Positions 1 to 64,000 of a DNA stretch of 64,000 nt are shown here, one piece after another. Numbering within the stretch: the first letter of the stretch is position 1; the number at the start of each line of letters is the position of its first letter. The stretch comes from Candidatus Poribacteria bacterium (lineage in GTDB: Bacteria; Poribacteria; WGA-4E; JAJDTR01). The translations under genes were made by a program, and so were the position numbers. The stretch is taken from assembly GCA_965232235.1 (NCBI GenBank), contig OZ246960.1, forward strand, positions 871,058 through 935,057, written 5' to 3'. The notes below the pieces were generated by a model. That model had not been told where the DNA came from. It saw only the letters and a list, made by a program, of their open reading frames with translations, and did no database searches.

Positions 1-12
1 TTTACCTAAATC

Positions 13-336
13 ATGCGCGTCGACCCGCCGCCGACCCAGTGGGGCAACCCGCCCATCGGCGTCCTGACAAAACAGATTGGTGAGAACGAGAACGCGCAGG
101 AAATTGTTGAAATTCAGTTTTCGCGTTATCCCGAAAACTATGATGTCGTCGACCTGCACCTTCCCTGGCTGGACACCACGCCGATCGGTACCAAGGGGCT
201 GTCGAGCGGCACCATTCACAAAGCCATAATAACCACCCGCTGCCACGATCCCGATCACACCGGCTACCTCGCTTTTCGACTGAGCTGGGACACCGGCTTT
301 GCCGATTTCGTCTACAAATGCCCCGAAGAGAACTAA
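13..336 (+). CDS. hypothetical protein (107 aa), complete small ORF with a stop just upstream
   Basis: ORF track only; no recognisable motif. Confidence 0.25.
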   Translation: MRVDPPPTQWGNPPIGVLTKQIGENENAQEIVEIQFSRYPENYDVVDLHLPWLDTTPIGTKGLSSGTIHKAIITTRCHDPDHTGYLAFRLSWDTGFADFVYKCPEEN

Positions 337-369
337 CGAATCCTACTCCAGTCGAGTGAAAGGAAAAAC

Positions 370-837
370 ATGAAATACTTAACCCTGCTCCTCCTACTTC
401 CGCTCCTCGCCTGCGAAGTCGCCGATCACGACCATCCGCTGCATACGGAAGGCGCCTTCATTGTGGAAATCGATCCGCCGATATCCGTGATCTACGTTAC
501 CAAGGACGACAACCATATTACGTCGCAGCTTTACGAGGCTTTCAAAGGCATCCCGCCAAGGGCAATACACCTTGAAACCGGTGATTGGCGAACCGTCACC
601 GTGACCTTCTCTTCACCGCCTCAAAGGCTCTCGGTTTACCACAGTACCACAACGGACGGCGAATGCAACCTATTCCGCGGCCATCGTTTGGACGGTACCA
701 AGCTATACATAGATATCTACTGTCCGCAGGAGTTAACTCAGATGGAGACGGATGTAAGCCCCTATGGTAAGATCCACATCGTGTGGCAGAGCGGCAGTCA
801 AATTCTGCGCACCTGGTGCAATAGCATAAGAAGATAA
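370..837 (+). CDS. small lipoprotein, paralog A
   Basis: N-terminal signal peptide with lipobox LLAC (MKYLTLLLLLPLLAC); AAGGAAA ribosome-binding site about 6 nt upstream; the C-terminal half aligns with the next ORF. Confidence 0.5.
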   Translation: MKYLTLLLLLPLLACEVADHDHPLHTEGAFIVEIDPPISVIYVTKDDNHITSQLYEAFKGIPPRAIHLETGDWRTVTVTFSSPPQRLSVYHSTTTDGECNLFRGHRLDGTKLYIDIYCPQELTQMETDVSPYGKIHIVWQSGSQILRTWCNSIRR

Positions 838-845
838 GGAGCATC

Positions 846-1334
846 ATGAAACCATTCTTTATATTCCTTCTACTCCCGCTCCTCGCCTGCAGCCACGAAC
901 ACCCGCTGAAAGACCACCAGCACGAACACAATCTGACCGACCATGAGCACGACCTCGCCGACCATACCCACGATCTGGTCGCATATCCCGCTGCCCAACT
1001 CATCTGGGATGACCCGGGGGTCGTCGTAAGCGATAGACAACCCATCTCGATAGGCAGACTCACATACGAAGGATCTCAGTGGATCTTAGTCGTGTTTTCC
1101 CAACCGCCTATCGGCCTCACCGTCACCGACGTATCCGACCCCGACGGACGACCGACAATACCCATCTCGAGATGGCATGTGGAAAAGCGGTCACTGAAGA
1201 TCTTGGCATACTGTACGAACGAAACGGCCAATGCTGGCGTCGGCGGTATTGCGGTACGACTGCAATGGCATTCCGGCGGCGCACTGTTACGCTACGCGTG
1301 CGGAGATTGGCCGAGGGAGAGGGACCTTCATTGA
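846..1334 (+). CDS. His-rich small lipoprotein, paralog B (HEH / DHxH repeats)
   Basis: MKPFFIFLLLPLLAC lipobox, then SHEHPLKDHQHEHNLTDHEHDLADHTHDL; paralog of 370..837. Confidence 0.5.
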   Translation: MKPFFIFLLLPLLACSHEHPLKDHQHEHNLTDHEHDLADHTHDLVAYPAAQLIWDDPGVVVSDRQPISIGRLTYEGSQWILVVFSQPPIGLTVTDVSDPDGRPTIPISRWHVEKRSLKILAYCTNETANAGVGGIAVRLQWHSGGALLRYACGDWPRERDLH

Positions 1335-1589
1335 ACCCCTAACGCGGCCGATCATAATGACCCGGATGCACGTCGACCGCGCCAGTCGCGTCCCGGTCGC
1401 GTCAAAAATAGCGGCCACCACAAGTGCGCCTTGTACGGATTCAAACATTCAACGAAGGCTAACCTCCTGTCTTGATACATCGTTCACCTTCCCTACCTGC
1501 ATGTGGCGCCGGGCAAATCCCTCGGCCTCCTCCAACGTCGAAAACGAGTCCCAACTCATGCCCGAATCGCTCCACTACAGCGTATACGA

Positions 1590-1928
1590 ACCGTTCTCCG
1601 GACGGTAGAATAGCAGCGTCCGCTTGTTAATCACCGTTTCCCTAACGAGTTGGCGTTTCATAGACACATCCTAGAAATTGTTAAGACACAAGCACTGTTG
1701 TGAGAACTGCCAATGCCCCTCTTGCACAGAAAATGAACATTGGCGTTCATTTGTTAGATACGTAAGGGCGAAACGCTGGTGCGTCTCAGGAACACATCTG
1801 GGGACAATTCCAATGAAATCCGTGTGATAGCGCCAAGTGTGGGCAGCTTATGGACGTGGCACACAACTTGCTGACACTCTGCTAACACAGTCAATCCGAT
1901 TGCCATCGATTCTAAGGGAGCCAATCCA
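1590..1928 (+). repeat. duplicated gene-end + leader segment, copy A (also at 6130..6412 and 9880..10324)
   Basis: Long near-identical stretches shared with the other two copies, including ...ttctccggacggtag and ...gcactgttgNgagaactgccaaYgcccct... Confidence 0.7.
1857..1871 (+). promoter_or_regulatory. sigma-54 (RpoN) -24/-12 promoter match TGGCAC-acaac-TTGC, 58 bp upstream of the BNR1 ATG
   Basis: Exact GG-N10-GC spacing in TGGCACACAACTTGC; conserved in leader copies B and C. Confidence 0.55.
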
Positions 1929-3035
1929 ATGATATGGACTCGACGTTTAATGCGAACCGCTTTCATTTTCTTGGTAATGATGACTATATTGGCGAACGAA
2001 TCCGATGCGAATATCCGCGCCGAGTGGACTCAACTCACTGTCGCGCAGCCCATGGGGCGCGTGAACGCGCTTGAAACCGATGGACGCCGACTCTACGCCG
2101 GGACATGGAATGGTGTGTACATCTCCCTTGATGACGGTTACACCTGGGGTTCAAGCGAAGTCAAACACACGTGTACTGTAATTGCAACCCATCAAAATAC
2201 GGTGTATGCGGGAACATATGGCAACGGCGTAGTTCGCTCCGATGATCGTGGCGAGACATGGATGTCCAAAAACGACGGATTGCCCCTACCCGACGAACTC
2301 GACCAATACGGACGCGTTGAGCAAATCCTCGTCACCAGCTCCGGCACAGTCATCACTGTGACGAGCCTGGGTACGTATACATCGACCGACCGAGGTGAGA
2401 CATGGCACGGCGTAATAGACGACTGGATAGTGCACCAGGACGCGTGGGGAGCGCTCGACTGGCCAATAACCCGTAGTACGTTGTCGATGACTGAGTTCGA
2501 TGGTTATCTCTGGGGCGAAGCGGATGGCAGCATGTTCCGTTCCCCTGACAACGGCCACACGTGGGAATCTATTCCTCGTTTCGGACACCACCCGGCGCAC
2601 AACTGGGCGGTGTTCAATGATAAATTATATGTCGCCGGAGGAAAAGGCTTTGCACGATGGAACGAAGAAGGACTCCCTTTCCCTTGGGAGTATCGCATTA
2701 AAGGGTTTCCAAGCGATTCCGATGGGTATTTAGACTACGCGCCCAGTTTAACAAGCTTGGCTGTAAGCGGCGGCCGTCTATTTGCCGGACTTTACGATCA
2801 CGGCGTCTACATGTTTGATACACGCTCGGACACATGGATTCCCGCAGGTCTGCAGTGGCTTACAGTTAGTGCGCTCGTATCTCATCAATCCGAGCTGTAC
2901 GCAGCAACCTATGCGCTCGACGAAAGGCAGGCAGGCACCGTCCACACGCCCCAAGGGATCTACCGCGCTACAATTCTGGCCGTGCAGCCCTACGGCAAAG
3001 CCGCCACCACTTGGGGCGCCCTTAAAACAAAATGA
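1929..3035 (+). CDS. secreted BNR/Asp-box repeat beta-propeller protein, paralog 1 (368 aa)
   Basis: Signal peptide; Asp-box motifs SLDDGYTW, SDDRGETW, STDRGETW, SPDNGHTW; C-terminal tail PYGKAATTWGALKTK. Confidence 0.75.
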   Translation: MIWTRRLMRTAFIFLVMMTILANESDANIRAEWTQLTVAQPMGRVNALETDGRRLYAGTWNGVYISLDDGYTWGSSEVKHTCTVIATHQNTVYAGTYGNGVVRSDDRGETWMSKNDGLPLPDELDQYGRVEQILVTSSGTVITVTSLGTYTSTDRGETWHGVIDDWIVHQDAWGALDWPITRSTLSMTEFDGYLWGEADGSMFRSPDNGHTWESIPRFGHHPAHNWAVFNDKLYVAGGKGFARWNEEGLPFPWEYRIKGFPSDSDGYLDYAPSLTSLAVSGGRLFAGLYDHGVYMFDTRSDTWIPAGLQWLTVSALVSHQSELYAATYALDERQAGTVHTPQGIYRATILAVQPYGKAATTWGALKTK

Positions 3036-3817
3036 AATACCTAATCTTCATACTGAGTTTGTTAAGCCTTATTGTTGCCACTGTTCTGCTCGTGATCGCC
3101 ATCAGCTCTTGCACGCCGGACGTCCATGCCGAAATTCGGGCACTCTGGGTTCCACTCGTTGGCACGGAGTCCCTGAAGCACGTGAACGCACTTGAAACCG
3201 ACGAATTCCGTCTCTACGCCGGGACGTCTGCCGGACTCTACATCTCCCGAGATGACGGTGCCACCTGGAGTTTAACTGACCTTACACACGCTTGTCAGGC
3301 AATCGCAATCCGTCAAAATGCAGTGTATGCAGGAACACAAATGCGCGGGGTATTTCGCTCCGATAATCGCGGCAACACATGGAAGACCAAAAATAACGGA
3401 TTCCACGAAGTGCGTTGGGGCGGCGAAGATCGCGGATTTCCATTCATTCATCAGATCCTCTTCTCTAATACCGGCACAGTCATCACAGTGATGTACCACC
3501 AGGGCACGTATACATCGACCGACCGCGGCGAGACATGGGACAGCGTCATAGACGACTGGAGACTAGGCGACTGGCAAATAGGCGGTGATATCTGGTCGAT
3601 GACCGAGTTTGACGGATATCTCTGGAGCGCCATTTCGGTGCACACCACGCTCCGTTCCCCTGACAGCGGTCAGACGTGGGAACATATTGACCACTTCGAA
3701 CACACCCGGGTAATCGGCGTAGAGGTAGCCGTCCCGCTGTGTTTTGAACACATCCGGGGGTATTTCGTCCGGTACAGCGAAGCAGTGATGAACTATAGCC
3801 AGCCAGCAAACGAGTGA
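3032..3817 (+). CDS. BNR/Asp-box paralog 2, C-terminally truncated or diverged (261 aa, lacks the conserved tail)
   Basis: ATGA start/stop overlap with paralog 1; Asp-boxes SRDDGATW, SDNRGNTW, STDRGETW, SPDSGQTW; similarity to paralog 1 is lost after about aa 225, suggesting a frameshift. Confidence 0.55.
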   Translation: MKYLIFILSLLSLIVATVLLVIAISSCTPDVHAEIRALWVPLVGTESLKHVNALETDEFRLYAGTSAGLYISRDDGATWSLTDLTHACQAIAIRQNAVYAGTQMRGVFRSDNRGNTWKTKNNGFHEVRWGGEDRGFPFIHQILFSNTGTVITVMYHQGTYTSTDRGETWDSVIDDWRLGDWQIGGDIWSMTEFDGYLWSAISVHTTLRSPDSGQTWEHIDHFEHTRVIGVEVAVPLCFEHIRGYFVRYSEAVMNYSQPANE

Positions 3818-3851
3818 TACATATTTCACTTTCATGGTGCCACCCTCTTAT

Positions 3852-3890
3852 GTTTTTGTTCGTAGGTTGGGTTGAACACCGTGAAACCCA
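3852..3890 (+). repeat. REP-like element gtaggttgggttgaac..gtgaaacccaac
   Basis: GTAG followed by inverted repeat ttgggtt/aacccaa; the same family sits at 19680, 22770 and 27838. Confidence 0.6.
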
Positions 3891-3891
3891 A

Positions 3892-4836
3892 CTATCTAGC
3901 TTCCTGAACGCGGCGTTTTAAGCTGCCCCATGTAGTCGCCAGCTTGTTCTCGGGCTCCACTGCGAGCGAACCGCCGGGGAAGAGGTGATATCCGTTGCCG
4001 GACGAATCTCGATACATGGCGGCTCCGGGACCTTCATCAAAGTGCCACAACGCTATAGTCTGTACATCCAACCGGAGTCGACGTCTCGGACGAATTTCCG
4101 CCTCTCCGTAACGGAATCCCTTGGAAACCCGAACTTCGTCGATGTAGCCCTTCATGGATCCAAATCTGTATCCCCATCCCCAACCATTTCGTTTGGTGCC
4201 GCCAATTAGCAGCGGCGCATCGGTGCGGTTCATCGCGCTGCTAAAGGTGAAACCTCCCCAGTCGCCGTCATAATACCATATAACTTTCATACGATTTCCT
4301 TTCACAGAAATCTGATAGGCAATATGCACCCAACGCTTCAACGGGAAATCGTGGGGCGGAATCTCAGGTCCAAAAATCCCCGTACTCATGCCACTCTGTA
4401 CTCCATATTCGATATATGTAGTACCTTCTGGATCCCCCCGTCTAATACCAGAGCCTAAGTATCTTCCCGTAACAGAAACGAAATAGCTGCTGGGCTTGGC
4501 AAAGATATTCCACCGTCCCTCGTGAGAATTCGCAGCGAAATTCCAATCTTTCGGTTTATCGGTCAAATAAATCCACGCTTCAACCGTGATGCCCTTGCCT
4601 TCCACGTCGTCGAAGACACCGGGGTAATCGGCGTAGACATACCCGTCCGGGCGCAGTGTCAACACATCGCGGGGAACCTTCTCGGGTAAAGCGACTACTT
4701 TTGGCACGACAAATAACAATGCAATCAAGGTCAGGGCGCAAAATGAATATACTGTCCTGAATCTCATGATTCCCGCCGATTGAGTGTTTGCTAGTGTAAT
4801 CCCCTGCATTTCGATTCCTCCCATTTTATGTTTCAT
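3892..4836 (-). CDS. secreted LamG/concanavalin-A-like lectin-fold protein
   Basis: Hydrophobic signal from the internal Met (MRFRTVYSFCALTLIALLFV), so the likely start is 4767; WVHIAYQ..YIDEVRVS is laminin-G-like; C-terminus KLATTWGSLKRR shares the TWGxLK tail. Confidence 0.5.
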   Translation of the reverse strand: MKHKMGGIEMQGITLANTQSAGIMRFRTVYSFCALTLIALLFVVPKVVALPEKVPRDVLTLRPDGYVYADYPGVFDDVEGKGITVEAWIYLTDKPKDWNFAANSHEGRWNIFAKPSSYFVSVTGRYLGSGIRRGDPEGTTYIEYGVQSGMSTGIFGPEIPPHDFPLKRWVHIAYQISVKGNRMKVIWYYDGDWGGFTFSSAMNRTDAPLLIGGTKRNGWGWGYRFGSMKGYIDEVRVSKGFRYGEAEIRPRRRLRLDVQTIALWHFDEGPGAAMYRDSSGNGYHLFPGGSLAVEPENKLATTWGSLKRRVQEAR

Positions 4837-4903
4837 GTAGGTGTGCCGAGTGATCTTCCTTCATAAGTATTTTCCGCTAGAAGCCGATTTCCCTAACTAA
4901 TTC

Positions 4904-4918
4904 GCAAAAATCTTGCCA
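4904..4918 (-). promoter_or_regulatory. sigma-54 -24/-12 promoter match (minus strand TGGCAA-gattt-TTGC) upstream of the LamG gene
   Basis: Reverse complement of 4904..4918 is TGGCAAGATTTTTGC with GG-N10-GC spacing, about 70 bp upstream of ATG 4836. Confidence 0.45.
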
Positions 4919-4977
4919 ATCCCTAACCGTACAGGCGCACAAGCCAAAAAAAATCCGGGACGTGCAATGACTTGAAT

Positions 4978-5625
4978 TTATGAGCCAGCCGGGACAGATG
5001 CAAATCTGTGGCATGAGAGTAGGGCTAAATTGCGATACAACCCATAGCCATCAAGATAGAGATGATGTTCAAGAGGTACGGGACGCTCAAGTTCCTGAAC
5101 CACATCAATCTCGATCTCGCGGACGCTGCGCATCCAATCCCCGAACTGGTTGAGATTGGGTATGGTCGCGCTTAAACACGCAAATTTTATATGCTGTGGG
5201 GCGAAAATTATGCTCTCTTCCCATACCGTCCCTCGTTCAACATCGTTGATGTAATGAATCTCGTCGAATATTGCGTATTCTACATCCGCCAAGCGTTCTA
5301 TATCGTCGAAAATCGTGTTTCGGAAGATTTCCGTTGTCATCAACAGAATTTGGGCATAAGGATTGAGGACAACATCTCCCGTTAAAATACCGACCCGATC
5401 GCCATATCGCTCAAAGAAATCCCGATATTTTTGGTTGCTCAACGCTTTGATTGGCGCCGTGTAAATCACACGCCGATCGCCCTGAATGCATTTATCAACC
5501 GCATACTCCGCTACCACCGTTTTTCCCGCCCCGCTTGGAGCGGCGACAATCACAGAACGCTCATGATCTATTGCCCGGATAGCCTCTTCTTGGAACCGAT
5601 CTAGCTGTAAACCCCTGTAGAACAT
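4978..5625 (-). pseudogene. N-terminal fragment of a DEAD/DEAH-box (Ski2/Lhr-like) helicase
   Basis: Walker A APSGAGKT and DEIH box, but only about 200 aa; the reading frame ends at a 21-bp direct repeat (5022..5042) that recurs at 6052..6072. Confidence 0.55.
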
Positions 5626-5721
5626 TCAAATCTCCCAAACCCAAGTAACAGCCGCATGATTTTAACTGTTTCCACCCGTTTTGTCAAATGTGAATATCCG
5701 GGTGTAGGGGTCGCATCGCTT

Positions 5722-5800
5722 GGACCCATTGGGATCAACTTAAGGGATTTTGTCTAGTATCAGTGGTGTTCTCCGACGCAAAACCCTTAACTTAGTCCCA
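5722..5800. repeat. long imperfect palindrome (cccattgggatcaacttaaggg ... cccttaacttagtcccatagg)
   Basis: Inverted repeat seen directly; a half-copy recurs at 6030..6052. Confidence 0.45.
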
Positions 5801-5849
5801 TAGGATGGGGAGGAAATCTCTATCATCCCCCACACGGTAGGTGCGATCA

Positions 5850-5883
5850 AGCGAATGGATAATGAGTGCGATAGAGATCCCTT
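5850..5883 (-). repeat. copy of the R1 short repeat family (ctatcgcNctcattatccattcgcttgatc)
   Basis: Reverse complement matches the family consensus. Confidence 0.6.
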
Positions 5884-6129
5884 TCCAACCGCACCGGCAC
5901 CTACGGAAACCAGCGCCATGAGTCATCTCTTGTGGCGCACCCATCAGTGAACGAACTGGTATTCCCTCGCTCACGTCTACATGGAGATTAACAGTTCAAG
6001 ACATTGAAGCCGCGTGACTTGCACCCTAAAACGCTTAACTTGATCCCTATGGGGCTAAATTGCGATACAACCTATCCTGACGCTGAGCAACGTCAGACTA
6101 TCCGACGCATTCTTAATCGAATTGTGGTC

Positions 6130-6412
6130 CAAGATCGAACAGAAATGGTGCCCTACCAGCTTTGTTGAACGCGGGCACTGTTGGGAGAACTGCCAACGCC
6201 CCTCTTGTACAGAAATTGGACAACGATGTTCATATTTTAGGTACGAAAGCACGAAACGCCATTGCGTCTTAATGACACATCGGAGCACAATACCGATGAA
6301 ATTCGTGGGTTAGTGCCCGAATCGGGGCAACTTATGGGCGTGGCACACCACTTGCTCACGCTCTACTTGCGCAGTCAATCCGATAGCCATCAGTTCTAAG
6401 GGAGGCAATCCA
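6130..6412 (+). repeat. duplicated leader segment, copy B
   Basis: Shares the last ~280 bp of copy A, including the sigma-54 site and ribosome-binding-site region. Confidence 0.7.
6341..6355 (+). promoter_or_regulatory. sigma-54 promoter match TGGCAC-accac-TTGC, 58 bp upstream of ATG 6413
   Basis: Same position as in copy A. Confidence 0.55.
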
Positions 6413-7509
6413 ATGATATGGGCTCAAATTTTCACGCAAACCGCTTTCATTTTCTTAGTAATGATGACTATCCTAGCGAACGAATCGGATGCGAATATCC
6501 GCACACTTTGGCTTTCACTCACTGGCACGGAGGATATGGGAGAGATAAACACACTTGAATCCGATGGAAGCCGACTCTACGCCGGGACACGGGACGGACT
6601 CTACATCTCGGACGATAACGGTTACACCTGGCGTTTAACCGAGTTTAAACTGCCTGTTAAGGTAATGGCAACCAGCCCGCAATCAATATACGTAGGATCG
6701 AATGTTTATGACGGCCTCATTCAATCCGATGATCGTGGAAAGACATGGGAGCCCCTAAACAACGGGCTTGGATATATCGATGAAACCAACCGTTTAGACG
6801 ACGGTCCCGTTGGGTACGGAGTGTTTAAATACTTTGTGCACACCCCTTACGGCACCATAATCAGTGTAATGGCCTGCTGCACTGATGACTCGGCCGACGG
6901 CAGCGACACCTGGCGTGAGGCGCCATCCGACTGGCGAGTCGACGATACCGACTGGATATTAGGCTACGCTGTAAAGTTGTTGTACGGCATGGATCACTAT
7001 CTGGTGGCCGGCTGGGTTAGCGGTATACTACGCTCCCGTGAGGGACAACCCGGCGGCCGCCTCATCTCTTCCTTCGGTGGGAACGTCGACCAGATCGCTT
7101 GGCCGACCGCCTGGGCCGTGCTCAATAATAGAGTGTATGTAACCTGAGCACCATACTTGTCAAACGCCCCGTTTTTCGCGCTATACGACCCGGAGCGCAC
7201 TTGGCAGTATCTCAACGTAGGGCTTCCGGAGAGCGACGGTGTATGGCTCCGATACAATATAAACACCTTCGCTGCTAACCGCGGCCGCCTCTTCGCCGGA
7301 CTTAACCGCCCCGCGGCGTATACATGTTTGATGAGCGCTCCAAAACGTGGATTCCGGCAGGCCTAGACGGGTTGACCGTTAGTTCGCTCAAATCCCATCA
7401 AACCGATCTGTACGCAGCAACCAATGAAGGAATCTACCGCGCTTCAATCCCGACCGTGCAGCCCTACGGCAAAGCCGCCATCATCTGGGGCACCATCAAA
7501 CAAAAATGA
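6413..7509 (+). pseudogene. BNR/Asp-box paralog 3, disrupted by at least two frameshifts
   Basis: Homology to the intact paralogs continues across three frames (6413..7147, 7157..7366, 7324..7509); ends with the tail PYGKAAIIWGTIKQK. Confidence 0.6.
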
Positions 7510-8576
7510 AATACACAACCCTCATCGTCACTCTATTAGCCCTGCTCCTCGTCATCTCCCTCGCCCGCGCCGAGTGGGAACTCCTTCTTGCCACGCATAA
7601 CATGAGCGGCGTGACGGCACTTGAAACCGACGGCAGCCGCCTCTTCGCCGGGGGATCGTTGGAAGGACTGTATACCTCGGACGATAATGGTGACACCTGG
7701 TGTACAACCGCCCTGACGCACGGATACGTTCAGGCAATTGCTATCAGCGGCGATGCGGTATATGCATTCGTGAATGAGCACGGCATGTTTCGCTCCGACG
7801 ATTACGGGAAGACGTGGAACCCGATAAACGACGGGCTCCGCACAATTCATGACCATACCCTCGACATCCGGATCCCGTACATTAACCAAATACTCGTTAC
7901 CCGTTCCGATATGGTCATCGCTGCGGGCGGCTTTGATGGGACGTACATATCCCGCGACCGAGGAGAGACATGGCACTTCGCGGCCGATTGGTCGTTTCCC
8001 TGCCCCAAAGGGCCCGAGGTGCCCGACTTTACATTCAGCGATTCCATCGATTCGATGATCGAATACGACGGTTATTTGTGGGCAGCCGCGTGGTTCCACG
8101 TATACCGTTCCCCCGACGACGGCTCCACATGGGAATGCGTGCCAGTATTGCCAAGGCTCGGCGAAGCCTACGACTGGGCAGTGCTCAACAATCAATTATA
8201 CGTCGCCGGAGGACACGGATTTGTACGATGGAACGAAGGCGAACTCGCTTGGGACGATCTCAACAACGGGCTGCCGGATTCCCCTGATTTGAGAAGCCTT
8301 GCCGTTAACCGCGGCCGCATCTTTGCCGCAGTTAGGGCGTCATCTATGATCAGACCAGGGGCTTATAGGACTGTCGCACACGGCGTGTACGAGTTCGATG
8401 AGCAATCCGAAACCTGGTTTCCCGCAGGCCTAGAGGGAGTGGCGGTATACTTGGTCGCATCCGATCAATCCTACCTCTATGCCTCGACGTACAAGGGCAT
8501 TTACCGCGCTTCAATCCCCGTCGTGCAACCCTACGGCAAAGCCGCCGCCACGTGGGGCGCCATCAAACGACCATGA
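7506..8576 (+). CDS. secreted BNR/Asp-box beta-propeller protein, paralog 4 (356 aa)
   Basis: Signal peptide; SDDNGDTW, SDDYGKTW, SRDRGETW, SPDDGSTW; tail PYGKAAATWGAIKRP; ATGA overlap with the upstream gene. Confidence 0.75.
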   Translation: MKYTTLIVTLLALLLVISLARAEWELLLATHNMSGVTALETDGSRLFAGGSLEGLYTSDDNGDTWCTTALTHGYVQAIAISGDAVYAFVNEHGMFRSDDYGKTWNPINDGLRTIHDHTLDIRIPYINQILVTRSDMVIAAGGFDGTYISRDRGETWHFAADWSFPCPKGPEVPDFTFSDSIDSMIEYDGYLWAAAWFHVYRSPDDGSTWECVPVLPRLGEAYDWAVLNNQLYVAGGHGFVRWNEGELAWDDLNNGLPDSPDLRSLAVNRGRIFAAVRASSMIRPGAYRTVAHGVYEFDEQSETWFPAGLEGVAVYLVASDQSYLYASTYKGIYRASIPVVQPYGKAAATWGAIKRP

Positions 8577-8584
8577 AAATGTAT

Positions 8585-8618
8585 CTGGTGCTTCCTCTCG
8601 ATTGAAAGGAAGCACCAG
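8585..8618. terminator. bidirectional hairpin terminator between convergent genes
   Basis: Perfect 12-bp stem ctggtgcttcct / aggaagcaccag with a 10-nt loop; a U-run follows on the minus-strand side. Confidence 0.45.
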
Positions 8619-8629
8619 ATGAGACTCCC

Positions 8630-9145
8630 TTAAGCAACGGTTATCTCGTGAGTGTTTCCAGACGAACCCGGATTAGGTGCCGGCTTGGGCGGGCTGCCTT
8701 GCGTTTGCGCATTTTGGAAACCCACGCTAGTGTAGGCCTCGATCTTCACCTTGTCGCCCGGTTCGAGAGGATCATCCAACTCGAACGTATAGACACGATC
8801 ATTCTCCCAAGAGGAATTGCCTTTGAGGTCTTCCATGTCGTCTTCGTCAAACGTGTCGCCCGAGTCGACCCTTATCACGCCCTCGTTACGATTTTGTCGG
8901 GGTGGCGCCGTCTGATCGGAAAACACATCGGGAGGATAGCCTCCGCCTCTATCGATGTTAACCTCATGCTTATACTCGATATCGAAAGTCTGGCGGCCGT
9001 CGTCCTTGTTTTCGATATCAAATCGGTGTTTGCTCCGGGTTGTGATCTCATCCCTGGCGGCGTTCACCGATACATTAATGTCAAAGCACTCCAAAGACGC
9101 CGTGGTTTGGTGGCTGTTGTATTGCTTGAGTGGACCGCGTACCAT
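8630..9145 (-). CDS. hypothetical protein (171 aa)
   Basis: ORF track; no motif recognised. Confidence 0.3.
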   Translation of the reverse strand: MVRGPLKQYNSHQTTASLECFDINVSVNAARDEITTRSKHRFDIENKDDGRQTFDIEYKHEVNIDRGGGYPPDVFSDQTAPPRQNRNEGVIRVDSGDTFDEDDMEDLKGNSSWENDRVYTFELDDPLEPGDKVKIEAYTSVGFQNAQTQGSPPKPAPNPGSSGNTHEITVA

Positions 9146-9204
9146 AGTTAAATCTCCTTAATTTCACCCTCCTACGAGTGTCACCGCTTATACTGAGGTA
9201 TAAA

Positions 9205-9732
9205 ATGAAAAGACTAAGCCTGCTCATATTGCTCATCGCCGCCTGCGGCGCCGAAGACACGATGCGCGAGCCCGACATTGAGCCAGTCCTTCCGGTCGTC
9301 GACATCGGGGCCTACGACATCAACTCCCAGTATTTCGTATATCAACTCGAGTCTGATCACACGGTAGACCGACCCATATACGTCTGGGTAGTTAAGACCT
9401 ATAGAGGGCATTATTCGAACGACAGGTTTCGCCGCTTTGAAATCTGCGACGTCGGCGGGCCTGCAAGGATAATAGCGGGTCTGCAAGAGTGCATCGGAAT
9501 TGCGGAAAGAACGATTGGCACCAGGAAAGAAACGGATCATCAATTCTCTAAGTCCAATGTCCCCTTTCAAGAGGGCGAGCAGGGTATTGTCACCTCTGTC
9601 GTCATAGAAATTTCGCAGTTGCCGCCGCAGGCCGAATGGTATATAGAGAGAGGCCACCCATTCACCGTAGGCGTCTCCACCCTGATGTTCACGACGCATC
9701 AAAACATTATTCGTCGACAATGGCAAACGTGA
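9205..9732 (+). CDS. hypothetical lipoprotein
   Basis: MKRLSLLILLIAAC lipobox from the internal Met at 9205. Confidence 0.4.
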   Translation: MKRLSLLILLIAACGAEDTMREPDIEPVLPVVDIGAYDINSQYFVYQLESDHTVDRPIYVWVVKTYRGHYSNDRFRRFEICDVGGPARIIAGLQECIGIAERTIGTRKETDHQFSKSNVPFQEGEQGIVTSVVIEISQLPPQAEWYIERGHPFTVGVSTLMFTTHQNIIRRQWQT

Positions 9733-9809
9733 AGGCATAAAAAAGGCCGCTGTCGCCTGGGGAGCTATAAAACAACCACGACTAAAGTAGACATAGAACA
9801 AGGTGTATC

Positions 9810-9908
9810 ATGAAAATCTATCTGCTCGTACTGCTCGTGCTCCTCGGCTGCCGGGAGACGGAGAATCGACCTGTTGTCGAACAGCCCGAAGCGTTCTCCG
9901 GACGGTAG
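9810..9908 (+). pseudogene. remnant lipoprotein signal peptide (32 aa, MKIYLLVLLVLLGC...FSGR*) inside leader copy C
   Basis: Translation by eye; ends with the same ..FSGR stop context as 1231..1608. Confidence 0.4.
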
Positions 9909-10324
9909 AATCGCAGCGTCCGCTTGTTAATCACCGTTTCCCTCACGAGTTGGCGTTTCATAGACACATCCTTGAAATTGTTAAGACAGAGGCACTGTTG
10001 CGAGAACTGCCAATGCCCCTATTGCACAAAAAATGAACATTGGCGTTCACTTGTTAGATACGAATGCACGAACCGCTAAGACACAGCAGGAGGTGAGTTC
10101 GATGCAATTCGTGGGGTAGTGCTAATACAGGGTAACTTATGGACTAGGACAGTCCTGGGACGTGATAGATAGTGGCGCACAACTTGCATACATTCCAATA
10201 ACGCAATCAATTCGAGAACCATCAACTCTACAAGAGACGGCAAATTTTGTGCACTCAACTCGGATCGACTTTCACGAAGTGCTGCCGCTATGAGAACTAA
10301 CACTGCCGAAAAGGTGAAAACCCT
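9880..10324 (+). repeat. duplicated leader segment, copy C
   Basis: First ~200 bp nearly identical to copy A. Confidence 0.7.
10173..10187 (+). promoter_or_regulatory. sigma-54-like promoter match TGGCGC-acaac-TTGC
   Basis: GG-N10-GC spacing retained; 138 bp upstream of ATG 10325. Confidence 0.4.
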
Positions 10325-10972
10325 ATGAACGACTCCAACTTGTTCGGACGAATCGTTAAGGCGGCGGTGGTCGTCGCCCTATACGCATTCTTTTTCATCG
10401 GTGCTGTCGTCCTGATAATCGGCTGCGGCGAGGAACGTGAGGATATCCTGCAGCCGGCCTTGCCAACGATTAATCTGAGAGCACAAGACATCGATCCGAG
10501 CTTTCGTCAGTTTGCATATGCCATCACCGCCAGCGAGCCGCTCCCCTATTCTATAACACTGCGCGTAGACACCACTGCCGACGTATTCGCAAACGGGCAC
10601 TTCCAAATTGTGAGAAATAAGGAAATCCTCACTTTCAAGCGTGGTTCACAGACGGTCTACGGATTCTACAACAGATATTTCCTGCAAGCGTTCCTGTATC
10701 AAAACAGCTTTTTTTTCGATAAGGAGTTCGGGACGCTGGAATGCGTTCGCGGCGGCGGCGCCGGTTCCGTCCCAGACCCCCCGCGTGGGGCTCACCCCGT
10801 GATTCAGATAAAGGTAATGATCTCACATCCACTGCCCAACGACGACCATTGCGTCAGCCTTGCCGGCGGTGCCTACACTATTGAGAGTTCGAAACTCACT
10901 TTAAGGGCGCCTGACGATCTCATCGAGACGCTGTTTCCTGACCCGGACACCCGCCCATGGGAAGTCCGATAA
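10325..10972 (+). CDS. hypothetical membrane-anchored/lipoprotein (215 aa)
   Basis: N-terminal TM helix ending in IIGCG. Confidence 0.4.
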   Translation: MNDSNLFGRIVKAAVVVALYAFFFIGAVVLIIGCGEEREDILQPALPTINLRAQDIDPSFRQFAYAITASEPLPYSITLRVDTTADVFANGHFQIVRNKEILTFKRGSQTVYGFYNRYFLQAFLYQNSFFFDKEFGTLECVRGGGAGSVPDPPRGAHPVIQIKVMISHPLPNDDHCVSLAGGAYTIESSKLTLRAPDDLIETLFPDPDTRPWEVR

Positions 10973-11013
10973 TACCCCTTATCGGACTTCCTTAAACCCG
11001 AGGTAAAGCACCA

Positions 11014-11230
11014 TGAAATATACCTGCTGCTACTCGTTACCCTCTTCGCCTGCAGCGAAACCGATAATACACTTATGCCGGTAGCATGGTTCCATACGGG
11101 GAAGGAGTCTGGACCTGGTCTGGTAGACCCGACTGGCCCGATTACGACACCTAGATATTCGAGTCTTTCTGTCTGGTGTCGGATATCCCCATGCCGGCCA
11201 CAACCTACATTTTGGTAGAAGACCGTTTCG
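11014..11230 (+). pseudogene. frameshifted lipoprotein remnant
   Basis: The +1 frame after codon 4 reads LLLLVTLFACSETDNT.., a lipobox. Confidence 0.35.
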
Positions 11231-11419
11231 TCCACATGGCCGAAGGCGAGCTCCGATCCCAGGAAGTCGTTTTCTGGAGTATATGTCCGCCCCGGACCAC
11301 TAACGACTCGCCCCCTAGGTTCGAGGCGCAAATAAAGCCGATGCACGAACGATCCCGACACTTGCCGTCTAACCCTTGAAGTTAGATACTGTACAGCAAT
11401 TACTATCCATCAGAACACC

Positions 11420-12223
11420 GTGTATGCCGGAACATGGTACGACGGCGTATTTCGCTCCGACAGTCATGGCAACACATGGCAACCCATAAACAACGGAATC
11501 CGCTTAATCGATCGGGGTAGCGAAGAACTCGGGCCTCCAATCATTGAGCAAATACTCGTGACGAGTTCCGGAACCGTCATCGCTGTGGGGTACCACAGCG
11601 GTACGCATACATCGACCGACCGAGGCAAGACATGGCACGACGTAACACTAGAGTGGAAAGTGCGCCGAGACGCATGGGGACTGCCCGACCGGATAATAGG
11701 CGATGGTATCTGGTCGATGGCGGAGTTCGACGGCTATCTTTGGGCAGCCTATTCGAGATACCAAGTATTCCATTCCCGTGACAACGGCGTAACGTGGGAA
11801 CATACCAGCGGATTCGGGCATGGCCGGGTTGCCGACTGGGCGGTGCTTAATGATCGATTATACGTGGCCGGGGACGAAGGCTTTGGGCGATGGAACGAAG
11901 CCGAACTCGCGTGGGACGATCTCAGCCGAGGGCTTCCGCCAGCTGGCAGGTGGCCCGACCGTCCAGACCTCTCAATACAAACCCTGGTTGTTCATCGCGG
12001 ACGTATCTTCGCCGGGCTTCGGAACAACGGCGTGTGGACGTTTGATGAGCGCTCCGAAACGTGGATTCCCGCTGGTCTCGACGGGTTGACCGTTACCTCG
12101 CTCGTATCCCATCGATCCGATCTGTACGCAGCAACCAAAGAGGGCATCTACCGCGCTTCAATCCCGACCGTGCAACCCTCCGGTAAAGCCCTCACGACAT
12201 GGGGCACCGTTAAAACAAAATGA
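11420..12223 (+). CDS. BNR/Asp-box paralog 5, 5'-truncated
   Basis: Homology to paralog 1 starts about 11390 (..TAITIHQNTVYAGTWYDG..), equivalent to residue ~90 of the full-length proteins; no signal peptide; Asp-boxes and the tail PSGKALTTWGTVKTK are present. Confidence 0.55.
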   Translation: MYAGTWYDGVFRSDSHGNTWQPINNGIRLIDRGSEELGPPIIEQILVTSSGTVIAVGYHSGTHTSTDRGKTWHDVTLEWKVRRDAWGLPDRIIGDGIWSMAEFDGYLWAAYSRYQVFHSRDNGVTWEHTSGFGHGRVADWAVLNDRLYVAGDEGFGRWNEAELAWDDLSRGLPPAGRWPDRPDLSIQTLVVHRGRIFAGLRNNGVWTFDERSETWIPAGLDGLTVTSLVSHRSDLYAATKEGIYRASIPTVQPSGKALTTWGTVKTK

Positions 12224-12235
12224 CGGAGACCGCTC

Positions 12236-13309
12236 ATGAATAACAAACTCAGCTTAACGTTTATCCTAACCCCACTCCTGCTCGCGATCTGGCTCTCCAA
12301 TTTCGTCCAAGATGCCCGCGCGGAGTGGGAACATATCCCCGGCACCGAGGTCATCGGGAGCGTCGAACTGCTTGAAAGCGACGGTGTCCGTCTTTACGCC
12401 ATAGGTGACGCCGGCTTTTACCTCTCCTTCGATGACGGTTACACCTGGCGTCGCCGCAACATTGGTCGCGGCATCGAGGACTTTTATATCACCGCCATTG
12501 GAAGCGGGGATGGTGCCGTCTATGTCGGTACGGCAGACCACGGCGTGATCCGCTCCGACGACGGCGGCAACACCTGGGAGCACATTAACGAAGGGCTCCA
12601 CATCTTCGACAGCCCGAAATGGGGGGCCCACTACGGAAAGGTTGAACAAATGCTTGTCACAGGTTCCGGCATGGTCATCAACGTAGGATACCACCGTGGC
12701 ACGCACATATCTAACAACCGAGGCGAGAAATGGCGCGACGTAATGATGGAATGGAAGGCATCCCAAGGACCGGGACAGCACGATTGGGCTTTCGGCGACG
12801 GCATCTGGTCGATGACCGAGTTCGACGGCTATCTCTGGGCCGTCTATTCGGACGCCCCGGTATTCCGGTCCCCCGACCAGGGCGCCACTTGGGAGCTTCT
12901 TCCAATCCGAAGCTACGGCAGCATCCGCGACTTTGGGCGCGTACACGACTGGGCGGAGCTTGGGGATAAGCTGTACATCGCCGGAATCGGCGGCTTCGGG
13001 CGATGGAACGAAGCCGAACTTGCTTGGGACGATTTCAGCCAAGGACTCCCGCCGGAACGGATAGCAAGCCTAGCGGTTAATCGCGGCCGTATCTTCGCCG
13101 GAACAAGGAACAACGGCGTGTGGGTGTTTGATGGCCGATCCGAAAGGTGGATTCCCACAGGTCTGGACGGGTTGACCGTTACTTCGCTCGAACCCCATCA
13201 ATCCGATCTGTACGCGGCAACCAAAGAGGGCATCTACCGTGCTTCAATCTCGACCGTGCAACCCTACGGCAAAGCTGCCGCCACATGGGGCGCCATAAAA
13301 CAACGATGA
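12236..13309 (+). CDS. secreted BNR/Asp-box beta-propeller protein, paralog 6 (357 aa)
   Basis: Signal peptide; SFDDGYTW, SDDGGNTW, SPDQGATW; tail KAAATWGAIKQR. Confidence 0.75.
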   Translation: MNNKLSLTFILTPLLLAIWLSNFVQDARAEWEHIPGTEVIGSVELLESDGVRLYAIGDAGFYLSFDDGYTWRRRNIGRGIEDFYITAIGSGDGAVYVGTADHGVIRSDDGGNTWEHINEGLHIFDSPKWGAHYGKVEQMLVTGSGMVINVGYHRGTHISNNRGEKWRDVMMEWKASQGPGQHDWAFGDGIWSMTEFDGYLWAVYSDAPVFRSPDQGATWELLPIRSYGSIRDFGRVHDWAELGDKLYIAGIGGFGRWNEAELAWDDFSQGLPPERIASLAVNRGRIFAGTRNNGVWVFDGRSERWIPTGLDGLTVTSLEPHQSDLYAATKEGIYRASISTVQPYGKAAATWGAIKQR

Positions 13310-14427
13310 ATTACCTAATCTTCGTACTTGCACTATTAAGCTTTCTTGTTGCCTCCGCTCTCCTCGTGCTCTCCCTCGACAGTTGCTCGCCGAACGCAGA
13401 TGCCGCTTTCCAGGCCGACTGGATTCACCTCTCCGGCACTGAGGCGCTGGAGGCGGAGCTTCTCGAAACCGATGGCAACCGCCTCTACGCCGCCACTTGG
13501 GAAGGAGTGTACATCTCCTTGGATAATGGTTACACCTGGCGTTATGCCGAGATTGCCCACGGTCTTGAACAATTTTATATTATCGCAATTGGAATAGGGC
13601 GCAATGCCGTGTATGCAGGGACACAACACCACGGCGTATATCGCTCCGACAGCCACGGCAACACCTGGAAGCCCAAAAGAAACGGTATACACATATTCGA
13701 TTTAGATGAACCCGATCTAGAACCCCATTACGCAGCCGTTAAGCAAATACTCGTCACCCGTTCCGGCACAGTCATTGCCGTGGGGTACCATGCGGGCACC
13801 TATATATCCACCAACCGAGGCGAAGCATGGCATGGCACCGACGAGTGGCGGTACACCAGAGAACATCTGGGCTTGGACGACGTGCCAATAGGCTATGATA
13901 TCTGGTCGATGACCGAGTTCGACGGCTATTGGTGGGCAGTTACTTCGAGCGGTTCGTACAAATTGTGCCGTTCCTCTGACGACGGCGAAACGTGGGAAGG
14001 TCTTCCCTACTGGGTAGCCGGCGGAAGTATCGCCGAGTACCCTCATGTAGTCGATTGGATAGTGCTCAATGATCGGTTATACGTCGCCGGAGCTGGAGGC
14101 CTCGGGCGATGGAACGAAGCCGAACTTGCTTGGGACGATTTCAGCCAAGGACTCCCGCCGGAACGGATAGCAAGCCTAGCGGTTAATCGCGGCCGTATCT
14201 TCGCCGGAACAAGGAACAACGGCGTGTGGGTGTTTGATGAGCTATCCGAAACGTGGATTCCCGCTGGTCTCGACGGGTTGAACATTTACGACCTCATATC
14301 CCATCAATCCGACCTGTACGCCGCCACGGACGAGGGCATCTACCGCGCTTCAATCCCGACCGTGCAACCCTACGGCAAAGCCGCCGCAACTTGGGGCGCC
14401 CTGAAACACGAAGCTCTCGCCAAATAG
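13306..14427 (+). CDS. secreted BNR/Asp-box beta-propeller protein, paralog 7 (373 aa)
   Basis: True start is MNYLIFVLALLSF at 13306 (ATGA overlap); the upstream part of ORF 13147.. is an antisense artefact; 133 bp at 14103..14236 are identical to 13001..13133. Confidence 0.75.
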   Translation: MNYLIFVLALLSFLVASALLVLSLDSCSPNADAAFQADWIHLSGTEALEAELLETDGNRLYAATWEGVYISLDNGYTWRYAEIAHGLEQFYIIAIGIGRNAVYAGTQHHGVYRSDSHGNTWKPKRNGIHIFDLDEPDLEPHYAAVKQILVTRSGTVIAVGYHAGTYISTNRGEAWHGTDEWRYTREHLGLDDVPIGYDIWSMTEFDGYWWAVTSSGSYKLCRSSDDGETWEGLPYWVAGGSIAEYPHVVDWIVLNDRLYVAGAGGLGRWNEAELAWDDFSQGLPPERIASLAVNRGRIFAGTRNNGVWVFDELSETWIPAGLDGLNIYDLISHQSDLYAATDEGIYRASIPTVQPYGKAAATWGALKHEALAK

Positions 14428-14545
14428 CCCGAGTTTCTACGTATAGAAAATCCATCGGATTTACATCAGAGTTGAATTGGTCAACCGTTCGCTCCGGCAG
14501 CACGGCATGTTTAAACAGCGTCGATTTAACTCGCAAAGCCCCAGT

Positions 14546-14585
14546 GGGGCTCCAGCGAATGGACAGCTAGTGCGATAGAAGTCCC
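14546..14585 (-). repeat. R1-family short repeat copy
   Basis: Reverse complement matches the consensus. Confidence 0.5.
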
Positions 14586-14949
14586 TTTGCCCCGCTTTGG
14601 AGAGACTTGATTGACGCTATTAACGCACCGCAGATATATAGAACTGGTATTTCTACATAGAGTCCAGGTTTTCGATCCGGAGGATCGGTATGTCAATAGT
14701 ATACGATATGTCCGAATTTCCGCGTTCCAGCGGAGCGCAATGTGTGGCATACACTTATCCTGACGGGATGATTATCTCATCAAGCAATACTCCTTTTTTC
14801 GCCCTTTGACTGGCTTTGAATTAGTGTTACTTGTGAGAATCCAATAAGGGACATGACGCGCCCAAGCACGTGTGGTATAATTGAATTGTAGGACAAAAGG
14901 GCTGCCTGACGGAATCGGGGCCTTGATTAGGAGCGACACGAGGAAAGCA

Positions 14950-15558
14950 ATGTCATCTGCTGCCGTGCAATCTCATCTGGCACCGGAAGAGTATCTCGCT
15001 CTAGAACGCAAAGCAACGATCAAGAGCGAATACCGAGAGGGCCGCACGCACCCGATGTCAGGATCAAACCGGGCGCATAATCTCGTCAGCGGAAATATCA
15101 GCTGTGGACTCCATCTCCAGTTGAAGCAGCGTTCCTGCGAGGTCTATGCTTGTGACATGCGCCTAAAGGTTAGCGCGGCGGGACTATATACCTACCCCGA
15201 TATCCTTGTTGTCTGTGATGAACCACGATTTGAGGACGCCAATGTTGATACACTCTTAAATCCCACCGCCCTTTTTGAAGTCCTCTCACCGCGCACCGAG
15301 GCGTATGACCGAGGGGCGAAATTCGGGTACTATCGACAACTCGACTCCATGCAAGAATACACCCTCGTCTCACAGGATTTTATGCGCGTCGAACACTACC
15401 TCCGACATAACGAGCAGTGGATCCTGACAGAATTCGGCAGCCTCAATGATGTTGTTCGTCTGACTTCAATAGACTGCGAACTCCCACTGCGTGAAATTTA
15501 TGCGAAAGTAGATTTCCCTCCGAACGAGTCACCCCGCCAATCCCAACAGACCGTTTGA
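14950..15558 (+). CDS. Uma2-family (DUF820) PD-(D/E)xK endonuclease-like protein
   Basis: Start at the internal Met; the central and C-terminal layout and length are typical of Uma2. Confidence 0.5.
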   Translation: MSSAAVQSHLAPEEYLALERKATIKSEYREGRTHPMSGSNRAHNLVSGNISCGLHLQLKQRSCEVYACDMRLKVSAAGLYTYPDILVVCDEPRFEDANVDTLLNPTALFEVLSPRTEAYDRGAKFGYYRQLDSMQEYTLVSQDFMRVEHYLRHNEQWILTEFGSLNDVVRLTSIDCELPLREIYAKVDFPPNESPRQSQQTV

Positions 15559-15650
15559 AAATCCATTCCTGGCAGCCTCATCCCCCTTCCTCCCTTCAAC
15601 GGCGAGACTCCCTTTACTAGCCACTGACCACAGAGCACTGGCAACTATTC

Positions 15651-16757
15651 TTACCTACCACTCCAGACGGCTCTTAACAAATCCCCCGTGTAAATCGCGC
15701 TGGGCAACACCTCGTACTCCGCCCAGCACCCGGGGCACTTGTTGACCCATTCCCGCTGCTTCCCTATCCTGCCATTCGCCCACAAATCGGCGAATTTCTC
15801 CTCCTTCAGATTCCCGACGCTTGTCGTGTTGAACTGGCACGTCGGCACACGCCCATCCGGCAGCAGCCGCAGGTGCGAATTAAGTGCGACGCATTTCGGA
15901 TTGGGCACGCCCTCACCTTGAAGCAACCGATTCCGGATGCCCTGCAGGTAGTAGCGTTTCGCGAGCCGGTCAAGCAGCGGATAATTCGTGAGGTCCTTCT
16001 CAATCTCGTCGAACAGCGTTTGAAGATGCTCCTCCGTGAATTCGCCAAACGTCGTAAACTGACCAATCTGCGACGGAGCAACCTCCAGCTCCTCCTCCAA
16101 GTTATAGGTCGCGCTTAGGTCGTAAGCCATCACGACATTGTTCCGAACACCCAACGGCTCTAGGAACTCCCGCAAGCGCTTATAGTGTTCAACCCCCTCC
16201 GCATCAACTATCGACTGATTCACCGACAGACTCATCCGCAGCTCCTTCTGACGCGGCGCCAGAGCATTGAGCGTCCTCACGATGAAATCCCACGCCTTGT
16301 CATGGCCCCGCACATGGTTATGCTTCTCATCCATACCGTCAACGGAAACGAGCATACTCAACGGAACATCCCGCCGCCGCTTCTCGCAGAACTGCACAAT
16401 CCGGTCTGTCAGGAAACCGTTCGTCGTGACATGAATCATTAGCGGTTTAAGTTTGTCTTGGACGAGATGAGCGATGTCCAATAGGTCACGCCGAACAAAC
16501 GGCTCACCACCCGTCAACCGCACGGCGTCCATCCGCGGCAGTTTATTGAAGATGTTTCCAATCTCGTCAATGCTCAAATCGTTCGGCGAAGGCTTGCGCC
16601 ACGAGTCGCACATGATGCACCTCGCATTGCACGAGAACGTCACGATATACGTCAAACACCGGGGTAGTGTCACGGCGCGGCGGCGGGCGCGCCCAACCGT
16701 GTGAAGAAACGAGAGCAGGCGATTCTTGATCTCGAAATGAGACGGGTGTCCGCTCAT
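15651..16757 (-). CDS. radical SAM protein
   Basis: CNARCIMC (Cx3Cx2C) near the N-terminus; GGEP motif. Confidence 0.75.
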   Translation of the reverse strand: MSGHPSHFEIKNRLLSFLHTVGRARRRAVTLPRCLTYIVTFSCNARCIMCDSWRKPSPNDLSIDEIGNIFNKLPRMDAVRLTGGEPFVRRDLLDIAHLVQDKLKPLMIHVTTNGFLTDRIVQFCEKRRRDVPLSMLVSVDGMDEKHNHVRGHDKAWDFIVRTLNALAPRQKELRMSLSVNQSIVDAEGVEHYKRLREFLEPLGVRNNVVMAYDLSATYNLEEELEVAPSQIGQFTTFGEFTEEHLQTLFDEIEKDLTNYPLLDRLAKRYYLQGIRNRLLQGEGVPNPKCVALNSHLRLLPDGRVPTCQFNTTSVGNLKEEKFADLWANGRIGKQREWVNKCPGCWAEYEVLPSAIYTGDLLRAVWSGR

Positions 16758-17875
16758 GTGGCGAGCTCCTTCTTACGTGTGGCGGGGGGCAATGGTGAGG
16801 CGATAGGTTTATATCCCGGCAAATACTGATTGATAATATTTAGAGCGGCGGTGTTCCCATACACCTGCCGACGATTGATGCGAGCGCGAAATGCCTCGCA
16901 CCGCTCCATAAAATAGCGCGTATGTACCGGCGAAATCTGCTCCATTCCCACGCTCATACCGGCTCCCGAACGTTGGACAAAATGCCCGTTGATGCGTTGC
17001 TCGTGGTTGCGGTGTTCCGGCATGGCGAGCACCGGCTTTTCAAGATAGAGAGCTTCCCCGATGAGTTGGTTTCCAGCCGTGCTTATCAATGCGCGGCTCG
17101 TCGCTAGGTCTTCCACGAACCGGTGCATGTCGATCGGCAAGAATCGCAATCGCCCGGAAGACGACTGCTCTCCCAGTCCGTAAATGCGCACCTCGCACCC
17201 GCAGGCTTCAAGCGCGCCAAAAACTTCGCGCGAACCGAATCGCCGCAGATACACCACTAGATGATCGCCGCGCTCCGGTGCGGCTTCCAGAACTTCGGAC
17301 CTCAGCAATACGCCAATCTGGGTGACATCATGCGCTCTAGGTTTAAGCGGCGGAAAGTAGAACGACGAGACAACCGTTTGCAATTGACCACGGCAATAGC
17401 CGCGCACGATCTGTGCCATGAAGAACGCATGCCATCTTAGCTCCATGGGCAGCGAACTCAGGTCCGACGTAACTAGCACGTGTTGGTGATCCAGACTGAT
17501 GTAAGGAACGCCTGCGTGCCGTATGGCTCTGGGCAGCGCGGGCTCGAAATCGGTTATCGCCAAGTCGGGTGACTCTCGCTCAATATCCGACCGCAGCCGC
17601 CGAGAAAGCGCGGCGTACTTCGCGGCATAGGACAACCCCTTTATTCCCGTTCTTACGGGATTCAGCCGATGGCTGCGAGTGTAATGAAACGACAGCCCCG
17701 GAATGTGTCTAACGGTAACATCACTCTCTTGATACACCGGTTGTAACAGGTCGTAGGCTTGCCCCGGCGCGTAAATTACAATCCGATGATTCTTCCGCAA
17801 CTCCTCGACAATGGCGCGCACACGTGTGGCATGACCGCGCCCCTCACCGGACAAGCTATAGAATATAGTTGCCAT
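16754..17875 (-). CDS. glycosyltransferase (GT1/GT28, MurG/MGT-like)
   Basis: N-terminal YSLSGEGRGHATR Gly-rich loop; 373 aa GT-B-like. Confidence 0.55.
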   Translation of the reverse strand: MATIFYSLSGEGRGHATRVRAIVEELRKNHRIVIYAPGQAYDLLQPVYQESDVTVRHIPGLSFHYTRSHRLNPVRTGIKGLSYAAKYAALSRRLRSDIERESPDLAITDFEPALPRAIRHAGVPYISLDHQHVLVTSDLSSLPMELRWHAFFMAQIVRGYCRGQLQTVVSSFYFPPLKPRAHDVTQIGVLLRSEVLEAAPERGDHLVVYLRRFGSREVFGALEACGCEVRIYGLGEQSSSGRLRFLPIDMHRFVEDLATSRALISTAGNQLIGEALYLEKPVLAMPEHRNHEQRINGHFVQRSGAGMSVGMEQISPVHTRYFMERCEAFRARINRRQVYGNTAALNIINQYLPGYKPIASPLPPATRKKELAT

Positions 17876-17910
17876 AATTTATCTGTCCCCCGCATGTGGA
17901 AAACTGTAGG

Positions 17911-17950
17911 GTGTGATCAACCGAATGGATAATGAGGACGATAGAGATCC
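17911..17950 (-). repeat. R1-family short repeat copy
   Basis: caaccgaatggataatgaggacgatagagatcc. Confidence 0.5.
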
Positions 17951-17998
17951 TCTGCGCACCAGCCTTTGAAAGCACCCAAGTTCCGTTCGCCGACTTCT

Positions 17999-18976
17999 CT
18001 ATTCACGCCAAGAGGAGGTTCCTCGCGCGGAATCGTTCAAGGCAAGCAACCCCACAACTCCGAGGTGATCCGAAAGGATCTGCGTTTTGAGGACGGCGCT
18101 GTAACGCAACTTGACTCCCTCCCCATGAACCATCAATCCGTCAATGGCTTCCCGCTTTGGCGCTCTCCCGCTAAACCGGTTCACCCCCCTTCGAGTTAAC
18201 GGATTGAGGCGAGTATCGTAGGTTGCATCGGTGGCGGCGATATTAAACGGCTCTCCGTGTTTCGCGTTCAGTTCCACCCGGTGCGGATACGTCAAATTGT
18301 AATCACCGCCGACAACGAGATTGGGATAGATGGCTGCAAGGCTCAAGACCTCCCTGAACTGCGACTCCGTGAAGGCTCTGCCGGTAGTCCTCGGCGAATA
18401 CAGATGCGTGTTCCCCAACGTCAATCCGTTGCTGTCGGTGACCAGCAGCACCCCCTTTTCCGCATGGATCTCGTCTAACCTTCCGCCAACAGGTTTCCCG
18501 AAATACTTGTAAGTCGACTCATGCGGCTTCGTCGATTTGACCAGCGTGACCAAACCGCCCTTATTCATCAAATGGCGCTTCTGACCTGATCGGAACACCT
18601 GATATTCAGATAACCGTTTCTCTAACGCATTCACATCGCATGAGCACCACACCTCTTGCAGTAGAACATAATCCGGCTTGTGTTGCTTGATATACGAGAC
18701 AATCCGATTCTGTCGCGGCTTGTTTCTATACGACAACCAAAGAGGAAGCGCCCATACATTGAGAACAAGAATCGATCGCGACTCCTGCCGCGTCAATGCC
18801 GTTGGGCTTGCTTTTATCCATGATGGCGTTTCATCCATGAATTGAATCTCCCTTTCAATTCGGTGCCAGTGTTGAATTTCATGAAGCCTTGCGCCATTGG
18901 GAGTAACAGTGTGCTTTTCTGCTCGGCGCGTCCCTGACGCGCTAAGACCGGCTAGCACTACACAGCAGCATTCCAA
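17999..18976 (-). CDS. endonuclease/exonuclease/phosphatase (EEP) family hydrolase
   Basis: LVLNVWALP, VLLQEV, GGDYNLT motifs. Confidence 0.6.
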   Translation of the reverse strand: MECCCVVLAGLSASGTRRAEKHTVTPNGARLHEIQHWHRIEREIQFMDETPSWIKASPTALTRQESRSILVLNVWALPLWLSYRNKPRQNRIVSYIKQHKPDYVLLQEVWCSCDVNALEKRLSEYQVFRSGQKRHLMNKGGLVTLVKSTKPHESTYKYFGKPVGGRLDEIHAEKGVLLVTDSNGLTLGNTHLYSPRTTGRAFTESQFREVLSLAAIYPNLVVGGDYNLTYPHRVELNAKHGEPFNIAATDATYDTRLNPLTRRGVNRFSGRAPKREAIDGLMVHGEGVKLRYSAVLKTQILSDHLGVVGLLALNDSARGTSSWRE

Positions 18977-19827
18977 CGCAGAAACTCGTTATACCATTTC
19001 GCTTGAATAATAGTGCATACTCTGCCTTAAAACATATCATTCACTTAGCCCGTAGGTGGGGCTTCTTGCCCCGCCGACTTTGCGCGGAGACGAGACTTCT
19101 TGATCCGTTCCACGGAAATTTACTGACCTGATTCACGCGATCAATGCACAAGCATTATAGAGAAATGGTATAGCCGGCGTCAGCCGCATAACAGTGACGC
19201 TGAAAAGGCGTTTGCACCGTCAACGCCTTGGATGATAGCAGGGGCATGTTACAGACAGATGACGATTATGTGAATGCTATCTTTCTATTTTGTTACGATT
19301 CTGTCACATTCCTGCCCCGTTAACACTGTCTTGGGTGCCTGCTCGGGAGCCATCCCCACATCGCGAAAATTCATAGCAACACCCAACCACTGCAGTACCG
19401 AAACTACCCGGAACCCAGTCATATCAAGGCATACAGCCCTTCTCCCGTTTCCGATGAAAACTCCAATTGTTATGAAAAGTATGAAATTTCCCACGACGAC
19501 TATGCCTCTTCTTTAACCGGCGCGACCCGTCCCAAAACCGAATCTTTTACATTTTCTTTCCATGCCACTTCGCTTACCCTCCAACTTTCCATCATTCCGA
19601 TAGCGACTTTGCCGCCTGGTATTCAAGCACGTTCTCATATTTTCCAAACTTTTTAAGGGTAATATTGCGAAAACTATGCGATAATTACGTAGGTTGGGTT
19701 GAGCAGATTTCCATGAAGAATCACATATAGTAGGAAGGCTTTCGATATTTCCGGTTCGCTTGAAACGCCGAAATTCCAGTGAAACCCAACGCTTCATCTG
19801 ATTCATCACACCAGGAACCGAGCATTC

Positions 19828-20481
19828 ATGCGCATAGTGACATCCGAATTCCCCGGAGCCGCATTCCCGCCGGGGACGATAGTATCGTTCAGGACAAAGA
19901 CAGGCTTGCAGGAGGGCACCGTCCAAAAACTTCTGACACGGCGGGCGCGGGTTGGGACACGGCACGAAGGTTTATGGGACGTCCCGTACGGCGCCTTGAC
20001 TTGTACAACGCCGGCGGCAGCGCCCGCCATGCCGCTCAAAGAGGTTGAGGCGCTCGGGCTGCGACTCGTCCGAAAACACGAAGCGGTGAACGGTCTGAAA
20101 AAAGGGTGGGATTTTGCGTTCGATCTTGCGCCTGTGCGCGGAGGTGTCTGTAGGTACAAGGATAAGCTGATCGCGCTTTCCGTAACATACTGCTTGAAAG
20201 CATCCAAGCAGGAGATTACCGATACGATTCTGCACGAAATTGCCCACGCCATCGTCGGACCGAATCATGGCCACGATGAGGCGTGGAAAACCGTGGCGCG
20301 GCGGATTGGGTGTACGGCGAAACGCTGCCACCACGTCGACCACACGCCCGCGCGCTGGCGAGGAGCGTGTCCGTGCGGTAAGGAGTGGAAACGGCAGCGC
20401 CTGAGTCAGCGGACACGAAGGGGCCGTTGTCCGAAGTGCAAGGAGAGAATAACTTGGCAAAGGGCAGAGGCAGCATCGTGA
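19828..20481 (+). CDS. SprT-like zinc metallopeptidase domain protein with a C-terminal Cys-rich zinc ribbon
   Basis: HEIAHAIVGPNHGHDEAW (HExxH); CPCG..CPKC. Confidence 0.65.
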   Translation: MRIVTSEFPGAAFPPGTIVSFRTKTGLQEGTVQKLLTRRARVGTRHEGLWDVPYGALTCTTPAAAPAMPLKEVEALGLRLVRKHEAVNGLKKGWDFAFDLAPVRGGVCRYKDKLIALSVTYCLKASKQEITDTILHEIAHAIVGPNHGHDEAWKTVARRIGCTAKRCHHVDHTPARWRGACPCGKEWKRQRLSQRTRRGRCPKCKERITWQRAEAAS

Positions 20482-20632
20482 AGCGCAAACGGCTCACAGA
20501 AACTATACAGTCGGAAAATTGGCATTGAAAACCCACATTAGCGCCGCAATTCTGTGACATCGACCAAGTATGTTGCCCTCTACTGCCGAAGAGTACCAAT
20601 TCATCGCCGCTGATGCTACGGAGAAATCATTG

Positions 20633-22369
20633 ATGACTTACAACTGCCGACAAGTCTATAGTATCCTAACCGTCGTCGCCGTGCTCGTTTCAATCACGGT
20701 CCCCTTGGAAGCTGAATCGCCGGATTTCCCGGACCGTGTTCCGATGGTAGAACGCCCATTTTCGGATGATCCGGACAAGTTCAGCTTTGCTATCATCGGC
20801 GACAAGACCGGCGGCGGCGAGAACAAGTGGCACGTGTTCGACCGTGCCATAGCCGAAATCAATGCGCTAAAACCCGACTTTGCTATCATGGTCGGCGACC
20901 TGATTCAGGGGTACACGGAGGACATTAGGAAGATTGAGTCGGAATGGATTGAGTTCTGGGGGCGTCAATCGCCTTTGGAAGTCCCCTTTATACCGCTGCC
21001 CGGCAACCACGACATCACCAACCGCGTGATGTACGACTACTGGGTTGAAAATCTCGGGCGCACTTATTCGGCGTTCACCTACAAGCACTGCCTTTTTCTG
21101 CTGCTCAACACGGAGGAATGGCACGGTCTTCCCGAATCAGGCGATAGCGCGCCGGAGAACTGGTTCGGCGATCGGCAAATCGACTACGCGCTCACAGTGT
21201 TGGCGGAACACAATGACGTGCGGCACACCTTTGTTATGCTGCACAAACCCGCATGGCTGCATGAAGACTCGGGTTGGCTTGAGATTGAGGCGGGGCTTGC
21301 CGGACGTGAATACACGGTTTTTGCGGGGCACTACCACAACCTGACGCTGCACTCGCGGAACGACCGTCGCTATTTTGTTCTGGGCGCCACCGGCGGCGCT
21401 TTTACGCCGCGGGCGTCGAAGGAGTTCGGCGCGTTCGATCACTACAGCATCGTAACCGTGGACGGCGGCGATGTGGGCGTTGCGATCATCGAACCCGGCA
21501 ACGTTCATCCGGCGGACATTTCGACGGCGGAATTCAAAGAGAAACTGGCGAGCCTAGTCACATTCGAACCCGATTTCAAGGTCAGCAGGAAACAACCGCC
21601 GTCCCGCGGCACGATTGAAGTGCGGTTGAAGAACACGCTCGAAAATCGTGTCAAAGCCGAACTCGCTTTCATCACCGATACGAACTGGCGGGTAACGCCG
21701 CGCATAGTTACCCTCGAAGCTCAACCGGGGGAGGAGATGAGGAGAATCGTGAAGTTTTCCTGCGCAGCCGACGCGTTGCTCCCCTTCCCTACCTACGGCT
21801 ACGGGATTCTGTACGGTGGGGAGCGGTTGTACGGCCGCGCTGATATAATTAACCCGGTTGACCCGACGGACATGCATTCCGTCAAGGACTGGATGGTTCT
21901 AGGGCCGTTCGACCTGGGCGTGACACAAAAACCTACTACGCCGGGAGAATATCCGGCTGCGTTCACCTCAAACTTCCAGCCGAGGCTGGACACTTCAACC
22001 TACCCGGGGAAAACCGGGCAAATCGGCTGGCAGGAATACCGTACTGGAGATGGTCTGGTTAGTTTGGACGAGGCGTTTGGTGAACCGGATTGGGCAATCG
22101 GATACGGAGTGACCCATATCAAGAGCCCCGAGGATCGGACGGTTCTGGCGGCGGTGCAATGGAACGACATCGGGCGGCTCTTCCTCAACGGCGACGAACC
22201 CTGGGTGCAAATCACGGATAACCCACATTTGGGTTACGTCGAACTGCCATTGCGGGCGGGCTGGAACACCCTAATGGTAAAGTGCGCGAACTACACGGGC
22301 GCATGGAGCTTTCGGATAGCAATCGAAAACCCGCGGGACGACCTCCAATTCTCTAATCGGCAGAAGTAG
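20633..22369 (+). CDS. secreted calcineurin-like metallophosphoesterase with an extra C-terminal domain
   Basis: Signal peptide; GDKTGGGE, MVGDLIQ, PGNHD motifs. Confidence 0.65.
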   Translation: MTYNCRQVYSILTVVAVLVSITVPLEAESPDFPDRVPMVERPFSDDPDKFSFAIIGDKTGGGENKWHVFDRAIAEINALKPDFAIMVGDLIQGYTEDIRKIESEWIEFWGRQSPLEVPFIPLPGNHDITNRVMYDYWVENLGRTYSAFTYKHCLFLLLNTEEWHGLPESGDSAPENWFGDRQIDYALTVLAEHNDVRHTFVMLHKPAWLHEDSGWLEIEAGLAGREYTVFAGHYHNLTLHSRNDRRYFVLGATGGAFTPRASKEFGAFDHYSIVTVDGGDVGVAIIEPGNVHPADISTAEFKEKLASLVTFEPDFKVSRKQPPSRGTIEVRLKNTLENRVKAELAFITDTNWRVTPRIVTLEAQPGEEMRRIVKFSCAADALLPFPTYGYGILYGGERLYGRADIINPVDPTDMHSVKDWMVLGPFDLGVTQKPTTPGEYPAAFTSNFQPRLDTSTYPGKTGQIGWQEYRTGDGLVSLDEAFGEPDWAIGYGVTHIKSPEDRTVLAAVQWNDIGRLFLNGDEPWVQITDNPHLGYVELPLRAGWNTLMVKCANYTGAWSFRIAIENPRDDLQFSNRQK

Positions 22370-22736
22370 GGTGGGCACCGCCCACCGTTTCTCGTAGAGA
22401 TTAATCGGGCAAATAGACTAAGCTCGACTTTGTACATTTGAGCGACACAACAAGCGGTGTTAATCAAACGTTGAAGAAACATTGAGAGTGCGCCATTGTC
22501 CCTGTCGGAATAATTCTTTCAGCAAGCAACACTTTCTGGTCGGAGTCCCTTTCCTCGATCCAGAGGATCGAAATGTTAATAGAATGCGGCATGTCCAGAT
22601 TTCCGCGCTCCAGCGGAGCGCCATGTGGTGTATTGATAGATAGTGTTACTTGAGAGGATTTTAACCATCTGGTCTTTTCGGTTGACCTGTGAAAAAATCT
22701 CAGCGGTTTCTAGTGCCATCACAGCGGGGCAAGATG

Positions 22737-22885
22737 GGATCTCTATCGCACTCACTATTCACTCACTTGACCGTAGGTTGGGTTGAACGGTACCTCGAAA
22801 AACTCACACATGGAGCACACATACCTTCGAATCTCCACATCCGCTTATAGGCACCAAAATCTTCGTGAAACCCAACACCTCAGCC
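22737..22885 (+). repeat. R1 repeat copy followed by a REP-like gtaggttgggttgaac..(90 nt)..gtgaaacccaac
   Basis: Seen directly. Confidence 0.5.
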
Positions 22886-22910
22886 AACCTCAACAATGAA
22901 GGCAAGCTTT

Positions 22911-23702
22911 ATGTCCATTTACCTTGAACCGTCACAACTCAATTTTTGGGAAACTAACGGCTATCTCAGAATTCCCGGTTTTTTATCGGATAGCGAGGTT
23001 TCCGCACTGCGTCAATGGGTTGCCGAAATCGAAGGCTGGGAGCAGGATCCGGGTAGATGGATCCACCACTACGAATCGGTATCGGATGGCACCAGGCTCT
23101 CGCGTACCGAAGACTTCATTCCGTATCACGAGGGAATGAAATCGACACTGACGAGCGGCAAAGTGCCGGACGTTATCTCGGAGTTGACCGGAGAGCCAGC
23201 CGTTCTCTACAAAGAGAAAATCAACTACAAATATCCCGGCGGCGGCGGTTATGCCCCTCATCAGGATGCCCCCGCCTACGAGTTCGTCAAAAACCACACC
23301 ACATGCTTAATCTCGATAGATGCGTCGACGGCAGAGAACGGGTGTCTGTACTTCTCGCCCGGGCGGCATCGCGAGGGCATGATTGCGCTGGACGCTGACG
23401 GCTGTATTGATCCCGACGTTGCAGATAGCATGGATTGGGTTGCCGCGCCCACGCAGCCGGGCGACATTCTGTTGTTCAGCTCCTACGTTCCGCACAAGAG
23501 CGGCGAAAACGGCTCAAATCTCCCCAGACGCATCATCTACGCCGTCTACAATAACCTCTCCGACGGCGATTGGCGCGACAAATATTACGAGGACAAGCGT
23601 CAAGCTTTTTCACAATATGCGGGGGACGAGTCGGGAAAATCCGGTCAAATCAGTAAGATAGCCCATTTTCAAGGAAGGACGGTTTTGAACCATGAAGAAT
23701 AG
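22911..23702 (+). CDS. PhyH-family Fe(II)/2-oxoglutarate dioxygenase, PhnY-like candidate
   Basis: YAPHQDAPAY ..VPHKS.. HxD...H facial triad; PhyH-like N-terminus; about 265 aa. Confidence 0.5.
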   Translation: MSIYLEPSQLNFWETNGYLRIPGFLSDSEVSALRQWVAEIEGWEQDPGRWIHHYESVSDGTRLSRTEDFIPYHEGMKSTLTSGKVPDVISELTGEPAVLYKEKINYKYPGGGGYAPHQDAPAYEFVKNHTTCLISIDASTAENGCLYFSPGRHREGMIALDADGCIDPDVADSMDWVAAPTQPGDILLFSSYVPHKSGENGSNLPRRIIYAVYNNLSDGDWRDKYYEDKRQAFSQYAGDESGKSGQISKIAHFQGRTVLNHEE

Positions 23703-24288
23703 CCCCCACGAAACGCTCGCGGAGGACATGACAGGCGCATCGAGCAGTCAGAAGGTTGCCGCCTTATTCGACTTTATGATGCGGAGAGGACAGACTTTCT
23801 ACGACGAGTCCGTGACGCAACTTGAACACGCGCTCCAATGCGCCAACCAAGCGAAAATTCATGACGCCACGGCAACGCAGATAACAAGCGCCCTGCTGCA
23901 TGATCTCGGTCATTTTCTGCTGGACGAGCACAACGCCGACAAAGCGTTTTTGGCGGACGACCTGAATCACGAAGCGGTGGGCGCGGAGTTTATGGAGGCG
24001 TTCTTCCCGGATGCGGTAACGACGCCGGTGCGGTTGCACGTTCCCGCAAAACGCTACCTCTGCACGACAGACGCGGCGTACTACGACGGATTATCCGAAG
24101 CGTCAAAGCGAAGTTTACGAGTTCAGGGTGGTGTGATGTCGGATGAGGAGCGGTCCGCGTTTGAGCGAATCCCCCATTTCGAGGATGCGCTCAGCTTGCG
24201 CCGGTGGGACGATCTCGCGAAAGTGAAAAACCTCGAAACACCCGGGTTGGAGACTTACCGCGGCGTTGTAGAGAGTTGTTTGCGGTGA
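23692..24288 (+). CDS. HD-domain phosphohydrolase/oxygenase, PhnZ-like candidate
   Basis: ALLHDLGHFL HD motif; about 195 aa; start overlaps the stop of the PhyH gene. Confidence 0.45.
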   Translation: MKNSPHETLAEDMTGASSSQKVAALFDFMMRRGQTFYDESVTQLEHALQCANQAKIHDATATQITSALLHDLGHFLLDEHNADKAFLADDLNHEAVGAEFMEAFFPDAVTTPVRLHVPAKRYLCTTDAAYYDGLSEASKRSLRVQGGVMSDEERSAFERIPHFEDALSLRRWDDLAKVKNLETPGLETYRGVVESCLR

Positions 24289-24353
24289 GGCGTTAGGGAT
24301 TGCCAATTCGTATCGATGCACCGCCTGCGTACAGAATCACAGCGAAACCCAAC

Positions 24354-24680
24354 TTACGCATTTTCGGTGTTGACGCTTACACGTTCTCTGATTTCGGCGC
24401 GAAGATCGTTTGCTGCATTATTAAGTTGTTCTGTGAATTTCCTCGTGTCCTCATGAATCGCTTGGGAGTTGGCATCAATCTTATCGGAATGTCGTTGGAT
24501 TTCAGATCGCATGTGGCGCATCTCTTCGCGAATTTCATTAGTGATCGCAAGCGTTGCAGAAAATCCGTGATTAAGGGTAATTGTGAGTTTGGTGATCCTG
24601 CTACCTATGTGCTTTCCCCGTTTATCGATTGAGCGATCCATATCAACCTTGCTCTGAAATCGCCACCCCAACAAAAACAC
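24354..24680 (-). CDS. hypothetical coiled-coil protein (108 aa)
   Basis: ORF track only. Confidence 0.25.
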   Translation of the reverse strand: MFLLGWRFQSKVDMDRSIDKRGKHIGSRITKLTITLNHGFSATLAITNEIREEMRHMRSEIQRHSDKIDANSQAIHEDTRKFTEQLNNAANDLRAEIRERVSVNTENA

Positions 24681-24929
24681 CGTAACTCAGATTCCCAGAA
24701 ATGTACACAAATTGACTATAAGCAGAAGCCATACCGTCAAAACATCAATAGAGTTGTCCATTGTCTCAAACTCTACCTTCTACGCCAAATTCTCAAGCCG
24801 TTTCGCTCCAAATTAACTGCATACCCAAATCACACGCCGCCAATTAAAACGATTCAATTGTTTTGGATACATGCAGTCTGGACGAAGTCGGAAATTTTAT
24901 AGCCATCAATCGCACCCTTCAACTTGTGA

Positions 24930-26456
24930 TTACCCTAATATAAGCGGCAGGATGAAGGGCACAATCAACTTCTGAATCACGGTTAGCGTTCCAAAGATTG
25001 AATAAAACACGGCGCACAGCACCAGCCCAATCTGCCGCCAAACCGGAGGCCAAATCTCTTTCGGCAGGAACTTCCGGTTCACGTAAAGCGTGTGCAGCGA
25101 CGTAATCACCAGCAGGTATCCGCCAATCGTCGCGGAAACCAGAATCATGAAAAACGGTTTGGCTAGGTACATGGCGACGACGCCCCAAAGAATATAAACG
25201 ATGAGAATAGGATAATAGATGTATTTCGCATCCGATTCTTTCATTCCCCTCGCCTTTGAGAACCCTGTCCAGATGATGTCCGTGTAACGACGCGGAACCA
25301 TGTCCACGTTGCCCAACTGCGTGGAAAATAGCACCCAAAACCCGCACAACAGTGTAAGATACCAAAAGATTTGCCCACCCTTCTCCGCGAGTCCCTCCGC
25401 TTGGAATGCCGCTGCCGACCACTCGTCAATCGCCTGCCCCGCCGGGACAAATGAAATGGTTAGCATTGCGGGAAGCGCCATCCCGAAAAAGCAGCCTACC
25501 ACCCAGATATAGTATTGCTCGAAGCGGTTATACTTCCACCACTCGCGGAAGCGTTTCACGTTTTCCGGGGTAATTCGAAACACCTTGCCGAGATGCGACA
25601 GCGTCACCTTCTGCCCGCCGATTATCGACGGTATGGCTCCAACCAGTCTGCTCATGCCCCAGCCCTTATCGCGGACGTAGTTGGTAATGGTAATGTTCCC
25701 CAATCCGCCGCTGCCGGCGAACGCCGCAAACGCACCGAGCAGCAGCCAGTCAATCCCGCCGCCGCCCTCGTCCGGCGAAGGCAATGCGCCGAAACTAAAG
25801 AACCCTTTGATAACCGTCCACCAAACCTTCGGGGAGACCATGAAGATGTCGATGATGAGCAGGTATCCGATAATCCATACGACCATGACGAGTTGAACTT
25901 TCTCAAGGGCGTTATAGATTTTGCCGCCGAACAGAACAATAAAAAGACAAACGAAGAAGATGAGATACGCAAATGTCCGAACCGTTCCCTGATCGGCATC
26001 GGCGGGCATATACCCCAACCACGCGGCGGCAACGGCTGTAGCCGCCGCCATCGCCCAGCCGGGCCAGATCCCGAAGAAGTCGATGATTGAATAGAAGAAC
26101 GCCCAGAACCGCGACCCCGGACGGCACCGCATGTAGCCGCTCAACATCGGTTCGCCCGTGTAAAGGGTGTAGCGTATGGATTCCGTGTTGAGGAACGCCT
26201 GAAGGAAGATGGCAATCGACGCTATCCAGAGTAGCCTGCCGCCGTATTGTGCCGTAATCGCGGGACCTAACAGCCATTCCCCGCTGCCAATCGATCCGCC
26301 AAGCATGATGATTCCAGGACCCAGGATATTGCGAAATGCACCCCCGAAACGGTAGGCCGGCGGTGCGGGTAGATCATGAACCTCCCAGTCCGGCAAACAC
26401 CCGCCGGGGACCGTTTCCGCGGCTGATCTGTCCGTGTTATTTTGATTTTCTGCCAT
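24930..26456 (-). CDS. NRAMP-related polytopic membrane transporter (variant motif)
   Basis: LGPGIIMLGGSIGSGEW..YGGRLLW matches the NRAMP TM1 region, with GSGE in place of DPGN; more than 10 predicted TM helices. Confidence 0.45.
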   Translation of the reverse strand: MAENQNNTDRSAAETVPGGCLPDWEVHDLPAPPAYRFGGAFRNILGPGIIMLGGSIGSGEWLLGPAITAQYGGRLLWIASIAIFLQAFLNTESIRYTLYTGEPMLSGYMRCRPGSRFWAFFYSIIDFFGIWPGWAMAAATAVAAAWLGYMPADADQGTVRTFAYLIFFVCLFIVLFGGKIYNALEKVQLVMVVWIIGYLLIIDIFMVSPKVWWTVIKGFFSFGALPSPDEGGGGIDWLLLGAFAAFAGSGGLGNITITNYVRDKGWGMSRLVGAIPSIIGGQKVTLSHLGKVFRITPENVKRFREWWKYNRFEQYYIWVVGCFFGMALPAMLTISFVPAGQAIDEWSAAAFQAEGLAEKGGQIFWYLTLLCGFWVLFSTQLGNVDMVPRRYTDIIWTGFSKARGMKESDAKYIYYPILIVYILWGVVAMYLAKPFFMILVSATIGGYLLVITSLHTLYVNRKFLPKEIWPPVWRQIGLVLCAVFYSIFGTLTVIQKLIVPFILPLILG

Positions 26457-26741
26457 ATCGTCTCCGATTTCCCGTAGGGTGCGCGCTGCGCACCGGCCTT
26501 TTGCTCCTTCGCAACCAAGAGGCGATTTCTATCGCAGTGCGTCGGCAAATGATGGCGGGCAATGCCCACCCTACACATAGGCTATTCATTCGGTTGATCG
26601 CTATTCGCTCATTTGACTTCGTTATTCAGGCGCATAATCGATTGTTGGATATCGTTTGTTCCCACCCTTACATGCTATCGCGACCGGGAGGTCGCTCCTA
26701 CAAAATCCGTGTCAATTTACGCCATCCCATAGTTCCAATCT

Positions 26742-27716
26742 TTAAGGCGTTTGTGCGCCCTGTGTCTCCACATAGAGCGAATATAAAGATTGGCTGCCAG
26801 CCATAAACAGCCGATTCCTCTTGACGCCGCCGAAGCACAGATTGGCGCAAACCTCGGGGAGATGGATTCTGCCGATGAGGTCGCCGTCCGGGGCGAAGAC
26901 GTGTACCCCGTCGAATCCTTCGCCAGCCCAGCCCGCCGACGCCCACAGGTTGCCGTCAATGTCGCAGCGTATGCCATCCGAAGTTCCCGGCGCCATGTCG
27001 CAAAAATTCCTGCCGTTCGTCACGCTCGAACAGTCCACGACATCGTAGACGCGGATGTGACGAGAATGATCCGGCTTGTGCGAGACGCCGGTGTCAACCA
27101 GATAGAGACACGAGTAATCGGGCGAGAAACATAGTCCGTTCGGTTTCTCAAGTTCGTCTACCACCACGGTTGCCTCGCCGGTATCCGGATTGAGGCGGTA
27201 GACGTTGGTCGGTAACTCGAAATCTGCCCGGTGTCCCTCATAATTCAAGAGTATCCCGTACCCCGGATCGGTGAACCAAACGTGCCCGTCTTTGTGCACC
27301 ACCGCATCGTTGGGCGCGTTCAAGCGCTTGCCCTCGAACATGTCCATCAGTACCGTGATTGTGCCGTCAAGCTCGGTGCGCGTGACGCGGCGTGCGCCGT
27401 GTTCACAGGTAATCAGCCGCCCCTGTTTGTCGCGCGTGTTGCCGTTGCTGTTGTTGGAAGGCGATCGGTAGACGCTAACCTCGCCCGTCGCCTCCGTCCA
27501 ACGCAAGATTCTGTTATTGGGGATGTCGCTCCAAAGGAGATAGCGTCCATCGCCAAACCATACGGGGCCTTCCGCCCAGCGGCAACCGGTCCAGAGACGT
27601 TCCACCGCCGAATTTCCAATTGCATAATTTTTAAACCGCGGATCGAGTATTTCTATTGCCGGATCGGGATACCGAACCGGTCCCCCATCCCAATTTCTAT
27701 TCATAGATGCCTCCAC
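26742..27716 (-). CDS. SMP-30/gluconolactonase/LRE-like beta-propeller hydrolase
   Basis: EGPVW, LLWSDIPNNRI, NAPNDAVV, WFTDPGYG motifs. Confidence 0.75.
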   Translation of the reverse strand: MEASMNRNWDGGPVRYPDPAIEILDPRFKNYAIGNSAVERLWTGCRWAEGPVWFGDGRYLLWSDIPNNRILRWTEATGEVSVYRSPSNNSNGNTRDKQGRLITCEHGARRVTRTELDGTITVLMDMFEGKRLNAPNDAVVHKDGHVWFTDPGYGILLNYEGHRADFELPTNVYRLNPDTGEATVVVDELEKPNGLCFSPDYSCLYLVDTGVSHKPDHSRHIRVYDVVDCSSVTNGRNFCDMAPGTSDGIRCDIDGNLWASAGWAGEGFDGVHVFAPDGDLIGRIHLPEVCANLCFGGVKRNRLFMAGSQSLYSLYVETQGAQTP

Positions 27717-27943
27717 CGTGTTTCTCTACCGAATCCATAAGTAGGGTACGGCCCTTGTGCCGTACCGAAACCAGGAGTAACAATCATGATTGCCCCGACC
27801 GGACTGTTTGCGATCTACTGACGCCAATTGGGGAGAGGTCCGTAGGTTGGGTTGAACCCCGTGAAACCCAACATTTTGGCTTTCATTTCTTCGTTCGTTA
27901 AGATTTAGACGACGTGGAAGCGTACCTTCCACTCTTCCGTCCC

Positions 27944-29101
27944 TCACTCCGACGAAAACGTGAACAGAAGGCTGTGGCTATAGACATCTCCCGGACGCAG
28001 AATAACCGATTGCCAACCGGGCGTCCCCTCTTTGTTGATTGCATCCGGAAAGTGCTGGGTTTCGAGACAGAACCCCGCATGTTTTTTGTAGACCGTATCG
28101 TCCTTGCCGGTGAGTGAACCATCAAGGTAGTTGCCGGTGTAGAGTTGCACCCCCGGCGCGTCTGTGTGCACTTCCATCTTGCGACCGGAACTCGGTGCAC
28201 TGACACGTGCCGCCAATCTCATCTCCCCCGCCTCCCCATTGAGAGCGAAATTGATGTCGTATCCTCCCGGATCCTCGCCGCCATCCCCGGGCAACTGTCC
28301 AATGTCCCGTCCAATCGGTTTGGATTCGCGGAAATCGTACGGCGTGTTTTCCACCGATGCAATCTCGCCGGTGGGGATGACCGTTTCGTCGGTCGGCGTG
28401 TAGTTGTCGGCATTCAGGCTCAATTCGTGCTTGAGGATATCGCCGGCGTCATGCCCGGCGAGATTCCAGTACGCATGATTGGCAAGATTCACGATGGTGG
28501 GCGCATCGGTTTCTGCGCGCATATCTATCCGAAGGTCGCGCGTCATTAGGGTGTAAGTGACCGTCACCGTCAGGTTGCCGGGATAGCCCTCTTCGCCGTC
28601 GGGGCTGACGTATTTCATTGTCAAGAACGCACCGTCGGCGCCTTTCTTTGACTCTACGACATCCCACACCTTTTTGTCAAAGCCCTCCTCGCCGCCGTGC
28701 AGGTGGCTGGGACCGATGTTGGTCGCGAGTGTGTACTCCTTTCCATCAAGCGTGAATTTGCCGTCGGTGATGCGGTTCGCGACTCTGCCGACAGTGCAGC
28801 CGAAATACGGGTGACCGGCGAGGTAGCCGTCAAGCGTATCGAATCCGAGGGCGACATCGGCGTTCTCCCCGTTGCGGTCAGGGAGGTGAAGTTCCGTGAG
28901 GAGCGCCCCGTAGTTGGTGATTTTTGCGGTTATGCCGTACCCGTTCTTGAGCGTGTATAGATAAACGGGTGTGCCGCCAACCGTTCCCCATTCGCTTTTG
29001 TGGATACCTGCGCCGCCGTGCCCTGTAACGTGTGCTCGGGCGGACGTCACCAGTAAGCCCACCATGAGCATTAACGCAACTGTGTATACGGAAATTCCCA
29101 T
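27944..29101 (-). CDS. galM: aldose 1-epimerase (galactose mutarotase), secreted
   Basis: Signal peptide; HLHGG and characteristic mutarotase blocks. Confidence 0.75.
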   Translation of the reverse strand: MGISVYTVALMLMVGLLVTSARAHVTGHGGAGIHKSEWGTVGGTPVYLYTLKNGYGITAKITNYGALLTELHLPDRNGENADVALGFDTLDGYLAGHPYFGCTVGRVANRITDGKFTLDGKEYTLATNIGPSHLHGGEEGFDKKVWDVVESKKGADGAFLTMKYVSPDGEEGYPGNLTVTVTYTLMTRDLRIDMRAETDAPTIVNLANHAYWNLAGHDAGDILKHELSLNADNYTPTDETVIPTGEIASVENTPYDFRESKPIGRDIGQLPGDGGEDPGGYDINFALNGEAGEMRLAARVSAPSSGRKMEVHTDAPGVQLYTGNYLDGSLTGKDDTVYKKHAGFCLETQHFPDAINKEGTPGWQSVILRPGDVYSHSLLFTFSSE

Positions 29102-29410
29102 CGTTTACCTCCTTGGAATAGAGAATGAATTTCTTTTCGAATCTTCAGATTATCCTTCTAAATCTGTAGGGTGCGCACGGCGCACCAGCCTTTTCTCATG
29201 CAAGATACCCCGTAGATTGAATAGTGCACGGTAAAGAATCCAGACAACGAGTGCTTGCGGTAGGAGAGAATTCCAATTCCTGATGTGTGTGGATACTCAT
29301 CGCTCGGGATTAGCAATCAGGATTCTCTATCGCGCTCTCTATGCGGTCGCTTGTACCTTCCTTATTCAATCGCTTGATTATTACCACCGCAATCCAATAG
29401 CACTCACGAT

Positions 29411-29623
29411 TCATCTGCGCCAGTATGTGCGAGGCTTCTTCCGAGTTTTGCTAGCCTCGCGCTTTTTCTTCTCCTCTAGTTTCGCGTGGTAGAGTTGATG
29501 ACACTCACGGCAGAGCGCGGTTAAATCTGTGAGCCGCTCTTTGCCTCGGCGTTGGTAATTCACGTGATGCACCTCGGTGGCGGGGGCACCGCAGACGCGA
29601 CACTTCCCGCCAGATTTTTTCAT
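29411..29623 (-). CDS. small HNH nuclease-motif protein (70 aa)
   Basis: CRVCG..EVHHVNY..N..CRECHQLYH; the ORF could extend upstream into repeat-derived sequence. Confidence 0.45.
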   Translation of the reverse strand: MKKSGGKCRVCGAPATEVHHVNYQRRGKERLTDLTALCRECHQLYHAKLEEKKKREASKTRKKPRTYWRR

Positions 29624-29821
29624 GATGGTATCGCGCTTTGATTTCCATTTTGACGATCCCAGATACGACCTGTAATTGCGTTGACGTGTTTGCTTGGACG
29701 GTTGATGTTGTCTTTTTCGCTGCGCCACTGTGAACCATCCTTTCGAGTAAATGTCAGCACTCCTGTAGGGTGCGCACCTGTCGAAGTTATGAAATATGAG
29801 TAGGATGGGCGATCCCCCTGG

Positions 29822-30245
29822 GACCTCTATCGCGCTCATTATCCATTCGCTTGATTCTCCCACAATCGGGGAACAATAAGCTCTATCGGGATTGGATACC
29901 GTACCCAATGTCTCACGTGGCACTCCGCTGGAGTGCAGGAACTGGGACTTTTCCTTTCTATTGACATGCCGCCCCTCCGGGGCGGGGAGCCGCGTTCTGG
30001 AGGGGATCTCTGTGGGAACGCTATCGCGCTCATTATCCATTCGCTTGATCCTCCCACAATCGGGGAACAATAAGCTCTATCGGGATTGGATACCGTACCC
30101 AATGTCTCATATGGCACTCCGCTGGAGTGCAGGAATTGGGACTTTTCCTTTCTATTGACATGCCGCCCCTCCGGGGCGGGGAGTCGCGTTCTGGAGGGGA
30201 TCTCTGTGGGAACGCTATCGCGCTCATTATCCATTCGCTTGATCC
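29822..30245 (+). repeat. 194-bp tandem direct repeat (2.15 copies), each unit holding R1 + hairpin + ttctattgacat + GC hairpin
   Basis: The consensus starts at 29827, 30021 and 30215. Confidence 0.8.
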
Positions 30246-30291
30246 CCGCTCCTATGAAGATGGTGGGCGGTGCCCACCCTACAGATCTCGT

Positions 30292-31260
30292 TCAGGCCTC
30301 AGAGGCTTGTTGCTTTGCCCTTCGCTTGGCGGCGAAACGCTTGATGAACTCGTCGACCGTGACGCCGATCAGAATCACGCTACCGATCACCGTGAACTCG
30401 GACTCGGTGGCAACGTTTAGGAAAAACACCGCGTTCTTTATCACTTCGACCATCGCCGCCCCGCAGATGATGCCGCCGATAGTTCCCTCGCCGCCGCGAA
30501 GGCTGCACCCTCCGAGCACCGCGCCCGCAATGGCGTACAACTCGTAAAAGTTTCCGAACGTCGAGGGTTGAACCGAGTTCTGATCCAGCGCGAACAGCAT
30601 CCCTCCAAACCCCGCCAGCACCGAGCAGATCATGTAGGCACAGATGACCATCCGATCCGTGTTGATTCCGCTGAAGCGTGCCGCCTTTTCGTTTCGACCA
30701 AGCGCCAACAGGTAACGTCCGTATACCGTTTTGTTGAGAAAGAGCGCAGCGATGCCCCCGAGCAGCAGAACAATCACGAACGGCATCGGGATGACGTCAA
30801 ACACCCGGTACTTCACGATGAGGCGCAATCCCTGAAAATCGTTGCCGAAACCTTGGTTAATCTCACCCGTGATGTACCGGGCGACGCCGCGGTAGATGAA
30901 CAGCCCGCAGAGCGTGACGATGAAGGGTTGCAACTTGAGCTTGGTGATTAACAGCCCGTGCGCGAAGCCGATTGTCAACGCTAGAAAGATGACCAGAGCG
31001 AAACCGACGCCGACGGGCAGCCCTTTACCGACCAGAAAAAGCGGAAAGAGCGAACCGGACAGCCCGATCAGTGAGCCGATCGAGAGATCGATGCCGGAGG
31101 TGATAATTACAAACCCCGCCCCGATAGCCAGGATACCGTAGAGCCCCGTCCACCGCGCCATGTTCGTCAAGTTGCCGACTCCCAGAAAGAGCGGCTCGAT
31201 TATCCCGGTGATGAGGAAGATGACTGCCAAGAGCAGGAAAATTGCCAGCGTCTTTTTCAT
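30292..31260 (-). CDS. sugar ABC transporter permease (RbsC-like)
   Basis: 8-10 TM helices; family-typical blocks. Confidence 0.8.
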   Translation of the reverse strand: MKKTLAIFLLLAVIFLITGIIEPLFLGVGNLTNMARWTGLYGILAIGAGFVIITSGIDLSIGSLIGLSGSLFPLFLVGKGLPVGVGFALVIFLALTIGFAHGLLITKLKLQPFIVTLCGLFIYRGVARYITGEINQGFGNDFQGLRLIVKYRVFDVIPMPFVIVLLLGGIAALFLNKTVYGRYLLALGRNEKAARFSGINTDRMVICAYMICSVLAGFGGMLFALDQNSVQPSTFGNFYELYAIAGAVLGGCSLRGGEGTIGGIICGAAMVEVIKNAVFFLNVATESEFTVIGSVILIGVTVDEFIKRFAAKRRAKQQASEA

Positions 31261-31364
31261 GAATCTTAACCGTTATGCACTTCGGTTTGTAGAAGTTTGG
31301 TTCATCCAGGGTTGGGGATTGCGTTCACGGTCTAAAGACAACCTGCTATAGTATTTCAATGGGG

Positions 31365-31760
31365 ATTCTATCGCACCTGAGATTACTCGCTTGATTCCAC
31401 CCCACAACTATCCGGCCGGTTGATGTACGGCTGATTCATGCTTACGGAGTATTGGGGCATACCCCACATAGCGCTCCTCTGGAGCGCGGGGTTTTGGTCA
31501 TCGCTATTCTATTGACATTGCGCTCCTCTGGAGCGCGGAAATGGGACTAATACCATTTCGCTTGAATAACAGTGCATATAGAGCCTGTTTGAATACTCGA
31601 TAGCCAAGCAATTTTGGTCATTTATAGGAAGTTTTTTCGCGTTTTTATATTTGTCTGTCGCGTATCTGTCGCCCCGCTGGGGCTTAGGTGCATGGGGCTT
31701 TGGCGTTTCTATATACCTTCCGCCCACTGGGGCTTTTAAAGGCTGGTGCGCAGTGCGCAC
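31365..31760. repeat. intergenic repeat mosaic: R1 copy, ttctattgacat module flanked by gcgctcctctggagcgc hairpins, gccccgctggggc hairpins, REP gtagggtgcgcactgcgcacc
   Basis: Seen directly. Confidence 0.6.
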
Positions 31761-31942
31761 CCTACAAATGTACTTTTTAAACAGGTTCTATAGTGTTTTC
31801 CTTATACTATTATGAAATGCCCCATACCAACTGTTGCGCTTCACACCAAACCCCGTAGTCGGGAATCAAACTAACGAATAGTGAGTGCGATAGAGATTCC
31901 CTTGCCCCGCTTTGGAAAGACTTGATTGACGCGATTAATACA

Positions 31943-33484
31943 CTACCAATTTTCGGCTGACCCAGTTGCCAGTCCCATGACCGCCTCTTCACTGAGCATA
32001 TCGCGCCCGAGTTCACCCGCCAGCGCTCCATCGTGCATGACCAACACACGATCCGAAATCCGAAGAATCTCCTCAAGGTCACTGGAAATTGCCAAGATAG
32101 CTACACCCTGACCTGCCAGGTCTTCGATCAACTGGTAAATCTCGCTCTTGGAGCCGACATCAATACCCCTGGTAGGCTCGTCTAGGAGGAGGACTTTCGG
32201 TTTGAGGGAGATCCACTTGGCGAGCACCACTTTCTGTTGATTGCCGCCGGAGAGCAGCCCGACCTCGTTTTCGATGGAAGTTGTCTTCACATTGAACTCG
32301 TCCACCGCATCCGCCGCAAGGTCGGCGACCTCCTTCTGGCGCACGAACTTTCCTGTCTGATAGCGGTCTAGCGCGGACAACGAGATATTGTCGCGGACGG
32401 CTAACTCCGTAATCAGCCCGTAATCGCGGCGATCCTCAGGTACGAGCGCGATGCCCGCGTTGATTGCGTCGCGGGGGTTGTTGATTTCTACAATCTCTCC
32501 GTCTACCGCAATCGTCCCGGAGACAGCGCCGTCGACGCCGAAGATTGCCTGCGCCAACTCCGTCCGCCCCGCTCCCACGAGACCCGCCATGCCAACCACT
32601 TCGCCGGCGTGGAGCGTGAAATTGATGGGGCGATCCGTATGCCCGGGCACCACCAAATCGGCGACCTCAAGCACCGGCGCACCTCTCTGATGTTCTTCAT
32701 GTTGATAGAATTGCGTCAGCGATCTTCCCACCATCAGCGATACCATGCGCTCATGGTCAATCTCGCGGCGCTCCAACTCGCCGCTATTTTCACCGTCTCT
32801 GAGAACAATGACCCGGTCGGCTATCTGACCGACTTCCATCAGGCGATGGGAGATGTAGACGATACAGACGCCCCGGGATTTCAGACTTCGGATAAGATTG
32901 AAGAGGCGGTCCGTTTCGTGTTGAGTCAGGCTGCTCGTCGGCTCATCCATGATGATCATCCGGGCGTTCTGGGACAATGCCTTGGCGATCTCCACCATCT
33001 GCTGGTGCCCGATGGAAAGCTCACGGACGGTTGTCTCGGGATTGCAGTCCATCTCAAGTTGATCTAGGATATCGCGGGTGTCCCGGCGAATCGCTTTCTG
33101 GTCGATGATACCGATTCCCCCGAACTTGCGCGGCTCCCGTCCGAGGTAGATATTCGCCCCTACGCTCAAATTGTCCGAGAGATTGAGCTCTTGATGAATA
33201 AATGCGATTCCCAGCTCTGTTGCTTTGGAGACTGTCGTGATGGTCACCGGTTGCCCTTCAAGCGTGATGCTTCCCGCGTCGGGCGGATGGACGCCGGCGA
33301 TGACCTTCATCAACGTGCTTTTGCCCGCGCCGTTTTCCCCGATGACCGCAACGACCTCTCCGGCGTGAAAGACGGCATTCACGTGGTTCAGCGCGTGCAC
33401 CCCCGGGAAGCGTTTGTGTATTCCAGTCGCCTCCAGGAAGGGGTTTGCATCAGTGTTCGGCATAGTATTTCCGGGATTTGTCAT
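31943..33484 (-). CDS. sugar ABC transporter ATP-binding protein (duplicated NBD, RbsA/MglA-like)
   Basis: Two Walker A motifs (GENGAGKST, GLVGAGRTE), signature LSGGNQQK, Walker B. Confidence 0.85.
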   Translation of the reverse strand: MTNPGNTMPNTDANPFLEATGIHKRFPGVHALNHVNAVFHAGEVVAVIGENGAGKSTLMKVIAGVHPPDAGSITLEGQPVTITTVSKATELGIAFIHQELNLSDNLSVGANIYLGREPRKFGGIGIIDQKAIRRDTRDILDQLEMDCNPETTVRELSIGHQQMVEIAKALSQNARMIIMDEPTSSLTQHETDRLFNLIRSLKSRGVCIVYISHRLMEVGQIADRVIVLRDGENSGELERREIDHERMVSLMVGRSLTQFYQHEEHQRGAPVLEVADLVVPGHTDRPINFTLHAGEVVGMAGLVGAGRTELAQAIFGVDGAVSGTIAVDGEIVEINNPRDAINAGIALVPEDRRDYGLITELAVRDNISLSALDRYQTGKFVRQKEVADLAADAVDEFNVKTTSIENEVGLLSGGNQQKVVLAKWISLKPKVLLLDEPTRGIDVGSKSEIYQLIEDLAGQGVAILAISSDLEEILRISDRVLVMHDGALAGELGRDMLSEEAVMGLATGSAENW

Positions 33485-33594
33485 TTCACGGTAGAAGGTA
33501 TGAGGTAGGCGGGTATATTACGAATCTTTAGAGATAGAAACCGAGTTTTTTCTTCAAAACTCGGTTTCTCTAAATGAATTGCGCAACTCCTGAT

Positions 33595-34629
33595 TTATTC
33601 CGGCATCGGCTTGTTCATTAACTCGTCAATCACGCCCTGCCGCCGCTGCTGCGCATTCAGCACATCCAATTTCCCGACAAAAATCATCAGTTTGCCGCCG
33701 TCTGGCAGCGCCTCTTTGACCAACTTGCCAACCTGCCGCCCGCCGAGATAGTTATTCGTTCCGAGATAGAACAGGCGGTTGCTGTCGGGCGCGTCGCTGT
33801 CGTGGCACAGGAGGTCGACCTTCTCGGCTACCTTATTGAGAAGTTGCGTCTGATTCTTCGGATCAAGCGGGCTCACGGCAATCCCCTTAATTTCGTCTTT
33901 CTGGATAAGGGTTTCTAGGATCCGATTCTGTTCCGCCGATGAACCGTCGTGGGGAATCTTGAAATCGCAGAGCACGCCGAAATCCTGTTCCGCTTTATAG
34001 CAGCCGGCTCTGGCATAATTCCAGAACTCGTTGGGGACATTCACCACGAAAGCGAAATGATGCCCGCCCATGGGCTTTTCCGCGGCTTTCGCGGTTTCAC
34101 CCATCGCACTGAGTTCCTTGAGGTTCGCCCAAAATTCATCGACGTTGTCCTTCTTAATCACCTTGGTCGGGATGTCCAGCGTTTTGTTCGGCGGAATCAC
34201 GGAGGTGTCGCCCTCCGCCAGCGCGTTTAGGTATTTCATCGACTGGTAGCCGAATTCGTATGGCTGCTGCACGACGGTGCCGTGCACATGGCCGTCCTTG
34301 ATTCCCTGCAACGTCGAGCTATCTTCGTCGAACGAGATTAACTTCACCTTCCCCTCCACCCGTGCGTCCTTCACCGCTTCGAGGCATTGAGGGGTATTGT
34401 ACGCCCAAAGCCCGACCATGGCGTCGATGTCGGGATATTTCTTCAGGGTGTTTTCGGCGTTCTTCTTTGCCGCCGCCGAATCGCCCTGATCCGTCCGCGT
34501 GTCGAGAATGATATAGTTCCCAGCCACGATGGCGCTTGCCGGGAGATCGCTGCCCTTCTCACAGCCGCTCGCCGTGATAAGGAGCAACAAAATGAGTAGC
34601 AGTGGGATTACCGAGATTTGCCGTATCAT
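33595..34629 (-). CDS. periplasmic sugar-binding lipoprotein (LacI/RbsB-type binding fold)
   Basis: Lipobox LITASGC; family-typical size and blocks. Confidence 0.7.
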   Translation of the reverse strand: MIRQISVIPLLLILLLLITASGCEKGSDLPASAIVAGNYIILDTRTDQGDSAAAKKNAENTLKKYPDIDAMVGLWAYNTPQCLEAVKDARVEGKVKLISFDEDSSTLQGIKDGHVHGTVVQQPYEFGYQSMKYLNALAEGDTSVIPPNKTLDIPTKVIKKDNVDEFWANLKELSAMGETAKAAEKPMGGHHFAFVVNVPNEFWNYARAGCYKAEQDFGVLCDFKIPHDGSSAEQNRILETLIQKDEIKGIAVSPLDPKNQTQLLNKVAEKVDLLCHDSDAPDSNRLFYLGTNNYLGGRQVGKLVKEALPDGGKLMIFVGKLDVLNAQQRRQGVIDELMNKPMPE

Positions 34630-35019
34630 GTGAGCTCCTTTGATTGTTGGACCGTTATTCCGTCATGTGAATCACGAAGGTCGTTTGACGACATTTTAGC
34701 AGAAGCGGGAACTTTGAGCAACTTCAAAGCGACTGCCGCGGATGCCCAACACCCCTGAAATCGCCGAGTCGTCACATTTTTAGGTTTACATCACACATCA
34801 GATTCTGTTGCAAGTGGTTTGGCGATGCGTGCGCAGGTAGAAGTGTCGGTTGGGTTGTGCCGGCAAGGGAGTGGATAACGAGAGACCAGATGAGTTTGAA
34901 GTTTAGGACCACGTCCTTGTGAACGAGATTGCGACGAATCGTGGCACGGTTGAAGAAAGGAAATCAATCAGGGCAAGATGCCCCTCCTACATGTGGGAAA
35001 TAGGGAATGGCGGGCAGAA

Positions 35020-35130
35020 GATCTTTATCGCGCTCCTTATCCAGTCGCTTGATCCTACGAACGGAGTGGGGAATCGCGATTCGGCGATCGCTCCTACAGA
35101 AGGATGGCCCAGGTTCTTTATCGCGCGAGA
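35020..35130 (+). repeat. R1-family repeats at the left border of the lower-GC island
   Basis: gatctttatcgcgctccttatccagtcgcttgatcc. Confidence 0.5.
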
Positions 35131-35463
35131 CCAAAGTTGCCTGTGGCTGGAGGCGGGAACCGCGCCCCTACGGGAATTGGGGGAGGCAAGATACTCCAAT
35201 GTAACCGGGAATGAGTATGCCTGAGCACACTAAGGTAAATTGTTGTCCACCAACCTTGCTTGCTCAATGACTTGGCAGCAGACCCAGCAGAGAATTAGCG
35301 ATGTAGCCGAATATGGAATGCAAGTTGAGGTGTCGTGTATGTTAACTGCTAGAGTTAGTTAGAGGACGGAGCCGCGCGCACTCACACTGTAATTGATTGT
35401 GAAATCGGCAACGAAGTTAGACGTTTCGTTCCTTGCATTATCCCCGTATGTTCTGAAGGAAAG

Positions 35464-36261
35464 TTATTTGCTCACCGCGCGAACTATGCTGAAAAAACCG
35501 ATAATTAAAACGAAAGCGATGAGTATATTACCGTCCGGTTCGCGCTTTTTCGGTTTGGAGGGAGGTGGACGGGTGAACATGATTTTATTATCGATACTGC
35601 CGCCTTCCAGTATCACCCGTATGCTGTCTGTCGTCCCGGGGTAATATTGTGTCCATTGTGTGGATATGCCTGCTGGTAGGGAAGTCGGGGCGAAACTCTC
35701 GTAATATAAATTGTAAGGTAAGGCCTCCTTGTCGTGAAATTCGGTAATGATGGCAGCTTGTTCATAGGCACGATAAATACTAACAACCGCGTCAAAAATG
35801 CTGTCCACCAGTGTATCTCCATGCGAGGACGGATAAGAGGTGTTCAATCGGGCAATTTGCGCCGCCTCTCGCCAATTCCCGCCGTACAATTTATACATTA
35901 CATGATCAAGTGGTAGTGGTTTCACGATAGAATTCCTAGCATCAATGACCTGTAGCGGGTTGAACTCTAATAGGTAAGTGTTCGGATTGTTATTGCGACA
36001 AGAGACGCTAATGCCAATAAAGCTATTAGTGGAGTTCTCAAGTTGACGGAATTGCGTACAAATCATTTCGAACGTTAGTCCTTCGTTCTCTAACTTGCCA
36101 ATTTCGACCGTTGCACCGTGGATTTCCTGCGGTGTGTGCCACAGATGGGATTGCCATTGACGCGCATAAGGGGTAGTGCAACCCATTGTCAGGGTCACTA
36201 GAGTTAGAATGAGTAAGGCTTTCAATTCATGGGTCTCCTTTCGCCGGAAGCCAACAATCAT
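35464..36261 (-). CDS. hypothetical lipoprotein with a C-terminal hydrophobic anchor (island gene 4)
   Basis: Internal Met start gives MIVGFRRKETHELKALLILTLVTLTMGC; C-terminal ILIAFVLIIGFFSIV. Confidence 0.35.
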   Translation of the reverse strand: MIVGFRRKETHELKALLILTLVTLTMGCTTPYARQWQSHLWHTPQEIHGATVEIGKLENEGLTFEMICTQFRQLENSTNSFIGISVSCRNNNPNTYLLEFNPLQVIDARNSIVKPLPLDHVMYKLYGGNWREAAQIARLNTSYPSSHGDTLVDSIFDAVVSIYRAYEQAAIITEFHDKEALPYNLYYESFAPTSLPAGISTQWTQYYPGTTDSIRVILEGGSIDNKIMFTRPPPSKPKKREPDGNILIAFVLIIGFFSIVRAVSK

Positions 36262-36373
36262 CGGCAAATAGAAGCATTGTACCGAATAATTAATATGCCG
36301 GGACCAAACACGAGTTAAGGTGTCATACATGCCAGTCGTGGAAGAGCTAGTATTGGTGAAGTTGGGCATGGAA

Positions 36374-36871
36374 CTAATCGATTTCGAGCTCTATTGCGCG
36401 ACAGGTAAATGCGAAAGTACCAAAAACGTCATCGGCACGGCTTTTGCTGTTGGGATAGCCCAAAGCCACAATGCCGTGAGGGTATGGTGATTTCTGTACG
36501 CCAAATGCGACGTGGGCGGTGACACGAAAAGCATTTCGCTTGTCATCATACCATTTTACAACACTTGCGATCTTATGTAGGTCAATTTCAACATCGTCCA
36601 GGCTGTGCACAAACCTGTCGTTTACCGGACCATCGTTTAAGAGTTTTCGTTGCTGAATGTACGCAAATTCTTTGGTGCAAGGCCCTTTCAGAATGACGAC
36701 TTTTTCACGTTCATCTGCTAAACAGTTTAACGGCCCGCAATTATTCGGAAAATGTGCCAAGAGTTGATGACCGCTCTCATAGGGGTGGCATGTGATGCGT
36801 CGAATAAACCTAAGATTAATCAAAGCTTCGACGGGTATACAGGCAGCGCCGTTTGGAATTTTCAGGAACAT
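36374..36871 (-). CDS. hypothetical protein (165 aa, island gene 3)
   Basis: ORF track; lower GC. Confidence 0.35.
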   Translation of the reverse strand: MFLKIPNGAACIPVEALINLRFIRRITCHPYESGHQLLAHFPNNCGPLNCLADEREKVVILKGPCTKEFAYIQQRKLLNDGPVNDRFVHSLDDVEIDLHKIASVVKWYDDKRNAFRVTAHVAFGVQKSPYPHGIVALGYPNSKSRADDVFGTFAFTCRAIELEID

Positions 36872-37042
36872 AGAGGTGTAGCTCCGATTTGAGATTTAGG
36901 GGACAGTACGCGGCAGTTTCTCACAATGTAGTATATTTCCGATGGTCACTTTCCACGTCATCGTAACGCTTTGATACCGTGGTGGGCAATTTCTGCAATT
37001 CATCGGGTTTGAGAATGAAGATTGTAGCTACTGTCAACTTCG

Positions 37043-38212
37043 TCAACGCAGGCTCATAAGCTGGTATTTCGGCTTGGTGATTTCATCTGTGGTCTCATGT
37101 CTTTCGGTAATCTCTTGAATTCTTGCCGTGTACTCGGCGCTCATTCTTGCCGTGCTAATGGCCTCAATGGCTTCGTCAGCAATGGAGCCAGAATAGACTT
37201 TGCCATTAGCATCAATTTCGAATCTTTTGGATTTCAGAGACGCGCCTATTAGCGTACCGGTAATGGTAACCGTTGACGGATCTTCTTCTTGAAATCTCTG
37301 CAGAATTTCAATTACCTCCTGCATCTGCGTTTTGGACAGGTACGCGGCTCCGCCTCGTTCAGGATGTGGTGAGGTCCATGTGAGATTGGTGTCGCTTACG
37401 GATTCGGTGAGCGATTTTAGGAGTTTGGTATAGTTCTCTGCAACTCTTGTTCTGAGATGTCCAAGGAGTTTTTTGAGTTTGTCTTGGTCATTTCCGGCAT
37501 TGAGAAGTTCCAAGAATTTTTCGATCGCATCTCCGAAATCAGAATTACTGAAAAGGTCAACGTTTTCTGTGGACGCTAGTCGAATATCGAATGATCCTGC
37601 CCCAATTCCTATTAGTGAAATTTGCATCCTACGTCTGAGGTCCTCTGTGACTTGATTTAAGTTAAAGCATATCATTCCGACTGTGTTAATGACGTCTTGA
37701 AGTGTTCCAAGAATCTGGCTTAGGGCAGTGGCAGGTGCTTCTGTACCGAAGACGCCCTCAAAATTGAGAGTTAAATGCAGAATTTCTTGCCTTCTGGATT
37801 TCGCTATATTTTCGGGACTACTCAGCACCGGGAGCGTATTGGTTTTAATATTGAGACGTTCACCGGGGATTGGGAGCATGTCTTCAGAGATTTGATCGGG
37901 CAGGATGGAGTCGAATTCGATTTCGGTCTGACTGTCGTACGGAACTATTGCCTGGACCAAATAGCCATTCTCTGGATCAGCGAATGCGTGATGCAGGTCA
38001 ATTGCTCCGGCTCGAATGCAATTGAGACGTCCCTCGGAGACCGCACCGTACAGCCATGTCTCATTTTGCTCGTTTTCATCGGCGGCTACAACCAGGTAGA
38101 GATGTCCAGCAGCGTTCCTACAGGAAAAGAGGACTGGCTGATCGTAGTATTCGAAGGTTTCTAAAATTTCGAGTCTACCCAACACGCGGTTATTGAGTAA
38201 GTCATCCATCAT
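37043..38212 (-). CDS. hypothetical protein (389 aa, island gene 2)
   Basis: ORF track; lower GC. Confidence 0.4.
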   Translation of the reverse strand: MMDDLLNNRVLGRLEILETFEYYDQPVLFSCRNAAGHLYLVVAADENEQNETWLYGAVSEGRLNCIRAGAIDLHHAFADPENGYLVQAIVPYDSQTEIEFDSILPDQISEDMLPIPGERLNIKTNTLPVLSSPENIAKSRRQEILHLTLNFEGVFGTEAPATALSQILGTLQDVINTVGMICFNLNQVTEDLRRRMQISLIGIGAGSFDIRLASTENVDLFSNSDFGDAIEKFLELLNAGNDQDKLKKLLGHLRTRVAENYTKLLKSLTESVSDTNLTWTSPHPERGGAAYLSKTQMQEVIEILQRFQEEDPSTVTITGTLIGASLKSKRFEIDANGKVYSGSIADEAIEAISTARMSAEYTARIQEITERHETTDEITKPKYQLMSLR

Positions 38213-38242
38213 ATACCTCTGTGTTATTCGACTGTTCGCTAT

Positions 38243-38662
38243 CTAACTGTTGATAACGTTAAAAACAGTCCAAGGCTTTCCTTCAACGGGTACCCACCAA
38301 GTATGATGTGATTCCTCTTTTGACGGTGTGTGTTGAATCATGCCAAACGTTGGATTTAGACTACCTTTTGCAATCTGTCTGTTTTTGAATTTTCTGGACC
38401 GCTTCTTAAGTCGTTCCCGTAGTCGCTCGCTGTCTGATATGTCTCTATGGACGGAGAGTCCATAGATCTTGAGAGTTTTCTTTTTTATGGCTCCTCGTGG
38501 GTTTTCTTCAAAGACTGATTTGAAATCTTCTGCCCGTGCCGGGTCGTGTTTCACGAGGCGGTACACTTTTCCGGAAGCAGGTTCGGCTTCCGCTGGAGGA
38601 CAGTTTTCTGGAAAAAAATCTGGCCATGTCAACTTCGTAAGGCTGTCGCCCTCGTTATTCAC
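38243..38662 (-). CDS. hypothetical protein (139 aa, island gene 1)
   Basis: ORF track; basic C-terminal half. Confidence 0.35.
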   Translation of the reverse strand: MNNEGDSLTKLTWPDFFPENCPPAEAEPASGKVYRLVKHDPARAEDFKSVFEENPRGAIKKKTLKIYGLSVHRDISDSERLRERLKKRSRKFKNRQIAKGSLNPTFGMIQHTPSKEESHHTWWVPVEGKPWTVFNVINS

Positions 38663-39089
38663 TCGGTTGATCCTTTCATTTTATAGGTGATTGACTACCG
38701 AGTGTCGTCCTATCAGCCTTTTTGAACACTTCGGCAAATATACTATACATATATTAAGTTGTCAAGTCTATATTGGTGTGCGGATATAGACTCTGTAATT
38801 GGTACAGTTTTGGAGAGGGCACACATCACTGGGTGGCGTAACGCATCCTGTCGCTCAAATAACGTGCATAGTGTGCCAGAATGTCGAAGGTGCTGTCAAT
38901 GAAAAATGCCGTCACTGTCTACCCAATGCTTGTCGAATAGGCGCGTCTGTTGTAGCGCAGTCGGATTCGGAACGCCCGCGGTCTAGAGAGCCGAGTTTGA
39001 GCAGTTCTGCGGGAACAGAGCGGGACGTTTTCGGGGCGGGGCAAGATGCCCCTCCTACATGTGGGAAACAAGCCATGGTGGGCAGAAAA

Positions 39090-39270
39090 TCGCTATCGCG
39101 CTCATTATCCATTCGCTTGATCTCCGTCTGGAGTGGGGAGTCGCGATTCGGAGCGGATCTCTATCGCAGGATTTACTATCGCCCGGGATCAACTATCGGG
39201 ATTCACTATCGCGCTCATTATCCATTCGCTTGATCGTACGTTATTCACTCACTTGATTCTTATCAGCCGG
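39090..39270 (+). repeat. cluster of R1-family repeats
   Basis: At least four consecutive tatcgc..ttgatc units. Confidence 0.6.
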
Positions 39271-39479
39271 TTGATCGATTCATTGATCAGTGCGCGCCCT
39301 AGACTTTTGAAACGCTGTTGGTATTTCATTTGAAACACGGTTACATTTGTGGTATGCTTTTGACGAATAGCGAGGCGCGCTTTGAACGCTTTGCGGAAGG
39401 AATCCGTAGCTCACAACGGCACCGTCAATAGCATCCCGTCCCCTCTTTGGAGTAATCTTACCTCAACCTTGAATACGCC

Positions 39480-40112
39480 ATGCGGCTTGAAGTCGGTATC
39501 ATCGCGCTTGTTGCCGAAGTGTTGGGCGTTCCCGCCGATCGCAATGCACAATTCGATTGGCTGACGAACAAGCCGACAGCGGAGCATTTTGGAGAGCATT
39601 ACTCGAAAATTCTTCAACTCTTCGAGGAATTGGGCGGCGATAAGGACGGACTGATCGGGAAGGCGGACGGCTACTTGACTCCGGACGCCTATTTCGCGGA
39701 GCCTTATAACTTTATCTTTGAGTTTGACGAACTGCAGCACTTCACCGTCCCTCGGCAGAAAACGTTGGCGCTGTATCCGGCGGAGGTGTCGTTGGCGTAT
39801 GACCGGGGACAATACCTTCGGTTCTGCGCGGAATACCACGAGGCGGCGGTTCGGAAGGGAACGGATCGATTTCGGCGCAAAACCGCTGATTTCCCTTTCG
39901 TAAATGGACGCGCCGCGCAGCGCGCTTTCTTCGACACGTTTCGAGATTGGCTGCCGCCGCTGCACGGGCTTAGTCCGACGCTGCGCATCGCCGAGTTTGA
40001 AGTTGCCAAAGTCCTTCGCGGGGAGCTCACGGGCAAAGCCGCAAGGGAGTACGTCGCCGCATTACTGGAACCGCGGCTGGGGACGAGGTTTGAGCATACT
40101 TTTTCAAATTAG
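39480..40112 (+). CDS. hypothetical protein (210 aa)
   Basis: ORF track; FEFDELQH could be a PD-(D/E)xK-like motif, which is speculative. Confidence 0.3.
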   Translation: MRLEVGIIALVAEVLGVPADRNAQFDWLTNKPTAEHFGEHYSKILQLFEELGGDKDGLIGKADGYLTPDAYFAEPYNFIFEFDELQHFTVPRQKTLALYPAEVSLAYDRGQYLRFCAEYHEAAVRKGTDRFRRKTADFPFVNGRAAQRAFFDTFRDWLPPLHGLSPTLRIAEFEVAKVLRGELTGKAAREYVAALLEPRLGTRFEHTFSN

Positions 40113-40189
40113 GAACTTGTGCAACTGCACGGGGATTGTGCCTGTTATTTTGTATAGACTTCGTTTAGGAATGGACACCACACCGTATA

Positions 40190-41119
40190 ATGAGTAACCA
40201 AGCCGCGTACGACGCGGACCCTTCGACGTACCCCATCCTTCAACAGATTGGTAACACGCCTCTGGTCAAGATCAACATTTTTTCCGACGAATTTCCAGAG
40301 GTTGAAATCTACGCGAAAGCCGAGATGTACAACCCGGGCGGGTCGATCAAGGATCGTTCCGTACTGCGGATGTTGATAGAAGCTATCCGGACCGGGGAGC
40401 TGAATCGGGATAAAATAATTCTGGACTCAAGCTCGGGTAACGCCGGAATAGCGTATGCCATGATTGGCGCGGTGTTGGGGTACCGCGTGGAGCTTGTTAT
40501 CCCGGACAACGCGAGCGAGGAGCGAAAAAAACGCATCACGGCGCACGGCGCGGATATTGTGTACACGGACGCCATTCTCGGATATGACGAGGCGCTGCGC
40601 GAGGTCCACCGCCGCTTCGAGGCGTCGCCCGACAAATACTTCTTCGCCGACCAGTACACAAACGAGAACAACTGGCGTGCCCATTACGACACGACAGCCG
40701 TCGAAATCTTGGAACAGAGCCGCGGCGAACTAACGCATTTCGTCGGGGGCGTGGGAACGGGCGGCACCGTGACGGGAACCGGACGACGACTCAAAGAGTA
40801 CAATCCTGACATCCAAATCTGCTGCATCACTCCGGACGAGTTTCCGGGAATCGAAGGTCTCAAGCCGCTCGGCAATCCGGGGGACATCGTGCCGGAAATC
40901 CTTGACGAGAGCATTATTGATTGCAAGATCCCGGTCAACATCTATCAGGCGCACGGTATATGCAGCCGTCTGGCAAAACGCGGGTGGTTCGTCGGACAAT
41001 CGTCCGGGGGCTATCTGCAGGGCGCCTACGAGGTCGCCAAGCAGATCGGGAAGGGAACCATCGTGACGGTGTTCAATGATCTCGGGGAGCGCTATTTCAG
41101 CGCGCATCTATGGGATTGA
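40190..41119 (+). CDS. PLP-dependent cysteine synthase family enzyme (CysK/CysM/CBS-like)
   Basis: GSIKDR and SSGNAGIAYAMIGAVLGY motifs. Confidence 0.8.
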   Translation: MSNQAAYDADPSTYPILQQIGNTPLVKINIFSDEFPEVEIYAKAEMYNPGGSIKDRSVLRMLIEAIRTGELNRDKIILDSSSGNAGIAYAMIGAVLGYRVELVIPDNASEERKKRITAHGADIVYTDAILGYDEALREVHRRFEASPDKYFFADQYTNENNWRAHYDTTAVEILEQSRGELTHFVGGVGTGGTVTGTGRRLKEYNPDIQICCITPDEFPGIEGLKPLGNPGDIVPEILDESIIDCKIPVNIYQAHGICSRLAKRGWFVGQSSGGYLQGAYEVAKQIGKGTIVTVFNDLGERYFSAHLWD

Positions 41120-41197
41120 CCGTTCATTTATTTTGCGCCGCAAAGGATTACGCTGCGTCTGTTGAGATGATTCCTTCCAAACATCGGAGATGGTCGC

Positions 41198-41467
41198 ATG
41201 TCTTATAGCAATTACACGCCGCAAGAAATCGAATCAAGAGGTGAAGCCATATACGTCCGGCAGATTCGAGACAAGGTGAATCCCGATCACAAAGGCAAGT
41301 TCGTCGTCATCGACATTGAAACGGGTGAATACGAGGTAAATGAAGACGACTTGGCAGCTACAAAACAGTTGCTTACACATTGTCCCGATGCCGTGATTTA
41401 CGGTTTGCGGATTGGGTTTCCCACCGCTTATCGAATCGGTAGCGGATTTGCAGCGAAAACAGAATGA
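41198..41467 (+). CDS. hypothetical small protein (89 aa), translationally coupled to the protease gene
   Basis: ATGA overlap with the next ORF. Confidence 0.35.
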   Translation: MSYSNYTPQEIESRGEAIYVRQIRDKVNPDHKGKFVVIDIETGEYEVNEDDLAATKQLLTHCPDAVIYGLRIGFPTAYRIGSGFAAKTE

Positions 41468-41853
41468 TCACAGGACGTGTGTCAGCCAACCGCGAAGCCA
41501 TCATAGAATTGGAAATTGTTCCTTCAAATCGGAAAAACGAAACAGTTGAAGTGGCGATTGATACTGGTTTCGATGGTTACCTCACCTTACCGAGAAATAT
41601 CGTTAAACGCCTCAAACTTCAACCGGCGGGAAATCGACGTGCCACTCTTGGAGACGGGAATACGGTTGTGTTAGATGTGTATCTTGCGAAAGTATTGTGG
41701 CATAGGAAAGAACGGGAAATCCTTGTGTTGCAAGCAGAGGGTGGTCCGTTGGTCGGGATGTCGTTGCTTAATGGAAATCGTGTGACAATAATGGTTGTAA
41801 CCGGTGGTGCCGTAACGATAGCGCCCGTGGGGCAGATTAAGCGCGTTTTCTGA
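41464..41853 (+). CDS. retropepsin-like (clan AA) aspartic peptidase domain protein
   Basis: AIDTGFDGYLTLP DTG motif; about 130 aa. Confidence 0.55.
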   Translation: MITGRVSANREAIIELEIVPSNRKNETVEVAIDTGFDGYLTLPRNIVKRLKLQPAGNRRATLGDGNTVVLDVYLAKVLWHRKEREILVLQAEGGPLVGMSLLNGNRVTIMVVTGGAVTIAPVGQIKRVF

Positions 41854-42062
41854 TCCGTCATTACAGTTTCCATGCGTCCGGTAGATACATGGTAAGTATG
41901 ACGAAATCATCAAGTTTCTCTGTGCTCCTCCGAGATGGAAATCCTCCCATACACACCCGATATGGTGTTTACCTTAACTTGTAAGAGCGATCTCTAGGTC
42001 GCGACCTCGTGTTGCTAATGTAAGGCCTAAATCTGTCAATTAAAAACAAAGGAAATTATTAA

Positions 42063-42482
42063 ATGAATGGAAGAACAGTAGGATTGGCTTTCCTACTGGT
42101 TGGGTGCGCGCTTTGGGTCTGTGGTTGCGGCGCAAGTTTCGACGATTCCGCGGAGGAACTCGGATTGGTATTCGACAGTCCGGGGGACGGCGGCAGGCAC
42201 AGCCCATCGTTTCAGAATGATATTCTCCCTATACTGACGCAACGGTGCGCGCTCTCCGGTTGCCATGTTGCCGATGGACCGCACGGCATCGATCTCAGGA
42301 GCTATGAGGCGCTGCAGCAGGGAGGAGAGCACGGCGACATCATTATAGCGAGGAATGCTCGTGGGAGTGAACTCGTCGAAGAGATTGTTGAAGGCAAGAT
42401 GCCTCCAGAGGGCCCTCCTTTGGACGCAGCTCAGATTCAACTCATTATTGACTGGGTTAATGAAGGCGCCAAGAATAACTGA
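42063..42482 (+). CDS. small lipoprotein with a PSCyt1-like (planctomycete cytochrome c-type) domain
   Basis: Lipobox; ILTQRCALSGCHV ... GIDLRSYEAL..GG..G ... MPPEGPPL ... IDWVNEGA. Confidence 0.55.
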   Translation: MNGRTVGLAFLLVGCALWVCGCGASFDDSAEELGLVFDSPGDGGRHSPSFQNDILPILTQRCALSGCHVADGPHGIDLRSYEALQQGGEHGDIIIARNARGSELVEEIVEGKMPPEGPPLDAAQIQLIIDWVNEGAKNN

Positions 42483-42577
42483 ACCTAGGATTTGCGGCTA
42501 ACCTAGGACTACCGTGTAAGCAGGAAGCGACCAATTTCGTTTTCGAAACTTTCAGTGAAAAGGAAAGGATTATTGCT

Positions 42578-42978
42578 ATGAATGGAATAAAATTAGGAAT
42601 GGCGTTACTACTGACAGCGTTCACGTTTTGGGTTTGCGGCTGCGGCACGAGCGATGATGGCACGGGCGGGGTAGTCGGTGGTGAGACGGGCAGCGTAGTC
42701 TCTTTTCAAAACGATGTCTTGCCTATACTCACGCAGCGGTGTGCGCTGTCAGGGTGTCATGTCGCCGGGGGGGACCGCGCGGGATTGATCTCCGAAGCTA
42801 TGAGTCAGTTTTGGAGGGCGGGCAACGCGGCGCCATCGTCGTTGCGGGGGATGCGGCTGGAAGCGAAATCGTCAACCAGATCGCCACGGGGAATATGCCG
42901 CCCGGCGGACCGCCTCTGGAAGACGCTCAGGTTCAACTCATAACGGATTGGATCAACGACGGCGCCGAAAACAATTAA
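42578..42978 (+). pseudogene. PSCyt1-like lipoprotein paralog, frameshifted near 42770
   Basis: Homology continues in the +1 frame (42739..42978: GIDLRSYESVLEGG..MPPGGPPL..DWINDGA). Confidence 0.5.
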
Positions 42979-43317
42979 AAGCAGCGATCTGTTGCCAGTG
43001 GCTAGTGACCAGTGAGTATTAACTTCAAGAAATGCTCAATATTTCTCACACGTCATCGGGTGCCGCGAATTCCTGTTGCGCGTGGCTCTTGAACAAACAC
43101 CACTCGTCTCAATTGGATGATTGTCTTGGTTCCACCCAAACGTATTCCCCGGCAGGATGCTTTGGTTGGAGAACGGGCGAGGAGTCGCGACCTGGACGGG
43201 ATATCTATCAAGACTTACTATCGCCCTCCTTTTTCAGTCCGTCGATCAGTCATTATTCATTCCTTTGATCTCCTACAGATATCCCTCCGCCCCGCATTGA
43301 AATATTCTGAATCTCTT

Positions 43318-43923
43318 GTAGGGTGGGCATTGCCCACCATCTCCCTCTTGGTGCAAACCCCCAGTCCTAGCGCAACCACAGCCCAATTTCCGAGGCGACG
43401 ACCATTTTTCCGGCTTTGAACAATCAAGCTACGTGCACGCGTGTTCTCGGAACGGGCGGGGAAACCCCGCCCCTACATTGTTTTCCTCGAACTGCCCACC
43501 CGGTTGAATTATCTTACGTTATAGACGGAAAAAGGCTGGTGCGCGGTGCGCACCCTACGATGCTATCGCGACCAGGAGGTCGCTCCTACCAAATCCTACA
43601 ATCACAACAATTTTACGTGAGTAGGGTGGGCATTGCCCACCATCTCCCTCTTGGTGCAAACCCCCAGTCCTAGCGCAACCACAGCCCAATATCCGTGGCG
43701 ACGGCATTTTTCCGGATTTGATAAATCGAGCAACGTACCTGCGTGTTTTCGGAACGGGCGGGGAAACCCCGCCCCTACATTGTTTTCCTCGAACTGCCCA
43801 CCCGGTTGAATTATCTCACGTTATAGACGGAAAAAGGCTGGTGCGCGGTGCGCACCCTACGACACTATCGCGACCGGGAGGTCGCTCCTACCAAATCCTA
43901 CAATCACAACAATGTTACGTTAG
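43318..43923 (+). repeat. 303-bp tandem duplication (2 copies) made of four REP-like hairpins
   Basis: Copies start at 43318 and 43621; each contains gtagggtgggcattgcccacc, ggcggggaaaccccgcccctaca, ggctggtgcgcggtgcgcaccctac, atcgcgaccgggaggtcgctcctac. Confidence 0.8.
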
Positions 43924-45210
43924 TTAAGCGGCTGCGCGAATGTTCGCTCTCGTACCGCCGATGTCGAAACAGTCGAACTGATTATCCCGCATAATGCGTT
44001 CGGCGATAGCCATGGCTCGCTTTTCGGTCATATAACCGTCCGCTATCTCCGATTCGAGCGCGCGGGTGATTTCAGACCGCGCTTGGATGGCGTACGCCAT
44101 GGCGCTGGTGGGCCAGTGGGTGTCGCCGCCGAATGCAAAAATCTTGTTAATCGGCACCGCATGGATAAAGCGGCGTAAAAAGTCGCGGGAACTGTAGGGG
44201 TCGATGCTCCACGCCCAACACATGTCCACCCAGATGTTTCGATAGTGCTTCGCTAGTGCGACCAGCTCATCGTTGTACGGGTAGGCGATGTGCATCAGGA
44301 CGAATTTTGCGTCCGGGTAACGGGCGAAGAGTTCGCACATGTTCCCTGCCGCAATCCGGCTCACGGGCATGCGGTCGTTTCCGGCGTAGTAGCCGGTATG
44401 GATTTTGAACGGCAGGTTGTGTTCGATTGTCAGTTCGACGCCGCGCGCCCAGCACCAATCACCGAGGCAGAGTTGGGATTGGAGGTGCATCTCCTCTCCG
44501 CGCAACGCGGCTGCGAGGGCGGTGGACGCTTCCGCGTCGCTGCGCTCCGTCCAATCGAGGGTTCGGCTGTATGCGTGCTGAGCTTTTACGGCAATGGCAT
44601 TGGGAGCGTGTTTTGAAAAGATGGCTTCCATGCCGCGTTTGAGCGAGCCGAGATCGGTCACCACGACGCCGGTTTCCGCCTCGATTTTCTCGGGATCAAT
44701 TTCGCCGTTGCAGAACGTCCGCCACGAAAGGTCGTAGAGAAAGAAGTCCAGCCCCGATTTATCCGGCGCGCACTCCCACTGCCCGTCATCGGTCTGCGTG
44801 TGGTCAAGGTTGGCTACGTCGTGCAGCAGCCGGTAGCGTTCGCCCGGTTCTCGAAGGACGCGGTTCTTGTGCTGCGCCATTTCGATGGATTTTCCGGACA
44901 GTTCGTCGATGTCGTAGGCGTGATTTGCGATGAGTCGGACCGCTTCGCCGTATCCGGTAAACTGCGTCGCCTCCCATGCCCTCCGGACACCTTCAAATCG
45001 TCCGGCGATATCCGGGTCGTTTCCATCCTTGAGGCGGGACATCGCCTGCGGCGACGCACCGGCGGTGATGAGGTCCGCGACGACGTAATTCCCGAACAGG
45101 TCTTGCAGTATATCGGGACCGTTGTCCACCCATGCGGGTTCTCGATCTAGGTGTTCGTGCGTATCGACCATTGGAGTTTCTTGAATGTGTTGCGCCAAAT
45201 CGGTCGGCAT
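43924..45210 (-). CDS. amidohydrolase-superfamily metal-dependent hydrolase (TIM barrel)
   Basis: N-terminal VDTHEHL metal-binding His pair; 428 aa. Confidence 0.45.
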   Translation of the reverse strand: MPTDLAQHIQETPMVDTHEHLDREPAWVDNGPDILQDLFGNYVVADLITAGASPQAMSRLKDGNDPDIAGRFEGVRRAWEATQFTGYGEAVRLIANHAYDIDELSGKSIEMAQHKNRVLREPGERYRLLHDVANLDHTQTDDGQWECAPDKSGLDFFLYDLSWRTFCNGEIDPEKIEAETGVVVTDLGSLKRGMEAIFSKHAPNAIAVKAQHAYSRTLDWTERSDAEASTALAAALRGEEMHLQSQLCLGDWCWARGVELTIEHNLPFKIHTGYYAGNDRMPVSRIAAGNMCELFARYPDAKFVLMHIAYPYNDELVALAKHYRNIWVDMCWAWSIDPYSSRDFLRRFIHAVPINKIFAFGGDTHWPTSAMAYAIQARSEITRALESEIADGYMTEKRAMAIAERIMRDNQFDCFDIGGTRANIRAAA

Positions 45211-45612
45211 GTTTTAGTCTCCTATCCTTTTAGCTGCGATTGGGGCTTGAGTATCATCTCCTACGCTATTTTTTGACTATCACCGCCGGTCTCATTTCGC
45301 TGATGTGTCCCCGCCCACGATAGGCGCGTAGATGGTGGTTTTGTCCATAGTCATGACTGCCTTGAATGTCATTATAGCACGGGCGCAAAGGGATTGAAAC
45401 GGAAAAGGTGGTGCCCTCCGAGGGCGCATCCAATTGTAGGTGGTTGCATGCGGGATGGCGCAGGGCGGTTCAACAGTAGTAGACTTTAGAGTCGTGTCGT
45501 GATAGGCTGTCGTGTCGCGAGCGTCAAGGCGGGATTGGCTTCACAACTATTGAACCGAAGGGCTGAAATAGACGGAAGAGGGCAAAGCATTTATCCGGCA
45601 GGGGAGGGAGCA

Positions 45613-46728
45613 ATGACACTTCTGAGAGTTGTTTTGATAGTGGTTCTGGCGGCAGCCTCGAATCCGGTAGTTGCCGACCTAAAGATTCGTTTTTGGTCAG
45701 ACCGCGATGACGGCGAAAGTTCACTCTTCGTCATGAATCCTGACGGATCCGACCCGGTTAATGTAAAAGAGGAGATGGTTCTACCCACAGCGCCAGCCTG
45801 GTCGCCCGACAGAACGAAGATTGCCTTCACGTTTGGCCGCTATGAGAAATCCGATATTTATGTGATTGATATTGACGGTTCCAATCTTGTGAATCTTAGC
45901 AATAAAGGCGGCGGCGACTACAGCCCACGTTGGTCTCCGGATGGAACGAAGGTGCTCTGGTATGGATGGCCGCCGAGGAAGGGTGAAGGAGGCGCAAGAA
46001 TCTTCGTGAATGATGCGGACAGCTCAAATCTGCGTGACTTGGGCCCGGGTATCTGGCCCAAATGGTCACAAGATGGGACGATGATTGGCTTTACTCTCTA
46101 CGGGATCGTAGAAACTGCATTTATAGTAAACGCCAATGGTTCAGGCAGGCGCGCGGTGACCGAGCGGATTATAGACACTCAATTTCTTTCTTGGTCGCCC
46201 GATGAAACGAAGATTGGTCTTGCCAAACATATTCAGCATAACTCACACAAGGATCTTACGCAGTGGTGCGTCTATGTAATAGACATTGATGGTTCCAATT
46301 TAGTGCATCTTTCAAAAGATCTCCGAAACCTCGACGCCCATGGCGCTGCTTGGTCGCGGGATGGGAGGAAGATTGCTTTTTACACAAACGGCCTTGCCGT
46401 CGATGTTGGCGATATTTTCGTCGCGAATGCTGATGGCACGAACCGGATTAATCTCACTGAACACCATCCTCGCGGAAAAGACCGCAGCCCGCAATGGTCT
46501 AGAGATGGAAGGGAGATCCTGTTTGAAACCGACCGAGACGGCAACCGTGAGGTCTACATTATGAACGCGGACGGCACGAATCCGGTAAATCTCACGAATC
46601 ACCCCGCGGACGACGGGGCGGCGTCTTGGTTCACGTTCGACACCGACCTTCTTACAAGAGTCCCCTTGCCGTGGGAAACGCTGATTACGACGTGGGGACA
46701 GATAAAGGCAGTTGCCAGTGACCGGTGA
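45613..46728 (+). CDS. secreted PD40/TolB-like beta-propeller repeat protein, paralog 1
   Basis: Signal peptide from the internal Met; repeated WSPDGTKIAF/WSRDGRKIAF/WSQDGTMIGF units; tail LITTWGQIKAVASDR. Confidence 0.65.
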   Translation: MTLLRVVLIVVLAAASNPVVADLKIRFWSDRDDGESSLFVMNPDGSDPVNVKEEMVLPTAPAWSPDRTKIAFTFGRYEKSDIYVIDIDGSNLVNLSNKGGGDYSPRWSPDGTKVLWYGWPPRKGEGGARIFVNDADSSNLRDLGPGIWPKWSQDGTMIGFTLYGIVETAFIVNANGSGRRAVTERIIDTQFLSWSPDETKIGLAKHIQHNSHKDLTQWCVYVIDIDGSNLVHLSKDLRNLDAHGAAWSRDGRKIAFYTNGLAVDVGDIFVANADGTNRINLTEHHPRGKDRSPQWSRDGREILFETDRDGNREVYIMNADGTNPVNLTNHPADDGAASWFTFDTDLLTRVPLPWETLITTWGQIKAVASDR

Positions 46729-47005
46729 CCAGTGGTGAGTGAGGAAGTGCGGTAAAGCAGAAGACGAGAGAACGAGAAAACGGGAGGGGGCGGTGGAGTG
46801 GGGATGTGCGATGCAGGGAAACGCTATCATGGGACGGCACGGGGGCCGTCCCCTACAGATGGGGTGTTTGCGTTTCTAGAGGCCAGCTCGTACAATTGTG
46901 CATTACGGGGGACGGGGCGGAATTCCATATTCACTACTTACGCCAAAAAACGTTATGTGAATCCAAAAAGATACGGTATTCTCTGATGGAAAGGAAACGG
47001 GCGCA

Positions 47006-48118
47006 ATGAAATATCTGATGGTTGTATTGACATTAGTCTTGCTAGTTGCCTCAACGAGTTACCCAGTATTCGCCGATCTAAAGATTTTCTTTGAGTCCGG
47101 CAGAGATAACGAAACTTGGTCCTGGTTCTCGCTCTTTATGATGGATCCTGATGGCTCCAACCCTGTCAATCTTTCCAAGGCACTCGGCGTAAAATTAGGC
47201 GCCGTCTGGTCACCTGATGGGACAAAAGTTCTTTATTCGTCAGGCCCCGATTTTGAACGCGAGATACTTATGATGGATCTGGACAGTTCTAATGTTTTAA
47301 ATCTTACGAATGACCCCGGATCAGACAGTTTTCCGCGCTGGTCGCCTGATGGAACGCTGATTGCTTGGAATAGATGGCCGCCGCGCGGACTTGGCGGAGC
47401 AGTGGAGATCTTCACGATGAATGCCGACGGCTCCAATCCGCGCAACTTGGGGCGCGGTTTTCGTCCCAAGTGGTCTCCCGATGGGACAATGATAGGGTTT
47501 ATTCTCTCTGGCAGACCGGATAATGCTTTCGTAATGAATGCCGATGGCAGCGGTCGGCGGCGGGTGACCAATGACCTTCCGAACACTAAGTTTGTTTCGT
47601 GGTCGCGCGACGGAACAAAGATCGCCTTTTATCATCGACCTTTGATTGGATTTAATAAGAATAAGATCTACGTCGTAAACCTTGACGGAACCGGTTTGGT
47701 CGAACTCACCAAAGACCTAGCTGATATTGACCATTTCGGCGCCGCTTGGTCGCCGGACGGAACGAAGATAGCTTTTTATTCCTCGGAACTAGGCTTGAAT
47801 TGGTCCCACATCTACGTCGTGAATACCGATGGCACGAATCGGGTTAATCTTACCATACACCATCCACTTGGCATCAACAGGGTGCCCCAGTGGTCTCCGG
47901 ACGGAAGGGAAATTCTGTTTCAAACCAAACGCGATGGCAACTGGGAGATTTACCTCATGAACGCGGACGGTTCCGATCCGGTAAATCTCACGAATAACCC
48001 GTTCAACGATGAGCATCCCGCCTGGTTCAGATTCGATCTCCCGACAACATCGATCTCGCCGCAGGAAAAACTAATCACTTCTTGGGGACAGATAAAGGCA
48101 GTGGCCAGTGATCGGTGA
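47006..48118 (+). CDS. secreted PD40/TolB-like beta-propeller repeat protein, paralog 2
   Basis: Signal peptide; WSPDGTK repeats; tail LITSWGQIKAVASDR. Confidence 0.65.
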   Translation: MKYLMVVLTLVLLVASTSYPVFADLKIFFESGRDNETWSWFSLFMMDPDGSNPVNLSKALGVKLGAVWSPDGTKVLYSSGPDFEREILMMDLDSSNVLNLTNDPGSDSFPRWSPDGTLIAWNRWPPRGLGGAVEIFTMNADGSNPRNLGRGFRPKWSPDGTMIGFILSGRPDNAFVMNADGSGRRRVTNDLPNTKFVSWSRDGTKIAFYHRPLIGFNKNKIYVVNLDGTGLVELTKDLADIDHFGAAWSPDGTKIAFYSSELGLNWSHIYVVNTDGTNRVNLTIHHPLGINRVPQWSPDGREILFQTKRDGNWEIYLMNADGSDPVNLTNNPFNDEHPAWFRFDLPTTSISPQEKLITSWGQIKAVASDR

Positions 48119-48289
48119 ACAATGGCTAGTGGCTGGAGGAGGGTGGGGAAGGATGGAAAGATTGGAAGGATTCGGTCAAGCGAACTCTGAGTATACGTTT
48201 GGGACGACATGGGTCCGACTAGGATTTCAATCGATCAAGTGAGTAAATAGCGAACGATCAACTGACTGGACTAGGAAGGCGACAGAAAG

Positions 48290-48410
48290 TCTTGTTAGTC
48301 CATCCTATTCCTTAATCGGTTGCTTGATCTATTCACTCGGTTGCGGGATTTCTATCGCATAAGATGTACTATCGCCCTCGCTATTCACTCGGTTGATCCT
48401 CTCCAATGCT
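48290..48410 (+). repeat. R1-family repeat cluster
   Basis: Seen directly. Confidence 0.5.
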
Positions 48411-49961
48411 CGAACTCGTCGCTAGTAGCGCCTTCCGAAGTACCTCGTTATCAAACGCCTCAAGCAACGCGCTGCCATAAATTTGCACGTAGGCATCGAT
48501 TGCCATCTTTTCGGCAGCGTCGATAGGCTCATCCAACCGCGCCGCGGTCAATTCCCCGCTTTCGAGAATCTCGGAAATGGTTTTCGAGAAACTTCTAATC
48601 TCTTCGTCACTCGCCGCGCCGATCCCTTCCAACGCTCTCGCGGCTTGCGTCAAGTCTGTTAGCGTTTGCGTGCCAGCAAGTTCCGGGTGTTCCGCATAAT
48701 CTTGAAGTTGCTGCTCCAGTTCATCCGCCCCGTGAAACGCTTCAATTTCGATATCCAGTTCCTCCAACCGCTCGAGCGATTCCTTCATAAGATGCCCCGC
48801 CGTCACTAACGACTGCCTATTGGAAATGCGTGAACTTTCATCGACCTCCTCAGCACCTTGTACCGCGATAAGCAGCAGTTCGGCAACCCGCTGCTTATCC
48901 CCTCGGTCAGCCGCCTCGCCAATCGCGAAACGCAGCCCCGTCTTCACATCATCCGGCACTGTCGTTGTCCCTGTCTCAAATAATTCCCGAAACTCCTCAA
49001 ACGCTTCCGATTCTCCTCCCGCCTCAATCGATTCTCGGAATTTATCGAACCTATCGGAGCCCGACGGCAGTTTGGCGACCCCTTCCGCGATTTGCTTGAG
49101 CGTATCCGTAGCTGTCTCGTTCCTTCCGTCGGCTGAACCAAACATCTCCTCACCCAAAGCGGTTATCCGATCAGTCTCCGTTGATGTCAGGTCAACGCCC
49201 TCAAAGATTGACGGATCGGCGCCGCCCTCCTCCTTGCTGCTGCCGACATCTCCAGTCATTCTCACTCTTTTCTGGTGGATCATCTTCACTCCCGCCTCGT
49301 CTCCGATAACTCCGGATGTCACCGCCTCCTCCACATCACTCGCAAACTCCAAGAACGTGTCGATCTCAATCCGTTCAGCGCCTGGCGCCGAATCCTCGGG
49401 CAATCCATCTATCTCTCGCAGGCCCGACTCATAACGTCCGTTATTTTCCGTCGGCGTGTCCCCGAGCAACCCTCCATCATACAGGTTCGTCCACTGATCC
49501 GCCTTCCGCTTCCGTTCCGCCTCGTCCACTTCCGTTTTTGTCTCCGGCGGCGTCTCCAACTCAATCCCGATCCGCTTCAGAATCGCCTTTTCAAACCTGT
49601 CCGCTTTTTCCGTATTTCCCGTCTTTTCCGCTCTATCCAGCAGATTCCCGAGAACCTCCAGATCCGCCTTCTTCGTTTCGTTTTCCTGCTTTAGCTCGTG
49701 TTCGGACGTTTCCCGCTCTTGCTCCGCCGCTTCTTCCGTCCACTGATCCTGAATCTCCTGTAGCTGCACCCGCTTGTCGTCAAGCAACTGCTGCGCCAAC
49801 CGCTTCTCACGCTCCGTCTCCGCCTGATGCACCATCACCTTCGCCTCAAGGTAGGCGCGAATCCCGGCGGCTAAGCGCCGTGCGGTGTCTGCCCCGATTT
49901 GCGTGCCAACGGGCGGTTGGTACGATGTGGTTTGTCCATCGATTCTCTGAATGTTTGGCAT
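48381..49961 (-). CDS. acidic coiled-coil protein (526 aa), possibly phage scaffold-like
   Basis: Glu/Asp-rich, low complexity; the N-terminal ~20 codons overlap an R1 repeat. Confidence 0.35.
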   Translation of the reverse strand: MPNIQRIDGQTTSYQPPVGTQIGADTARRLAAGIRAYLEAKVMVHQAETEREKRLAQQLLDDKRVQLQEIQDQWTEEAAEQERETSEHELKQENETKKADLEVLGNLLDRAEKTGNTEKADRFEKAILKRIGIELETPPETKTEVDEAERKRKADQWTNLYDGGLLGDTPTENNGRYESGLREIDGLPEDSAPGAERIEIDTFLEFASDVEEAVTSGVIGDEAGVKMIHQKRVRMTGDVGSSKEEGGADPSIFEGVDLTSTETDRITALGEEMFGSADGRNETATDTLKQIAEGVAKLPSGSDRFDKFRESIEAGGESEAFEEFRELFETGTTTVPDDVKTGLRFAIGEAADRGDKQRVAELLLIAVQGAEEVDESSRISNRQSLVTAGHLMKESLERLEELDIEIEAFHGADELEQQLQDYAEHPELAGTQTLTDLTQAARALEGIGAASDEEIRSFSKTISEILESGELTAARLDEPIDAAEKMAIDAYVQIYGSALLEAFDNEVLRKALLATSSSIGEDQPSE

Positions 49962-50108
49962 GAATTACCTCCGTAATGCGTAATAGGGCCTCTATCGCAC
50001 GGGACTTAACTATCGATCAACGGAACGGATAGTGACTGCGATAGGAAGTCCTACTCGTTATTCGCTCGTGTGATCGTTAGCAGCCAATTTGCTTAGCATA
50101 GTCTGTTC

Positions 50109-50137
50109 TTGACTCTAATCTCACAATCTGCTATAAT
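50109..50137 (+). promoter_or_regulatory. near-consensus sigma-70 promoter TTGACT-N17-TATAAT
   Basis: TTGACT at 50109..50114, 17-nt spacer, TATAAT at 50132..50137; AAGGAAA ribosome-binding site then ATG at 50196. Confidence 0.6.
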
Positions 50138-50195
50138 GCCATCGTCGCTAGCGAAACGCGACAATGCGAATCCTCCTCTTGCAAAGGAAAACGCT

Positions 50196-50651
50196 ATGAA
50201 CCTCAGCGACACAGCCCAAATCGCAGGTCTAGTCATTTTATACCTAGGTGGCATATTCCTAATCGGCAACTACATGGCAACCACACTCGGTAAACGCATG
50301 GATGATCTGGGCAAACGCATGGACGACATGCGATCCGACATCAACGCCCGTATGGGCGATATGAACACCCGTATGGACGAGATGCGAACCGACTTGCTTA
50401 TGCGCATGGGCGACATGCAATCCAACATCAACGCCCGCATGGGTGACGTTAACAATCGCATAGACGATATGAACACCCGCATGGATGAGATGCGAACCGA
50501 CTTGCTTTCGCGCCTGGGCGACATGCAATCCAACACCAACGCCCGCATGGGCGATATGAACACCCGATTTGACGATATGAACACGCACATGGATGAGATG
50601 CGATCCGACCTGCTTACGCGCATGGACGACATGCGATTCCAACTCAGCTGA
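50196..50651 (+). CDS. membrane-anchored Met-rich tandem-repeat protein (151 aa)
   Basis: Start moved to the Met downstream of the promoter; N-terminal TM helix, then about 11 repeats of RM[DG]DMxxxINA / RMDEMRTDLL. Confidence 0.55.
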   Translation: MNLSDTAQIAGLVILYLGGIFLIGNYMATTLGKRMDDLGKRMDDMRSDINARMGDMNTRMDEMRTDLLMRMGDMQSNINARMGDVNNRIDDMNTRMDEMRTDLLSRLGDMQSNTNARMGDMNTRFDDMNTHMDEMRSDLLTRMDDMRFQLS

Positions 50652-50800
50652 GAACACGATACCCTGGCGACAAAAGTCGACACCATCGATCAAAAGCTAA
50701 CCCACCACATCGGCGATCACGAAATTCATGAAAAATGGCAAACATGATTTCCTGATAAATACACAAGGCCACCGTCTCTCCTCTCCGTGCTCTTCATGTT

Positions 50801-52594
50801 TCACACCCTGACAACACTTCGCCTCTGTTTCCTAACTGCTGCCTGATCGATCCTCTGCTGCGCTGTCGTCATGATGCGAGAGCGGCAGGCGCCCTGCACC
50901 GCGTCCGGTGCATCGTTGTGATCCGCCGACGGGAATTGCCTGAACTGCTTCCAGAACTCCGGCGGCAACTCCCGCTCGTTGAACGCCAGCCATCCGTTCG
51001 CTATCGCAGGCTCAAGCGTTTCGATCCGGTCTTCCTTGTTCTGGTGCTGCTCGTGATACGTAATCACCCCTTCAAAGCGATGGCGCTCTTTCGTGGCACG
51101 AAACGCATGATCGGTTGACATTCGTATTGTGCCGTCCGTGTCCGGTCTCTGTTCGCATACGAAGTTGGTCTTCGGGTAAGCGGGCGCCAACATCGCTTCC
51201 GCGCGCTGCGCCAGCAGGATGGCGTTCTCCATCTGCTCCGTCAACGGAGCGCGCTCCAGCCACGCCAGCATCACGTACCCGTTCACTCCGGATAGCGAGT
51301 CGGGATTCATCGATTGCCCGCCGAGGAGCGGCTCCCACGCCACCACAACGGCGCACGCATAACTGTTCGCAACCGCATCGCGGCCGCCCATGGTGTCGAG
51401 ATACGTCGTGAATCCGCCGATATCGTGCCACGGCACGACACGCCCGTCGCTCCGGCGAAAGCCTTCGTCCGTGACGGAGAACGTGATCGCTGCGTCCATG
51501 TTGAACAGCGACATGGAGGGATCGCGCGCATCGTTCTGGAGTTCGCGCATGACGCTGTGGTAGCCGCGTTCCACGACCTCCTTCCGCACTCGGAGATACG
51601 GCAACTCCTTCTCCCACAGCATCGACACGCCCGCCGTCATCTCATTCTCATGTTCGTTGAAGAACGCGTCCGCCTTGCTCTCGCGATCCAGGTCATCGAG
51701 CGTCGTGTCGCTGTAGAACCGCTCCCACTCTTTCCACAGATACTCGGCGGTAGGGTGATAAACATCTTTGGGATAACGCACCGCTTCGTAGCGCAGCGTC
51801 TCCCAACCGGGCACGGTGCGGAGATGTTCGGACAGCGATTCGGGGTGTTTCACCGTGTCAACTATCATGGTGTTGGAGTGCTTGCTCCCCAAGTCGCCGG
51901 CGTACATAAAGTCGGTCATGAACCAGTCCCTGTCTTCTTCGCGCAGCTCGGGATTCAGGCAGCGTTTCGGATCTTCGATGTCGTCGCACAGTTTCAACGT
52001 CGGGCGCACATCGCCGAGCAGTGCGCCCCGAGGCGACGCGCCCCGTCCGAGCGGTCTTAGCCCAACGCCGTTGCTGGTATCGGTCTCCGTCTTTGACCAC
52101 GGATCGCCGACCAGGTCGCCAAAATCTTGTCTGATAAAAGGATTGCGTTCGAGGACTTGGCGAATTTCGGTGATGCGTTGGCGCGCCATGCGCTCGTTTC
52201 GGCCCACGATGAGGATAAACTCCTCAGGCGGTCTATCCATGGCGATATCGAAGTCCTTGTAGCAGATCCGCCAGATGGGGATTAGGCGGTTGACAATTGT
52301 TGTCTTTCCGGTGCCGCGCGGCGCTTGGACGTTTACCTGTTGCCCGTAGTCGCCGGGTTTTATCGCGTTCAATATCTGAAGATGAAAGTCTTGAAATTCG
52401 AGGATGCGATAGCTGATGTTTCTGATATAGTACCAGATGAATAGTTCCGGATACAGATATCCGGCGTGCGCTCTAAGACTCCTCGCCATCTTCGGATTCT
52501 TGCGCATCTGCCTCACAACATGCTGCGATATAAGTAATCGCGGCAGCGTTGACATCGTCTGGATGAGAGTCTTCGAGGGTACTATCTTTGTCAT
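50801..52594 (-). CDS. phage terminase large subunit (TerL)
   Basis: Walker A VQAPRGTGKTT; acidic LKLCDDIED box; C-terminal RNaseH-like nuclease motifs including SADHNDAPDAV; the real start may be the internal Met at 52489. Confidence 0.65.
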   Translation of the reverse strand: MTKIVPSKTLIQTMSTLPRLLISQHVVRQMRKNPKMARSLRAHAGYLYPELFIWYYIRNISYRILEFQDFHLQILNAIKPGDYGQQVNVQAPRGTGKTTIVNRLIPIWRICYKDFDIAMDRPPEEFILIVGRNERMARQRITEIRQVLERNPFIRQDFGDLVGDPWSKTETDTSNGVGLRPLGRGASPRGALLGDVRPTLKLCDDIEDPKRCLNPELREEDRDWFMTDFMYAGDLGSKHSNTMIVDTVKHPESLSEHLRTVPGWETLRYEAVRYPKDVYHPTAEYLWKEWERFYSDTTLDDLDRESKADAFFNEHENEMTAGVSMLWEKELPYLRVRKEVVERGYHSVMRELQNDARDPSMSLFNMDAAITFSVTDEGFRRSDGRVVPWHDIGGFTTYLDTMGGRDAVANSYACAVVVAWEPLLGGQSMNPDSLSGVNGYVMLAWLERAPLTEQMENAILLAQRAEAMLAPAYPKTNFVCEQRPDTDGTIRMSTDHAFRATKERHRFEGVITYHEQHQNKEDRIETLEPAIANGWLAFNERELPPEFWKQFRQFPSADHNDAPDAVQGACRSRIMTTAQQRIDQAAVRKQRRSVVRV

Positions 52595-53117
52595 TCAGTA
52601 ACTTTTGCAACTTCTCCCCGTGCGCAGCCGCCCTGTCTTGCGCTTCCAACGATTGCACCCGCGCCCGCATCTGGCTCAGATGTGTGCTGTCGCTCTCGGC
52701 GTTCATCGCCTTGATGTCGGCAATCAGCCCCTTCATGGCTTCCACATGGGCGGGGATGAGCAGACCCGTCGTGCGTTCCAACTCCTCCTGCCTCGCACGG
52801 TGCGCTATCGCGCCGTATTTTTCGCTGTCAAAGTGAGGGCTGTGCGGATTAAATGCCTGAATCGCCTCTTCTATCTCCCGATAATCCTTACAATAGTTCT
52901 GCTGGGGTGTCTTGTCCTCAATTTTAGATTGGCAATCGGGACAGGCCTCATAGATTTCGCGGATAACCGTATCGGGCGAGTCAAGTATCGCGAGTTTCCT
53001 CGCAATCATCTCGCGTATGGCTTTCCCTTCAAGATGCTTATTCCATTCAACTCTTTCCTGTGCCACATCCACATGAGAACTCCTGAACCCCGGTGGTGAG
53101 TAAATAAAGACTCGCAA
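52473..53117 (-). CDS. hypothetical protein; candidate small terminase subunit by position only
   Basis: Immediately upstream of, and overlapping, the TerL start; CPDC Cys pair. Confidence 0.25.
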   Translation of the reverse strand: MRVFIYSPPGFRSSHVDVAQERVEWNKHLEGKAIREMIARKLAILDSPDTVIREIYEACPDCQSKIEDKTPQQNYCKDYREIEEAIQAFNPHSPHFDSEKYGAIAHRARQEELERTTGLLIPAHVEAMKGLIADIKAMNAESDSTHLSQMRARVQSLEAQDRAAAHGEKLQKLLNDKDSTLEDSHPDDVNAAAITYIAACCEADAQESEDGEES

Positions 53118-53908
53118 AAGTAAGTCTCGATCGTCAGATCAAGATGGAGCCCTTTCTGGCTCGCAAGTCTCCATTACTCACTGTTCCTTAAATCACCACT
53201 GTCGACCCTACGACAATCTCTAGGCTTTACGTTCTGGCGGCAATCCTCGCGTCTGCACTACGAAGTTGGTTCATGCAATAAAAAAAACCCGCCAGCGGTG
53301 TCACTAAAAAGCAGTGGCTAGCGGCCAGTCGCCAGTGACCAGTGAAAGCCAGGAGATTCTCTTGGCGTTACTGACCACTAACTGCTGACCACAAGCCACT
53401 GGGTTTCAATGACTTCCACTAACGGGCTTGTCTTGGTTGCGTTTTCCGATGAACGCGGTTCAAATTGTTTTATGTACGGCTGCTATGAGGACGAGTGCCG
53501 ACAGCGGCAACCGACGTAATTTTACCATGTTGGGGCGGGTTTTTCAATCGTCAAAAATAAGTTTGAACACTGGGGGAGAAGCAGTGAGGAGGGAAGGATG
53601 AGGGGGCAGAGACGGGAAGAAGAGAGTAGGGGAATGCGTGGAAACAATAGATCGGAGAAAATAGAGGAATGGGCACGGTGGTTGGGTAAGAGGATTGGTT
53701 AAAGGGATTCTAGAGATTCCTTTCGCCATCATTATGGGAAATCTGTCGCACCGGATGTGCTTTCGTTTAACCTCCTTTGATCGAATTGTATCCAGTAGGA
53801 CATGGTGGAGAAACTCCTTTCTTTTGCTTGGCGTTTCCGAGCCCTATTGTCGCCCAGATGATGACCATTGTTCCAGTCGAATGGATCTCTTATTCAACTG
53901 TCTAGTTT

Positions 53909-54313
53909 TTGGGGGTAATTACAGCTTTCTATCTGACTTTGAACACGGCGTTTCTGGCACTGATTGGATATACCCTCAGATCTGGTACAAACAATGAAAA
54001 TTTAACTTCGATACTTTTTATTCCCATTGCATCATTATTGGGGTTAGTTCTATCTCACTTGTGGTTCAGAACAATAAAATCTCATAAGCAACTCAATATT
54101 GGGAAGTTTGATGTTATTCTTCTGATGGAAAGAGAGTTGCCGTTTGCGCCATACACTGCCGAATGGAAATCTCTTGAAGAAGGAAAGAATCCCAATAGGT
54201 ATCAAGAAATTACAAACATTGAGTCGAGGCTACCGAAGATTTTTGCCGGAATGTACGTGGTATTCGGAACACTGCACATTGTTCCAATATTAGTCAGTAA
54301 AATCGGCGGGTAA
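53909..54313 (+). CDS. small 2-TM membrane protein (134 aa) inside the cassette
   Basis: Two hydrophobic helices at the N-terminus and another at the C-terminus; low-GC codon usage. Confidence 0.4.
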   Translation: MGVITAFYLTLNTAFLALIGYTLRSGTNNENLTSILFIPIASLLGLVLSHLWFRTIKSHKQLNIGKFDVILLMERELPFAPYTAEWKSLEEGKNPNRYQEITNIESRLPKIFAGMYVVFGTLHIVPILVSKIGG

Positions 54314-54520
54314 AACGTCAAGCACCTCTATCGTTTTCCATGCCCACTCCCTATCACTTTCTTTCTCTTCCTCAGATAAATCATCATAGTTGATTTTAAT
54401 TTGGCGGCGCCATCTGGAAATATTTTCGTCTGTGAGGTTCTCAAGCATATAACTCGTCCAGTGCGCCCATTGCTCATGTTCGAGCGCTGCGAGCTTTTCA
54501 ATCAGTTCTTTGGAAACCAT
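54290..54520 (-). CDS. small hypothetical protein (76 aa) inside the cassette, convergent with the membrane protein
   Basis: ORF track from the internal Met MVSKELIEKL. Confidence 0.3.
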   Translation of the reverse strand: MVSKELIEKLAALEHEQWAHWTSYMLENLTDENISRWRRQIKINYDDLSEEEKESDREWAWKTIEVLDVLPADFTD

Positions 54521-55347
54521 TTTTTCTTCCTTAAATACTATGATTGTTAAGCAACCGTAACTAACAAAATTACAGATCAATATTATAACAGTTTCTCATA
54601 ACATGTCAACTCGTTCCGTCCCCACCCTTGCTTGAACCTTCATCACTTCCACCCGTTATACGTCCCCGCCTGATAAAAAGCTACTAATAAACTAGTAGTC
54701 ATTATGTACTCTTTCCGCAGCACATTTGTCTCTTAATGATATAAAACACTGTTCTGGCGGAAAATTTTTTCGCAAACACGCATTCCAGCGACGTGGTAGA
54801 TGCTTGATGCTGAGTCAAGTCGATCTCTATTGGACTAACTATGGGAACTAACACCGCCTTCGCTATTCACACAGTTGATCGCTCGGTTATTCGCAATCCA
54901 CTTGCGTGAGGGATTTTCTATCGCGGTCATTATTCATGCGCTTGATCGGACGAGTGCCAACGGGGTCAGCCGAGATAATTTTAACATGTTGGGGCGGGTT
55001 TTTCAATCGTCAAAAATCCTGCTGAACATTGGAGAGGGCTGTGGCGAGTCGGGAGGGATGAGGGGGAGAAGACGGGAATTCGTGAAACAAAAAAAAAGCC
55101 CGCTAGCGGGAGCGTTCATGGAGGCGAAACCACTTCCGCTGACGGGCTCGGCTTGGTGTTGCACACTGGAACTTGTAGTGTGCGACTAGCTTGTTTTTAT
55201 ACACGTTAGGAGGTGTATATTTTCATAGACGGGATCGGTTTTTGGAGGTTTAGAGAGAAGGGCGTTTTTTTTGGGGATTAAGGGGAACCGCGGGGGAATG
55301 GATAGCCAGAAAACGGGGATGGATAGAGCGCGCCGATTGACTGTTGA

Positions 55348-55704
55348 TTAATTGTCCCGTAATCTGGGCGCGGTGAAACGGAACAGCAGGATTAATGCGA
55401 TCACGATGGTTAGCACCAGGAGCACTCGATTATTGGTTTCTCTGTCTCTTTTCTCGCGGTGCTCACGCACGTCTATCTGTGTCCTGAGGTTGGCATTTTC
55501 GACTTCTGCTTCGGAAAGTACGAGTTTGAGTTTCGCGTTCTCTTCCCTCAAACCCTTGATTGTCTCGCCCTGATCGACGGTACTAATCGTGTCCTCGGAA
55601 CCCACATCGGCTCTTACGACCGTCCTTGAAGCGCCAAAATGGGGTGGCACACAGATCGCACATAGGAGTATTATGCACCGGAAAAGGGTTTTCGGGTCGA
55701 GCAT
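55348..55704 (-). CDS. small coiled-coil protein with an N-terminal signal and a C-terminal TM helix
   Basis: ORF track. Confidence 0.3.
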   Translation of the reverse strand: MLDPKTLFRCIILLCAICVPPHFGASRTVVRADVGSEDTISTVDQGETIKGLREENAKLKLVLSEAEVENANLRTQIDVREHREKRDRETNNRVLLVLTIVIALILLFRFTAPRLRDN

Positions 55705-56057
55705 GTTTGGCTCCGTGTGCGTCGGGTTGGGGCGCGTGACGGAGGAAGGGCGCCCTCAGTGATGTTAAACATAGCACGGCTGCCGCGGTTTGTCAACGGG
55801 AGGAGGCAGGATTGGACAGACTTGTCGCGTGGTGCGGCGGTCGGGCGGCGCAACCGAGATCGGTGATGACGGAGAAAACGGGAGGGATGGGAGTGGAAAC
55901 CATGGAGTCTGTCAGGAGATGCATTCGGATAGAGTGTTGTTCATGGGTGTAATGAGAAACATCTTGACGCGAGGGACTGCCTCCCGTAGTATGAAGGATA
56001 GGTGACACCGCGAACGGAGACGGACCGACCAAGATTTTGAAGTGTCTATAAGGTACA

Positions 56058-57023
56058 ATGACGAAGATGATTAAAAGGGACCTACAATATTACGTGGAGA
56101 AGATGAAGCGCTTGAAGATTGACAGGGCGCACGGTCCGGCGCCGCATAAGCCGGCGCTGCTGCTGTCGGTCATCGCGCTGATTGAGGATGGGCTAGTTAC
56201 AGAGAATCGAATTGAGTTGTCCCCCGAAATGGCGGAGATCTTCATCCGATATTGGTCGAGGGTCACTAATCGAAAGCCTGATATTTCGTTGCCATTTTTC
56301 CACCTGCAGAGTGATGAGTTCTGGCATCTGCACCCAAACACGGGTTACGAAACGGCTCTGCGTGTTGCCAACCAGATTAAAGGGATTTCTCGGATTCGCG
56401 AGGTTGTTGCATACGCTGGTTTGGACGATGAGTTATTTCTGTTACTCACTGACGCGGTCGATAGAGAGACGATTCGTCGAACACTAATACGTACGTATTT
56501 CCAGGAATATATTAAACAGATTGGGGAGTTGATTGAGGAGGAGCAGCAGATCGGAGCGTACAGAGAATCGTTAATTGACGAAGTTGAATCGCCGTTTTCA
56601 ACGACGAAACCAAAAAGGCAAACTGGGGCTTACACCAAGGTACGCGATGCCGGGTTTCGGCAAGCGATCATGCGACTATACGATTACACTTGTGCGGTTT
56701 GCGAGTTGCGTATCGTCACTATGGATGGCGAGAGTGCAAGTGAAGCGGCTCATATCATCCCGTTTCGTGTTTCGCAGAATGACGATACACGGAACGGAGT
56801 CTCATTGTGCAAATTGCACCATTGGGCGTTCGACAGAGGACTGTTTTCGTTGAGCGAGAACCATCGGGTGGTTGTTTCCGGGTTGATGTCGGAGGATCGT
56901 CCAACGGAGTGGAAGTTGACGGAACTTGAAGACACACGTATTCAGTTACCGGATAGGGTTCAATTTCGCCCTGCACAGGAAGCAATGGCGTGGCACCGGG
57001 AAAATGTGCTCAAGCAGAATTGA
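56058..57023 (+). CDS. HNH_2-type endonuclease with an N-terminal DNA-recognition-like domain; candidate modification-dependent (type IV) restriction enzyme
   Basis: CAVCEL..EAAHIIPF..NGVSLCKLHHWAFDRGLFSL HNH motif at the C-terminus; N-terminal HKPALLLSVIALIEDG block. Confidence 0.5.
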   Translation: MTKMIKRDLQYYVEKMKRLKIDRAHGPAPHKPALLLSVIALIEDGLVTENRIELSPEMAEIFIRYWSRVTNRKPDISLPFFHLQSDEFWHLHPNTGYETALRVANQIKGISRIREVVAYAGLDDELFLLLTDAVDRETIRRTLIRTYFQEYIKQIGELIEEEQQIGAYRESLIDEVESPFSTTKPKRQTGAYTKVRDAGFRQAIMRLYDYTCAVCELRIVTMDGESASEAAHIIPFRVSQNDDTRNGVSLCKLHHWAFDRGLFSLSENHRVVVSGLMSEDRPTEWKLTELEDTRIQLPDRVQFRPAQEAMAWHRENVLKQN

Positions 57024-57239
57024 GTAATCGGTGTGATCGGAGAGATTTGTGTCGCGCGGGTTTGGGGGCAGAACAGAATGAGCGCCGGAACCTAGGATCC
57101 CTATCGCCCTCCCTATCCGGTCGGTTAATCTCACGCTGGAGCGGGGAATCGCGACCGGGAGGTCGCTCCCACAAAGGCTGGTGCGCGGTGCGCACCCTAC
57201 ATATAGATTTGTTCCCACCCCACAACTACTCCCGTGACG

Positions 57240-58031
57240 TCACTTGCGCTGATCCGGAGGGGTGGGTTTACGCTTTGGAGGTGTGGGTTGGTTCATTTTT
57301 CTTAATTCGGCCCATGCATTGCTTGAGATCCACTTATCGGGGTGCTTTTCCAGCCGTTGAAGCCCCTTCTTCCTCTGGTCAAGATCGGGGATGGACATGA
57401 CTTCGCAGAATGCTTCCAAGACCGGGAGTTTTTTCTGGTAGTATTCCCGGGACAATTGCCAGGTGGCTTGCTCGTTGCGAATGGAAGCTTCGAAGTAATG
57501 CTCTTCCGTCATGTCGAGTTTGGTTCGAATTTCGGATTCGCGGGCGTGCATGCTCCAATTCTCATCCAAGATCACGGCATTGTCGGGAACGAATTCGGGG
57601 AATTTTGAGATCTTCAGGAAGTAGACCAGGTCCTCCGTCTCTGAAAACATAGGACCTTCCGTGTGACCTGAGATATCGCACTGATACGCGAGAAGGGTCG
57701 CCGGGCTGCGTTCAGGTTGCGGCTTTAGTTTCTTGTTGATTTCTTTCAGGTCGCGTTCGGAAAAGAGGGCTTGTACGATCTTTTCTTTCGCGTAGAGTAC
57801 CCGGTTGATTCGGATTGTATGCAAGGAACCGTCGTCTGATGTATCGATGATGGGTGACTTCCAATTGACAATGACGAACTGGGTGCTGGTGACCCTTCCG
57901 AAGAACACGATATCGGATTTCTCGACGAGTTCGTGAATATGAATCACCGACGAGATGGCGTGAGCCAGAATGGTTGGAATGACGGATAGCGCTAGAACGG
58001 CGATGCCTGATAACCAAGAATGGCGTTTCAT
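57240..58031 (-). CDS. secreted hypothetical protein (263 aa)
   Basis: Signal peptide MKRHSWLSGIAVLALSVIPTILAHA. Confidence 0.35.
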   Translation of the reverse strand: MKRHSWLSGIAVLALSVIPTILAHAISSVIHIHELVEKSDIVFFGRVTSTQFVIVNWKSPIIDTSDDGSLHTIRINRVLYAKEKIVQALFSERDLKEINKKLKPQPERSPATLLAYQCDISGHTEGPMFSETEDLVYFLKISKFPEFVPDNAVILDENWSMHARESEIRTKLDMTEEHYFEASIRNEQATWQLSREYYQKKLPVLEAFCEVMSIPDLDQRKKGLQRLEKHPDKWISSNAWAELRKMNQPTPPKRKPTPPDQRK

Positions 58032-58129
58032 TTTTGCCTCCGACGGCGGTTGGTCGATGGTGTTGTCCGTGACGATGCTGGGAATGCAGGGGTTCGTTGG
58101 GGGACATTATCGCACATGAGCTGCCGATT

Positions 58130-58720
58130 TTGCAAACCGTATGGGATCAAGCGAATGAAAAATGAGTGCGATTGGGATTCTAAGGCGATGGAAATTTCTA
58201 ATGGCTATTCGCAGATTGTAGAGGGTGGAGTTCTGTTGCGGGGATAGGGCGGGCGTGGGAGATCTATGTCGTCGTACGGATGAGATCACAATCTAACAGA
58301 TTGTGGTACTGGGATCGGGCGCGGGAACCGCGCCCCTACGACGCATCGGGTTTGTTGAGGGATTTGCTATTGCGCACACATCTTTATCGGCGTAGAGAGA
58401 GATCACAATCTAACAGATTGTGGTACATGGCTTTTGTGCTTGATCACATGCGGCTAATCGGGGCAAGGGAATCTCTATCGCGGTCGCTATCCACTCCCTT
58501 GATTCCCTCCTACAACCGGGCGGAGGGAGATTTCTGTTGCGGGGATGGGGCGCGGAGACCGCGCCCCTACGAACCCGACTGGGCAGGGGATTTCTATCGC
58601 GCGAAGATCTCTATCGGGATGGACTATCGCGTTCCCTATTCGGTCACTTGATCCCTCACTATCCGTTCGGTTGATCTTATCCAGTCGGTTGATTCCCGCC
58701 TACAGATTTATTCAGAAGGG
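58130..58720. repeat. dense cluster of R1-family repeats, GTAG-REP hairpins and a duplicated palindrome atcacaatctaacagattgtggtac (58283, 58400)
   Basis: Seen directly. Confidence 0.65.
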
Positions 58721-58721
58721 C

Positions 58722-59285
58722 TTACGATCTGGCGGCAAAACTTGCGTCAAGCGTGCCGCCGGGAGAGAAAATATCCCCCAAGCCGACCGGTGTCTCTTTC
58801 GTCTGATCGCCGCCGCCTGAATCGCCCTCGACATGCAATTCCATATCTTTCGCGGCTTGCTGGCTCTCCTTTTCAGCCGCCGTCTGATACATCTTACCGA
58901 AGATGTCGGACACGCCGATCACGTCTCCGCGCAAAAACGCATACGCCGCCTCCCAGAGTTGCGGCTCCGAGGCGTCGGGGTGTTTCATGCGGATTTCCTT
59001 CTCCGTCTCAAGAATCTTCATCTTCAAATCCTGCCGATACTGATTCTCAAGGATAAGCCGCTGTTCCTCGGTAATCTCGTCGCCGTTCTGCTGCGGCAGG
59101 CCGCCCAGACTCTCGATGATAGTCGCAATCTTCTGATCCATCGACAACGCTGCGGACGGTTCGGGCAATCCCTCGATCTGGATGCCTTGTTTCCCCAAGG
59201 TATCAATAACTTCGTCGAGGGTCATGGTGCGCTTGGTGTCGGTGTCTTGCTGCTGGTTTTGTTCTGTTGGTTGAGTTGGTGCCAT
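58722..59285 (-). CDS. acidic hypothetical protein (187 aa)
   Basis: ORF track. Confidence 0.3.
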   Translation of the reverse strand: MAPTQPTEQNQQQDTDTKRTMTLDEVIDTLGKQGIQIEGLPEPSAALSMDQKIATIIESLGGLPQQNGDEITEEQRLILENQYRQDLKMKILETEKEIRMKHPDASEPQLWEAAYAFLRGDVIGVSDIFGKMYQTAAEKESQQAAKDMELHVEGDSGGGDQTKETPVGLGDIFSPGGTLDASFAARS

Positions 59286-59319
59286 GATATGTCCTCCTGG
59301 TGCGGATGAGTTTGGTTTG

Positions 59320-59960
59320 CGTAACGGGCGAGGGAAGATCTCTATCGCCTTCCTTGTTCAGTCAGTTGATCCTCGCCCCTACAGGTCAAATGGCTCGACA
59401 GAGCATAGTCGCGATTCGGAGATCGCTCCTACAACCGTATAGCTCACATTGCACTCCGCTGGAGTGCGGAGATTTGACGTATGGTGTTTCTATTGACATT
59501 GCACTGCGCTGCAGTGCGATGGAAGGTGTGGGACTTACTATCGCGCTCGTTATTCACTCGCTTGATCCCACCCTACAACTGCTAAATCGCGACCTGGAAA
59601 TCGCTCCTACAAATGGAGAGAAATCTCTATAGCGCCCGATGCCTCACATTGCGCTCCGCTGGAGCGCATAGGCGAATATGGCGATTTTCTATTGACATGC
59701 CGCTCCGCTGGAGCGGGGAATCGCGACCGGGAGGGGGATTTCTATCGTCCTCGTTATCCACTCGCTTGATCGTTCCTACAGGTCAAATCATGCCGGTGTC
59801 CATGCCCGACGCGACATTTTGGTTAAGGGGATTTCCTATCGTCCTCCCTATCCGGTCGGTTGATGGATTCCCGCGGGATTTACTATTAGGATTTGCTACC
59901 GCACTCACTATCCGTTCGCTTGATCCCTCGCTATTCGGTCGGTTGATCTCCGTTGGTTGA
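59320..59960. repeat. dense cluster of R1 repeats plus two ttctattgacat+hairpin modules and GTAG-REPs
   Basis: Seen directly. Confidence 0.65.
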
Positions 59961-61504
59961 ACCGGTTGCGAAAACGTGTCATCATCCCAACCGTAGCCGG
60001 TGTCGAATCCCACAAACTTGATTAACTCGCTAATTGACATGTGCGCGCCCAGCGCCGCCATGATCTGCGCGATCTCCAGCTTGCCAGCCGGCGTGTTCGG
60101 CAGTGAGGTCGCGTCGGGCATCTTCATGCGGTATCCGATATACCGCGCCTCCTCCCTGAGCGAATCAGGGAAATCAATACCCCGCCGCCAAATATGAGCC
60201 GCAAGCGGACGGCGGGCAAACTGTTGTGTCAACGAAATCAGCAACCGCATCCGATGAAGCCGGAATTCGTTCATCTCGCGGACGTTGTTGCTTATCTGGT
60301 TAAACGCCGCCCACTGCAGCGTGTTCACCATTCTGCCGCTGGCGTTGGAGGACGGGGCTTGCCCGGCGAACACCGGATTCAGAGACGGCATCATGTCCGC
60401 AATCCCTTGAATCGAGTGTTGCAAGAGATTGTACAGAATCGGCGGCACCGCTTCCGTTGGAAACGGTTTGATATCTCTATCAAGGTCGTACTCCTCCTCG
60501 ACCTCGATGTTGACGCCGTATCCCGTAAACACCTGCTCCATATCCAGCGCGCCGCGCTTCGATATCATGCGGCCTATCGACAATCGACGCAGCATCAGGA
60601 TAAGGTTGGAGTAAACCTCGTCGAGAAACTTCTGCTGCGACCAGCACAGTGCTCCGTAACCGTGTCCCCAAAACGATCGCGATTGATTACTGCTGTGTTT
60701 GATGACGGGGAAATTCCGCCACGTCGCAAACGGGAAATCGGGGTAATAGTACGGCGTTGTCCGAATCCGCACGACGTCGTTGTCGATTGCCGTCGCATAG
60801 AAAACCTCCGTGTCGCCCGCGTCCTTCACCTGTATGCCCTGCATCTCGGCAATCCATCGCCGCATCCACAGTTCCCGAATCCTGAACTGTCGCTGCTCAT
60901 TATCCAGATTTGAGCCGGTTTTTGAATCGGAAATCTGGTAGTCGGGATAGTGGTAGCGGATATAGCGCTCGTTCTGTGTCGTCTCGTGCACCAGGAATCC
61001 CGCATTCGACAAATCCGTGCTCGTTGCGTCCGGATCGACGGAGAACGCCAGCGGCGAAATCGGTACCATCCGCACCACGCGATAGCGCGGGTCATACACC
61101 GCTTTCGAGATGGCGTGTCCGAAGATCAGGTTGTGGTAAACCGCATCTTCAAGGCGCTCACCCTCCTTGTCCACCTCCTGAAACATCTGGGTCCACTGTT
61201 TCAAATCCTCGATATTCTCGGCATCCTCAATGCTGTGGCGGCTCCTGTCCGGCAGCAGTTCTATCCGTGCCGCCTGCTCCGTGAACGCCGGCACCAGACG
61301 CAGGATTCCCTTCTGAATCTCGGGATTCAGGCTCTCATGCGTTATCGGAGACACATTCCCAATAGACGTGCCATCGACGTACGCACTGCGATTATTGTAA
61401 ATCGCGAGCTCATGACGCATCCGGCTGTGGTGTTCCTGCGCCGCACCCTGCGCCTCGTCCATGAGGCTGAAAAATTTTTCGGCTGATTTTTTGTTTATCA
61501 TCAC
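59783..61504 (-). CDS. putative phage portal protein; the C-terminal ~55 codons are repeat-derived
   Basis: Size and position in the module; the last part of the ORF reads through the R1 repeats (..ERIVSAVANPNSKSRGNP..). Confidence 0.35.
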   Translation of the reverse strand: MMINKKSAEKFFSLMDEAQGAAQEHHSRMRHELAIYNNRSAYVDGTSIGNVSPITHESLNPEIQKGILRLVPAFTEQAARIELLPDRSRHSIEDAENIEDLKQWTQMFQEVDKEGERLEDAVYHNLIFGHAISKAVYDPRYRVVRMVPISPLAFSVDPDATSTDLSNAGFLVHETTQNERYIRYHYPDYQISDSKTGSNLDNEQRQFRIRELWMRRWIAEMQGIQVKDAGDTEVFYATAIDNDVVRIRTTPYYYPDFPFATWRNFPVIKHSSNQSRSFWGHGYGALCWSQQKFLDEVYSNLILMLRRLSIGRMISKRGALDMEQVFTGYGVNIEVEEEYDLDRDIKPFPTEAVPPILYNLLQHSIQGIADMMPSLNPVFAGQAPSSNASGRMVNTLQWAAFNQISNNVREMNEFRLHRMRLLISLTQQFARRPLAAHIWRRGIDFPDSLREEARYIGYRMKMPDATSLPNTPAGKLEIAQIMAALGAHMSISELIKFVGFDTGYGWDDDTFSQPVQPTEINRPNSEGSSERIVSAVANPNSKSRGNPSTDRIGRTIGNPLNQNVASGMDTGMI

Positions 61505-62178
61505 AGTCCCATATAATTAAAGCCGATTGGTTGTTTTTCATAGCGTCGGGTGAACGGATTCAGAAATCGCGCGTTTGGGCTATTTCTCCATACATCGGGA
61601 TCAGCGATATATCCTTCGCCTGGCAGCGAATCAAGTATCGCTTGCGCGTCCGAACCGCCAAACAGTGTGTCCACGGCGCCATTAGTCGTTTCGTCGTCGG
61701 GGTTTTGACCTATTTTTTTCAGGTACGCAAGGTTCTTGATAATCGAGGCGAGATCCTCCATGAACGACGAATCACCCGACAGATTCTTGAGCCGATCGTT
61801 CACTGTCTTAGACAGACCGGACAACGATGCGCCGTACTGCGAGCTTGCCGCTTGCATCGCCGCGTTAATCGGCGCCTGCTGCGCCTGCTGCAGCAGCGCC
61901 AGACCCGCGGGGCTGGACGGCCCCAACCGAGCAGCGATATTACCGGACGCCGCCTGCATCTGAGGCCCCGCGTTCTGGCGTATCATCGCCAGTTCCGCTT
62001 CGGTAAACTTCCCGCGGCTGCGGCGTTGAAGATCTCTGTTGAACTGCACTTGCTGATTCAACACCTCTTGTTGCAGCCTGTAGAGATCTCGGTTCGCGAT
62101 TCGGTCATAAATTCCGAGTCCGAGATTCGCCAACGCGCTTCCGCCCGCTATGAGCGCCATTGTCGTGGGTTCTGCCAT
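61501..62178 (-). CDS. hypothetical phage-module protein (225 aa)
   Basis: 4-nt overlap with the portal start. Confidence 0.3.
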   Translation of the reverse strand: MAEPTTMALIAGGSALANLGLGIYDRIANRDLYRLQQEVLNQQVQFNRDLQRRSRGKFTEAELAMIRQNAGPQMQAASGNIAARLGPSSPAGLALLQQAQQAPINAAMQAASSQYGASLSGLSKTVNDRLKNLSGDSSFMEDLASIIKNLAYLKKIGQNPDDETTNGAVDTLFGGSDAQAILDSLPGEGYIADPDVWRNSPNARFLNPFTRRYEKQPIGFNYMGL

Positions 62179-62179
62179 T

Positions 62180-62371
62180 TTAAATCACCTTTTCCGTGGA
62201 CACTTTAAACCATCCGTCAATCAGAAATTTGTACAATTCGCCATCCATCACAACTTCATCGCCGAACTGTGCACTTCCGGGCAGTTCTCGAACTTCTCGC
62301 ACCCTGTCCTGCTTTTCGTCGTCCACATGTCTCGTTAACGCATCCAAGGATTGCTGTTCTTTCAGTGGCAT
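62180..62371 (-). CDS. small hypothetical protein (63 aa)
   Basis: Tight coupling to the neighbours. Confidence 0.25.
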   Translation of the reverse strand: MPLKEQQSLDALTRHVDDEKQDRVREVRELPGSAQFGDEVVMDGELYKFLIDGWFKVSTEKVI

Positions 62372-62512
62372 TGCCGCCTCATTGATTATGAAAAACGCGA
62401 TGAGTTGACCGAATAGGAAATCAGGTTTCCTTTGGGAGTTCTATCGGGATTTTCTATCGCGGTCACTATTCGTTCCCTTGATCCCAGTTGATTGATAGAA
62501 AGACTACCGGCG

Positions 62513-63985
62513 TTACACGTACGCTCGAACCTTCAACCCTCTAATTGTCGCGCCGCCCGTTCCGGCAATCTTGAACCGCATCGCAAATCCCCGACGGTCT
62601 ATCCGAACCCGCACATAATCGAATCTTTCCCCGCCCATCCTATTCGCCGTGATAGTTTTCTCGACCGGCTCTTGATCATCGATGTAAAATGCGGCGGTTA
62701 CGTCTTTCTCCGCGTTCCCGTCAATCACCAGTTCCTTGAAGGTTTTCATCTCGCTTCCAAGCCCCTGCGAGTTCCAATCAAGCTGCTGCGATTCCCAAGC
62801 CCAATCAATTTCCTCCGTGGGAGCGCCCTCTTGCCCCGTGTACTTCGTTAAGCCGTCAACCGTTTCGTCATCGACCACCCAATCGAGCAGGCGCGGTGAG
62901 CGCTGCCCGTCGGCGATCACGCCCGTCAGCGGCTGTTCGTCAAACTTCACCGAAGCGTATTGACGGATGTGCGCCCCGTCAGGGACTTCTATCGCACGGG
63001 ATTTACTATCAGGTTTTACTATGGGATTAGCTATCGCAGTCGCTATCCGCTCCTTTGATCCTTCGTTATCAAGATCTCTATCGCACTCGTTATTCACTCG
63101 CTTGATCTCAGTTGATCCTTGCGCGAAGCGCACCCAATCGTTGCCATCATTAACAAAATAGATGATATCGGTATTGCCGGTCGACTTATGGCGGCGGCGA
63201 ATCCCCCACAGGCTCGCATTGTTCGGCAGCATACCCACAAACCCGTCGTCCACCTCGTACCGATTGAAATATCCTTTCAACTGGGGCACAGACTCCGGCG
63301 CAGCCGTTCCGTCCGTCAGGTAGAGCCCGTCACTCCCCACAAAGCCGAAGGCTTTTTCGAGCACACTCCACGCATGGGGTGATGCCGGACCGCGTGCCGA
63401 AATTCGGTCGTATCGAAACGTCTGTGGTGATGTGCCGCTGAGCCGGTGAAGATTATCGGCCGCGCCGAACAGCAGCATCCCTCGATATTCGGCGCAGAAC
63501 TCAATGCGCTGACCGGTGGTGATGGCATTTATGACAGGCCAAGCATGCCACCGCGGTGTCAAATTGCGCACGTCACTAAATCGGAGTTCGTTTCCGTTTG
63601 CGCCAAACAGCCGGTCGTTAAATCTTTCTATCTGTGAAATACTCGGAGGCATTCGGCTGCTGTCCGTTAGCGGGTTCGACACATCGATTACGATTTCCCC
63701 ATCTTCAAGTTCATAATTGTCGTCGTCAAATTCAACGTCTTCATCGCCGATTTCAACCTCGCCGACGCGATAGTATGTAATGTTCGCGTCGTTTTCAAAT
63801 AGGTCGAAAGCGCCGCCGCTCCGGTATATGCGAACTGCTGTTACGCGGCTATCGTCGGAATGCGGTATATTGCGCAACGTTGCCAGCGGAACGTCTTGGA
63901 CCGGCGTTTGGCGGTAATTGATTGCGCGCCGTTCTGAAGCGGGTGATTCGATGGATCCTACGCGGCTGAACGCTACATAGGTCAA
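62513..63985 (-). CDS. phage-module structural-size protein (490 aa) with an in-frame repeat-derived segment
   Basis: The reading frame stays open across the R1 repeat cluster 62985..63110 (..SKERIATAIANPIVKPDSKSRAIEVPD..). Confidence 0.35.
   Translation of the reverse strand: MTYVAFSRVGSIESPASERRAINYRQTPVQDVPLATLRNIPHSDDSRVTAVRIYRSGGAFDLFENDANITYYRVGEVEIGDEDVEFDDDNYELEDGEIVIDVSNPLTDSSRMPPSISQIERFNDRLFGANGNELRFSDVRNLTPRWHAWPVINAITTGQRIEFCAEYRGMLLFGAADNLHRLSGTSPQTFRYDRISARGPASPHAWSVLEKAFGFVGSDGLYLTDGTAAPESVPQLKGYFNRYEVDDGFVGMLPNNASLWGIRRRHKSTGNTDIIYFVNDGNDWVRFAQGSTEIKRVNNECDRDLDNEGSKERIATAIANPIVKPDSKSRAIEVPDGAHIRQYASVKFDEQPLTGVIADGQRSPRLLDWVVDDETVDGLTKYTGQEGAPTEEIDWAWESQQLDWNSQGLGSEMKTFKELVIDGNAEKDVTAAFYIDDQEPVEKTITANRMGGERFDYVRVRIDRRGFAMRFKIAGTGGATIRGLKVRAYV
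62985..63110. repeat. R1-family repeat cluster embedded in-frame in CDS 62513..63985
   Basis: Four tatcgc..ttgatc units. Confidence 0.6.
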
Positions 63986-64000
63986 TTTGTAAAAATGGTA

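Follow-up and report, generated by a model that had tools for sequence, protein, structure and literature searches.

A PD-T4-10-like gene pair and two accessory genes in a low-GC block of a sponge-symbiont Poribacterium

Layout and composition of the block

The window, a 64-kb stretch of Poribacteria DNA, contains four co-directional open reading frames (ORFs) on the minus strand, g1 to g4, which were found where the initial annotation had placed them. The block they form (35464-38662) had a GC content of 0.46 and was the lowest 3.2-kb stretch of the window, whose mean is 0.528 with a standard deviation of 0.023; 1% of windows were as low, which confirmed the lower GC content that had been reported. 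The composition of all four genes is foreign-looking, with GC3 values of 0.44-0.50 for g1-g4 compared with 0.65-0.73 for the four flanking genes. The proposal of a single compact operon did not hold, as only g1 and g2 are tightly spaced (30 nt), while the g2-g3 and g3-g4 gaps are 171 and 112 nt, respectively. No tRNA was found in 28-46 kb, and none of the local ORFs resembled an integrase or a transposase.

Two clusters of the repeat R1 flank the block, at the downstream side (34971-35130, plus strand; one core copy) and at the upstream side (39039-39258, plus strand; two to three core copies). R1 is a dispersed repeat of 28-32 nt, and we counted 11 copies of its core, ATCGCGCTCATTATCCATTCGCTTGATC, across the 64-kb window with up to 3 mismatches allowed; a tandem trio is located at 29.8-30.2 kb. 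In related Poribacteria, the upstream cluster was largely missing in two loci (L001 and L008) and was represented by one copy at the same intergenic site in three others (L029, L030 and L037). The clusters thus flank the block, as had been noted, but are not specific to its borders, and R1 is a genome-wide interspersed repeat. Readings of R1 as att-like borders or as a CRISPR-like array were rejected, since the copies are dispersed, their spacings are 113-194 nt and no Rfam match was found. Of the horizontal acquisition that had been suggested, the atypical GC and GC3 remain in favor, whereas a single-event, repeat-bordered island does not.

Domain structure and relatives of g1 and g2

g1 (38243-38662, minus strand) encodes a small protein of 139 aa when read from a GTG codon; an in-frame TTG at 38632 would yield a 129-aa protein with the MTWPDF beginning typical of the family. 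The PADLOC profile PD-T4-10_A matched g1 with an E-value of 3.9e-7 and 27.9 bits over profile positions 24-136 of 148, and other members of the g1 family matched the same profile at 9e-7 to 1e-3. g1 is therefore described here as a PD-T4-10_A-like protein and a putative antitoxin or partner. An alignment of 34 family members revealed the invariant residues W13, P14, C21, P22, S70, G107, T112, H119, W122 and W123. Judged by sequence alone, no DNA-binding or known antitoxin fold was recognized in g1, and searches of Pfam, NCBIfam and PDB sequences gave no match. An ART/RES-like reading of its motifs YRLV, GxSV and SHHTWW found no support and was dropped.

g2 (37043-38212, minus strand) encodes a protein of 389 aa that is divided into a head and a two-domain body. 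The beta-rich head (residues 1-120; 37853-38212) corresponds to DUF6575 and to the N-terminal region of PD-T4-10_B, and its AF2 model showed a pLDDT of ~80-90. Pfam DUF6575 (PF20215) matched g2 at 7e-27 with 94.7 bits (cut-off 26.6) over residues 5-181, and the PADLOC profile PD-T4-10_B matched the head only, at 1.3e-4 over positions 17-115 of 353 (28% of the profile). The body matched PDC-M63B at 1.6e-20, with g2 residues 138-387 covering profile positions 57-308 of 326 (~77%). The first part of the body is a middle alpha/beta domain (residues 133-304; 37301-37816) with no recognizable fold in the PDB, and the second is a C-terminal domain (residues 305-389 plus the stop codon; 37043-37300) with a predicted OB-fold.

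This OB-fold was the sole match in the fold searches with g2; folds of the nuclease, NADase, kinase, pore or HEPN type were not among the results. For want of evidence, we rejected any specific catalytic mechanism of toxicity, and no recognizable catalytic or pore-forming fold accounts for the presumed toxic activity of g2. Sequence-profile searches of the PDB with g2 and g4 also returned nothing significant, and NCBIfam matched none of the four proteins. g2 had one weak match in PHROGs, to a family of unknown function, no match in phage records and two weak matches, both to the head, in viral contigs. In the PADLOC scan, g1 and g2 matched defence-system profiles and g3 and g4 did not; the earlier statement that no motif could be assigned was thus overturned for the g1-g2 pair.

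A sigma-70-like promoter (38737-38765, minus strand; TTGACA, 17 nt, TATATT; 11/12 matches) lies ~75 nt upstream of the g1 GTG codon, and an AGAGG Shine-Dalgarno sequence precedes g2. The promoter is a single, strong consensus match and was called on this match only, the number of promoter-like sequences in the region being not above the shuffle expectation.

PD-T4-10, described by Vassallo et al. 2022 from E. coli ECOR65 (RCO36089.1/RCO36088.1), is a two-gene toxin-antitoxin (TA) system that includes DUF6575, in which B is toxic and A neutralizes it; it provides abortive-infection (Abi) defence against T-even phages, and A cannot be deleted in E. coli (PMC9519451). The g1-g2 pair resembles it in organization: a small A gene precedes a B gene of ~390 aa in the same order, g1 is homologous to A, g2 carries the N-terminal DUF6575 head of B, the distribution is accessory and mobile, and the two systems span 1,620 bp (g1-g2) and 1,604 bp (ECOR65). 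However, some differences were present. The g2 body (residues ~133-389) falls outside the PD-T4-10_B profile and on PDC-M63B instead, and the E. coli genes overlap, whereas g1 and g2 are 30 nt apart. In addition, PD-T4-10 was characterized in E. coli, while g1-g2 is known from its sequence in a sponge-symbiont Poribacterium with an expanded family.

The second relative, PDC-M63, is a PADLOC candidate system of two genes, A and B, which is prophage-borne in E. coli NILS69. Its likeness to g2 is confined to the body; g2 adds the N-terminal DUF6575 head, and g1 is not PDC-M63A-like: scanning g1, g3 and g4 against the whole of PADLOC at E <= 1 gave no match to PDC-M63A. In the one published test of PDC-M63AB, defence was not observed (bioRxiv 10.1101/2024.12.20.629700).

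We also observed that the pairing of A and B is conserved. An intact, adjacent g1 was found upstream of full-length g2 homologs in 16 of 18 cases, upstream of Type ISP-fused forms in all three, and upstream of short g2 homologs and head-only forms in 8 of 13 and 18 of 47, respectively; the modal gap between g1 and g2 homologs was 30-31 nt. The head-only DUF6575 forms had discrete conserved lengths of 129 and 151-152 aa. A conserved effector gene 3' of these head-only ORFs was looked for and rejected, as the ORFs that follow them form no clusters. The pair recurs in Poribacteria, in an Anaerolineales MAG (L024) and on cyanobacterial, actinobacterial and Rahnella plasmids. In particular, an Oscillatoria plasmid carries a pair of the g1-g2 type (hhalign 99.8%), the A and B genes on an Arthrobacter plasmid overlap by 4 nt, and a Rahnella pair at a prophage moron site, also with a 4-nt overlap, matched in A (98.4%) and in the DUF6575 head (95.7% by hhalign) but had an unrelated body. 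Several copies occur per genome, and the family is greatly expanded in sponge-symbiont Poribacteria in a lineage-specific manner. Since A accompanies the head whatever body follows, the sequence comparisons point to an interaction between A and the head.

In three Poribacteria (L050, L056 and L057), g1 and the DUF6575 head are joined to complete Type ISP restriction enzymes of the LlaGI/LlaBIII type. As in g1-g2, the DUF6575 head is N-terminal and is preceded by a g1-like gene, here at a distance of 16 nt, while the body of ~1,770 aa contains an Mrr nuclease, helicase, coupler, methylase and TRD, none of which is present in g2.

g3, g4 and the comparison with relatives at the same site

g3 (36374-36871, minus strand) encodes a small soluble protein of 165 aa, which is specific to the window at this site and rare elsewhere: six cluster representatives were found in 1.84 billion proteins and three matches in 5.8 billion. 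It matched no family in Pfam, PADLOC or NCBIfam, and the neighborhoods of its homologs contained GmrSD, an LRR protein and DUF4020.

g4 (35464-36261, minus strand) encodes a conserved lipoprotein of 265 aa with a signal peptide, an Ig-like sandwich and a transmembrane anchor. Its start at 36261 was supported by the family, and its earlier description as a lipoprotein with a C-terminal anchor was borne out by the lipobox cysteine, a Pro-rich linker and a C-terminal hydrophobic stretch. Cys28 of the lipobox is invariant in 36/36 aligned sequences and follows a hydrophobic stretch. The model of the Ig-like beta-sandwich was moderately confident (pLDDT 68), and the closest folds were those of Bacillus and Staphylococcus lipoproteins (PDB 4les, YjhA 3cfu, YcdA 4r4g and 3qfg). 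The identities were only 6-11%, and unlike these proteins g4 carries a helical insert of ~60 residues in the sandwich, the Pro-rich linker and the C-terminal transmembrane anchor. No PADLOC match was found for g4 at E <= 1, PD-Lambda-6 and other lipoprotein defence genes included; IMG/VR gave no match, and a metagenome scan added only one locus. Homologs of g4 lie near cas genes in L004, L005 and L098, the first two of which are not independent (their cas1 is 92% identical); adjacent cas genes are missing in L003, L099 and the window, and this inconsistency led us to reject g4 as a CRISPR-associated accessory gene. A conserved small partner upstream of g4 was likewise rejected, since the candidates in L005 and L098, ORFs of ~80 aa, are unrelated.

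Upon comparison with related Poribacteria, we found g1-g2 beside the same binding-protein gene in L001, L002 and L008, and as remnants at the site in L029, L030, L032 and L037. In L029, L032 and L037, g1-g2 is decayed or absent, while the transporter genes are still 91-95% identical. The identities to relatives were 85/57% for g1 and 75/69% for g2, compared with 93/89% for the binding protein. Because the same site is occupied in several related Poribacteria, in intact or decayed form, g1-g2 is not a recent insertion. In contrast, blastn collinearity with L001, L008, L002, L032 and L037 ends at 37042 and resumes at ~34822-34860, and in the syntenic relatives g1-g2 is directly adjacent to the binding-protein gene, with only ~240 bp at the position of g3-g4. 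The segment 34823-37041, which holds g3, g4 and one R1 cluster, is thus specific to the window. The absence from relatives that would be expected of an acquired island thus applied to g3-g4 in all syntenic relatives and not to g1-g2. Since g3-g4 is absent from relatives in which g1-g2 is present or a remnant, the sequence comparison indicates that the parts of the block differ in history and did not arrive by one acquisition event.

These results bear on two readings of the region as a whole. The initial annotation had pictured one system, in which a large soluble protein works together with a small partner and a membrane-anchored effector-like protein; as an integrated four-gene defence system, g1 would be the partner, g2 the sensor, g3 an adaptor and g4 the membrane effector. 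The co-directional contiguous block with a common low GC and GC3 is consistent with this picture, as is the occasional proximity of g3 and g4 homologs to GmrSD or cas genes. The gene neighborhoods largely refute it: g3 and g4 were in none of 87 loci with g1 or g2 homologs, the g4 loci examined had neither g1, g2 nor g3, and the g3 loci lacked g4. Together with the ~240 bp found in the syntenic relatives and the wide g2-g3 and g3-g4 gaps, this makes a four-gene system very improbable. We regard as scarcely credible the other reading, in which these are ordinary housekeeping or regulatory genes, such as nucleic-acid-binding factors of the adjacent ABC sugar transporter, with an incidental GC content. 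The shared binding-protein neighbor and the OB-fold of g2 would fit such genes, but the presence/absence variation beside well-conserved transporter genes would not, and neither would multiple copies in varied contexts, plasmids in other phyla, atypical GC3 and defence-profile matches.

We consider it probable that the region consists of three independent pieces, namely a PD-T4-10-type TA/Abi module (g1-g2), an inserted g3 and an inserted g4. g3 and g4 may be independent accessory genes, which guilt-by-association weakly links to defence loci.

Proposed function of g1-g2 and its meaning

The family matches of g1 and g2, the A-B pairing across phyla and the operon features of g1-g2 argue for the PD-T4-10-type reading, and g1-g2 is best read as a variant of the known PD-T4-10 system and not as part of a new four-gene system. 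Its accessory behavior is evident from faster divergence than its neighbors, decayed remnants, several copies per genome and atypical GC3. The defence or toxin character ascribed to the whole block was retained for this pair, which is homologous to a validated TA/Abi system, and not for one novel four-gene system. Several observations weigh against the PD-T4-10-type reading. The profile matches are modest, the match to B is limited to the head and the body is of another type, for which the single published test of PDC-M63AB gave no defence. Neither a catalytic or pore fold in g2 nor a DNA-binding or antitoxin fold in g1 was recognized, and matches were absent from phage records and almost absent from viral contigs. 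The genes do not overlap, and many head-only ORFs lack g1, so that the dependence of the head on A is not absolute.

By analogy with E. coli PD-T4-10, g2 would be toxic and g1 would neutralize it. In the proposed mechanism, g1 would bind the DUF6575 head of g2 and keep the body inactive; phage infection would lift this restraint, and the freed body would arrest the cell and abort the infection, probably through nucleic-acid binding by the OB-fold. The cytoplasmic g3 and the envelope lipoprotein g4 would have entered the gap between g2 and the gene for the sugar-binding protein solely in this lineage.

The same TA-like architecture could belong to a selfish addiction module that has no antiviral role in Poribacteria and spreads since its loss kills the cell. 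Multi-copy expansion and frequent decayed copies are typical of selfish TA modules, and plasmid carriage and the negative PDC-M63AB test point the same way. We consider this unlikely, as the closest characterized relative protects against phage and the head with A is found fused or adjacent to Type ISP enzymes and at a prophage moron site, which are defence contexts; addiction and defence are, however, not mutually exclusive.

The conservation of A and the head next to bodies that are not related to one another, one of them a complete Type ISP enzyme, raises the question of what g1 does. It could be a co-sensor or activator, and not an inhibitor, in a portable sensor/regulator cassette for the attached effector. 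The invariant Cys, His, Ser, Thr and Trp residues of g1 resemble those of an enzyme or ligand binder more than those of a labile antitoxin, and the discrete lengths of the head-only forms suggest a standalone function. Nevertheless, a non-inhibitory g1 appears quite improbable, since the E. coli A protein neutralizes B and is undeletable, which fits an inhibitor.

For the window itself, the message is more modest than a novel system: g1-g2 is a module of known type, and the rest are two unrelated accessory genes. For the family, this locus and its relatives split PD-T4-10 into a conserved A, a conserved DUF6575 head and swappable bodies (the PD-T4-10B type, the M63B-like/OB-fold body, the unrelated Rahnella body and full Type ISP restriction enzymes), and g2 joins two separate PADLOC entries, PD-T4-10 and PDC-M63. 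This division shows which parts to probe for neutralization and which for killing. Poribacteria were already known to invest heavily in defence (PMC5649159, PMC5099237). More speculatively, g1 and the DUF6575 head might form a transferable switch of two parts, which would detect phage infection or anti-restriction attack and govern exchangeable effectors: in this locus a previously uncharacterized OB-fold body that would kill or arrest the cell via nucleic-acid binding, and in other Poribacteria a complete Type ISP enzyme. If this tentative idea were true, a modular superfamily of defence systems, massively expanded in sponge symbionts, would have PD-T4-10 as its founding member.

Relationship of g1 and g2 to PD-T4-10

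The region comprises four co-directional minus-strand genes, as the initial annotation had proposed: g1 (38243-38662, 139 aa, GTG start), g2 (37043-38212, 389 aa), g3 (36374-36871, 165 aa) and g4 (35464-36261, 265 aa). For g4, the longest ORF extends to 36369, and the family alignment favoured the start at 36261. The lower GC content noted in that annotation was also evident: 35464-38662 was the lowest-GC 3.2-kb stretch in the window (0.46 versus a mean of 0.528, sd 0.023, in 3.2-kb windows), and GC3 was 0.44-0.50 in g1-g4 versus 0.65-0.73 in four flanking genes.

The earlier view that none of the proteins carries an assignable motif did not survive for g1 and g2, which were recognisable by Pfam or PADLOC profiles. 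Residues 5-181 of g2 matched Pfam DUF6575 (7e-27, 94.7 bits; cut-off 26.6). In PADLOC, g1 matched the partner protein PD-T4-10_A (3.9e-7, 113 of 148 profile positions), residues 14-115 of the g2 N-terminal DUF6575 domain (the head) matched the toxin PD-T4-10_B (1.3e-4), and residues 138-387 of the remainder (the body) matched PDC-M63B (1.6e-20). PDC-M63AB is a PADLOC candidate that was inactive in its single published test. g1 had no match in Pfam, NCBIfam or the PDB; the invariant residues of its family lie within the motifs WPxFYPxNCPP, ASGxVYRLV, GxSV and SHHTWW.

PD-T4-10 was found in E. coli through functional selection as two overlapping ORFs, in which B is toxic and A neutralises B and is not deletable; together they protect against T-even phages by abortive infection (PMC9519451). 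DUF6575 is listed among the domains of PD-T4-10, a system of unknown mechanism (PMC9519451) that a 2024 survey still gave as of "unknown function". The E. coli system totals 1,604 bp and g1-g2 1,620 bp. A main alternative to a defence module of this type is that the two genes are selfish and act purely as an addiction module. In the window, a predicted sigma-70-like promoter (TTGACA-17-TATATT, 38765-38737) lies ahead of the pair, AAAGGA precedes the g1 GTG and AGAGG stands 6 nt ahead of the g2 ATG; from these signals, the two genes look like a single operon.

In the AlphaFold2 model of g2 (90 homologs, mean pLDDT 84.8), the head (residues 1-120) is beta-rich and is joined by a disordered linker (123-129) to a middle domain of alpha/beta type (133-304), which is followed by a C-terminal domain (307-388) of order b1-b2-b3-helix-b4-b5, predicted to be an OB-fold. 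The fold search revealed no nuclease, NADase, kinase, HEPN or pore-forming fold, and PDB sequence-profile searches gave no match, so that nucleic-acid binding via the predicted OB-fold would be the sole structural lead to the presumed toxic activity of g2.

Pairing of A with the DUF6575 head

At least 264 g2 homologs were found, the best 120 of which were all full-length (374-399 aa, 53-100% identity). Among GTDB species representatives, scanning gave 93 relatives, from which 80 loci (L008-L087) were kept; nearly all belonged to Candidatus Poribacteria, a sponge-symbiont lineage. The family is massively expanded there, with up to three copies per genome (e.g., L041, L056 and L071 in OZ244821). 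The g2-family ORFs fell into discrete length classes, with an intact g1 homolog directly upstream (modal gap 30-31 nt) in 18 of 47 head-only loci (125-154 aa), 8 of 13 with head plus C-terminal tail (189-221 aa), 16 of 18 full-length loci (358-408 aa) and all three giant fusions (about 1,770 aa). Head-only ORFs measured 129 aa in 10 loci and 151-152 aa in 11. These discrete, conserved lengths suggest that head-only ORFs function as standalone heads and did not arise by random truncation.

The pair was also found beyond Poribacteria. An Anaerolineales MAG (L024) carries counterparts of g1 and g2, each 36% identical, and the Oscillatoria conjugative plasmid pOSC7112.01 carries A (hhalign probability 99.8%) with a 9-nt gap. 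On the Arthrobacter plasmid pA58H3 (NZ_MH067976.1, L091 4558-4974), an unannotated 138-aa ORF overlaps the DUF6575 gene by 4 nt and bears the g1-family motifs GTVYRL, GHSVF and SHHDWW; it is probably a PD-T4-10_A-like gene missed in public annotation. In a Rahnella plasmid-borne prophage, the pair lies between antiterminator Q and holin/lysozyme genes; its A and B head matched g1 and the g2 head (hhalign 98.4% and 95.7%), and its B body was unrelated. Cross-phylum pairing and this unrelated body show A plus head to be the conserved core and the body to be exchangeable.

In three Poribacteria loci (L056 7580-13280, L050 1704-7443 and L057 2706-8424), the giant fusions carry the head (residues ~11-127) N-terminal on a complete Type ISP restriction-modification enzyme, with Mrr_cat_2, ResIII/Helicase_C, ISP_coupler, N6_Mtase/Eco57I and Type_ISP_C domains (E-values down to 1e-91); each fusion has a g1 homolog 16 nt ahead of it. 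Type ISP genes also stood directly upstream of g1/head pairs in two further loci (L053, L081). Our literature search found DUF6575 only in the Vassallo study and no mention of a link to Type ISP. The other main alternative is that A plus head, instead of forming an antitoxin-toxin pair, serves as a sensor/regulator cassette.

History of the locus and its accessory genes

The gene order PALP, DUF7255, [g1-g2], periplasmic binding protein and ABC ATPase recurred in related Poribacteria. The pair was intact in L001 and L008; in L002/L009 it adjoined the same binding-protein gene with a different left flank; L030 had g1 and a 125-aa head; and L029, L032 and L037 had only a 125-aa head remnant, g1 in L032 being its last 22 residues. 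Flanking genes were 90-95% identical in all of these syntenic relatives. g1 (85/57% identity) and g2 (75/69%) diverged faster than the binding protein (93/89%), and g1-g2 was equally GC-poor in relatives (about 0.45). Intact and decayed pairs amid conserved flanks, together with fast divergence and low GC, argue that g1-g2 is an old accessory acquisition decaying in some lineages, neither a recent insertion nor housekeeping. A DUF7255 protein (39480-40112, plus strand; Pfam 6e-7) is encoded divergently from g1. Its gene keeps its place beside that for PALP (cysteine-synthase-like) in every syntenic relative, including those with a decayed g1-g2, and is therefore outside the module.

Nucleotide collinearity with relatives ran from 38912 to 37042, broke, and resumed from about 34822; about 2.2 kb of the window (g3, g4 and one R1 cluster) stands where relatives have about 240 bp. 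Absence of the island from related genomes thus held for g3-g4 and not for g1-g2, which was present, intact or decayed. The R1 repeat clusters described at both borders are present, and an 84-nt direct repeat links 34971-35054 and 39039-39122 (88% identity). However, the R1 core (ATCGCGCTCATTATCCATTCGCTTGATC) occurred 11 times in the window at up to three mismatches, with none expected by chance; R1 is therefore an intergenic repeat interspersed genome-wide and not an island border. The core spans ~32 nt (CTATCGCGCTCATTATCCATTCGCTTGATC) with variable flanks. Copies include a tandem trio (29829-30244; starts 29829, 30023 and 30217, 194-nt period) and others at 5845, 17915, 54920, 58145 and 59540, and L029, L030 and L037 share one of them at the corresponding intergenic position. 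An Rfam search with R1 gave no match, and no tRNA gene was found near the region; REP-like elements, MITE-like elements and protein-binding sites are candidates for its nature. A second local GC dip (0.46-0.47) holds two small ORFs (41198-41853, plus strand; 89 then 129 aa, 4-nt overlap), which could be another TA-like accessory pair; the 129-aa ORF weakly matched a retropepsin-like aspartyl protease (PF13975, E 0.005, below cut-off).

The g3 family is genuine and very rare, with six cluster representatives out of 1.84 billion, each 141-165 aa long, and only nine invariant alignment columns, which revealed no catalytic pattern. In L088 (783-2208) and L089 (4985-7519), genes of the GmrSD type (type IV restriction) are immediately followed by the closest g3 homolog, P0159 (56% identity); the two loci encode the same protein and are effectively one context. 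A DUF7380/DUF4209 protein is encoded upstream in L089. Other homologs follow an LRR protein (L093) or lie near DUF4020-containing genes (L094).

The g4 family (37 matches, 42-80% identity) has no Pfam domain. The predicted lipoprotein with a C-terminal anchor was borne out by a signal peptide whose lipobox Cys is invariant and by a hydrophobic C-terminal anchor; two more conserved Cys and a Pro-rich linker were also present. g4-family genes were seen between cas1 and type I cas7/cas3 (L004 5417-13988), beside cas4-cas2-cas1 with BrnT/BrnA and DUF5615 TA modules (L005/L006 2881-8529; in L004 and L005-L007 the gene is within or next to a type I CRISPR-Cas locus) and convergent with cas6 (L098 8001-9893). 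The cas1 genes of L004 and L005 are 92% identical and therefore not independent cases, and no cas genes were adjacent in L003, L099 or the window; the proximity may be one ancestral arrangement, not a repeated association. A minus-strand stretch (5218-5625) showed weak similarity to the helicase part of the L004 Cas3 (30% over 163 aa, E 1.5e-8) and is probably a generic DEAD/ResIII helicase. g3 and g4 never occurred together outside the window, and neither was found in any g1/g2 locus examined; they are therefore independent accessory genes, for which a defence role may be proposed at most through guilt by association.

Proposed action and significance of the module

The region is best read as a TA/Abi module of the PD-T4-10 type, whose body is PDC-M63B-like and bears a predicted OB-fold, plus two unrelated inserted accessory genes. 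Of the novel four-gene defence system first suggested, the defence/toxin kinship of g1-g2 stands through PD-T4-10 homology, and the single system does not. Building on the homology, pairing, architecture and locus history established here, we infer that g1 would bind the DUF6575 head of g2 and keep the body inactive. Infection would relieve this restraint, and the freed body would arrest the cell, plausibly through nucleic-acid binding, thereby aborting infection. The main value of the locus is that it presents the PD-T4-10 family as modular and as expanded in Poribacteria, an expansion that agrees with the reported enrichment of defence genes in sponge symbionts (PMC5649159, PMC5099237).

Follow-up and report, generated by a model that had tools for sequence, protein, structure and literature searches.

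Capsid, neck, portal and terminase genes of an uncultured podovirus family in a Poribacteria chromosome, probably a domesticated phage remnant

One end of the 64,000-nt window analysed here, a stretch of the chromosome of a sponge-symbiotic member of the Poribacteria, carries on its minus strand genes for a large terminase (TerL), a P22-type portal and a phrog_511 neck/tail protein, together with conserved small genes. The question raised by this locus is where such a gene set came from and why the host has kept it. Here we present an analysis which establishes that the stretch contains capsid-neck-portal-terminase genes from an uncultured podovirus family. The cluster is probably a domesticated phage remnant, plausibly GTA-like, and may still produce DNA-packaging particles. 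The preliminary description had proposed a phage-derived packaging and structural module; profile matches for TerL, portal and neck protein, and the capsid and adaptor genes of orthologous loci, support it, and the module genes it named all lie on the minus strand where it had placed them. The core genes, and one insertion among them, are as follows.

48381..49961, minus strand: 526-aa acidic protein, conserved TerL partner (79% aa identity to L005)
50109..50651, plus strand: coiled-coil repeat protein, a window-specific insertion between TerL and the 526-aa gene
50801..52594, minus strand: large terminase TerL (phrog_38, E=1.8e-52; Terminase_6C weak)
52473..53117, minus strand: putative small terminase TerS, by position only
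58722..59285, minus strand: 187-aa acidic helical protein, after the portal
59783..61504, minus strand: P22-like portal protein (PF16510 P22_portal, phrog_156)
61501..62178, minus strand: 225-aa conserved gene, ahead of the portal in every relative
62180..62371, minus strand: 63-aa conserved small gene (54% identity over 61 aa to an L017 gene)
62513..64000, minus strand: neck/tail ("nozzle-like") virion protein, C-terminal 495 codons (phrog_511, E=1.6e-15)

Walker A (APRGTGKTT) and Walker B (LKLCDDIED) motifs are readable in the TerL translation and the weak Terminase_6C nuclease match covers residues 498-559; the original identification of a terminase is confirmed. Its true start is likely 52507 (568 aa), and the public gene call for this genome, P0152, likewise begins at M30 and gives 568 aa. 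The protein is 56-64% identical to the TerLs of free phages and of L009, and 25-29% identical to TerLs of the transposable-phage type, which package by a headful mechanism. The suggested TerS directly upstream, overlapping TerL, has orthologues in L003 and L006 (69-82% aa) but matched no family in profile searches. Downstream, the 526-aa gene is weakly similar to the post-TerL gene of L009 and L010; the coiled-coil insertion that separates it from TerL has its own consensus promoter, and in L005 the gap from TerL to the 527-aa gene is only 90 nt.

The portal assignment is confirmed by PF16510 (29.0 bits, cut-off 26.1) and phrog_156 (5e-14). Its start is probably the ATG at 61501, from which P0137 is read. 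By tblastn it is 83-89% identical to portals of seven Poribacteria species, or 88-94% over aligned positions without the insertion described below, and 50-66% identical to those of free phages. The gene previously given as 490 aa exists but is incomplete, being cut by the window edge with its frame open to base 64000; where whole, its orthologues have 620-818 aa. These occur in L001-L007 and L014, with homologues in free phages L008, L010 and L017, and the relatives adjoin or stand near an SU10-type adaptor. The 63-aa gene recurs in L001, L002, L004, L005 and L014, and its L017 counterpart is a 107-aa gene in the same position, while the 225-aa protein is matched at every locus and by homologues from phages L008, L010 and L017 (36-47% aa). 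The 187-aa protein, a putative scaffold-like protein by position, is 86-94% identical in all loci and 28-36% identical to homologues in the same position in phages and L009, with no family match in profile searches. In orthologous loci the adaptor matches PF24175, and the AlphaFold2 model of a 417-aa orthologue (pLDDT 84.4) identifies it as an HK97-fold capsid protein (MCP), all 50 of the top 50 Foldseek PDB matches being capsids or encapsulins (best E=5e-10).

The remnant reads HK97-fold capsid, 278-aa gene and SU10-type adaptor (beyond the window, as read in orthologous loci), then neck/tail protein, 63-aa gene, 225-aa gene, portal and 187-aa gene, and finally TerS, TerL and the 526-aa gene. 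This bipartite arrangement recurs, in synteny with the window, in eight further Poribacteria genomes (L001-L007 and L014). TerL is not the standalone terminase that had been named as a possible refutation; real standalone TerS-TerL pairs occur elsewhere in genomes carrying the cluster. L001 and L002 have no TerL within 10 kb of the portal. The sequence cluster of MCP has 76 distinct members and that of the portal 51, on contigs of up to 6.5 Mb. The 526-aa gene is the last of the element and is followed by PD40 host genes; this junction is shared with L005, and host synteny reaches an ABC-transporter operon.

The order had been called atypical, which comparison with free phage contigs from sponge samples contradicts. 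These comprise L008 (42 kb), L010-L013 and L015 (38.5-38.9 kb, nine contigs) and L017 and L018 (47.78 kb), with L019 as a further member of the group; within the 38.5-kb and 47.8-kb sets, contigs from different samples are circular permutations of one another, and L012 (sample label JAHN19) is probably from the Jahn et al. sponge virome set. Their order is MCP, 270-aa gene, adaptor, neck, ~210-aa gene, portal, ~175-aa gene, TerS, TerL and ~540-aa gene, the same as in the cluster from MCP to the post-TerL gene. MCP, adaptor, portal and TerL share 50-66% aa identity with the cluster, and GC and GC3 are similar. Unlike the cluster, the free phages are complete genomes of 38.5-47.8 kb in which all visible genes are co-oriented, with an extra virion gene of 817-870 aa, a 1399-aa ParB-domain protein, a sugar-modification block and an Acb2/Tad1-like gene. 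They lack the cargo gap, REP repeats and terminator hairpins, all three of which the cluster has. In the nearest free relative, L017, the virion gene has 837 aa and no homologue in the cluster; in the window the genes on either side abut at its position (62178/62180). The gene order is native to the phage family, the only anomaly being an insertion of 4-8 kb of cargo that separates the 187-aa gene from TerS.

In the window this insertion is a 5.6-kb gap, and the cluster is split by it and by dense REP-like repeats. The features of the gap are listed below.

53118..58721, no strand: variable cargo gap splitting the phage operon, between the 187-aa gene and TerS
53281..53433, minus strand: long hairpin with U-tract, intrinsic-terminator-like, between promoter and TerS
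53456..53609, minus strand: conserved promoter cassette upstream of TerS (TTGAAA-N17-TGgTAAAAT at 53547-53519)
53909-54313, plus strand: 8xMP membrane protein
54290-54520, minus strand: RyR-like 76-aa gene
54915..55068, minus strand: second copy of the promoter cassette (-35/-10 at 55006-54978)
55348-55704, minus strand: 118-aa membrane/coiled-coil protein
56058-57023, plus strand: HNH nuclease (PF13391 5e-12; PADLOC HNH 1.5e-22)
57240-58031, minus strand: secreted 263-aa protein (signal-peptide-like N-terminus)

An HNH endonuclease and a secreted protein are thus indeed found between the two modules, on the Pfam match and the N-terminus given above, and the gap holds repeat clusters as well. 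GC is 0.435 at 53.7-55.3 kb. The corresponding interval is shortest in free phages (20-66 nt), reaches 0.6 kb in L009 and 4-8 kb in L003-L006, and exceeds 9 kb in L001 and L002, where it includes DndCDE.

The promoter has a 24-nt core identical in seven copies from five genomes, and a diverged copy stands ahead of the paralogous TerS2 in L016. The hairpin (fold of 53260-53450: dG -95.3 kcal/mol, z = -9.25) is confined to the element, where it precedes TerS and the capsid operon; none lies elsewhere in the window. All 26 of 26 copies that have both a 5' and a 3' arm, drawn from nine sequences, adopt the same fold, with weak covariation support (2 of 39 pairs), and all copies are sense-oriented, standing ahead of MCP, the adaptor or TerS or within the short stretch 5' of MCP. 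The 23-nt 5' arm and the promoter core are invariant across species.

The heavy repeat load noted earlier is borne out by a 30-nt unit, CTATCGNNNTCNNTATYCNNTCNNTTGATC, with 29 copies in the window against 0 expected; 16 lie in 48-64 kb, ~3.7x the density of the remaining window. Three repeat features touch the portal and neck genes.

59286..59782, no strand: mosaic REP/BIME-like repeat cluster between portal and 187-aa gene
59837..59947, minus strand: 37-aa in-frame REP-like insertion in the portal (C-terminal alignment of 12 portals)
62985..63120 (approximate), minus strand: frame-preserving REP-like insertion in the neck/tail gene (alignment of neck proteins)

The portal/187-aa gap is only about 90-300 nt in L001, L004 and L014. 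The portal insertion, with unit copies at 59836-59865 and 59896-59925, retains the conserved C-terminal tail NPLNQNVASGMDTGMI. The neck insertion, with copies at 63031-63060 and 63078-63107, is shared with L006, L002 and L001 in differing copy numbers and is absent from L003-L005, L007 and the phages. Repeats had been placed at gene 3' ends; in the portal and neck genes they do lie within genes, not merely at 3' ends but solely as frame-preserving internal insertions.

Values of dN/dS across the cluster range from 0.04 to 0.3: 0.044 for MCP, 0.059 for the 187-aa gene, 0.070 for the portal, 0.106 for the adaptor, 0.11-0.16 for TerL (against L005), 0.18 for the neck gene, 0.22 for the 225-aa gene, 0.27 for the 526-aa gene and 0.29 for TerS. 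No internal stops occur in seven genes across the 8-9 copies compared. Between the window and the L005 genome, dS is 0.42-0.56 for portal, TerL and 526-aa gene and 0.34-0.55 for host flank genes. These rates show that cluster and Poribacteria chromosome have diverged together, with purifying selection of housekeeping-gene strength acting on the cluster. The comparison spans only a modest evolutionary distance (host dS about 0.5), and the genomes compared probably form one genus-level clade. Synteny, low dN/dS and host-like dS all agree with the long-resident, domesticated look remarked on earlier.

Since related species keep the genes intact at the same locus, we interpret the cluster as domesticated. 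The reading we favour, to which we give about an even chance, is that of a long-resident, selectively maintained podovirus remnant, chromosomally fixed, that would make GTA-like or PBSX-like particles; with similar, middling confidence we take the region to be the right-hand two thirds of the remnant and its source a podovirus-like phage of 38-48 kb. The remnant retains virion-head, neck and DNA-packaging genes only, with all non-structural phage modules missing; a variable cargo island divides it, and REP-like repeats of the host have moved in. Its genes would be kept because capsids still assemble and DNA is packaged by a headful (pac) mechanism, the product being GTA-like or PBSX-like particles and no infectious phage. 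The terminator hairpin, lying between a near-consensus promoter and TerS and again before the capsid operon, would keep expression off until released by an antiterminator recognising the invariant 23-nt 5' arm; the Caulobacter GTA cluster, which is under anti-termination control, offers a precedent (PMC11150451). Several observations weigh against the favoured reading: no lysis, fibre or regulator gene is recognisable in the conserved part, L001 has an IS element in its neck gene, TerL is not near the portal in L001 and L002, three genes show incongruent allele classes, covariation in the hairpin is weak and the evolutionary depth is modest.

A possible but distinctly less probable explanation is that the genes still belong to a mobile element, either an inducible prophage with modules beyond the ~10-kb flanks or a capsid-encoding satellite that depends on helper phages of the related 38-48 kb family for its fibres, lysis and replication. 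Free relatives are present in sponge viromes, and a "Poribacteria phage" homologous to integrated prophages, with intracellular signals, has been described (Jahn et al. 2021, PMC8245591). The 278-aa, 225-aa and neck genes fall into incongruent allele classes with saturated dS, so their history is not purely vertical and recombination with a wider gene pool is implied; defence-type cargo hot spots are, moreover, typical of prophages and satellites. A D5_N/PriCT_2 primase-helicase lies divergent from the capsid operon in L014, but in L014 only, and the left flank differs in every genome, with nothing conserved across the compared loci more than ~300 nt upstream of MCP. The proposed search beyond the window yielded capsid and adaptor just past its edge in orthologous loci, but no integrase, lysis or replication genes among the flank ORFs scanned. 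Also against mobility, host DNA adjoins the element on the right across a conserved junction, the cluster's dS is like that of host genes, cargo of 4-8 kb interrupts the operon in most copies and more than 9 kb does so in L001 and L002, and no close relative of portal, TerL or MCP was found in IMG/VR, nor any portal, MCP or neck-protein match among GenBank phages.

Unlikelier still is retention for a non-transfer purpose, with the particles acting as PBSX-like killers or the resident portal, MCP and TerS-TerL hijacking or poisoning capsid assembly and packaging of related phages. Strong purifying selection on an incomplete virion gene set would fit, as would the defence-type genes carried within the cluster or next to it (HNH, DndCDE and an R-M system adjoining TerS2-TerL2) and the several TerS-TerL pairs, whose very different TerS proteins (24% aa) resemble cases where packaging specificity is redirected. 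However, there is no precedent for retaining a whole head-neck-portal set in order to interfere with phages, the defence genes belong to the variable cargo and not to the conserved core, and nothing links expression to infection. Least probable is a functionless cryptic prophage not yet eroded, for although many phage genes are lost, cargo and repeats have invaded, the 5' portion of the L001 neck gene has given way to an IS3-type element, and L009 is clearly decaying (IS present, adaptor and neck genes split), the selection data (dN/dS 0.04-0.2 at dS 0.5-0.8, no stops), the preserved frames and C-terminus and the invariant promoter core and hairpin arm disfavour it, and host-like dS contradicts very recent spread.

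Besides the free phages, three known systems come closest to the remnant. Like RcGTA of Rhodobacter and CcGTA of Caulobacter, it is a chromosomally fixed set of head and packaging genes of phage origin, common to related species, under purifying selection at a host-like rate and devoid of a replication/integration module. Known GTAs have siphovirus-type tails; the neck encoded here is of podovirus type (SU10-type adaptor, P22-type portal), and the cluster lacks recognisable fibre and lysis genes, is interrupted by variable cargo and is accompanied by extra TerS-TerL pairs. Terminators stand inside or in front of both this cluster and that of CcGTA, which requires GafZ anti-termination (PMC11150451). 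Capsid-forming PICIs and other phage satellites similarly encode their own HK97 capsid, portal and TerS/TerL in an incomplete virion set, and are chromosomal with cargo genes; they differ in having integrase, regulators, a primase/replication module and excision, none of them conserved in the Poribacteria cluster, which adds adaptor and neck proteins and co-diverges with its host. PBSX of Bacillus subtilis, which is myovirus-like, possesses tail and lysis genes and has known regulators, shows no sequence relationship to the Poribacteria cluster, but it too is a chromosomal, non-infectious, phage-derived cluster, and one that packages host DNA.

The packaging and structural genes at 48381-64000 probably represent a "domesticated and selected" head, neck and packaging cluster of podoviral origin, chromosomally fixed within one clade of Poribacteria. 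On the minus strand, the element reads neck gene, 63-aa gene, 225-aa gene, portal, 187-aa gene, a gap with cargo genes, TerS, TerL and a 526-aa gene. All of the genes named in the preliminary description are present where it had placed them.

Features of the element in the window
50801-52594, minus strand: TerL; phrog_38 match (E=1.8e-52, residues 36-583), Walker A and B motifs readable in the translation
52473-53117, minus strand: putative TerS, assigned by position only
53433-53281, minus strand: hairpin with U-tract, 153 nt, ~85 nt downstream of the TerS promoter
53547-53519, minus strand: near-consensus promoter TTGAAA-N17-TGgTAAAAT, upstream of TerS
59783-61504, minus strand: portal; PF16510 at 29.0 bits (gathering threshold 26.1), phrog_156 and phrog_1216, both portal families

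The TerL assignment was borne out by ATPase motifs, a family match and a C-terminal RNaseH-like nuclease, the last through a weak Terminase_6C match (15.7 bits, under the 22.6 cut-off). The portal-like gene likewise encodes a P22-like portal, scoring above the Pfam threshold; its product is 83-89% identical in amino acids to those of 7 Poribacteria species representatives, 3 of them complete chromosomes, and the source contig (5,626,040 bp) carries exact copies of both the window portal and TerL. The gene given as 490 aa matches phrog_511; its frame is open to base 64000, so that the window contains only the C-terminal part of a neck gene whose intact orthologues encode 620-818 aa. For the putative TerS, no Pfam or PHROG family was matched and BLAST revealed no similarity to the TerS candidates of free phages. 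PDB sequence searches with the major capsid protein (MCP), the 278-aa and neck families, portal and TerL returned nothing usable, and no tRNA or Rfam family was found in the window.

The same cluster was found at eight other chromosomal loci (L001-L007 and L014), in the order 417-aa gene, 278-aa gene, 331-aa adaptor (PF24175), neck gene, ~200-aa gene, portal, 185-aa gene and a variable gap. After the gap, TerS and TerL follow in L003-L006, and a 527-aa gene is visible in L005; no TerL was found in the visible sequence downstream of the portal in L001/L002, L007 or L014. The 417-aa protein matched no sequence family. Its AlphaFold2 model, built on an alignment of 40 sequences supplied by a profile search, reached pLDDT 84.4 and pTM 0.82 (an alignment of 9 sequences gave pLDDT 33.5), and in a Foldseek comparison with the PDB the top 50 of 50 matches were HK97-fold capsid proteins or encapsulins at probability 1.00. 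The predicted fold identifies it as an HK97-fold MCP, which places the capsid gene, sought beyond the window by the preliminary description, a few kb past the window end as judged from the orthologous loci.

That the element is still a mobile prophage or satellite appears rather unlikely. Its right end, where the 526-aa gene adjoins host PD40 genes, has the same junction in L005, which shares the host synteny too, and on the left the conservation between loci ends ~300 nt upstream of MCP. Beyond that point the flanks differ: a D5-type primase-helicase (D5_N/PriCT_2) and a SocA-like gene in L014, DUF1670 regulators in L002 and a transposase in L001. A primase would be in keeping with a capsid-forming PICI or other satellite, but it occurs in L014 only and is absent from the visible flanks of the seven other loci; no integrase was found in the flanks, only IS transposases. 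Within ~10 kb, a stretch in which many of the ORFs match no family, conserved genes for integration, lysis or replication are absent, and neither a regulator nor a lysis gene was identified for the element. Set against L017, the closest of the free phages, the element lacks all that lies upstream of MCP and all that lies downstream of the 526-aa gene. It also lacks the 837-aa virion gene that L017 carries between its homologues of the 63-aa and 225-aa genes; in the window this slot is closed, the two genes abutting at 62178/62180. The fixed host right end, the non-conserved left flank and the missing virion gene together argue against an intact temperate prophage. At L001, the neck gene has an IS3-type element in place of its 5' part. 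L009 (positions 1-18700 of a 286-kb contig) is a chromosomal copy at greater distance, its portal sharing 62% amino acid identity. It has almost no cargo gap and a DDE transposase/IS, its adaptor and neck genes are split, and it appears to be the same phage lineage in decay.

The portal search also returned many homologues on contigs mostly of 38-49 kb, a narrow size range. Three sets of these free phages from sponge samples were compared: L008 (42,023 bp); L010-L013/L015 (nine contigs of 38.5-38.9 kb, mutually circularly permuted); and L017/L018 (47,780 bp, from two samples and permuted too). All three share the order MCP, ~270-aa gene, SU10-type adaptor, neck protein, ~210-aa gene, portal and ~175-aa gene, then TerS, TerL and a ~540-aa gene where the locus extends so far. 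The gene order that had been called atypical is thus native to the phage family, and the earlier interpretation is supported in part: the packaging and structural module is phage-derived, long resident and apparently domesticated. Each free set has one or two additional genes of 680-870 aa, and L017 has a 107-aa gene after the neck gene that is homologous to the 63-aa ORF of the window. Amino acid identity between the free phages and the window or its orthologues is 50-66%. Long residence cannot be read from GC or codon amelioration, as the free phages share the same GC and GC3. They also carry an Acb2/Tad1-hairpin-like gene (anti-CBASS/Thoeris sponge), and their capsid gene is preceded by sugar-nucleotide, methyltransferase and transketolase-like genes that form a block (L015:1283-8012, L017:573-5832).

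One of the sets comes from a sample labelled JAHN19, and is probably from the sponge viromes of Jahn et al., who mention a "Poribacteria phage" homologous to integrated prophages (Jahn et al. 2021, PMC8245591). The phage family itself is undescribed, with no relative among those GenBank phage records and IMG/VR contigs that were searched: portal, MCP and neck protein had no tblastn match in 50,697 phages from GenBank, and IMG/VR scans with portal, TerL, an MCP profile and the hairpin motif gave no close relative. JGI metagenome scans with the hairpin motif and MCP were likewise without match. Distant relatives were seen for TerL only, at 25-29% amino acid identity and mostly in transposable Pseudomonas phages, and PHROG scans of the MCP relatives and the large phage-only genes assigned no function. 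A non-transfer role for the element, such as interference with related phages, was considered; we judge it distinctly unlikely.

Selection on the element was assessed by the Nei-Gojobori method.

dN/dS of element genes
MCP: 0.044 (95-98% amino acid identity between species)
187-aa gene: 0.059
Portal: 0.070
Adaptor: 0.106
TerL: 0.11-0.16
Neck gene: 0.18
225-aa gene: 0.22
526-aa gene: 0.27

Neutral decay is highly improbable, since no internal stop occurs in any core-gene copy compared and dN/dS stays within 0.04-0.3. Between the window and the L005 genome, dS is 0.42-0.56 for portal, TerL and the 526-aa gene, and 0.34-0.55 (dN/dS 0.05-0.12) for four flanking host genes, encoding a periplasmic binding protein, an ABC ATPase, a permease and an aldose epimerase. 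The divergence of the element has thus kept pace with that of the chromosome, under constraint like that on housekeeping genes, within the shallow clade sampled (host dS ~0.5). The 278-aa, 225-aa and neck genes fall into allele classes (58-62% versus 94-98% amino acid identity) that are mutually incongruent across genomes, which shows that recombination has exchanged some parts of the element.

The repeat load of the region bears on the same question. The window contains 29 copies of a 30-nt REP-like unit where 0 would be expected, 16 of them in the last 16 kb; the unit is genome-wide and mostly intergenic elsewhere in the window, and fills the spacers inside the element. It has also entered coding sequence. 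An in-frame insertion of 111 nt at 59837-59947 adds 37 residues to the portal right before a C-terminal tail, NPLNQNVASGMDTGMI, that is conserved even in free phages, and the neck gene has an in-frame insertion at ~62985-63120, a site holding one to three units in L006, L002 and L001. The encoded peptides resemble SERIVSAVANP or, as at the neck site, SSERIASAIENP, and their copy number differs between species. All of the insertions seen in the portal and neck coding regions preserve the frame, which fits the two genes having been under selection while the repeat spread. In-frame insertions of palindromic elements into genes are reported in Rickettsia; the REP insertions, which here affect essential virion genes, resemble these, in a new phylum. 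Tandem repeats were also seen in host DNA, at 43318-43924 (302-nt period, 2 copies, 93% matches) and at 29819-30245 (194-nt period, 2.2 copies, 96% matches), the latter with REP-like sub-units as in the element spacers.

The stretch that separates the portal block from the TerS block has a small RyR-like gene and encodes an HNH nuclease (PF13391; PADLOC HNH), a protein with a signal peptide and an 8xMP membrane protein; besides the HNH match, PADLOC gave only a weak ZorA-like coiled-coil match. The 8xMP gene (53909-54313, plus strand) sits in a low-GC islet (53700-55300, GC 0.435) and is convergent with the RyR-domain-like gene of 76 aa (54290-54520, minus strand), which has a perfect TTGACA-16-TATAAT promoter at 54609-54582; the islet looks like recently acquired cargo. 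A window-specific 840-nt insertion between TerL and the 526-aa gene carries a coiled-coil gene (50109-50651, plus strand) with three 108-nt repeats (RMDDM-type heptads) and a consensus promoter of its own; L001 and L005 have similar coiled-coil genes to the left of their capsid operons. In L001 (14000-17860) and L002 (13685-17489), the cargo gap after the 185-aa gene holds DndC-DndD-DndE (DNA phosphorothioation), and no TerL was found within 10 kb.

The promoter and hairpin upstream of TerS recur as cassettes. A 24-nt promoter core, GATTGAAAAACCCGCCCCAACATG, is identical in seven copies from five genomes. The 191 nt surrounding the hairpin fold with a dG of -95.3 kcal/mol (z = -9.25), and each of the 26 complete copies folds into a hairpin on a common 14-bp base with U6-8. 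Short forms measure 62-64 nt and long ones 110-189 nt. Every copy is in sense orientation. Copies are confined to the regions before MCP, where a tandem pair is usual and some loci have more of them a little farther upstream, before the adaptor (L004, L007) and before TerS; there is no copy in the other 60 kb of the window or in the free phages. Covariation in the long stem is weak (2 of 39 pairs), and the terminator reading thus rests on thermodynamics and the U-tract. The 5' arm, AGACAAGCCCGTTAGTGGAAGTC (23 nt; 53411-53433, minus strand), is invariant in 23 copies, about 24 being present in L001-L007 and L014; its 3' partner varies, and in all loci an unpaired arm variant, AGACAAGCTCACTAGTGGAAGTC, stands ~100 nt ahead of the start codon of MCP. 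This conservation suggests that AGACAAGCCCGTTAGTGGAAGTC may be a recognition site for a regulator. A genome-wide MITE was rejected because of the uniform orientation and the restriction to sites before or just upstream of element operons, and because the 48 kb of host DNA in the window hold no copy; L016, a second TerS-TerL locus in the L005 chromosome, has only a diverged short form before its TerS (TerS2). A second, identical promoter cassette lies 1.5 kb upstream in the cargo gap (54915-55068, minus strand), where it immediately follows the tail of a further terminator (55091-55109), and two copies are likewise present in L003 and L006.

In lambdoid late operons, anti-termination carries transcription past a terminator behind the promoter. 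By analogy, a strong promoter followed by a strong terminator and the first packaging gene is the layout that would be expected for anti-termination control. Such control has been shown for the Caulobacter GTA cluster (PMC11150451).

The TerL search revealed more than 80 clusters at 76-94% identity, and in several cases two or three of these share one chromosome-sized longest contig, including that of the window (P0152, its own TerL, with P0215); other such pairs are P0170/P0233 and P0216/P0268. Poribacteria chromosomes contain 2-3 intact TerS-TerL pairs and one capsid/portal set. The pair at L016:9130-11707 (TerS of 189 aa, TerL of 568 aa) lies 31 kb from the main element, with no adjoining capsid, portal or 526-aa gene; it is flanked by a restriction-modification pair and an ABC-transporter operon, and preceded by its own diverged promoter and short terminator form. 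The TerL paralogues are 77-81% identical (dN/dS ~0.1), and the two TerS proteins 24%. Conceivably, the pairs differ in the chromosomal site from which each begins headful packaging.

The cluster is probably a domesticated prophage, kept functional by selection, without genes for self-propagation, and wired to element-specific regulatory cassettes; it is plausibly GTA-like. With particle production included, we consider the chances about even. A fuller scheme is offered tentatively and, taken as a whole, is unlikely: a podovirus-type gene transfer system in three parts, namely a capsid-neck-portal module, dispersed TerS-TerL modules and a shared cassette read by an antiterminator. With promoter, terminator and the 23-nt recognition cassette before each module, one antiterminator would read through all of them, and each TerS would begin headful packaging in situ from a pac site of its own in the chromosome.

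Among sponge symbionts, Poribacteria are abundant and uncultivated, and we know of no gene-exchange mechanism and no characterised prophage in them. The conserved, selected head-and-packaging cluster would be a candidate route of horizontal transfer in the sponge microbiome, and the 23-nt arm, the promoter core and the multiple TerS-TerL pairs provide handles for the viromes and metatranscriptomes already available from sponges. Systems of this kind are already known; the variant found here, like its phage family, is undescribed. The proposed in-situ headful packaging from each TerS would resemble lateral transduction, and would so mobilise defined chromosome regions between uncultivable symbionts. 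To our knowledge, known GTAs have siphovirus-type tails; the element here would add a short-tailed type to the GTA-like elements.

What the first reader, a model, noticed from the sequence alone, without database searches (positions are those of the whole stretch)
50109..50651. Near-consensus sigma-70 promoter driving a membrane-anchored Met-rich tandem-repeat protein
TTGACT-17-TATAAT is a near-perfect consensus. A strong AAGGAAA ribosome-binding site follows, then a 151-aa protein with one TM helix and about 11 repeats (KRMDDLG, RMGDMNT, RMDEMRTDLL, RMGDMQSNINA). It contains about 30 Met, many in MxxM or MxDM spacing. Possible roles include Cu(I)/Ag(I) binding, a coiled-coil phage-exclusion or superinfection protein, or a moron. 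The ORF-track start at 50109 overlaps the promoter, so the start was moved to 50196.
Basis: seen in the sequence. Interest (0 to 1): 0.55.

Follow-up and report, generated by a model that had tools for sequence, protein, structure and literature searches.

The report
Truncated membrane-anchored helical repeat protein gene
This is a real, strongly promoted small gene inside a prophage-like element of a Poribacteria genome; it encodes a membrane-anchored long-helix repeat protein from an undescribed lineage-specific family, its methionines are core residues of the helix rather than a copper site, and this copy is cut short by a premature stop codon.

Summary
The promoter (TTGACT-17-TGcTATAAT), the ribosome-binding site, the ATG at 50196, one transmembrane helix and 12 repeat units of 7 or 11 residues are all present. 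Promoter and ribosome-binding site are invariant in six homologous loci.

The next 31 codons are in frame. They encode EHDTLATKVDTIDQKLTHHIGDHEIHEKWQT, the conserved C-terminal end carried by intact relatives, where the TGA position is Gly or Arg. The natural gene is 50196..50750 (183 codons). This copy is most likely a recent nonsense allele.

All eight genome hits are in five Candidatus Poribacteria assemblies, with two or three paralogs per genome in three of them. None was found in viral collections. Conserved parts are the membrane anchor (YLGGIxxIG, GKRIDDL) and the His-bearing end. The repeats are a length-variable insert of 0 to about 14 units.

The protein has 24 Met, not about 30. 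21 of them sit at unit positions 2 and 5, the hydrophobic stripe of one long helix with a 3.60-residue period. Other paralogs have Ile, Phe, Leu or Val there, and no cop or cus genes are nearby, so Cu/Ag binding is not supported.

The gene lies on the opposite strand between the large terminase and a 526-aa gene. That is moron-like, but it has no terminator and is present in all related elements. Function is inferred only. Interest is low to moderate.

The parts
50109..50114 (+). -35 hexamer TTGACT
   Evidence: 11 of 12 matches. Invariant in 7 homologous loci.
50129..50137 (+). Extended -10, TGcTATAAT, 17-nt spacer from the -35
   Evidence: Sites with at least 11 of 12 matches: 4 in the window against 0.47 expected.
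50138..50195 (+). 5' leader of about 50 nt containing the ribosome-binding site AAGGAAA (50184-50190). No significant structure.
   Evidence: Fold z-score -0.22. No Rfam match. GGAAAAC invariant in 7 loci.
50196..50651 (+). Coding sequence as it reads with the standard code: 151 aa, ending at a premature TGA
   Evidence: The start is confirmed by all homologs.
50214..50282 (+). N-terminal transmembrane helix (about residues 7-29, AQIAGLVILYLGGIFLIGNYMAT). It carries the family motif Y-x-GGI-x-x-IG and is followed by GKR[IM]DDL.
   Evidence: Hydropathy maximum. Best-conserved part of the family. No Lys or Arg before it, Lys-Arg after it.
50295..50648 (+). Twelve Met-rich units of 7 or 11 residues (R-M-x-D-M...), forming one long amphipathic helix
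   Evidence: Tandem repeat period 108 nt. Unit parse. Met at unit positions 2 and 5, hydrophobic period 3.60. AlphaFold2 single helix 3-150, pLDDT 89.5.
50649..50651 (+). Premature in-frame TGA. Relatives have GGG or GGA (Gly) or AGA (Arg) here.
50652..50750 (+). Conserved C-terminal tail now stranded after the stop: EHDTLATKVDTIDQKLTHHIGDHEIHEKWQT, plus the natural stop TGA at 50748-50750
   Evidence: 26 of 31 residues identical to L012, with 10 synonymous and 5 non-synonymous codon differences. The tail is present in P0001-P0004, P0006, P0009 and others. The His residues lie on the hydrophobic seam.
50801..52594 (-). Convergent neighbour: phage large terminase subunit
   Evidence: phrog_38, E = 1.8e-52. 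About 25% identity to terminases of Pseudomonas phages such as JBD24.
48381..49961 (-). Divergent upstream neighbour: 526-aa acidic protein of unknown function, syntenic in related elements

Best explanation
The locus is a real monocistronic gene driven by a strong, conserved sigma-70-type promoter. It belongs to an undescribed small-protein family found here in Candidatus Poribacteria.

Family members have three parts:
1. A highly conserved N-terminal transmembrane anchor (Y-x-GGI-x-x-IG, then GKRIDDL).
2. A length-variable run of 7- and 11-residue units (0 to about 14 units). These form one continuous amphipathic helix whose hydrophobic stripe repeats every 3.6 residues.
3. A conserved helical end of about 31 residues (R/G-EHD-x-LA-x-KVD...H-I-x-D-H-x-I-H), whose His residues lie on the same stripe.

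The Met residues of this copy are the stripe (core) residues of the repeat units, multiplied by recent tandem duplication. They are not a metal-binding motif.

By the positive-inside rule, the helix most likely faces the cytoplasm. It would then be either a rod-like homo-oligomer or an apolipoprotein-like helix lying on the membrane surface. Either way it would be a structural or stress-type membrane protein, not an enzyme or a transporter.

One lineage of the family is carried as a cargo gene in a prophage-like element. It sits on the opposite strand, between the large terminase and a 526-690-aa gene. In this window a single-base change turned the Gly/Arg codon in front of the conserved end into TGA. 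This copy therefore makes a 151-aa protein lacking the conserved tip, or it is a young pseudogene.

Shown: the anatomy, the conservation, the premature stop and the genomic context. Inferred: topology, oligomeric state and biological role.
For: - Promoter and ribosome-binding site are present and invariant in 7 loci.
- Homologs carry the tail after Gly or Arg at the TGA position.
- Tail versus L012: 10 synonymous and 5 non-synonymous codon changes, so the tail was under purifying selection until recently.
- Family distribution: 8 loci in 5 Poribacteria assemblies, with 2-3 paralogs per genome in three of them. About 20 further short members appeared in the 1.8-billion-protein library.
- A minimal paralog, L019, has the anchor and the tail but no repeats.
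- Met sits only at unit positions 2 and 5, and the hydrophobic period is 3.60. Met content is 1.3-14.6% across members, with Ile, Phe, Leu or Val at the same positions.
- AlphaFold2 gives one helix for both the truncated protein and a full-length paralog (pLDDT 89.5 and 90.2).
- Hydrophobic residues fall within about 60 degrees of the stripe centre. Arg/Lys cluster on one flank, Asp/Glu on the polar face, and the conserved His at -54, -14 and -74 degrees.
- The closest profile matches are exchangeable apolipoproteins: PF01442 at E = 2.7e-6 and apolipoprotein A-IV in the PDB at E = 8e-9.
- TGA is the commonest ordinary stop in the window and is also this gene's own natural stop. This supports a nonsense mutation rather than recoding.
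- A second paralogous gene in the window also carries a premature TGA.
- The neighbours are the large terminase, a portal and an internal virion protein.
Against: - No expression or protein data exist.
- Whether the TGA is a true allele or a consensus error cannot be checked without reads.
- Topology rests only on the charge distribution around the anchor.
- The helix flanks carry Arg at both g-like and e-like positions. This fits a canonical parallel dimer poorly, so the oligomer model is unsettled.
- Met-richness (10-15%) is shared by the prophage-linked clade, so some selection for Met in that clade is not excluded.
- The tail after the TGA is still intact, which would also fit read-through.
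Confidence: 0.6

Rival explanations
1. The TGA at 50649 is a sequencing or assembly error or a minor allele. In the organism the gene is intact (183 codons) and makes the full protein with the conserved His-bearing end.
For: The tail is undamaged and 84% identical to L012. Related long-read assemblies show homopolymer frameshifts in this family that look like errors: L002 has GGGG for GGG, L007 A5 for A6, and L014 A7 for A6.
Against: The lesion is a substitution, not a homopolymer indel. A second gene in the same window also has a premature TGA. An Illumina-assembled ortholog, L008, has a different substitution lesion, start ATG to ATA. Real decay of these copies is therefore plausible.
Confidence: 0.15
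2. Programmed UGA read-through: the gene makes two isoforms, a 151-aa tip-less form and a 183-aa full-length form.
For: The frame stays open and conserved for 31 codons up to the family's natural stop.
Against: No relative has a stop at this position; all have Gly or Arg. No stable downstream structure is predicted (z-score -1.13). The base after the UGA is G, which from general knowledge of E. coli termination is not a notably leaky context. Open extensions of at least 31 codons follow 26% of long ORFs by chance. Other orthologs carry unrelated lesions.
Confidence: 0.07
3. One reading: a Met-rich Cu(I)/Ag(I)-binding protein using MxxM motifs.
For: 24 Met, mostly as M-x-x-M on one helix face. 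Met-richness of 10-15% is shared by the prophage-linked clade. Conserved His residues lie on the same face in the tail.
Against: The same positions are Ile, Phe, Leu or Val in other family members. There is no signal peptide, and the orientation is probably cytoplasmic. No cop, cus or pco genes are nearby. There are no Cys residues. The repeats are recent duplications of one unit (83% identical 108-nt period), which alone explains the Met count.
Confidence: 0.05
4. A phage-function protein: a superinfection-exclusion factor or a lysis component (an Rz-like inner-membrane spanin or XhlA-like protein) expressed from the prophage.
For: It lies inside a prophage-like element on the opposite strand with its own promoter. 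The architecture, an N-terminal anchor plus a long helix, resembles inner-membrane spanins. There are weak hits to phrog_739 Rz-like spanin (E = 0.02) and to SieB (E = 0.024).
Against: All those hits are far below significance. No endolysin, holin or outer-membrane spanin is adjacent. No homolog was found in 50,697 phage genomes or in IMG/VR. There is nothing meaningful in PADLOC. Several paralogs sit among ordinary chromosomal genes. The predicted orientation is cytoplasmic, not periplasmic.
Confidence: 0.1
5. Not a real gene: a low-complexity tandem repeat that happens to be open.
For: Repetitive DNA and many spurious coiled-coil hits.
Against: The start, anchor, junction and tail are conserved across about 30 proteins, with many synonymous changes. 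The promoter and ribosome-binding site are invariant.
Confidence: 0.02

Closest known systems
Exchangeable apolipoproteins (A-I, A-IV, E; Pfam PF01442) and other 11-mer amphipathic-helix repeat proteins
   Same: Tandem 11-residue-based amphipathic helices with a narrow hydrophobic stripe, basic residues at its edge and acidic residues on the polar face. These are the best profile matches: PF01442 at E = 2.7e-6 and apolipoprotein A-IV in the PDB at E = 8e-9.
   Different: The score is far below the Pfam cut-off (27.7 against 90 bits). This protein is bacterial, has an N-terminal membrane anchor and a mixed 7/11 repeat pattern giving a 3.60 rather than 3.67 period, and has no Pro punctuation. 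The similarity is at repeat level and does not demonstrate homology.
sll1863 family stress response protein (NCBIfam NF052504; Synechocystis Sll1863, a highly salt- and stress-induced protein of unknown function, PMC8670252)
   Same: This is the most consistent named hit across the family, covering the repeat region: 32.7 bits for the window protein and 19.8-31.3 bits for six relatives. Both are small, and this gene's strong promoter suggests high expression, as reported for Sll1863.
   Different: All scores are below the 35-bit cut-off. The match covers only the repeats, not the anchor or the tail. Sll1863 itself has no known mechanism and no knockout phenotype (PMC8670252).
YhcB/ZapG (NF008672) and similar bitopic proteins with an N-terminal anchor and a cytoplasmic coiled coil
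   Same: Same architecture. Short family members give weak end-to-end matches: E about 0.005, residues 1-75 against model positions 1-71 of 133.
   Different: 16.9 bits against a 150-bit cut-off, with no shared motifs. This is an analogy of architecture only.
Phage morons (independently transcribed cargo genes in prophages, as defined for HK97 and HK022; from general knowledge)
   Same: Own strong promoter, opposite strand, inserted between phage structural and packaging genes.
   Different: No terminator. The gene is present at the same place in all seven related elements examined rather than variably. Paralogs exist outside prophages.

Membership tests
Unnamed Poribacteria anchor-repeat-His-tail family (defined here) | N-terminal transmembrane helix with Y-x-GGI-x-x-IG followed by GKR[IM]DDL | tested here: met
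   Residues 16-38 match. These are the invariant or nearly invariant columns in alignments A1 and A4.
Unnamed Poribacteria anchor-repeat-His-tail family (defined here) | C-terminal R/G-EHD-x-LA-x-KVD...H-[IV]-x-[DN]-x-x-[ILV]-H end, translated as part of the protein | tested here: not met
   The tail is encoded at 50652..50747 but separated from the ORF by an in-frame TGA. The DNA is a family member. The predicted product lacks this module unless the stop is read through.
Met-rich Cu(I)/Ag(I)-binding proteins (CusF, PcoC/CopC or Ctr1-type Met motifs) | Met motif conserved in homologs | tested here: not met
   Met content is 1.3-14.6% across members, with Ile, Phe, Leu or Val at the same unit positions.
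Met-rich Cu(I)/Ag(I)-binding proteins (CusF, PcoC/CopC or Ctr1-type Met motifs) | Periplasmic or extracellular location and linkage to copper or silver resistance genes | tested here: not met
   No positively charged signal-peptide n-region, and Lys-Arg follows the anchor. The neighbours are terminase, a 526-aa protein and PD40 proteins.
Met-rich Cu(I)/Ag(I)-binding proteins (CusF, PcoC/CopC or Ctr1-type Met motifs) | Measured metal binding | not testable with these tools
   Needs purified protein.
Phage moron | Own promoter | tested here: met
Phage moron | Own terminator | tested here: not met
   No terminator-like site on the + strand between 50651 and 50801. Fold z-score +1.36.
Phage moron | Present in some but absent from other closely related phage genomes | tested here: not met
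   Present between the large terminase and the downstream gene in the window and in L001-L003, L005, L008, L012, L013 and L014.
Rz-type inner-membrane spanin | Significant similarity and adjacency to an outer-membrane spanin, endolysin or holin | tested here: not met
   phrog_739 at E = 0.02 only. There is no lysis gene nearby, and the protein has no Cys.
sll1863 family (NF052504) | Score at or above the curated cut-off of 35 bits | tested here: not met
   32.7 bits for the window protein; 19.8-31.3 bits for relatives.
HSBP1 (PF06825) | Score at or above the gathering cut-off, as one coherent domain | tested here: inconclusive
   39.6 bits against a 28.6-bit cut-off, but summed over 6 short repeat matches to a 51-position coiled-coil model. 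A short member scores only 16.5 bits. This is treated as a repeat artefact.
Selenoprotein or recoded UGA | Cys or Sec at the aligned position in homologs, plus a stem-loop downstream of the UGA | tested here: not met
   Homologs have Gly or Arg. No significant structure is predicted. TGA is the commonest ordinary stop in the window.

The most novel reading that the evidence does not exclude
In the prophage-borne clade, the continuous seam of Met thioethers (about 22 layers of M-x-x-M on one helix face) is capped by conserved His residues on the same seam. This could act as a membrane-anchored binding surface for soft metal ions (Cu(I)/Ag(I)) or as an oxidant sink, with the UGA at 50649 deciding whether the His cap is made. 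The evidence does not exclude this for that clade, where Met-richness is shared (10-15% Met in the window, L012, L005 and L013).
Probability: 0.05. Interest if true: 0.6.

Novelty: new member of a known kind. Interest (0 to 1): 0.27.

Why it matters
The result defines a previously unannotated small-protein family found here in Poribacteria. The family has a conserved membrane anchor, a length-variable helical repeat and a conserved His-bearing end.

It also shows that a striking composition (16% Met) can come from amplification of one repeat unit rather than from a metal site. It corrects the gene model: the natural end is 50750 and the TGA at 50649 is premature.

If the sub-threshold link to the cyanobacterial Sll1863 stress-protein family were confirmed, two sets of abundant proteins of unknown function would be connected. 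Otherwise this is an ordinary lineage-specific hypothetical protein carried by a prophage-like element.

Tried and rejected
- Rfam on 49900-50900: no match.
- Folding of the leader, the post-TGA region and the 3' intergenic region: no structure beyond shuffled controls, so no riboswitch, SECIS-like element or terminator.
- IMG/VR scan with the family alignment: no relative.
- tblastn against 50,697 phage genomes: one insignificant coiled-coil hit.
- PADLOC: only 12-20-bit matches to the coiled-coil tails of ZorA, PbeC and LmuB.
- Pfam and NCBIfam on short members: nothing near threshold.
- PHROGs: phrog_1009 (unknown function) at E = 4.4e-6 is the best hit, and it is uninformative.
- JGI metagenome scan: only looser relatives with a similar anchor and KRIDDL-repeat layout, no close copy that could test the TGA.
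- tblastn of all ORFs from the related loci against the window, to find other interrupted genes: swamped by shadow-frame matches and not informative beyond confirming position 50649.
- Neighbourhood comparison of chromosomal paralogs: no conserved partner gene.
- tRNA scan for an integration site or a suppressor tRNA: none in the window.
- Structure-library searches were not run, because both models are single helices and the matches would be meaningless.
- General TGA reassignment was considered because two in-frame TGAs in the window align to Gly. It was rejected: TGA ends most long ORFs with short extensions, the terminase and portal genes have no in-frame TGA, and this gene's own natural stop is TGA where L012 has TAG.

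Full report
**Observation**

- A -35 TTGACT lies at 50109-50114. After a 17-nt spacer comes an extended -10, TGcTATAAT, at 50129-50137 (11 of 12 matches).
- Near-consensus sites are rare. Four sites with at least 11 of 12 matches occur in the 64-kb window, against 0.47 expected from first-order Markov simulations.
- In an alignment of the upstream regions of seven homologous loci, the -35, the TG-extended -10 and the GGAAAAC ribosome-binding site are invariant. Spacer and flanks vary.
- AAGGAAA lies at 50184-50190 and the ATG at 50196.
- The protein has one hydrophobic segment at residues 6-29.
- Tandem Repeats Finder reports a 108-nt period with 2.8 copies at 83% identity. It parses into twelve units of 7 or 11 residues beginning R-M-x-D-M.
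- The Met count is 24 of 151 residues, not about 30.

**The missed feature: a premature stop**

The TGA at 50649-50651 is followed in frame by 31 sense codons and a second TGA at 50748-50750. Those codons encode EHDTLATKVDTIDQKLTHHIGDHEIHEKWQT.

Homologs that reach the C-terminus carry this tail as part of the protein:
- P0004 reads ...DDMRFQLSRDHDTLATKVDVVDQKLTQHVSDHEVHEKWQA.
- L012 reads ...QLSGEHDTLATKVDSLDQKLTHHVSDHEIHEKWQA.

At the TGA position relatives have GGG, GGA or AGA, so the window codon is one substitution away.

An open extension of at least 31 codons follows 26% of long ORFs by chance. The open frame alone therefore means little. The homology is what counts: 26 of 31 residues are identical to L012, with 10 synonymous and 5 non-synonymous codon differences. 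The tail was under purifying selection until recently.

TGA is otherwise an ordinary stop here.
- It ends 23 of 46 ORFs of at least 200 aa, mostly with short extensions.
- It is the natural stop of this very gene, where L012 uses TAG.
- Downstream of the TGA there is no significant RNA structure (z-score -1.13).
- Homologs have Gly or Arg at the position, not Cys. Selenocysteine and general recoding are therefore rejected.

I conclude that this is a nonsense allele. A consensus error cannot be excluded without reads.

**Lesions in related copies**

Other prophage-linked copies also carry defects.
- L001-L004 have an extra G in a G-run that splits the gene.
- L008, a short-read assembly, has the start ATG changed to ATA and two substitutions at conserved tail and junction positions.
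- L014 and the chromosomal paralog in L007 have single-base changes in A-runs.

The indels sit in homopolymers of what appear, from contig naming, to be long-read assemblies, so they may be errors. The two substitutions look real.

**The family**

A scan of one genome per species returned eight loci, all in five Candidatus Poribacteria assemblies. Three of those assemblies carry two or three paralogs. Nothing was found in IMG/VR or in 50,697 phage genomes.

A profile search of 1.8 billion representative proteins returned many spurious long coiled-coil proteins. It also returned about 20 further short proteins that match from residue 1.

The alignments show three things:
- The conserved N-terminus is M-[NDTS]-W-x-x-T-x-Q-I...Y-[LVI]-GGI-x-x-IG...LGKRIDDL.
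- The conserved C-terminus is R-x-Q-M-x-R-E-H-D-x-L-A-x-K-V-D...H-[IV]-x-[DN]-x-x-[ILV]-H.
- A variable number of repeat units lies in between. L019 has none and L016 has about 14.

The Met-rich repeats are therefore a length-variable insert, not the conserved core.

Looser relatives occur in JGI metagenomes of unknown taxa. They share the layout of an anchor, KRIDDL repeats and a DHE-containing end.

**What the Met residues are**

Of the 24 Met, 21 occupy positions 2 and 5 of the units. The hydrophobic moment of the helical part peaks at 3.60 residues per turn (0.83). It is only 0.11 at 3.5 and 0.33 at 3.67. This is the 18/5 periodicity expected from mixing 7- and 11-residue units.

Met content of the helical part ranges from 1.3 to 14.6% in the family. 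Ile, Phe, Leu or Val sit at the same positions in other members. The prophage-linked clade is uniformly Met-rich at 10-15%.

AlphaFold2 predicts one uninterrupted helix in two cases:
- residues 3-150 of the window protein (pLDDT 89.5);
- residues 3-125 of the full-length paralog P0003, tail included (pLDDT 90.2).

On a 100-degree helical wheel:
- hydrophobic residues fall within about 60 degrees of the stripe centre;
- Arg and Lys cluster on one flank;
- Asp and Glu lie on the polar face;
- the conserved tail His residues H171, H175 and H178 lie on the stripe at -54, -14 and -74 degrees.

The Met residues are thus the core residues of an amphipathic helix. The Cu(I)/Ag(I) idea lacks its defining support: a conserved motif, an exported location and metal-resistance neighbours.

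**Context**

The gene is convergent with a large terminase at 50801..52594 on the minus strand (phrog_38, E = 1.8e-52; about 25% identity to terminases of Pseudomonas phages such as JBD24). It is divergent from a 526-aa acidic protein.

Further along the minus strand are a portal (59783..61504) and an internal virion protein (62513..63985). Between the portal and the terminase lies a defence-like insert on the plus strand: an 8xMP protein and an HNH nuclease. Below about 48.3 kb the genes look chromosomal: PD40 propellers, an amidohydrolase and a PLP enzyme.

The same arrangement recurs in L001-L003, L005, L008, L012, L013 and L014. Terminase identity is 85-94%, against 53-70% for the small protein.

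No terminator separates the gene from the terminase stop. Transcripts probably run antisense into the terminase gene.

Other paralogs lie among glycoside hydrolases, peptide deformylase and ABC transporter genes, a sulfatase, and WD40 and alcohol dehydrogenase genes. They have no conserved partner, and each has its own -10-like TATAAT upstream.

The gene is therefore moron-like in anatomy, but it belongs to a host-wide paralogous family and is not variably present.

**Mechanism**

Shown: a membrane anchor, one long amphipathic helix and a conserved His-bearing end that this copy does not translate.

Inferred:
- The family has essentially no Lys or Arg before the anchor and an invariant Lys-Arg after it. 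The helix therefore most likely faces the cytoplasm.
- The helix either self-associates into a rod about 18-20 nm long or lies on the membrane surface like a class-A amphipathic helix.
- The surface-helix model is favoured slightly, for three reasons. The best profile matches are exchangeable apolipoproteins (PF01442, E = 2.7e-6; apolipoprotein A-IV, E = 8e-9). Arg sits at the stripe edge. The stripe has an exact 3.6 period and so is straight.

The family also gives consistent sub-threshold hits to the NCBIfam sll1863 family: 32.7 bits for the window protein and 19.8-31.3 bits for relatives, against a cut-off of 35. Sll1863 is a highly stress-induced Synechocystis protein of unknown function with no knockout phenotype (PMC8670252).

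I therefore commit, with low confidence in the functional part, to a structural or stress-type membrane-associated protein. The His-lined end would be a pH- or metal-sensitive contact.

**Comparison and verdict**

No curated family claims this protein. The only above-threshold hit, HSBP1, is a sum of six short repeat matches. Phage exclusion, spanin, XhlA and ZorA similarities are all insignificant.

This is a new, lineage-restricted member of the general class of bitopic proteins with a membrane anchor and a long helix. The copy in this window is truncated. Interest is low to moderate.

Noticed in passing
window 6413..7363 (+), TGA at 7145-7147: A second gene with a premature in-frame TGA. 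This BNR/Asp-box propeller paralog aligns with window paralogs 7506..8576, 11420..12223 and 12236..13309 straight across the stop, which falls where they have Gly in 'YVAG' or 'YIAG'. Together with 50649, this suggests nonsense decay in redundant paralog families of this genome.
   Followed up: partly
window 54609..54582 (-): A perfect 12-of-12 sigma-70 consensus, TTGACA-16-TATAAT, upstream of a 96-aa ORF (54290..54580, minus strand) with a weak RyR-domain match.
   Followed up: no
window 53909..54313 (+) and 56058..57023 (+): A defence-like insert between the portal and the terminase of the prophage-like element: an 8xMP octameric membrane protein (Pfam E = 7e-29) and an HNH_2 nuclease (PADLOC HNH E = 1.5e-22). 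In the related locus L005 the 8xMP gene follows a ThsB-TIR gene.
   Followed up: partly
window 50801..52594 (-) and loci L002, L005, L008, L012, L013, L014: The large terminase is 85-94% identical in protein sequence across loci from several Poribacteria assemblies. Neighbouring genes are only 50-80% identical, and some loci carry IS elements. This is either a widespread phage lineage or a domesticated element.
   Followed up: partly
window 50751..50800: There is no intrinsic terminator between the small gene and the convergent terminase stop. The strong promoter probably drives antisense transcription into the terminase gene.
   Followed up: partly
loci L001-L004, L007 and L014; proteins P0018, P0035, P0078, P0101: Many family members in public assemblies are split by single-base indels in G- or A-runs. 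These are either long-read homopolymer errors or real slippage in this repeat-rich gene.
   Followed up: partly
window 45499..46728 (+) and 47006..48118 (+): Two PD40 beta-propeller paralogs flank the end of the prophage-like element. Similar PD40/Tricorn genes sit at the equivalent place in L005 and L008.
   Followed up: no

Follow-up and report, generated by a model that had tools for sequence, protein, structure and literature searches.

What is the AT-rich segment that lies between two direct repeats in a Candidatus Poribacteria genome, and how did it come to be placed beside a phage packaging operon? A first-pass annotation of the 64,000-nucleotide stretch of DNA analyzed here, hereafter referred to as the window, described the segment as a cassette bounded by the repeats and encoding a protein with two transmembrane helices (2-TM) and a small convergent partner. 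It was thought to be a mobile toxin/antitoxin or abortive-infection module. The explanation that we consider reasonably probable as a whole combines a slot defined by promoter repeats, a decayed TIR-8xMP-RyR defense module as its cargo, a signal-quenching role for the RyR-like protein, and turnover by recombination. Coordinates of the relevant features are provided in Table 1.

Table 1. Features of the slot and its surroundings, numbered from the first nucleotide of the window.
Feature	Coordinates	Strand	Description
214-aa gene (52473-53117) and large terminase gene (50801-52594)	50801..53117	-	Operon downstream of the DR1 promoter and leader
Predicted terminator T1 of the leader	53280..53440	-	5' arm (box) 53411-53437; 3' G-rich arm 53288-53299; U-run 53280-53287
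DR1	53489..53618	.	Within-window BLAST and 32-nt core
Promoter-like site in DR1	53519..53547	-	TTGAAA-17-TAAAAT, extended -10 TG; consensus scan; faces T1 and the terminase operon
Left part of the cassette, non-coding and retained	53619..53923	+	Within the first alignment block with L001
849-bp deletion junction	53924..53927	.	Alignment blocks abut with a 4-nt overlap; L001 5686-6534 missing
8xMP effector remnant	53924..54313	+	Codons 50-178 of the 178-aa ortholog; PF24838; 97% identical to P0001
Intact gene for the 76-aa RyR-like (R12-type) protein	54290..54520	-	Convergent to the 8xMP gene, 24-nt overlap; PF02026, phmmer, family profile
Predicted promoter of the RyR-like gene	54582..54609	-	TTGACA-16-TATAAT with TG; 12/12 consensus matches, L001 equivalent 11/12
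Two copies of the 40-nt dispersed motif	54841..54946	+	Second copy abuts DR2; position kept in L001, L003, and L008
DR2	54948..55078	.	Within-window BLAST and 32-nt core; encloses a promoter-like site at 54978-55006 (-)
Predicted terminator T2	55089..55160	-	Box 55131-55157; G-rich arm 55098-55111; U-run 55089-55097; ends the upstream 118-aa gene unit

Repeats and predicted promoters and terminators around the slot

Within a variable region, the segment forms one cargo slot, which on the minus strand immediately precedes the packaging operon formed by the 214-aa gene and the large terminase gene. The latter belongs to phrog_38 (E=1.8e-52), and a P22-like portal is encoded at 59783-61504. The region had been called phage-like, and indeed the host element is phage-derived and resides in the genome of a sponge symbiont. 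The synteny of the two operon genes is kept in loci L001, L008, L009, and L093.

The GC content between 53900 and 54750 is 0.394 versus a window mean of 0.529 (sd 0.037). This is the lowest 850-nt stretch in the window, and the AT-richness first noted is thus confirmed. A BLAST search within the window aligned DR1 with DR2 over 131 columns at 78.6% identity with one gap (E=9e-28). The repeats are real, but the length of ~155 bp first assigned to them is reduced to ~131 nt, the similarity fading past 53618 and 55078. Common to both is an exact 32-nt core with two occurrences in the 64 kb, where none is expected by chance. The first-pass annotation had suggested a search for further copies and for empty sites, with an ordinary dispersed repeat family as the outcome that would speak against a cassette. 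Within Poribacteria genomes the core was found at terminase-type loci only, and it had no match in IMG/VR. On these grounds, together with its count of two in the window, the dispersed-family reading was rejected. Note that the core in the fetched loci is present by construction, these having been retrieved with a near-exact pattern; copies with a diverged core were also found, namely DR2 of L003 (four mismatches) and DRb of L008. A separate 40-nt motif, which is not part of the repeats, is truly dispersed throughout the lineage (29 copies), and in addition to the two copies beside DR2 a degenerate one, a weak match, lies at ~53717-53745 in the left part of the cassette.

The -35 and -10 elements of a promoter-like site fall exactly on the identical core. 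In each repeat the module is composed of TTGAAA-17-TAAAAT with an extended -10, ~25 transcribed nucleotides, and ~70 nt of C/T-rich DNA upstream. According to the consensus scan, the site in DR2 faces into the cassette, toward the RyR-like gene. The leader that includes T1 folds with a z-score of -8.6. The fold of the alignment pairs its box to the G-rich arm, and the loop of T1 holds an optional ~94-nt hairpin (53310-53403). L001 and L005-L009 retain this element, and the short version in L009 displays a 15-bp stem followed by a U-run (z=-5.6). For T2 the predicted fold is a ~13-bp stem with a U-run (z=-3.0), and a match to the box was found. The same conserved 27-nt box provides the 5' arm of both minus-strand terminators. 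Each repeat was originally said to end in a poly(A) tract and a GC-rich palindrome. This is so for DR2 (55089-55111), but at DR1 the element is positioned ~190 nt outside of the repeat (53280-53299). The minus-strand terminator hairpin proposed from these elements is retained, although they constitute merely the 3' arms of larger intrinsic terminators. In sum, DR1 and DR2 are two copies of a predicted minus-strand sigma-70-type promoter module of the 214-aa/terminase operon, bracketed by predicted intrinsic terminators, with all such assignments made by consensus and folding predictions. A search of Rfam gave no match at gathering thresholds; the permissive mode returned far-sub-threshold lookalikes of miRNA hairpins, and these on the leader hairpin only.

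The truncated membrane-protein gene and its convergent neighbor

Both of the open reading frames initially described are present, and their 3' ends overlap by 24 nt as reported. The plus-strand frame at 53909-54313, which encodes 134 aa from a TTG start, does not survive as a complete gene, however. Its product matches the Pfam 8xMP family (PF24838) with E=7e-29 and 100.8 bits (gathering score 30), and covers profile positions 22-135 of 136; the full-length ortholog P0001 covers positions 1-135. Upstream of residue 50 the window translation is unlike the ortholog. The frame consists of the remnant preceded by five unrelated codons leading from the TTG, which is not accompanied by a Shine-Dalgarno sequence, and the conserved 8xMP residues Y31, K32, R44, R45, and N49 are missing. 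In the 900 nt upstream, a consensus scan revealed no promoter candidate on the plus strand, the nearest being at 52929-52956.

The reason for the truncation is evident from a comparison with the intact locus L001, to which the window aligns in two blocks: 50799-53927 corresponds to 2560-5685 of L001, and 53924-55593 corresponds to 6535-8211. The intervening 849 bp contain a candidate thsB promoter (5724-5752 of L001, plus strand), the thsB gene encoding the TIR protein, and 8xMP codons 1-49, all of which are lost in the window. Imperfect short repeats, GGTAGGTACACCTT and GGTAGCTAATGCTT, are found in L001 at the two ends of the lost segment. No TIR gene is present in the window, as it belongs to the deleted segment. 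The opposite polarity, with the window ancestral and L001 carrying an insertion, was rejected because the window effector frame is devoid of the conserved N-terminal part of the 8xMP family. By this alignment the 2-TM protein is a dead, 5'-truncated remnant corresponding to the 3' two-thirds of an 8xMP gene, and the predicted TIR system is dead in the window because the deletion removed its sensor gene. Taken by itself, the feature in the window is a relic of a putative TIR-signalling-type system and not a working one. For 8xMP, no sequence relative was observed in the PDB, no fold relative was returned by Foldseek (best E=0.8), and a literature search on 8xMP/PF24838 produced nothing relevant. 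Neither the 134-aa nor the 76-aa protein had a match in PADLOC or PHROGs.

These observations bear directly on the proposal of a toxin/antitoxin pair. A two-gene module that is functional as it stands, with a 2-TM toxin and a small convergent antitoxin, would account for the occurrence, within the AT-rich insert, of a small membrane frame next to one for a small acidic protein. It is highly improbable, however, in light of a membrane frame that has lost its first 49 codons together with the conserved residues they specify, and that has neither a Shine-Dalgarno sequence nor a nearby plus-strand promoter candidate. Moreover, the genes are convergent rather than co-transcribed, no toxin/antitoxin match was obtained in Pfam or PADLOC and no defense model was matched, the partner is RyR-like with no recognizable antitoxin, and a TIR gene precedes 8xMP in all of the sampled intact orthologs. 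The other half of the proposal, namely an accessory and compositionally foreign cassette of the abortive-infection type, was correct in spirit.

The 76-aa protein scores 24.7 bits against PF02026, which is under the gathering score of 27.4, and several members of its family have a precomputed PF02026 match. A phmmer search of the PDB led to RyR repeats (E=2e-6), and with a profile built from 48 family sequences all ten PDB matches were RyR repeat proteins (best E=2.4e-9). The window protein differs from that of L001 by a single residue. With a Shine-Dalgarno sequence, AAGGAAG, and the consensus promoter listed in Table 1, the gene is intact and equipped with a predicted promoter and ribosome-binding site of its own.

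Among the nearest known counterparts is RyDEP, a group of phage proteins with an RyR domain by which 2'/3'cADPR is cleaved or sequestered (Lopez Rivera et al. 2026, PMC13232231). Both belong to the PF02026 superfamily. His 15, Trp 18, and Asp 56, which are invariant across the 48 RyR-like homologs, align with the catalytic and ligand residues His 75, Trp 78, and Asp 117 of RyDEP by way of a B. thetaiotaomicron RyR protein, and the corresponding H-x-x-W and K-x-x-D motifs are invariant. The more distant members of the subfamily are, like RyDEP, phage-encoded, and stand alone: those of L099-L101 precede the terminase and portal by a few genes, and those of L096-L098 and L109 lie among small phage genes. 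There are clear differences, however. The 76-aa protein is half the size of RyDEP, contains one repeat, and is missing both the N-terminal α1-α2 half and the GWxYG...HPC segment. The position of RyDEP His 100, a phosphate contact, is occupied by Arg 39/Gln 40, and a RyDEP profile gave no significant similarity (E=0.04 when searched against four sequences). In addition, the 76-aa gene adjoins and travels with a TIR defense module, whereas RyDEP is a lone phage gene.

The TIR-8xMP-RyR module and proposed turnover of the slot

A gene for ThsB_TIR, followed by 8xMP and then the convergent 76-aa gene, is found in L001, L002, L003, L093, and L106/L107. Contigs of close Candidatus Poribacteria relatives have these three genes in the very slot occupied by the window's remnant. 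In the intact orthologs the 178-aa 8xMP begins 4 nt after thsB, and every sampled intact 8xMP ortholog has a ThsB-type TIR gene in front. The ortholog TIR scores 61.7 bits against PF08937 and matches the PADLOC ThsB models. From this gene content the AT-rich cargo is a foreign module of three genes, namely thsB, 8xMP, which encodes a small membrane protein with three predicted helices, and the convergent RyR-like gene.

For the wider survey, loci were retrieved with an 8-sequence 8xMP alignment, a 50-sequence alignment being too diverse for the purpose. A TIR gene lies directly upstream on the same strand in ~48 of 85 sampled 8xMP loci, TIR-8xMP fusion proteins account for five of ten extended family members, and the 8xMP family comprises 2,217 representative clusters. 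TIR-8xMP is a widespread two-gene module. The RyR-like gene is carried by ~4 of the ~85 loci and is therefore dispensable for the core system. By gene neighborhood its linkage to TIR-8xMP recurs in four independent contexts: the terminase slot; L106/L107, where the triad is beside methyltransferase and metabolic genes; L004, where it is situated in a defense island with all three genes pseudogenized; and L092, a low-GC prophage with another gene order in which RyR, TIR, and 8xMP are co-oriented. Within Poribacteria the RyR-like gene is convergent and not co-transcribed with TIR-8xMP. The window and L004 represent two independent dead copies of the triad.

The intact orthologs resemble Thoeris systems in that a gene for a small multi-helix membrane protein directly follows one for a ThsB-family TIR, and in that the module occurs in defense islands and prophages. 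The TIR is 53% identical to a TIR of the '3TM' class; its identity to a type VII TIR from the same TIR cluster is 40%. A 'TIR + 3TM' configuration of Thoeris has been predicted (Yirmiya et al. 2025, bioRxiv 10.64898/2025.12.03.692087), and TIR-8xMP is probably that class, as judged by the 53% TIR identity. It differs from Thoeris types V (ThsF/DUF2270) and VII (ThsH/SLATT) in that its 8xMP effector has no sequence match to DUF2270 or SLATT, and in the third, RyR-like gene attached in some lineages. The window copy, devoid of the TIR gene and of the effector 5' end, is not a functional member. No description of an RyR-like third gene of TIR-8xMP was found in the literature, and neither 8xMP nor RyR is mentioned in the accessible portions of the text and supplements of that TIR survey.

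The empty sites that were suggested at the outset exist in sister genomes. In L009 and L007 a single repeat joins the left flank of DR1 to the right flank of DR2, and all three triad genes are missing together. In L008 and L009/L010 other genes lie between the repeats. Given that the triad is present at other loci in which the repeats are missing, and that other cargo is found between them, the repeats belong to the slot and not to the cargo. They can no longer be viewed as the bounds of the cassette itself, but rather as duplicated promoter modules of the slot. Their distal halves are homogenized within a genome, a pattern to be expected from homologous recombination or gene conversion. Cargo would have come and gone through homologous recombination of one promoter repeat with the other.

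Alternatively, the repeats might be attachment sites of an integron- or att-like type, with the 32-nt core as the crossover and the cassette moving by excision and integration. An identical core between diverged arms, single-copy empty sites, and cargo that differs between repeat pairs across genomes would be expected on that basis. We give this reading little credence, however. No recombinase domain was recognized among the ORFs scanned near the cassette, and no tRNA or tmRNA gene able to serve as an att site was found. Since the core coincides with the -35 and -10 elements, constraint on promoter function is a sufficient explanation for its identity. Further arguments against attachment sites are the ~131-nt span of the similarity, the homogenized distal halves, and the occurrence of the triad without repeats.

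Recombination between promoter modules has possible parallels in phages. The 'morons' of Hendrix and colleagues are said to be autonomous accessory units between conserved phage genes, and PeSL promoter/stem-loop cassettes were reportedly described in T4-type phages by Arbiol et al. in 2010. Like these, the insert is of deviant composition (GC 0.39 versus 0.53), lies between conserved phage genes, and is missing in close relatives, as seen from the empty sites in L009 and L007 and the other cargo in L008. It has its own predicted promoter, and the repeated promoter-plus-terminator modules on either side of it could allow modules to be exchanged. It differs in host lineage, shows no sequence relation to them, and has repeats that copy the promoter and leader of the packaging operon. 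The locus suggests how ~131-nt repeats that duplicate the promoter of a packaging operon can serve as a place where defense cargo is swapped in a phage-derived element of an uncultivated sponge symbiont. Cargo in such a slot would appear to decay quickly, as judged by the two dead copies.

Possible roles of the RyR-like protein

In the mechanism envisioned, the TIR protein would sense infection and turn NAD+ into an ADP-ribose-derived signal. The signal would activate an oligomeric 8xMP membrane effector such that the infection is aborted. The RyR-like protein, probably a homodimer, may bind or hydrolyze the signal and would thereby define a threshold, return the system to rest, or protect the lytic cycle of the carrying element itself.

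One possible form of this role, which is put forward tentatively, is that of a regulator encoded by, and dedicated to, a TIR-8xMP Thoeris-type system, with the RyR-like protein serving as a signal sponge or glycosidase for threshold setting, reset, or prophage self-immunity. It would then be the TIR counterpart of the ring nucleases of type III CRISPR systems (Crn/Csx families), which bind or degrade the second messenger of their own system. The analogy is functional only, in that both would be small, system-encoded binders or degraders of a second messenger; the fold and chemistry of the ring nucleases are unrelated to those of the RyR-like protein. Such a regulator would also constitute a bacterial precedent for the combination of an ADPR-derived signal, an RyR repeat, and a membrane oligomer known from animal cADPR/ryanodine-receptor signalling. 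If true, TIR immunity would contain built-in signal quenchers drawn from the very protein family that phages use against it, and the link between ADPR-derived messengers and RyR repeats would extend from animals and phages to bacterial defense operons. The quencher idea is directly testable with the intact loci L001, L093, L107, and L092.

Alternatively, the RyR-like gene may be a RyDEP-like anti-Thoeris sponge or hydrolase of the phage-derived element, simply co-carried in a moron slot and with no functional tie to TIR-8xMP. The characterized relatives are phage anti-Thoeris factors (PMC13232231), the distant members of the subfamily stand alone in phages, and the gene has its own predicted promoter, is oriented as is the terminase operon, and persists in the window after the loss of thsB. 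The joint behavior of the genes nevertheless renders this unlikely: the overlapping convergent pair moves jointly into the non-phage contexts of L106/L107 and L004, the independent prophage L092 has all three genes co-oriented, the empty sites lack the three together, and in L004 the three have been pseudogenized together.

A positive role for the RyR-like protein, rather than the quenching role favored here, is improbable. In such a case it would be an adaptor that binds the TIR-made signal and gates an 8xMP channel in the manner of the R12 domain, which in eukaryotic ryanodine receptors is found at the cytosolic face. The physical linkage of a putative nucleotide-binding RyR fold to a membrane oligomer is consistent with this, as is the fact that cADPR is known to be made by bacterial TIR proteins and has been proposed to modulate RyR in animals (10.64898/2025.12.03.692087; PMC13232231). 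Most TIR-8xMP loci, however, are without the RyR-like gene, and thus 8xMP must sense the signal itself. A convergent orientation with a separate predicted promoter would be unusual for an obligate subunit, and the characterized RyR relatives antagonize signalling.

The 8xMP remnant and the intact triad

Initially annotated as a possible mobile toxin/antitoxin or abortive-infection cassette, the AT-rich segment between two direct repeats is a genuine feature, but it is better described as what decay has left of a TIR-8xMP-RyR cassette of the Thoeris-like kind. Coordinates are provided in the table. Both ORFs assigned to the segment exist, and their 3'-ends overlap by 24 nt. The larger is not, however, a complete gene, in that the 5' part of 8xMP is missing. 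It matches PF24838 ("8xMP" in Pfam, a family of octameric membrane proteins) with an E-value of 7e-29, covering only profile positions 22-135 of 136, and its closest relatives are 178 aa long. Upstream of "AFYLTLNTAF", which begins at orthologue residue 50, the reading frame in the window consists of unrelated sequence that includes a stop.

Features of the cassette and of the surrounding window
Feature	Position	Strand	Remark
DR1 (direct repeat)	53489-53618		
DR2 (direct repeat)	54948-55078		
8xMP remnant	53909-54313	+	134-aa ORF, TTG start
RyR-like gene	54290-54520	-	76 aa
Promoter-like site in DR1	53547-53519	-	consensus scan
Promoter-like site in DR2	55006-54978	-	consensus scan
Predicted RyR promoter	54609-54582	-	consensus scan, 12/12
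Plus-strand promoter candidate nearest to remnant	52929-52956	+	consensus scan
Leader	53270-53515	-	
94-nt leader hairpin	53310-53403		
Terminator T1, 5' arm	53411-53437	-	conserved 27-nt "box"
Poly(A)/GC palindrome, left	53280-53299		
Poly(A)/GC palindrome, right	55089-55111		
Second box-and-terminator unit (T2)	55089-55160	-	just beyond DR2
118-aa gene module	55091-55800		
HNH endonuclease gene	56058-57023	+	PF13391
Second variable slot	49961-50799		
180-aa coiled-coil ORF	50109-50651	+	internal repeats
Dispersed motif, 29 sites	5846-63106		e.g. 29827-29855, 39093-39121, 54918-54946, 59538-59566
194-nt tandem unit	29808-30243		three copies
Paralogous gene run	1900-14430		period ~1.1 kb
220-nt direct repeat	43403-43924		302-nt spacing

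Locus L001, where the triad is intact, is syntenic with the window at 92-95% identity. In the alignment, window 50799-53927 corresponds to L001 2560-5685 and window 53924-55593 to L001 6535-8211, and from these two abutting blocks it follows that L001 5686-6534 (849 bp) is absent from the window. The missing segment held the best plus-strand promoter candidate (L001 5724-5752), the whole of the ThsB-type TIR gene, thsB, and effector codons 1-49. At its ends in L001 are short imperfect repeats, GGTAGGTACACCTT and GGTAGCTAATGCTT. The remnant has no Shine-Dalgarno sequence, and the nearest plus-strand promoter candidate from a consensus scan lies more than 900 nt upstream. Also lost are Tyr 31, Lys 32, Arg 44, Arg 45, and Asn 49, five of the most conserved positions in the family. 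We regard the remnant as a pseudogene. A comparison of window 52869-54536 with a further triad locus, L002, yields a mosaic: identity is 94.5% on the left side of the deletion junction and 99.0% on its right side, which suggests that strains have recently exchanged the right-hand portion of the cassette.

Contigs with intact 8xMP orthologues all display one arrangement, in which a 138-aa ThsB-type TIR gene ends 4 nt upstream of 8xMP and a convergent 76-aa gene overlaps the 3'-end of 8xMP. Against PF08937 the TIR reaches 61.7 bits, and it also matches the PADLOC ThsB models. The 8xMP family comprises 2,217 clusters at 50% identity. A same-strand TIR gene lies immediately upstream of 8xMP in ∼48 of 85 sampled loci (80 metagenomic, 2 viral, and the Poribacteria loci, with many of the remainder ending at a contig boundary), and five of the ten 8xMP members with N-terminal extensions are TIR-8xMP fusions. 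TIR-8xMP is thus a widespread two-gene, Thoeris-like module. Among the effector classes in a TIR survey (Yirmiya et al. 2025, 10.64898/2025.12.03.692087) is an untested one termed "3TM", which includes a TIR 53% identical to that of L001, the closest match among the classes sampled. As judged from this similarity, TIR-8xMP is probably the same system. The model of the intact 8xMP is all-helical (pLDDT 93.8) and has no relative among solved structures, either by sequence or by fold. Hydropathy analysis delineates two strongly hydrophobic helices, residues 79-97 and 155-173. A weaker stretch at residues 50-68, below the threshold of that analysis, is read as a putative third membrane segment.

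The RyR-like protein and its genomic contexts

The smaller ORF encodes a minimal RyR-like protein. It reaches 24.7 bits against Pfam RyR (PF02026), slightly short of the gathering score (27.4). A phmmer search of the PDB retrieves ryanodine-receptor repeat proteins (E=2e-6), and a profile of 48 family members matches RyR repeat structures only (best E=2.4e-9). The family comprises 188 clusters. On the basis of its sequence, the gene in the window is intact; its product differs from that of L001 by one residue, and it is equipped with an AAGGAAG ribosome-binding site and a predicted promoter.

In RyDEP, the phage RyR-domain proteins that sequester or cleave 2'/3'cADPR, His 75 and Asp 117 form the catalytic dyad and Trp 78 stacks on the adenine (Lopez Rivera et al. 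2026, PMC13232231). His 15, Trp 18, and Asp 56, invariant among the 48 homologues, align to these residues via a B. thetaiotaomicron RyR protein. The 76-aa protein is, however, half the size of RyDEP, lacks both the GWxYG...HPC segment and an equivalent of His 100, and shows no significant similarity to a profile built from RyDEP and its tested homologues. Gene identities, deletion, repeat architecture, empty sites, and triad recurrence are established, whereas the function of the promoters and terminators, the way in which recombination proceeds, and everything biochemical are inferred.

Among the genomic contexts sampled, the RyR-like gene occurs in three situations: within the triad of thsB, 8xMP, and RyR-like gene, as a defence-island orphan (L108), and as a small stand-alone gene in phage genomes. 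The triad occupies the terminase slot in the window, L001-L003, and L093; it lies beside methyltransferase and metabolic genes in L106/L107 (78% RyR identity), in a defence island with all three genes pseudogenised in L004, and, in the order RyR-TIR-8xMP, after the lysis genes of a low-GC prophage in L092. Because only ∼4 of ∼85 8xMP loci carry it, the RyR-like gene is an accessory rather than a core component of TIR-8xMP. This recurring partner of a TIR defence module is the most interesting element and is directly testable; no description of it, and no paper linking an RyR-domain gene to a TIR-effector operon, was found in the literature searched, which included the TIR survey.

The L004 triad (9570-10722) is a second, independent dead one, with the TIR down to 81 aa, 8xMP down to 142 aa, and a Trp-to-stop change in the RyR-like gene. 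Its island also contains MmeI-type restriction-modification, TIR_2, HD, AAA_15/21, and PLD-SNF2 genes.

Direct repeats and the variable slot

Direct repeats do flank the segment, but their length, first put at ∼155 nt, is ∼131 nt by within-window BLAST, in which the alignment (E=9e-28) spans 131 columns at 78.6% identity with a single gap. Common to both is an exact 32-nt core, ATGTTGGGGCGGGTTTTTCAATCGTCAAAAAT, which occurs only twice in 64 kb with 0 occurrences expected by chance. The AT-richness was likewise borne out: nowhere in the window is GC lower than between the repeats (0.394 at 53900-54750), where 850-nt windows average 0.529 overall with an sd of 0.037. The poly(A) and GC palindrome ascribed to both repeats directly follows DR2 but not DR1, its left-hand counterpart lying ∼190 nt outside the latter. 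The distal repeat halves are closer to each other within one genome than to their orthologues in other genomes, which suggests gene conversion between them.

The first-pass annotation called for a search for other repeat copies and empty sites. In a scan of one genome per species, the core was located at six loci, all terminase-type and all from Candidatus Poribacteria MAGs. Since retrieval used a near-exact pattern, every fetched locus contains the core by construction; core-diverged copies also occur (L003 DR2, with four mismatches, and L008 DRb). IMG/VR gave no matches to the core. With two copies in the window and others solely at such terminase loci, the repeats do not behave as an ordinary dispersed family. 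Cargo-free sites occur in OZ240209.1 (L009) and OZ242354.1 (L007), where one repeat copy connects the flanks that lie left of DR1 and right of DR2 in the window. Two repeats bracket unrelated genes in L008 and L009/L010, and a paralogous terminase locus on the same chromosome (L006) has an identical type of promoter-leader module. The triads of L004 and L106/L107 have no repeat copy, and thus the repeats, a duplicated promoter, go with the slot rather than with its cargo. These repeat-free triads are still AT-rich (GC 0.38 versus 0.55) and are bracketed solely by the ubiquitous 40-nt motif of the lineage. The remnant sits next to the packaging operon of a sponge symbiont's phage-derived element, in a variable slot bounded by the promoter repeats.

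An identical core might be taken as the mark of a site-specific mechanism moving the cassette. The promoter constraint explains that identity, however, and the ORFs scanned in the vicinity of the cassette include no recognised recombinase; this mechanism is considered unlikely. Cargo would most simply be gained and lost by homologous recombination between the repeats.

Two copies of the 118-aa gene module (gene, box, and terminator) are observed in L007, at 4003-4711 and 6279-7116, which points to modular duplication within the variable region of OZ242354.1. The HNH endonuclease gene (PADLOC HNH model, E=1.5e-22) lies in the cassette's variable region between the 118-aa and 263-aa genes. The second variable slot, positioned between a 526-aa ORF and the terminase, holds the coiled-coil ORF; it does not align to L001, whereas both of its flanks do.

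Minus-strand signals and other repeats

Read on the minus strand, the core of either repeat resembles a promoter, with the elements TTGAAA-17-TAAAAT and an extended -10 TG. A conserved leader 3' of the DR1 site ends in a strong predicted intrinsic terminator, T1, whose 3' arm is the G-rich segment and U-run already spotted in the first-pass annotation. In the window genome, the T1 loop contains a 94-nt hairpin. The 214-aa gene and the large terminase come after T1. Given the second box and terminator beyond DR2, the minus-strand order is T2, DR2 promoter, 40-nt motif, RyR promoter, RyR gene, antisense of the effector remnant, DR1 promoter, T1, and terminase operon. Antitermination-controlled late leaders are exemplified by lambda PR'-tR'. 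Here the putative terminator comes within 75-230 nt after the putative promoter, ahead of late phage genes, and by analogy the DR promoter-leader may resemble such leaders.

The leader next to the DR1 promoter has an unusually stable predicted fold (z=-8.6) and no Rfam match; it may represent a leader of the antitermination type or else an sRNA. Its hairpin is present in L001, L006, L007, and L093 and absent from L005, L008, and L009.

A dispersed ∼30-40-nt motif, CTATCGCGCTCATTATCCATTCGCTTGAT, occurs at 29 sites (0 expected by chance), 23 of them on the plus strand; the copies that were compared with the ORF map lie between ORFs. It displays an internal ∼11-12-nt periodicity, and its element TTATCCA(C/T)T resembles a DnaA box. 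Related Poribacteria contigs carry the motif as well, and in each of its contexts the AT-rich triad is bracketed by it; each copy of the 194-nt tandem unit contains one. The genes of the paralogous run share blocks of 60-83% identity and carry what we take, by eye, to be Asp-box-like motifs. The copies of the 220-nt direct repeat are 93% identical.
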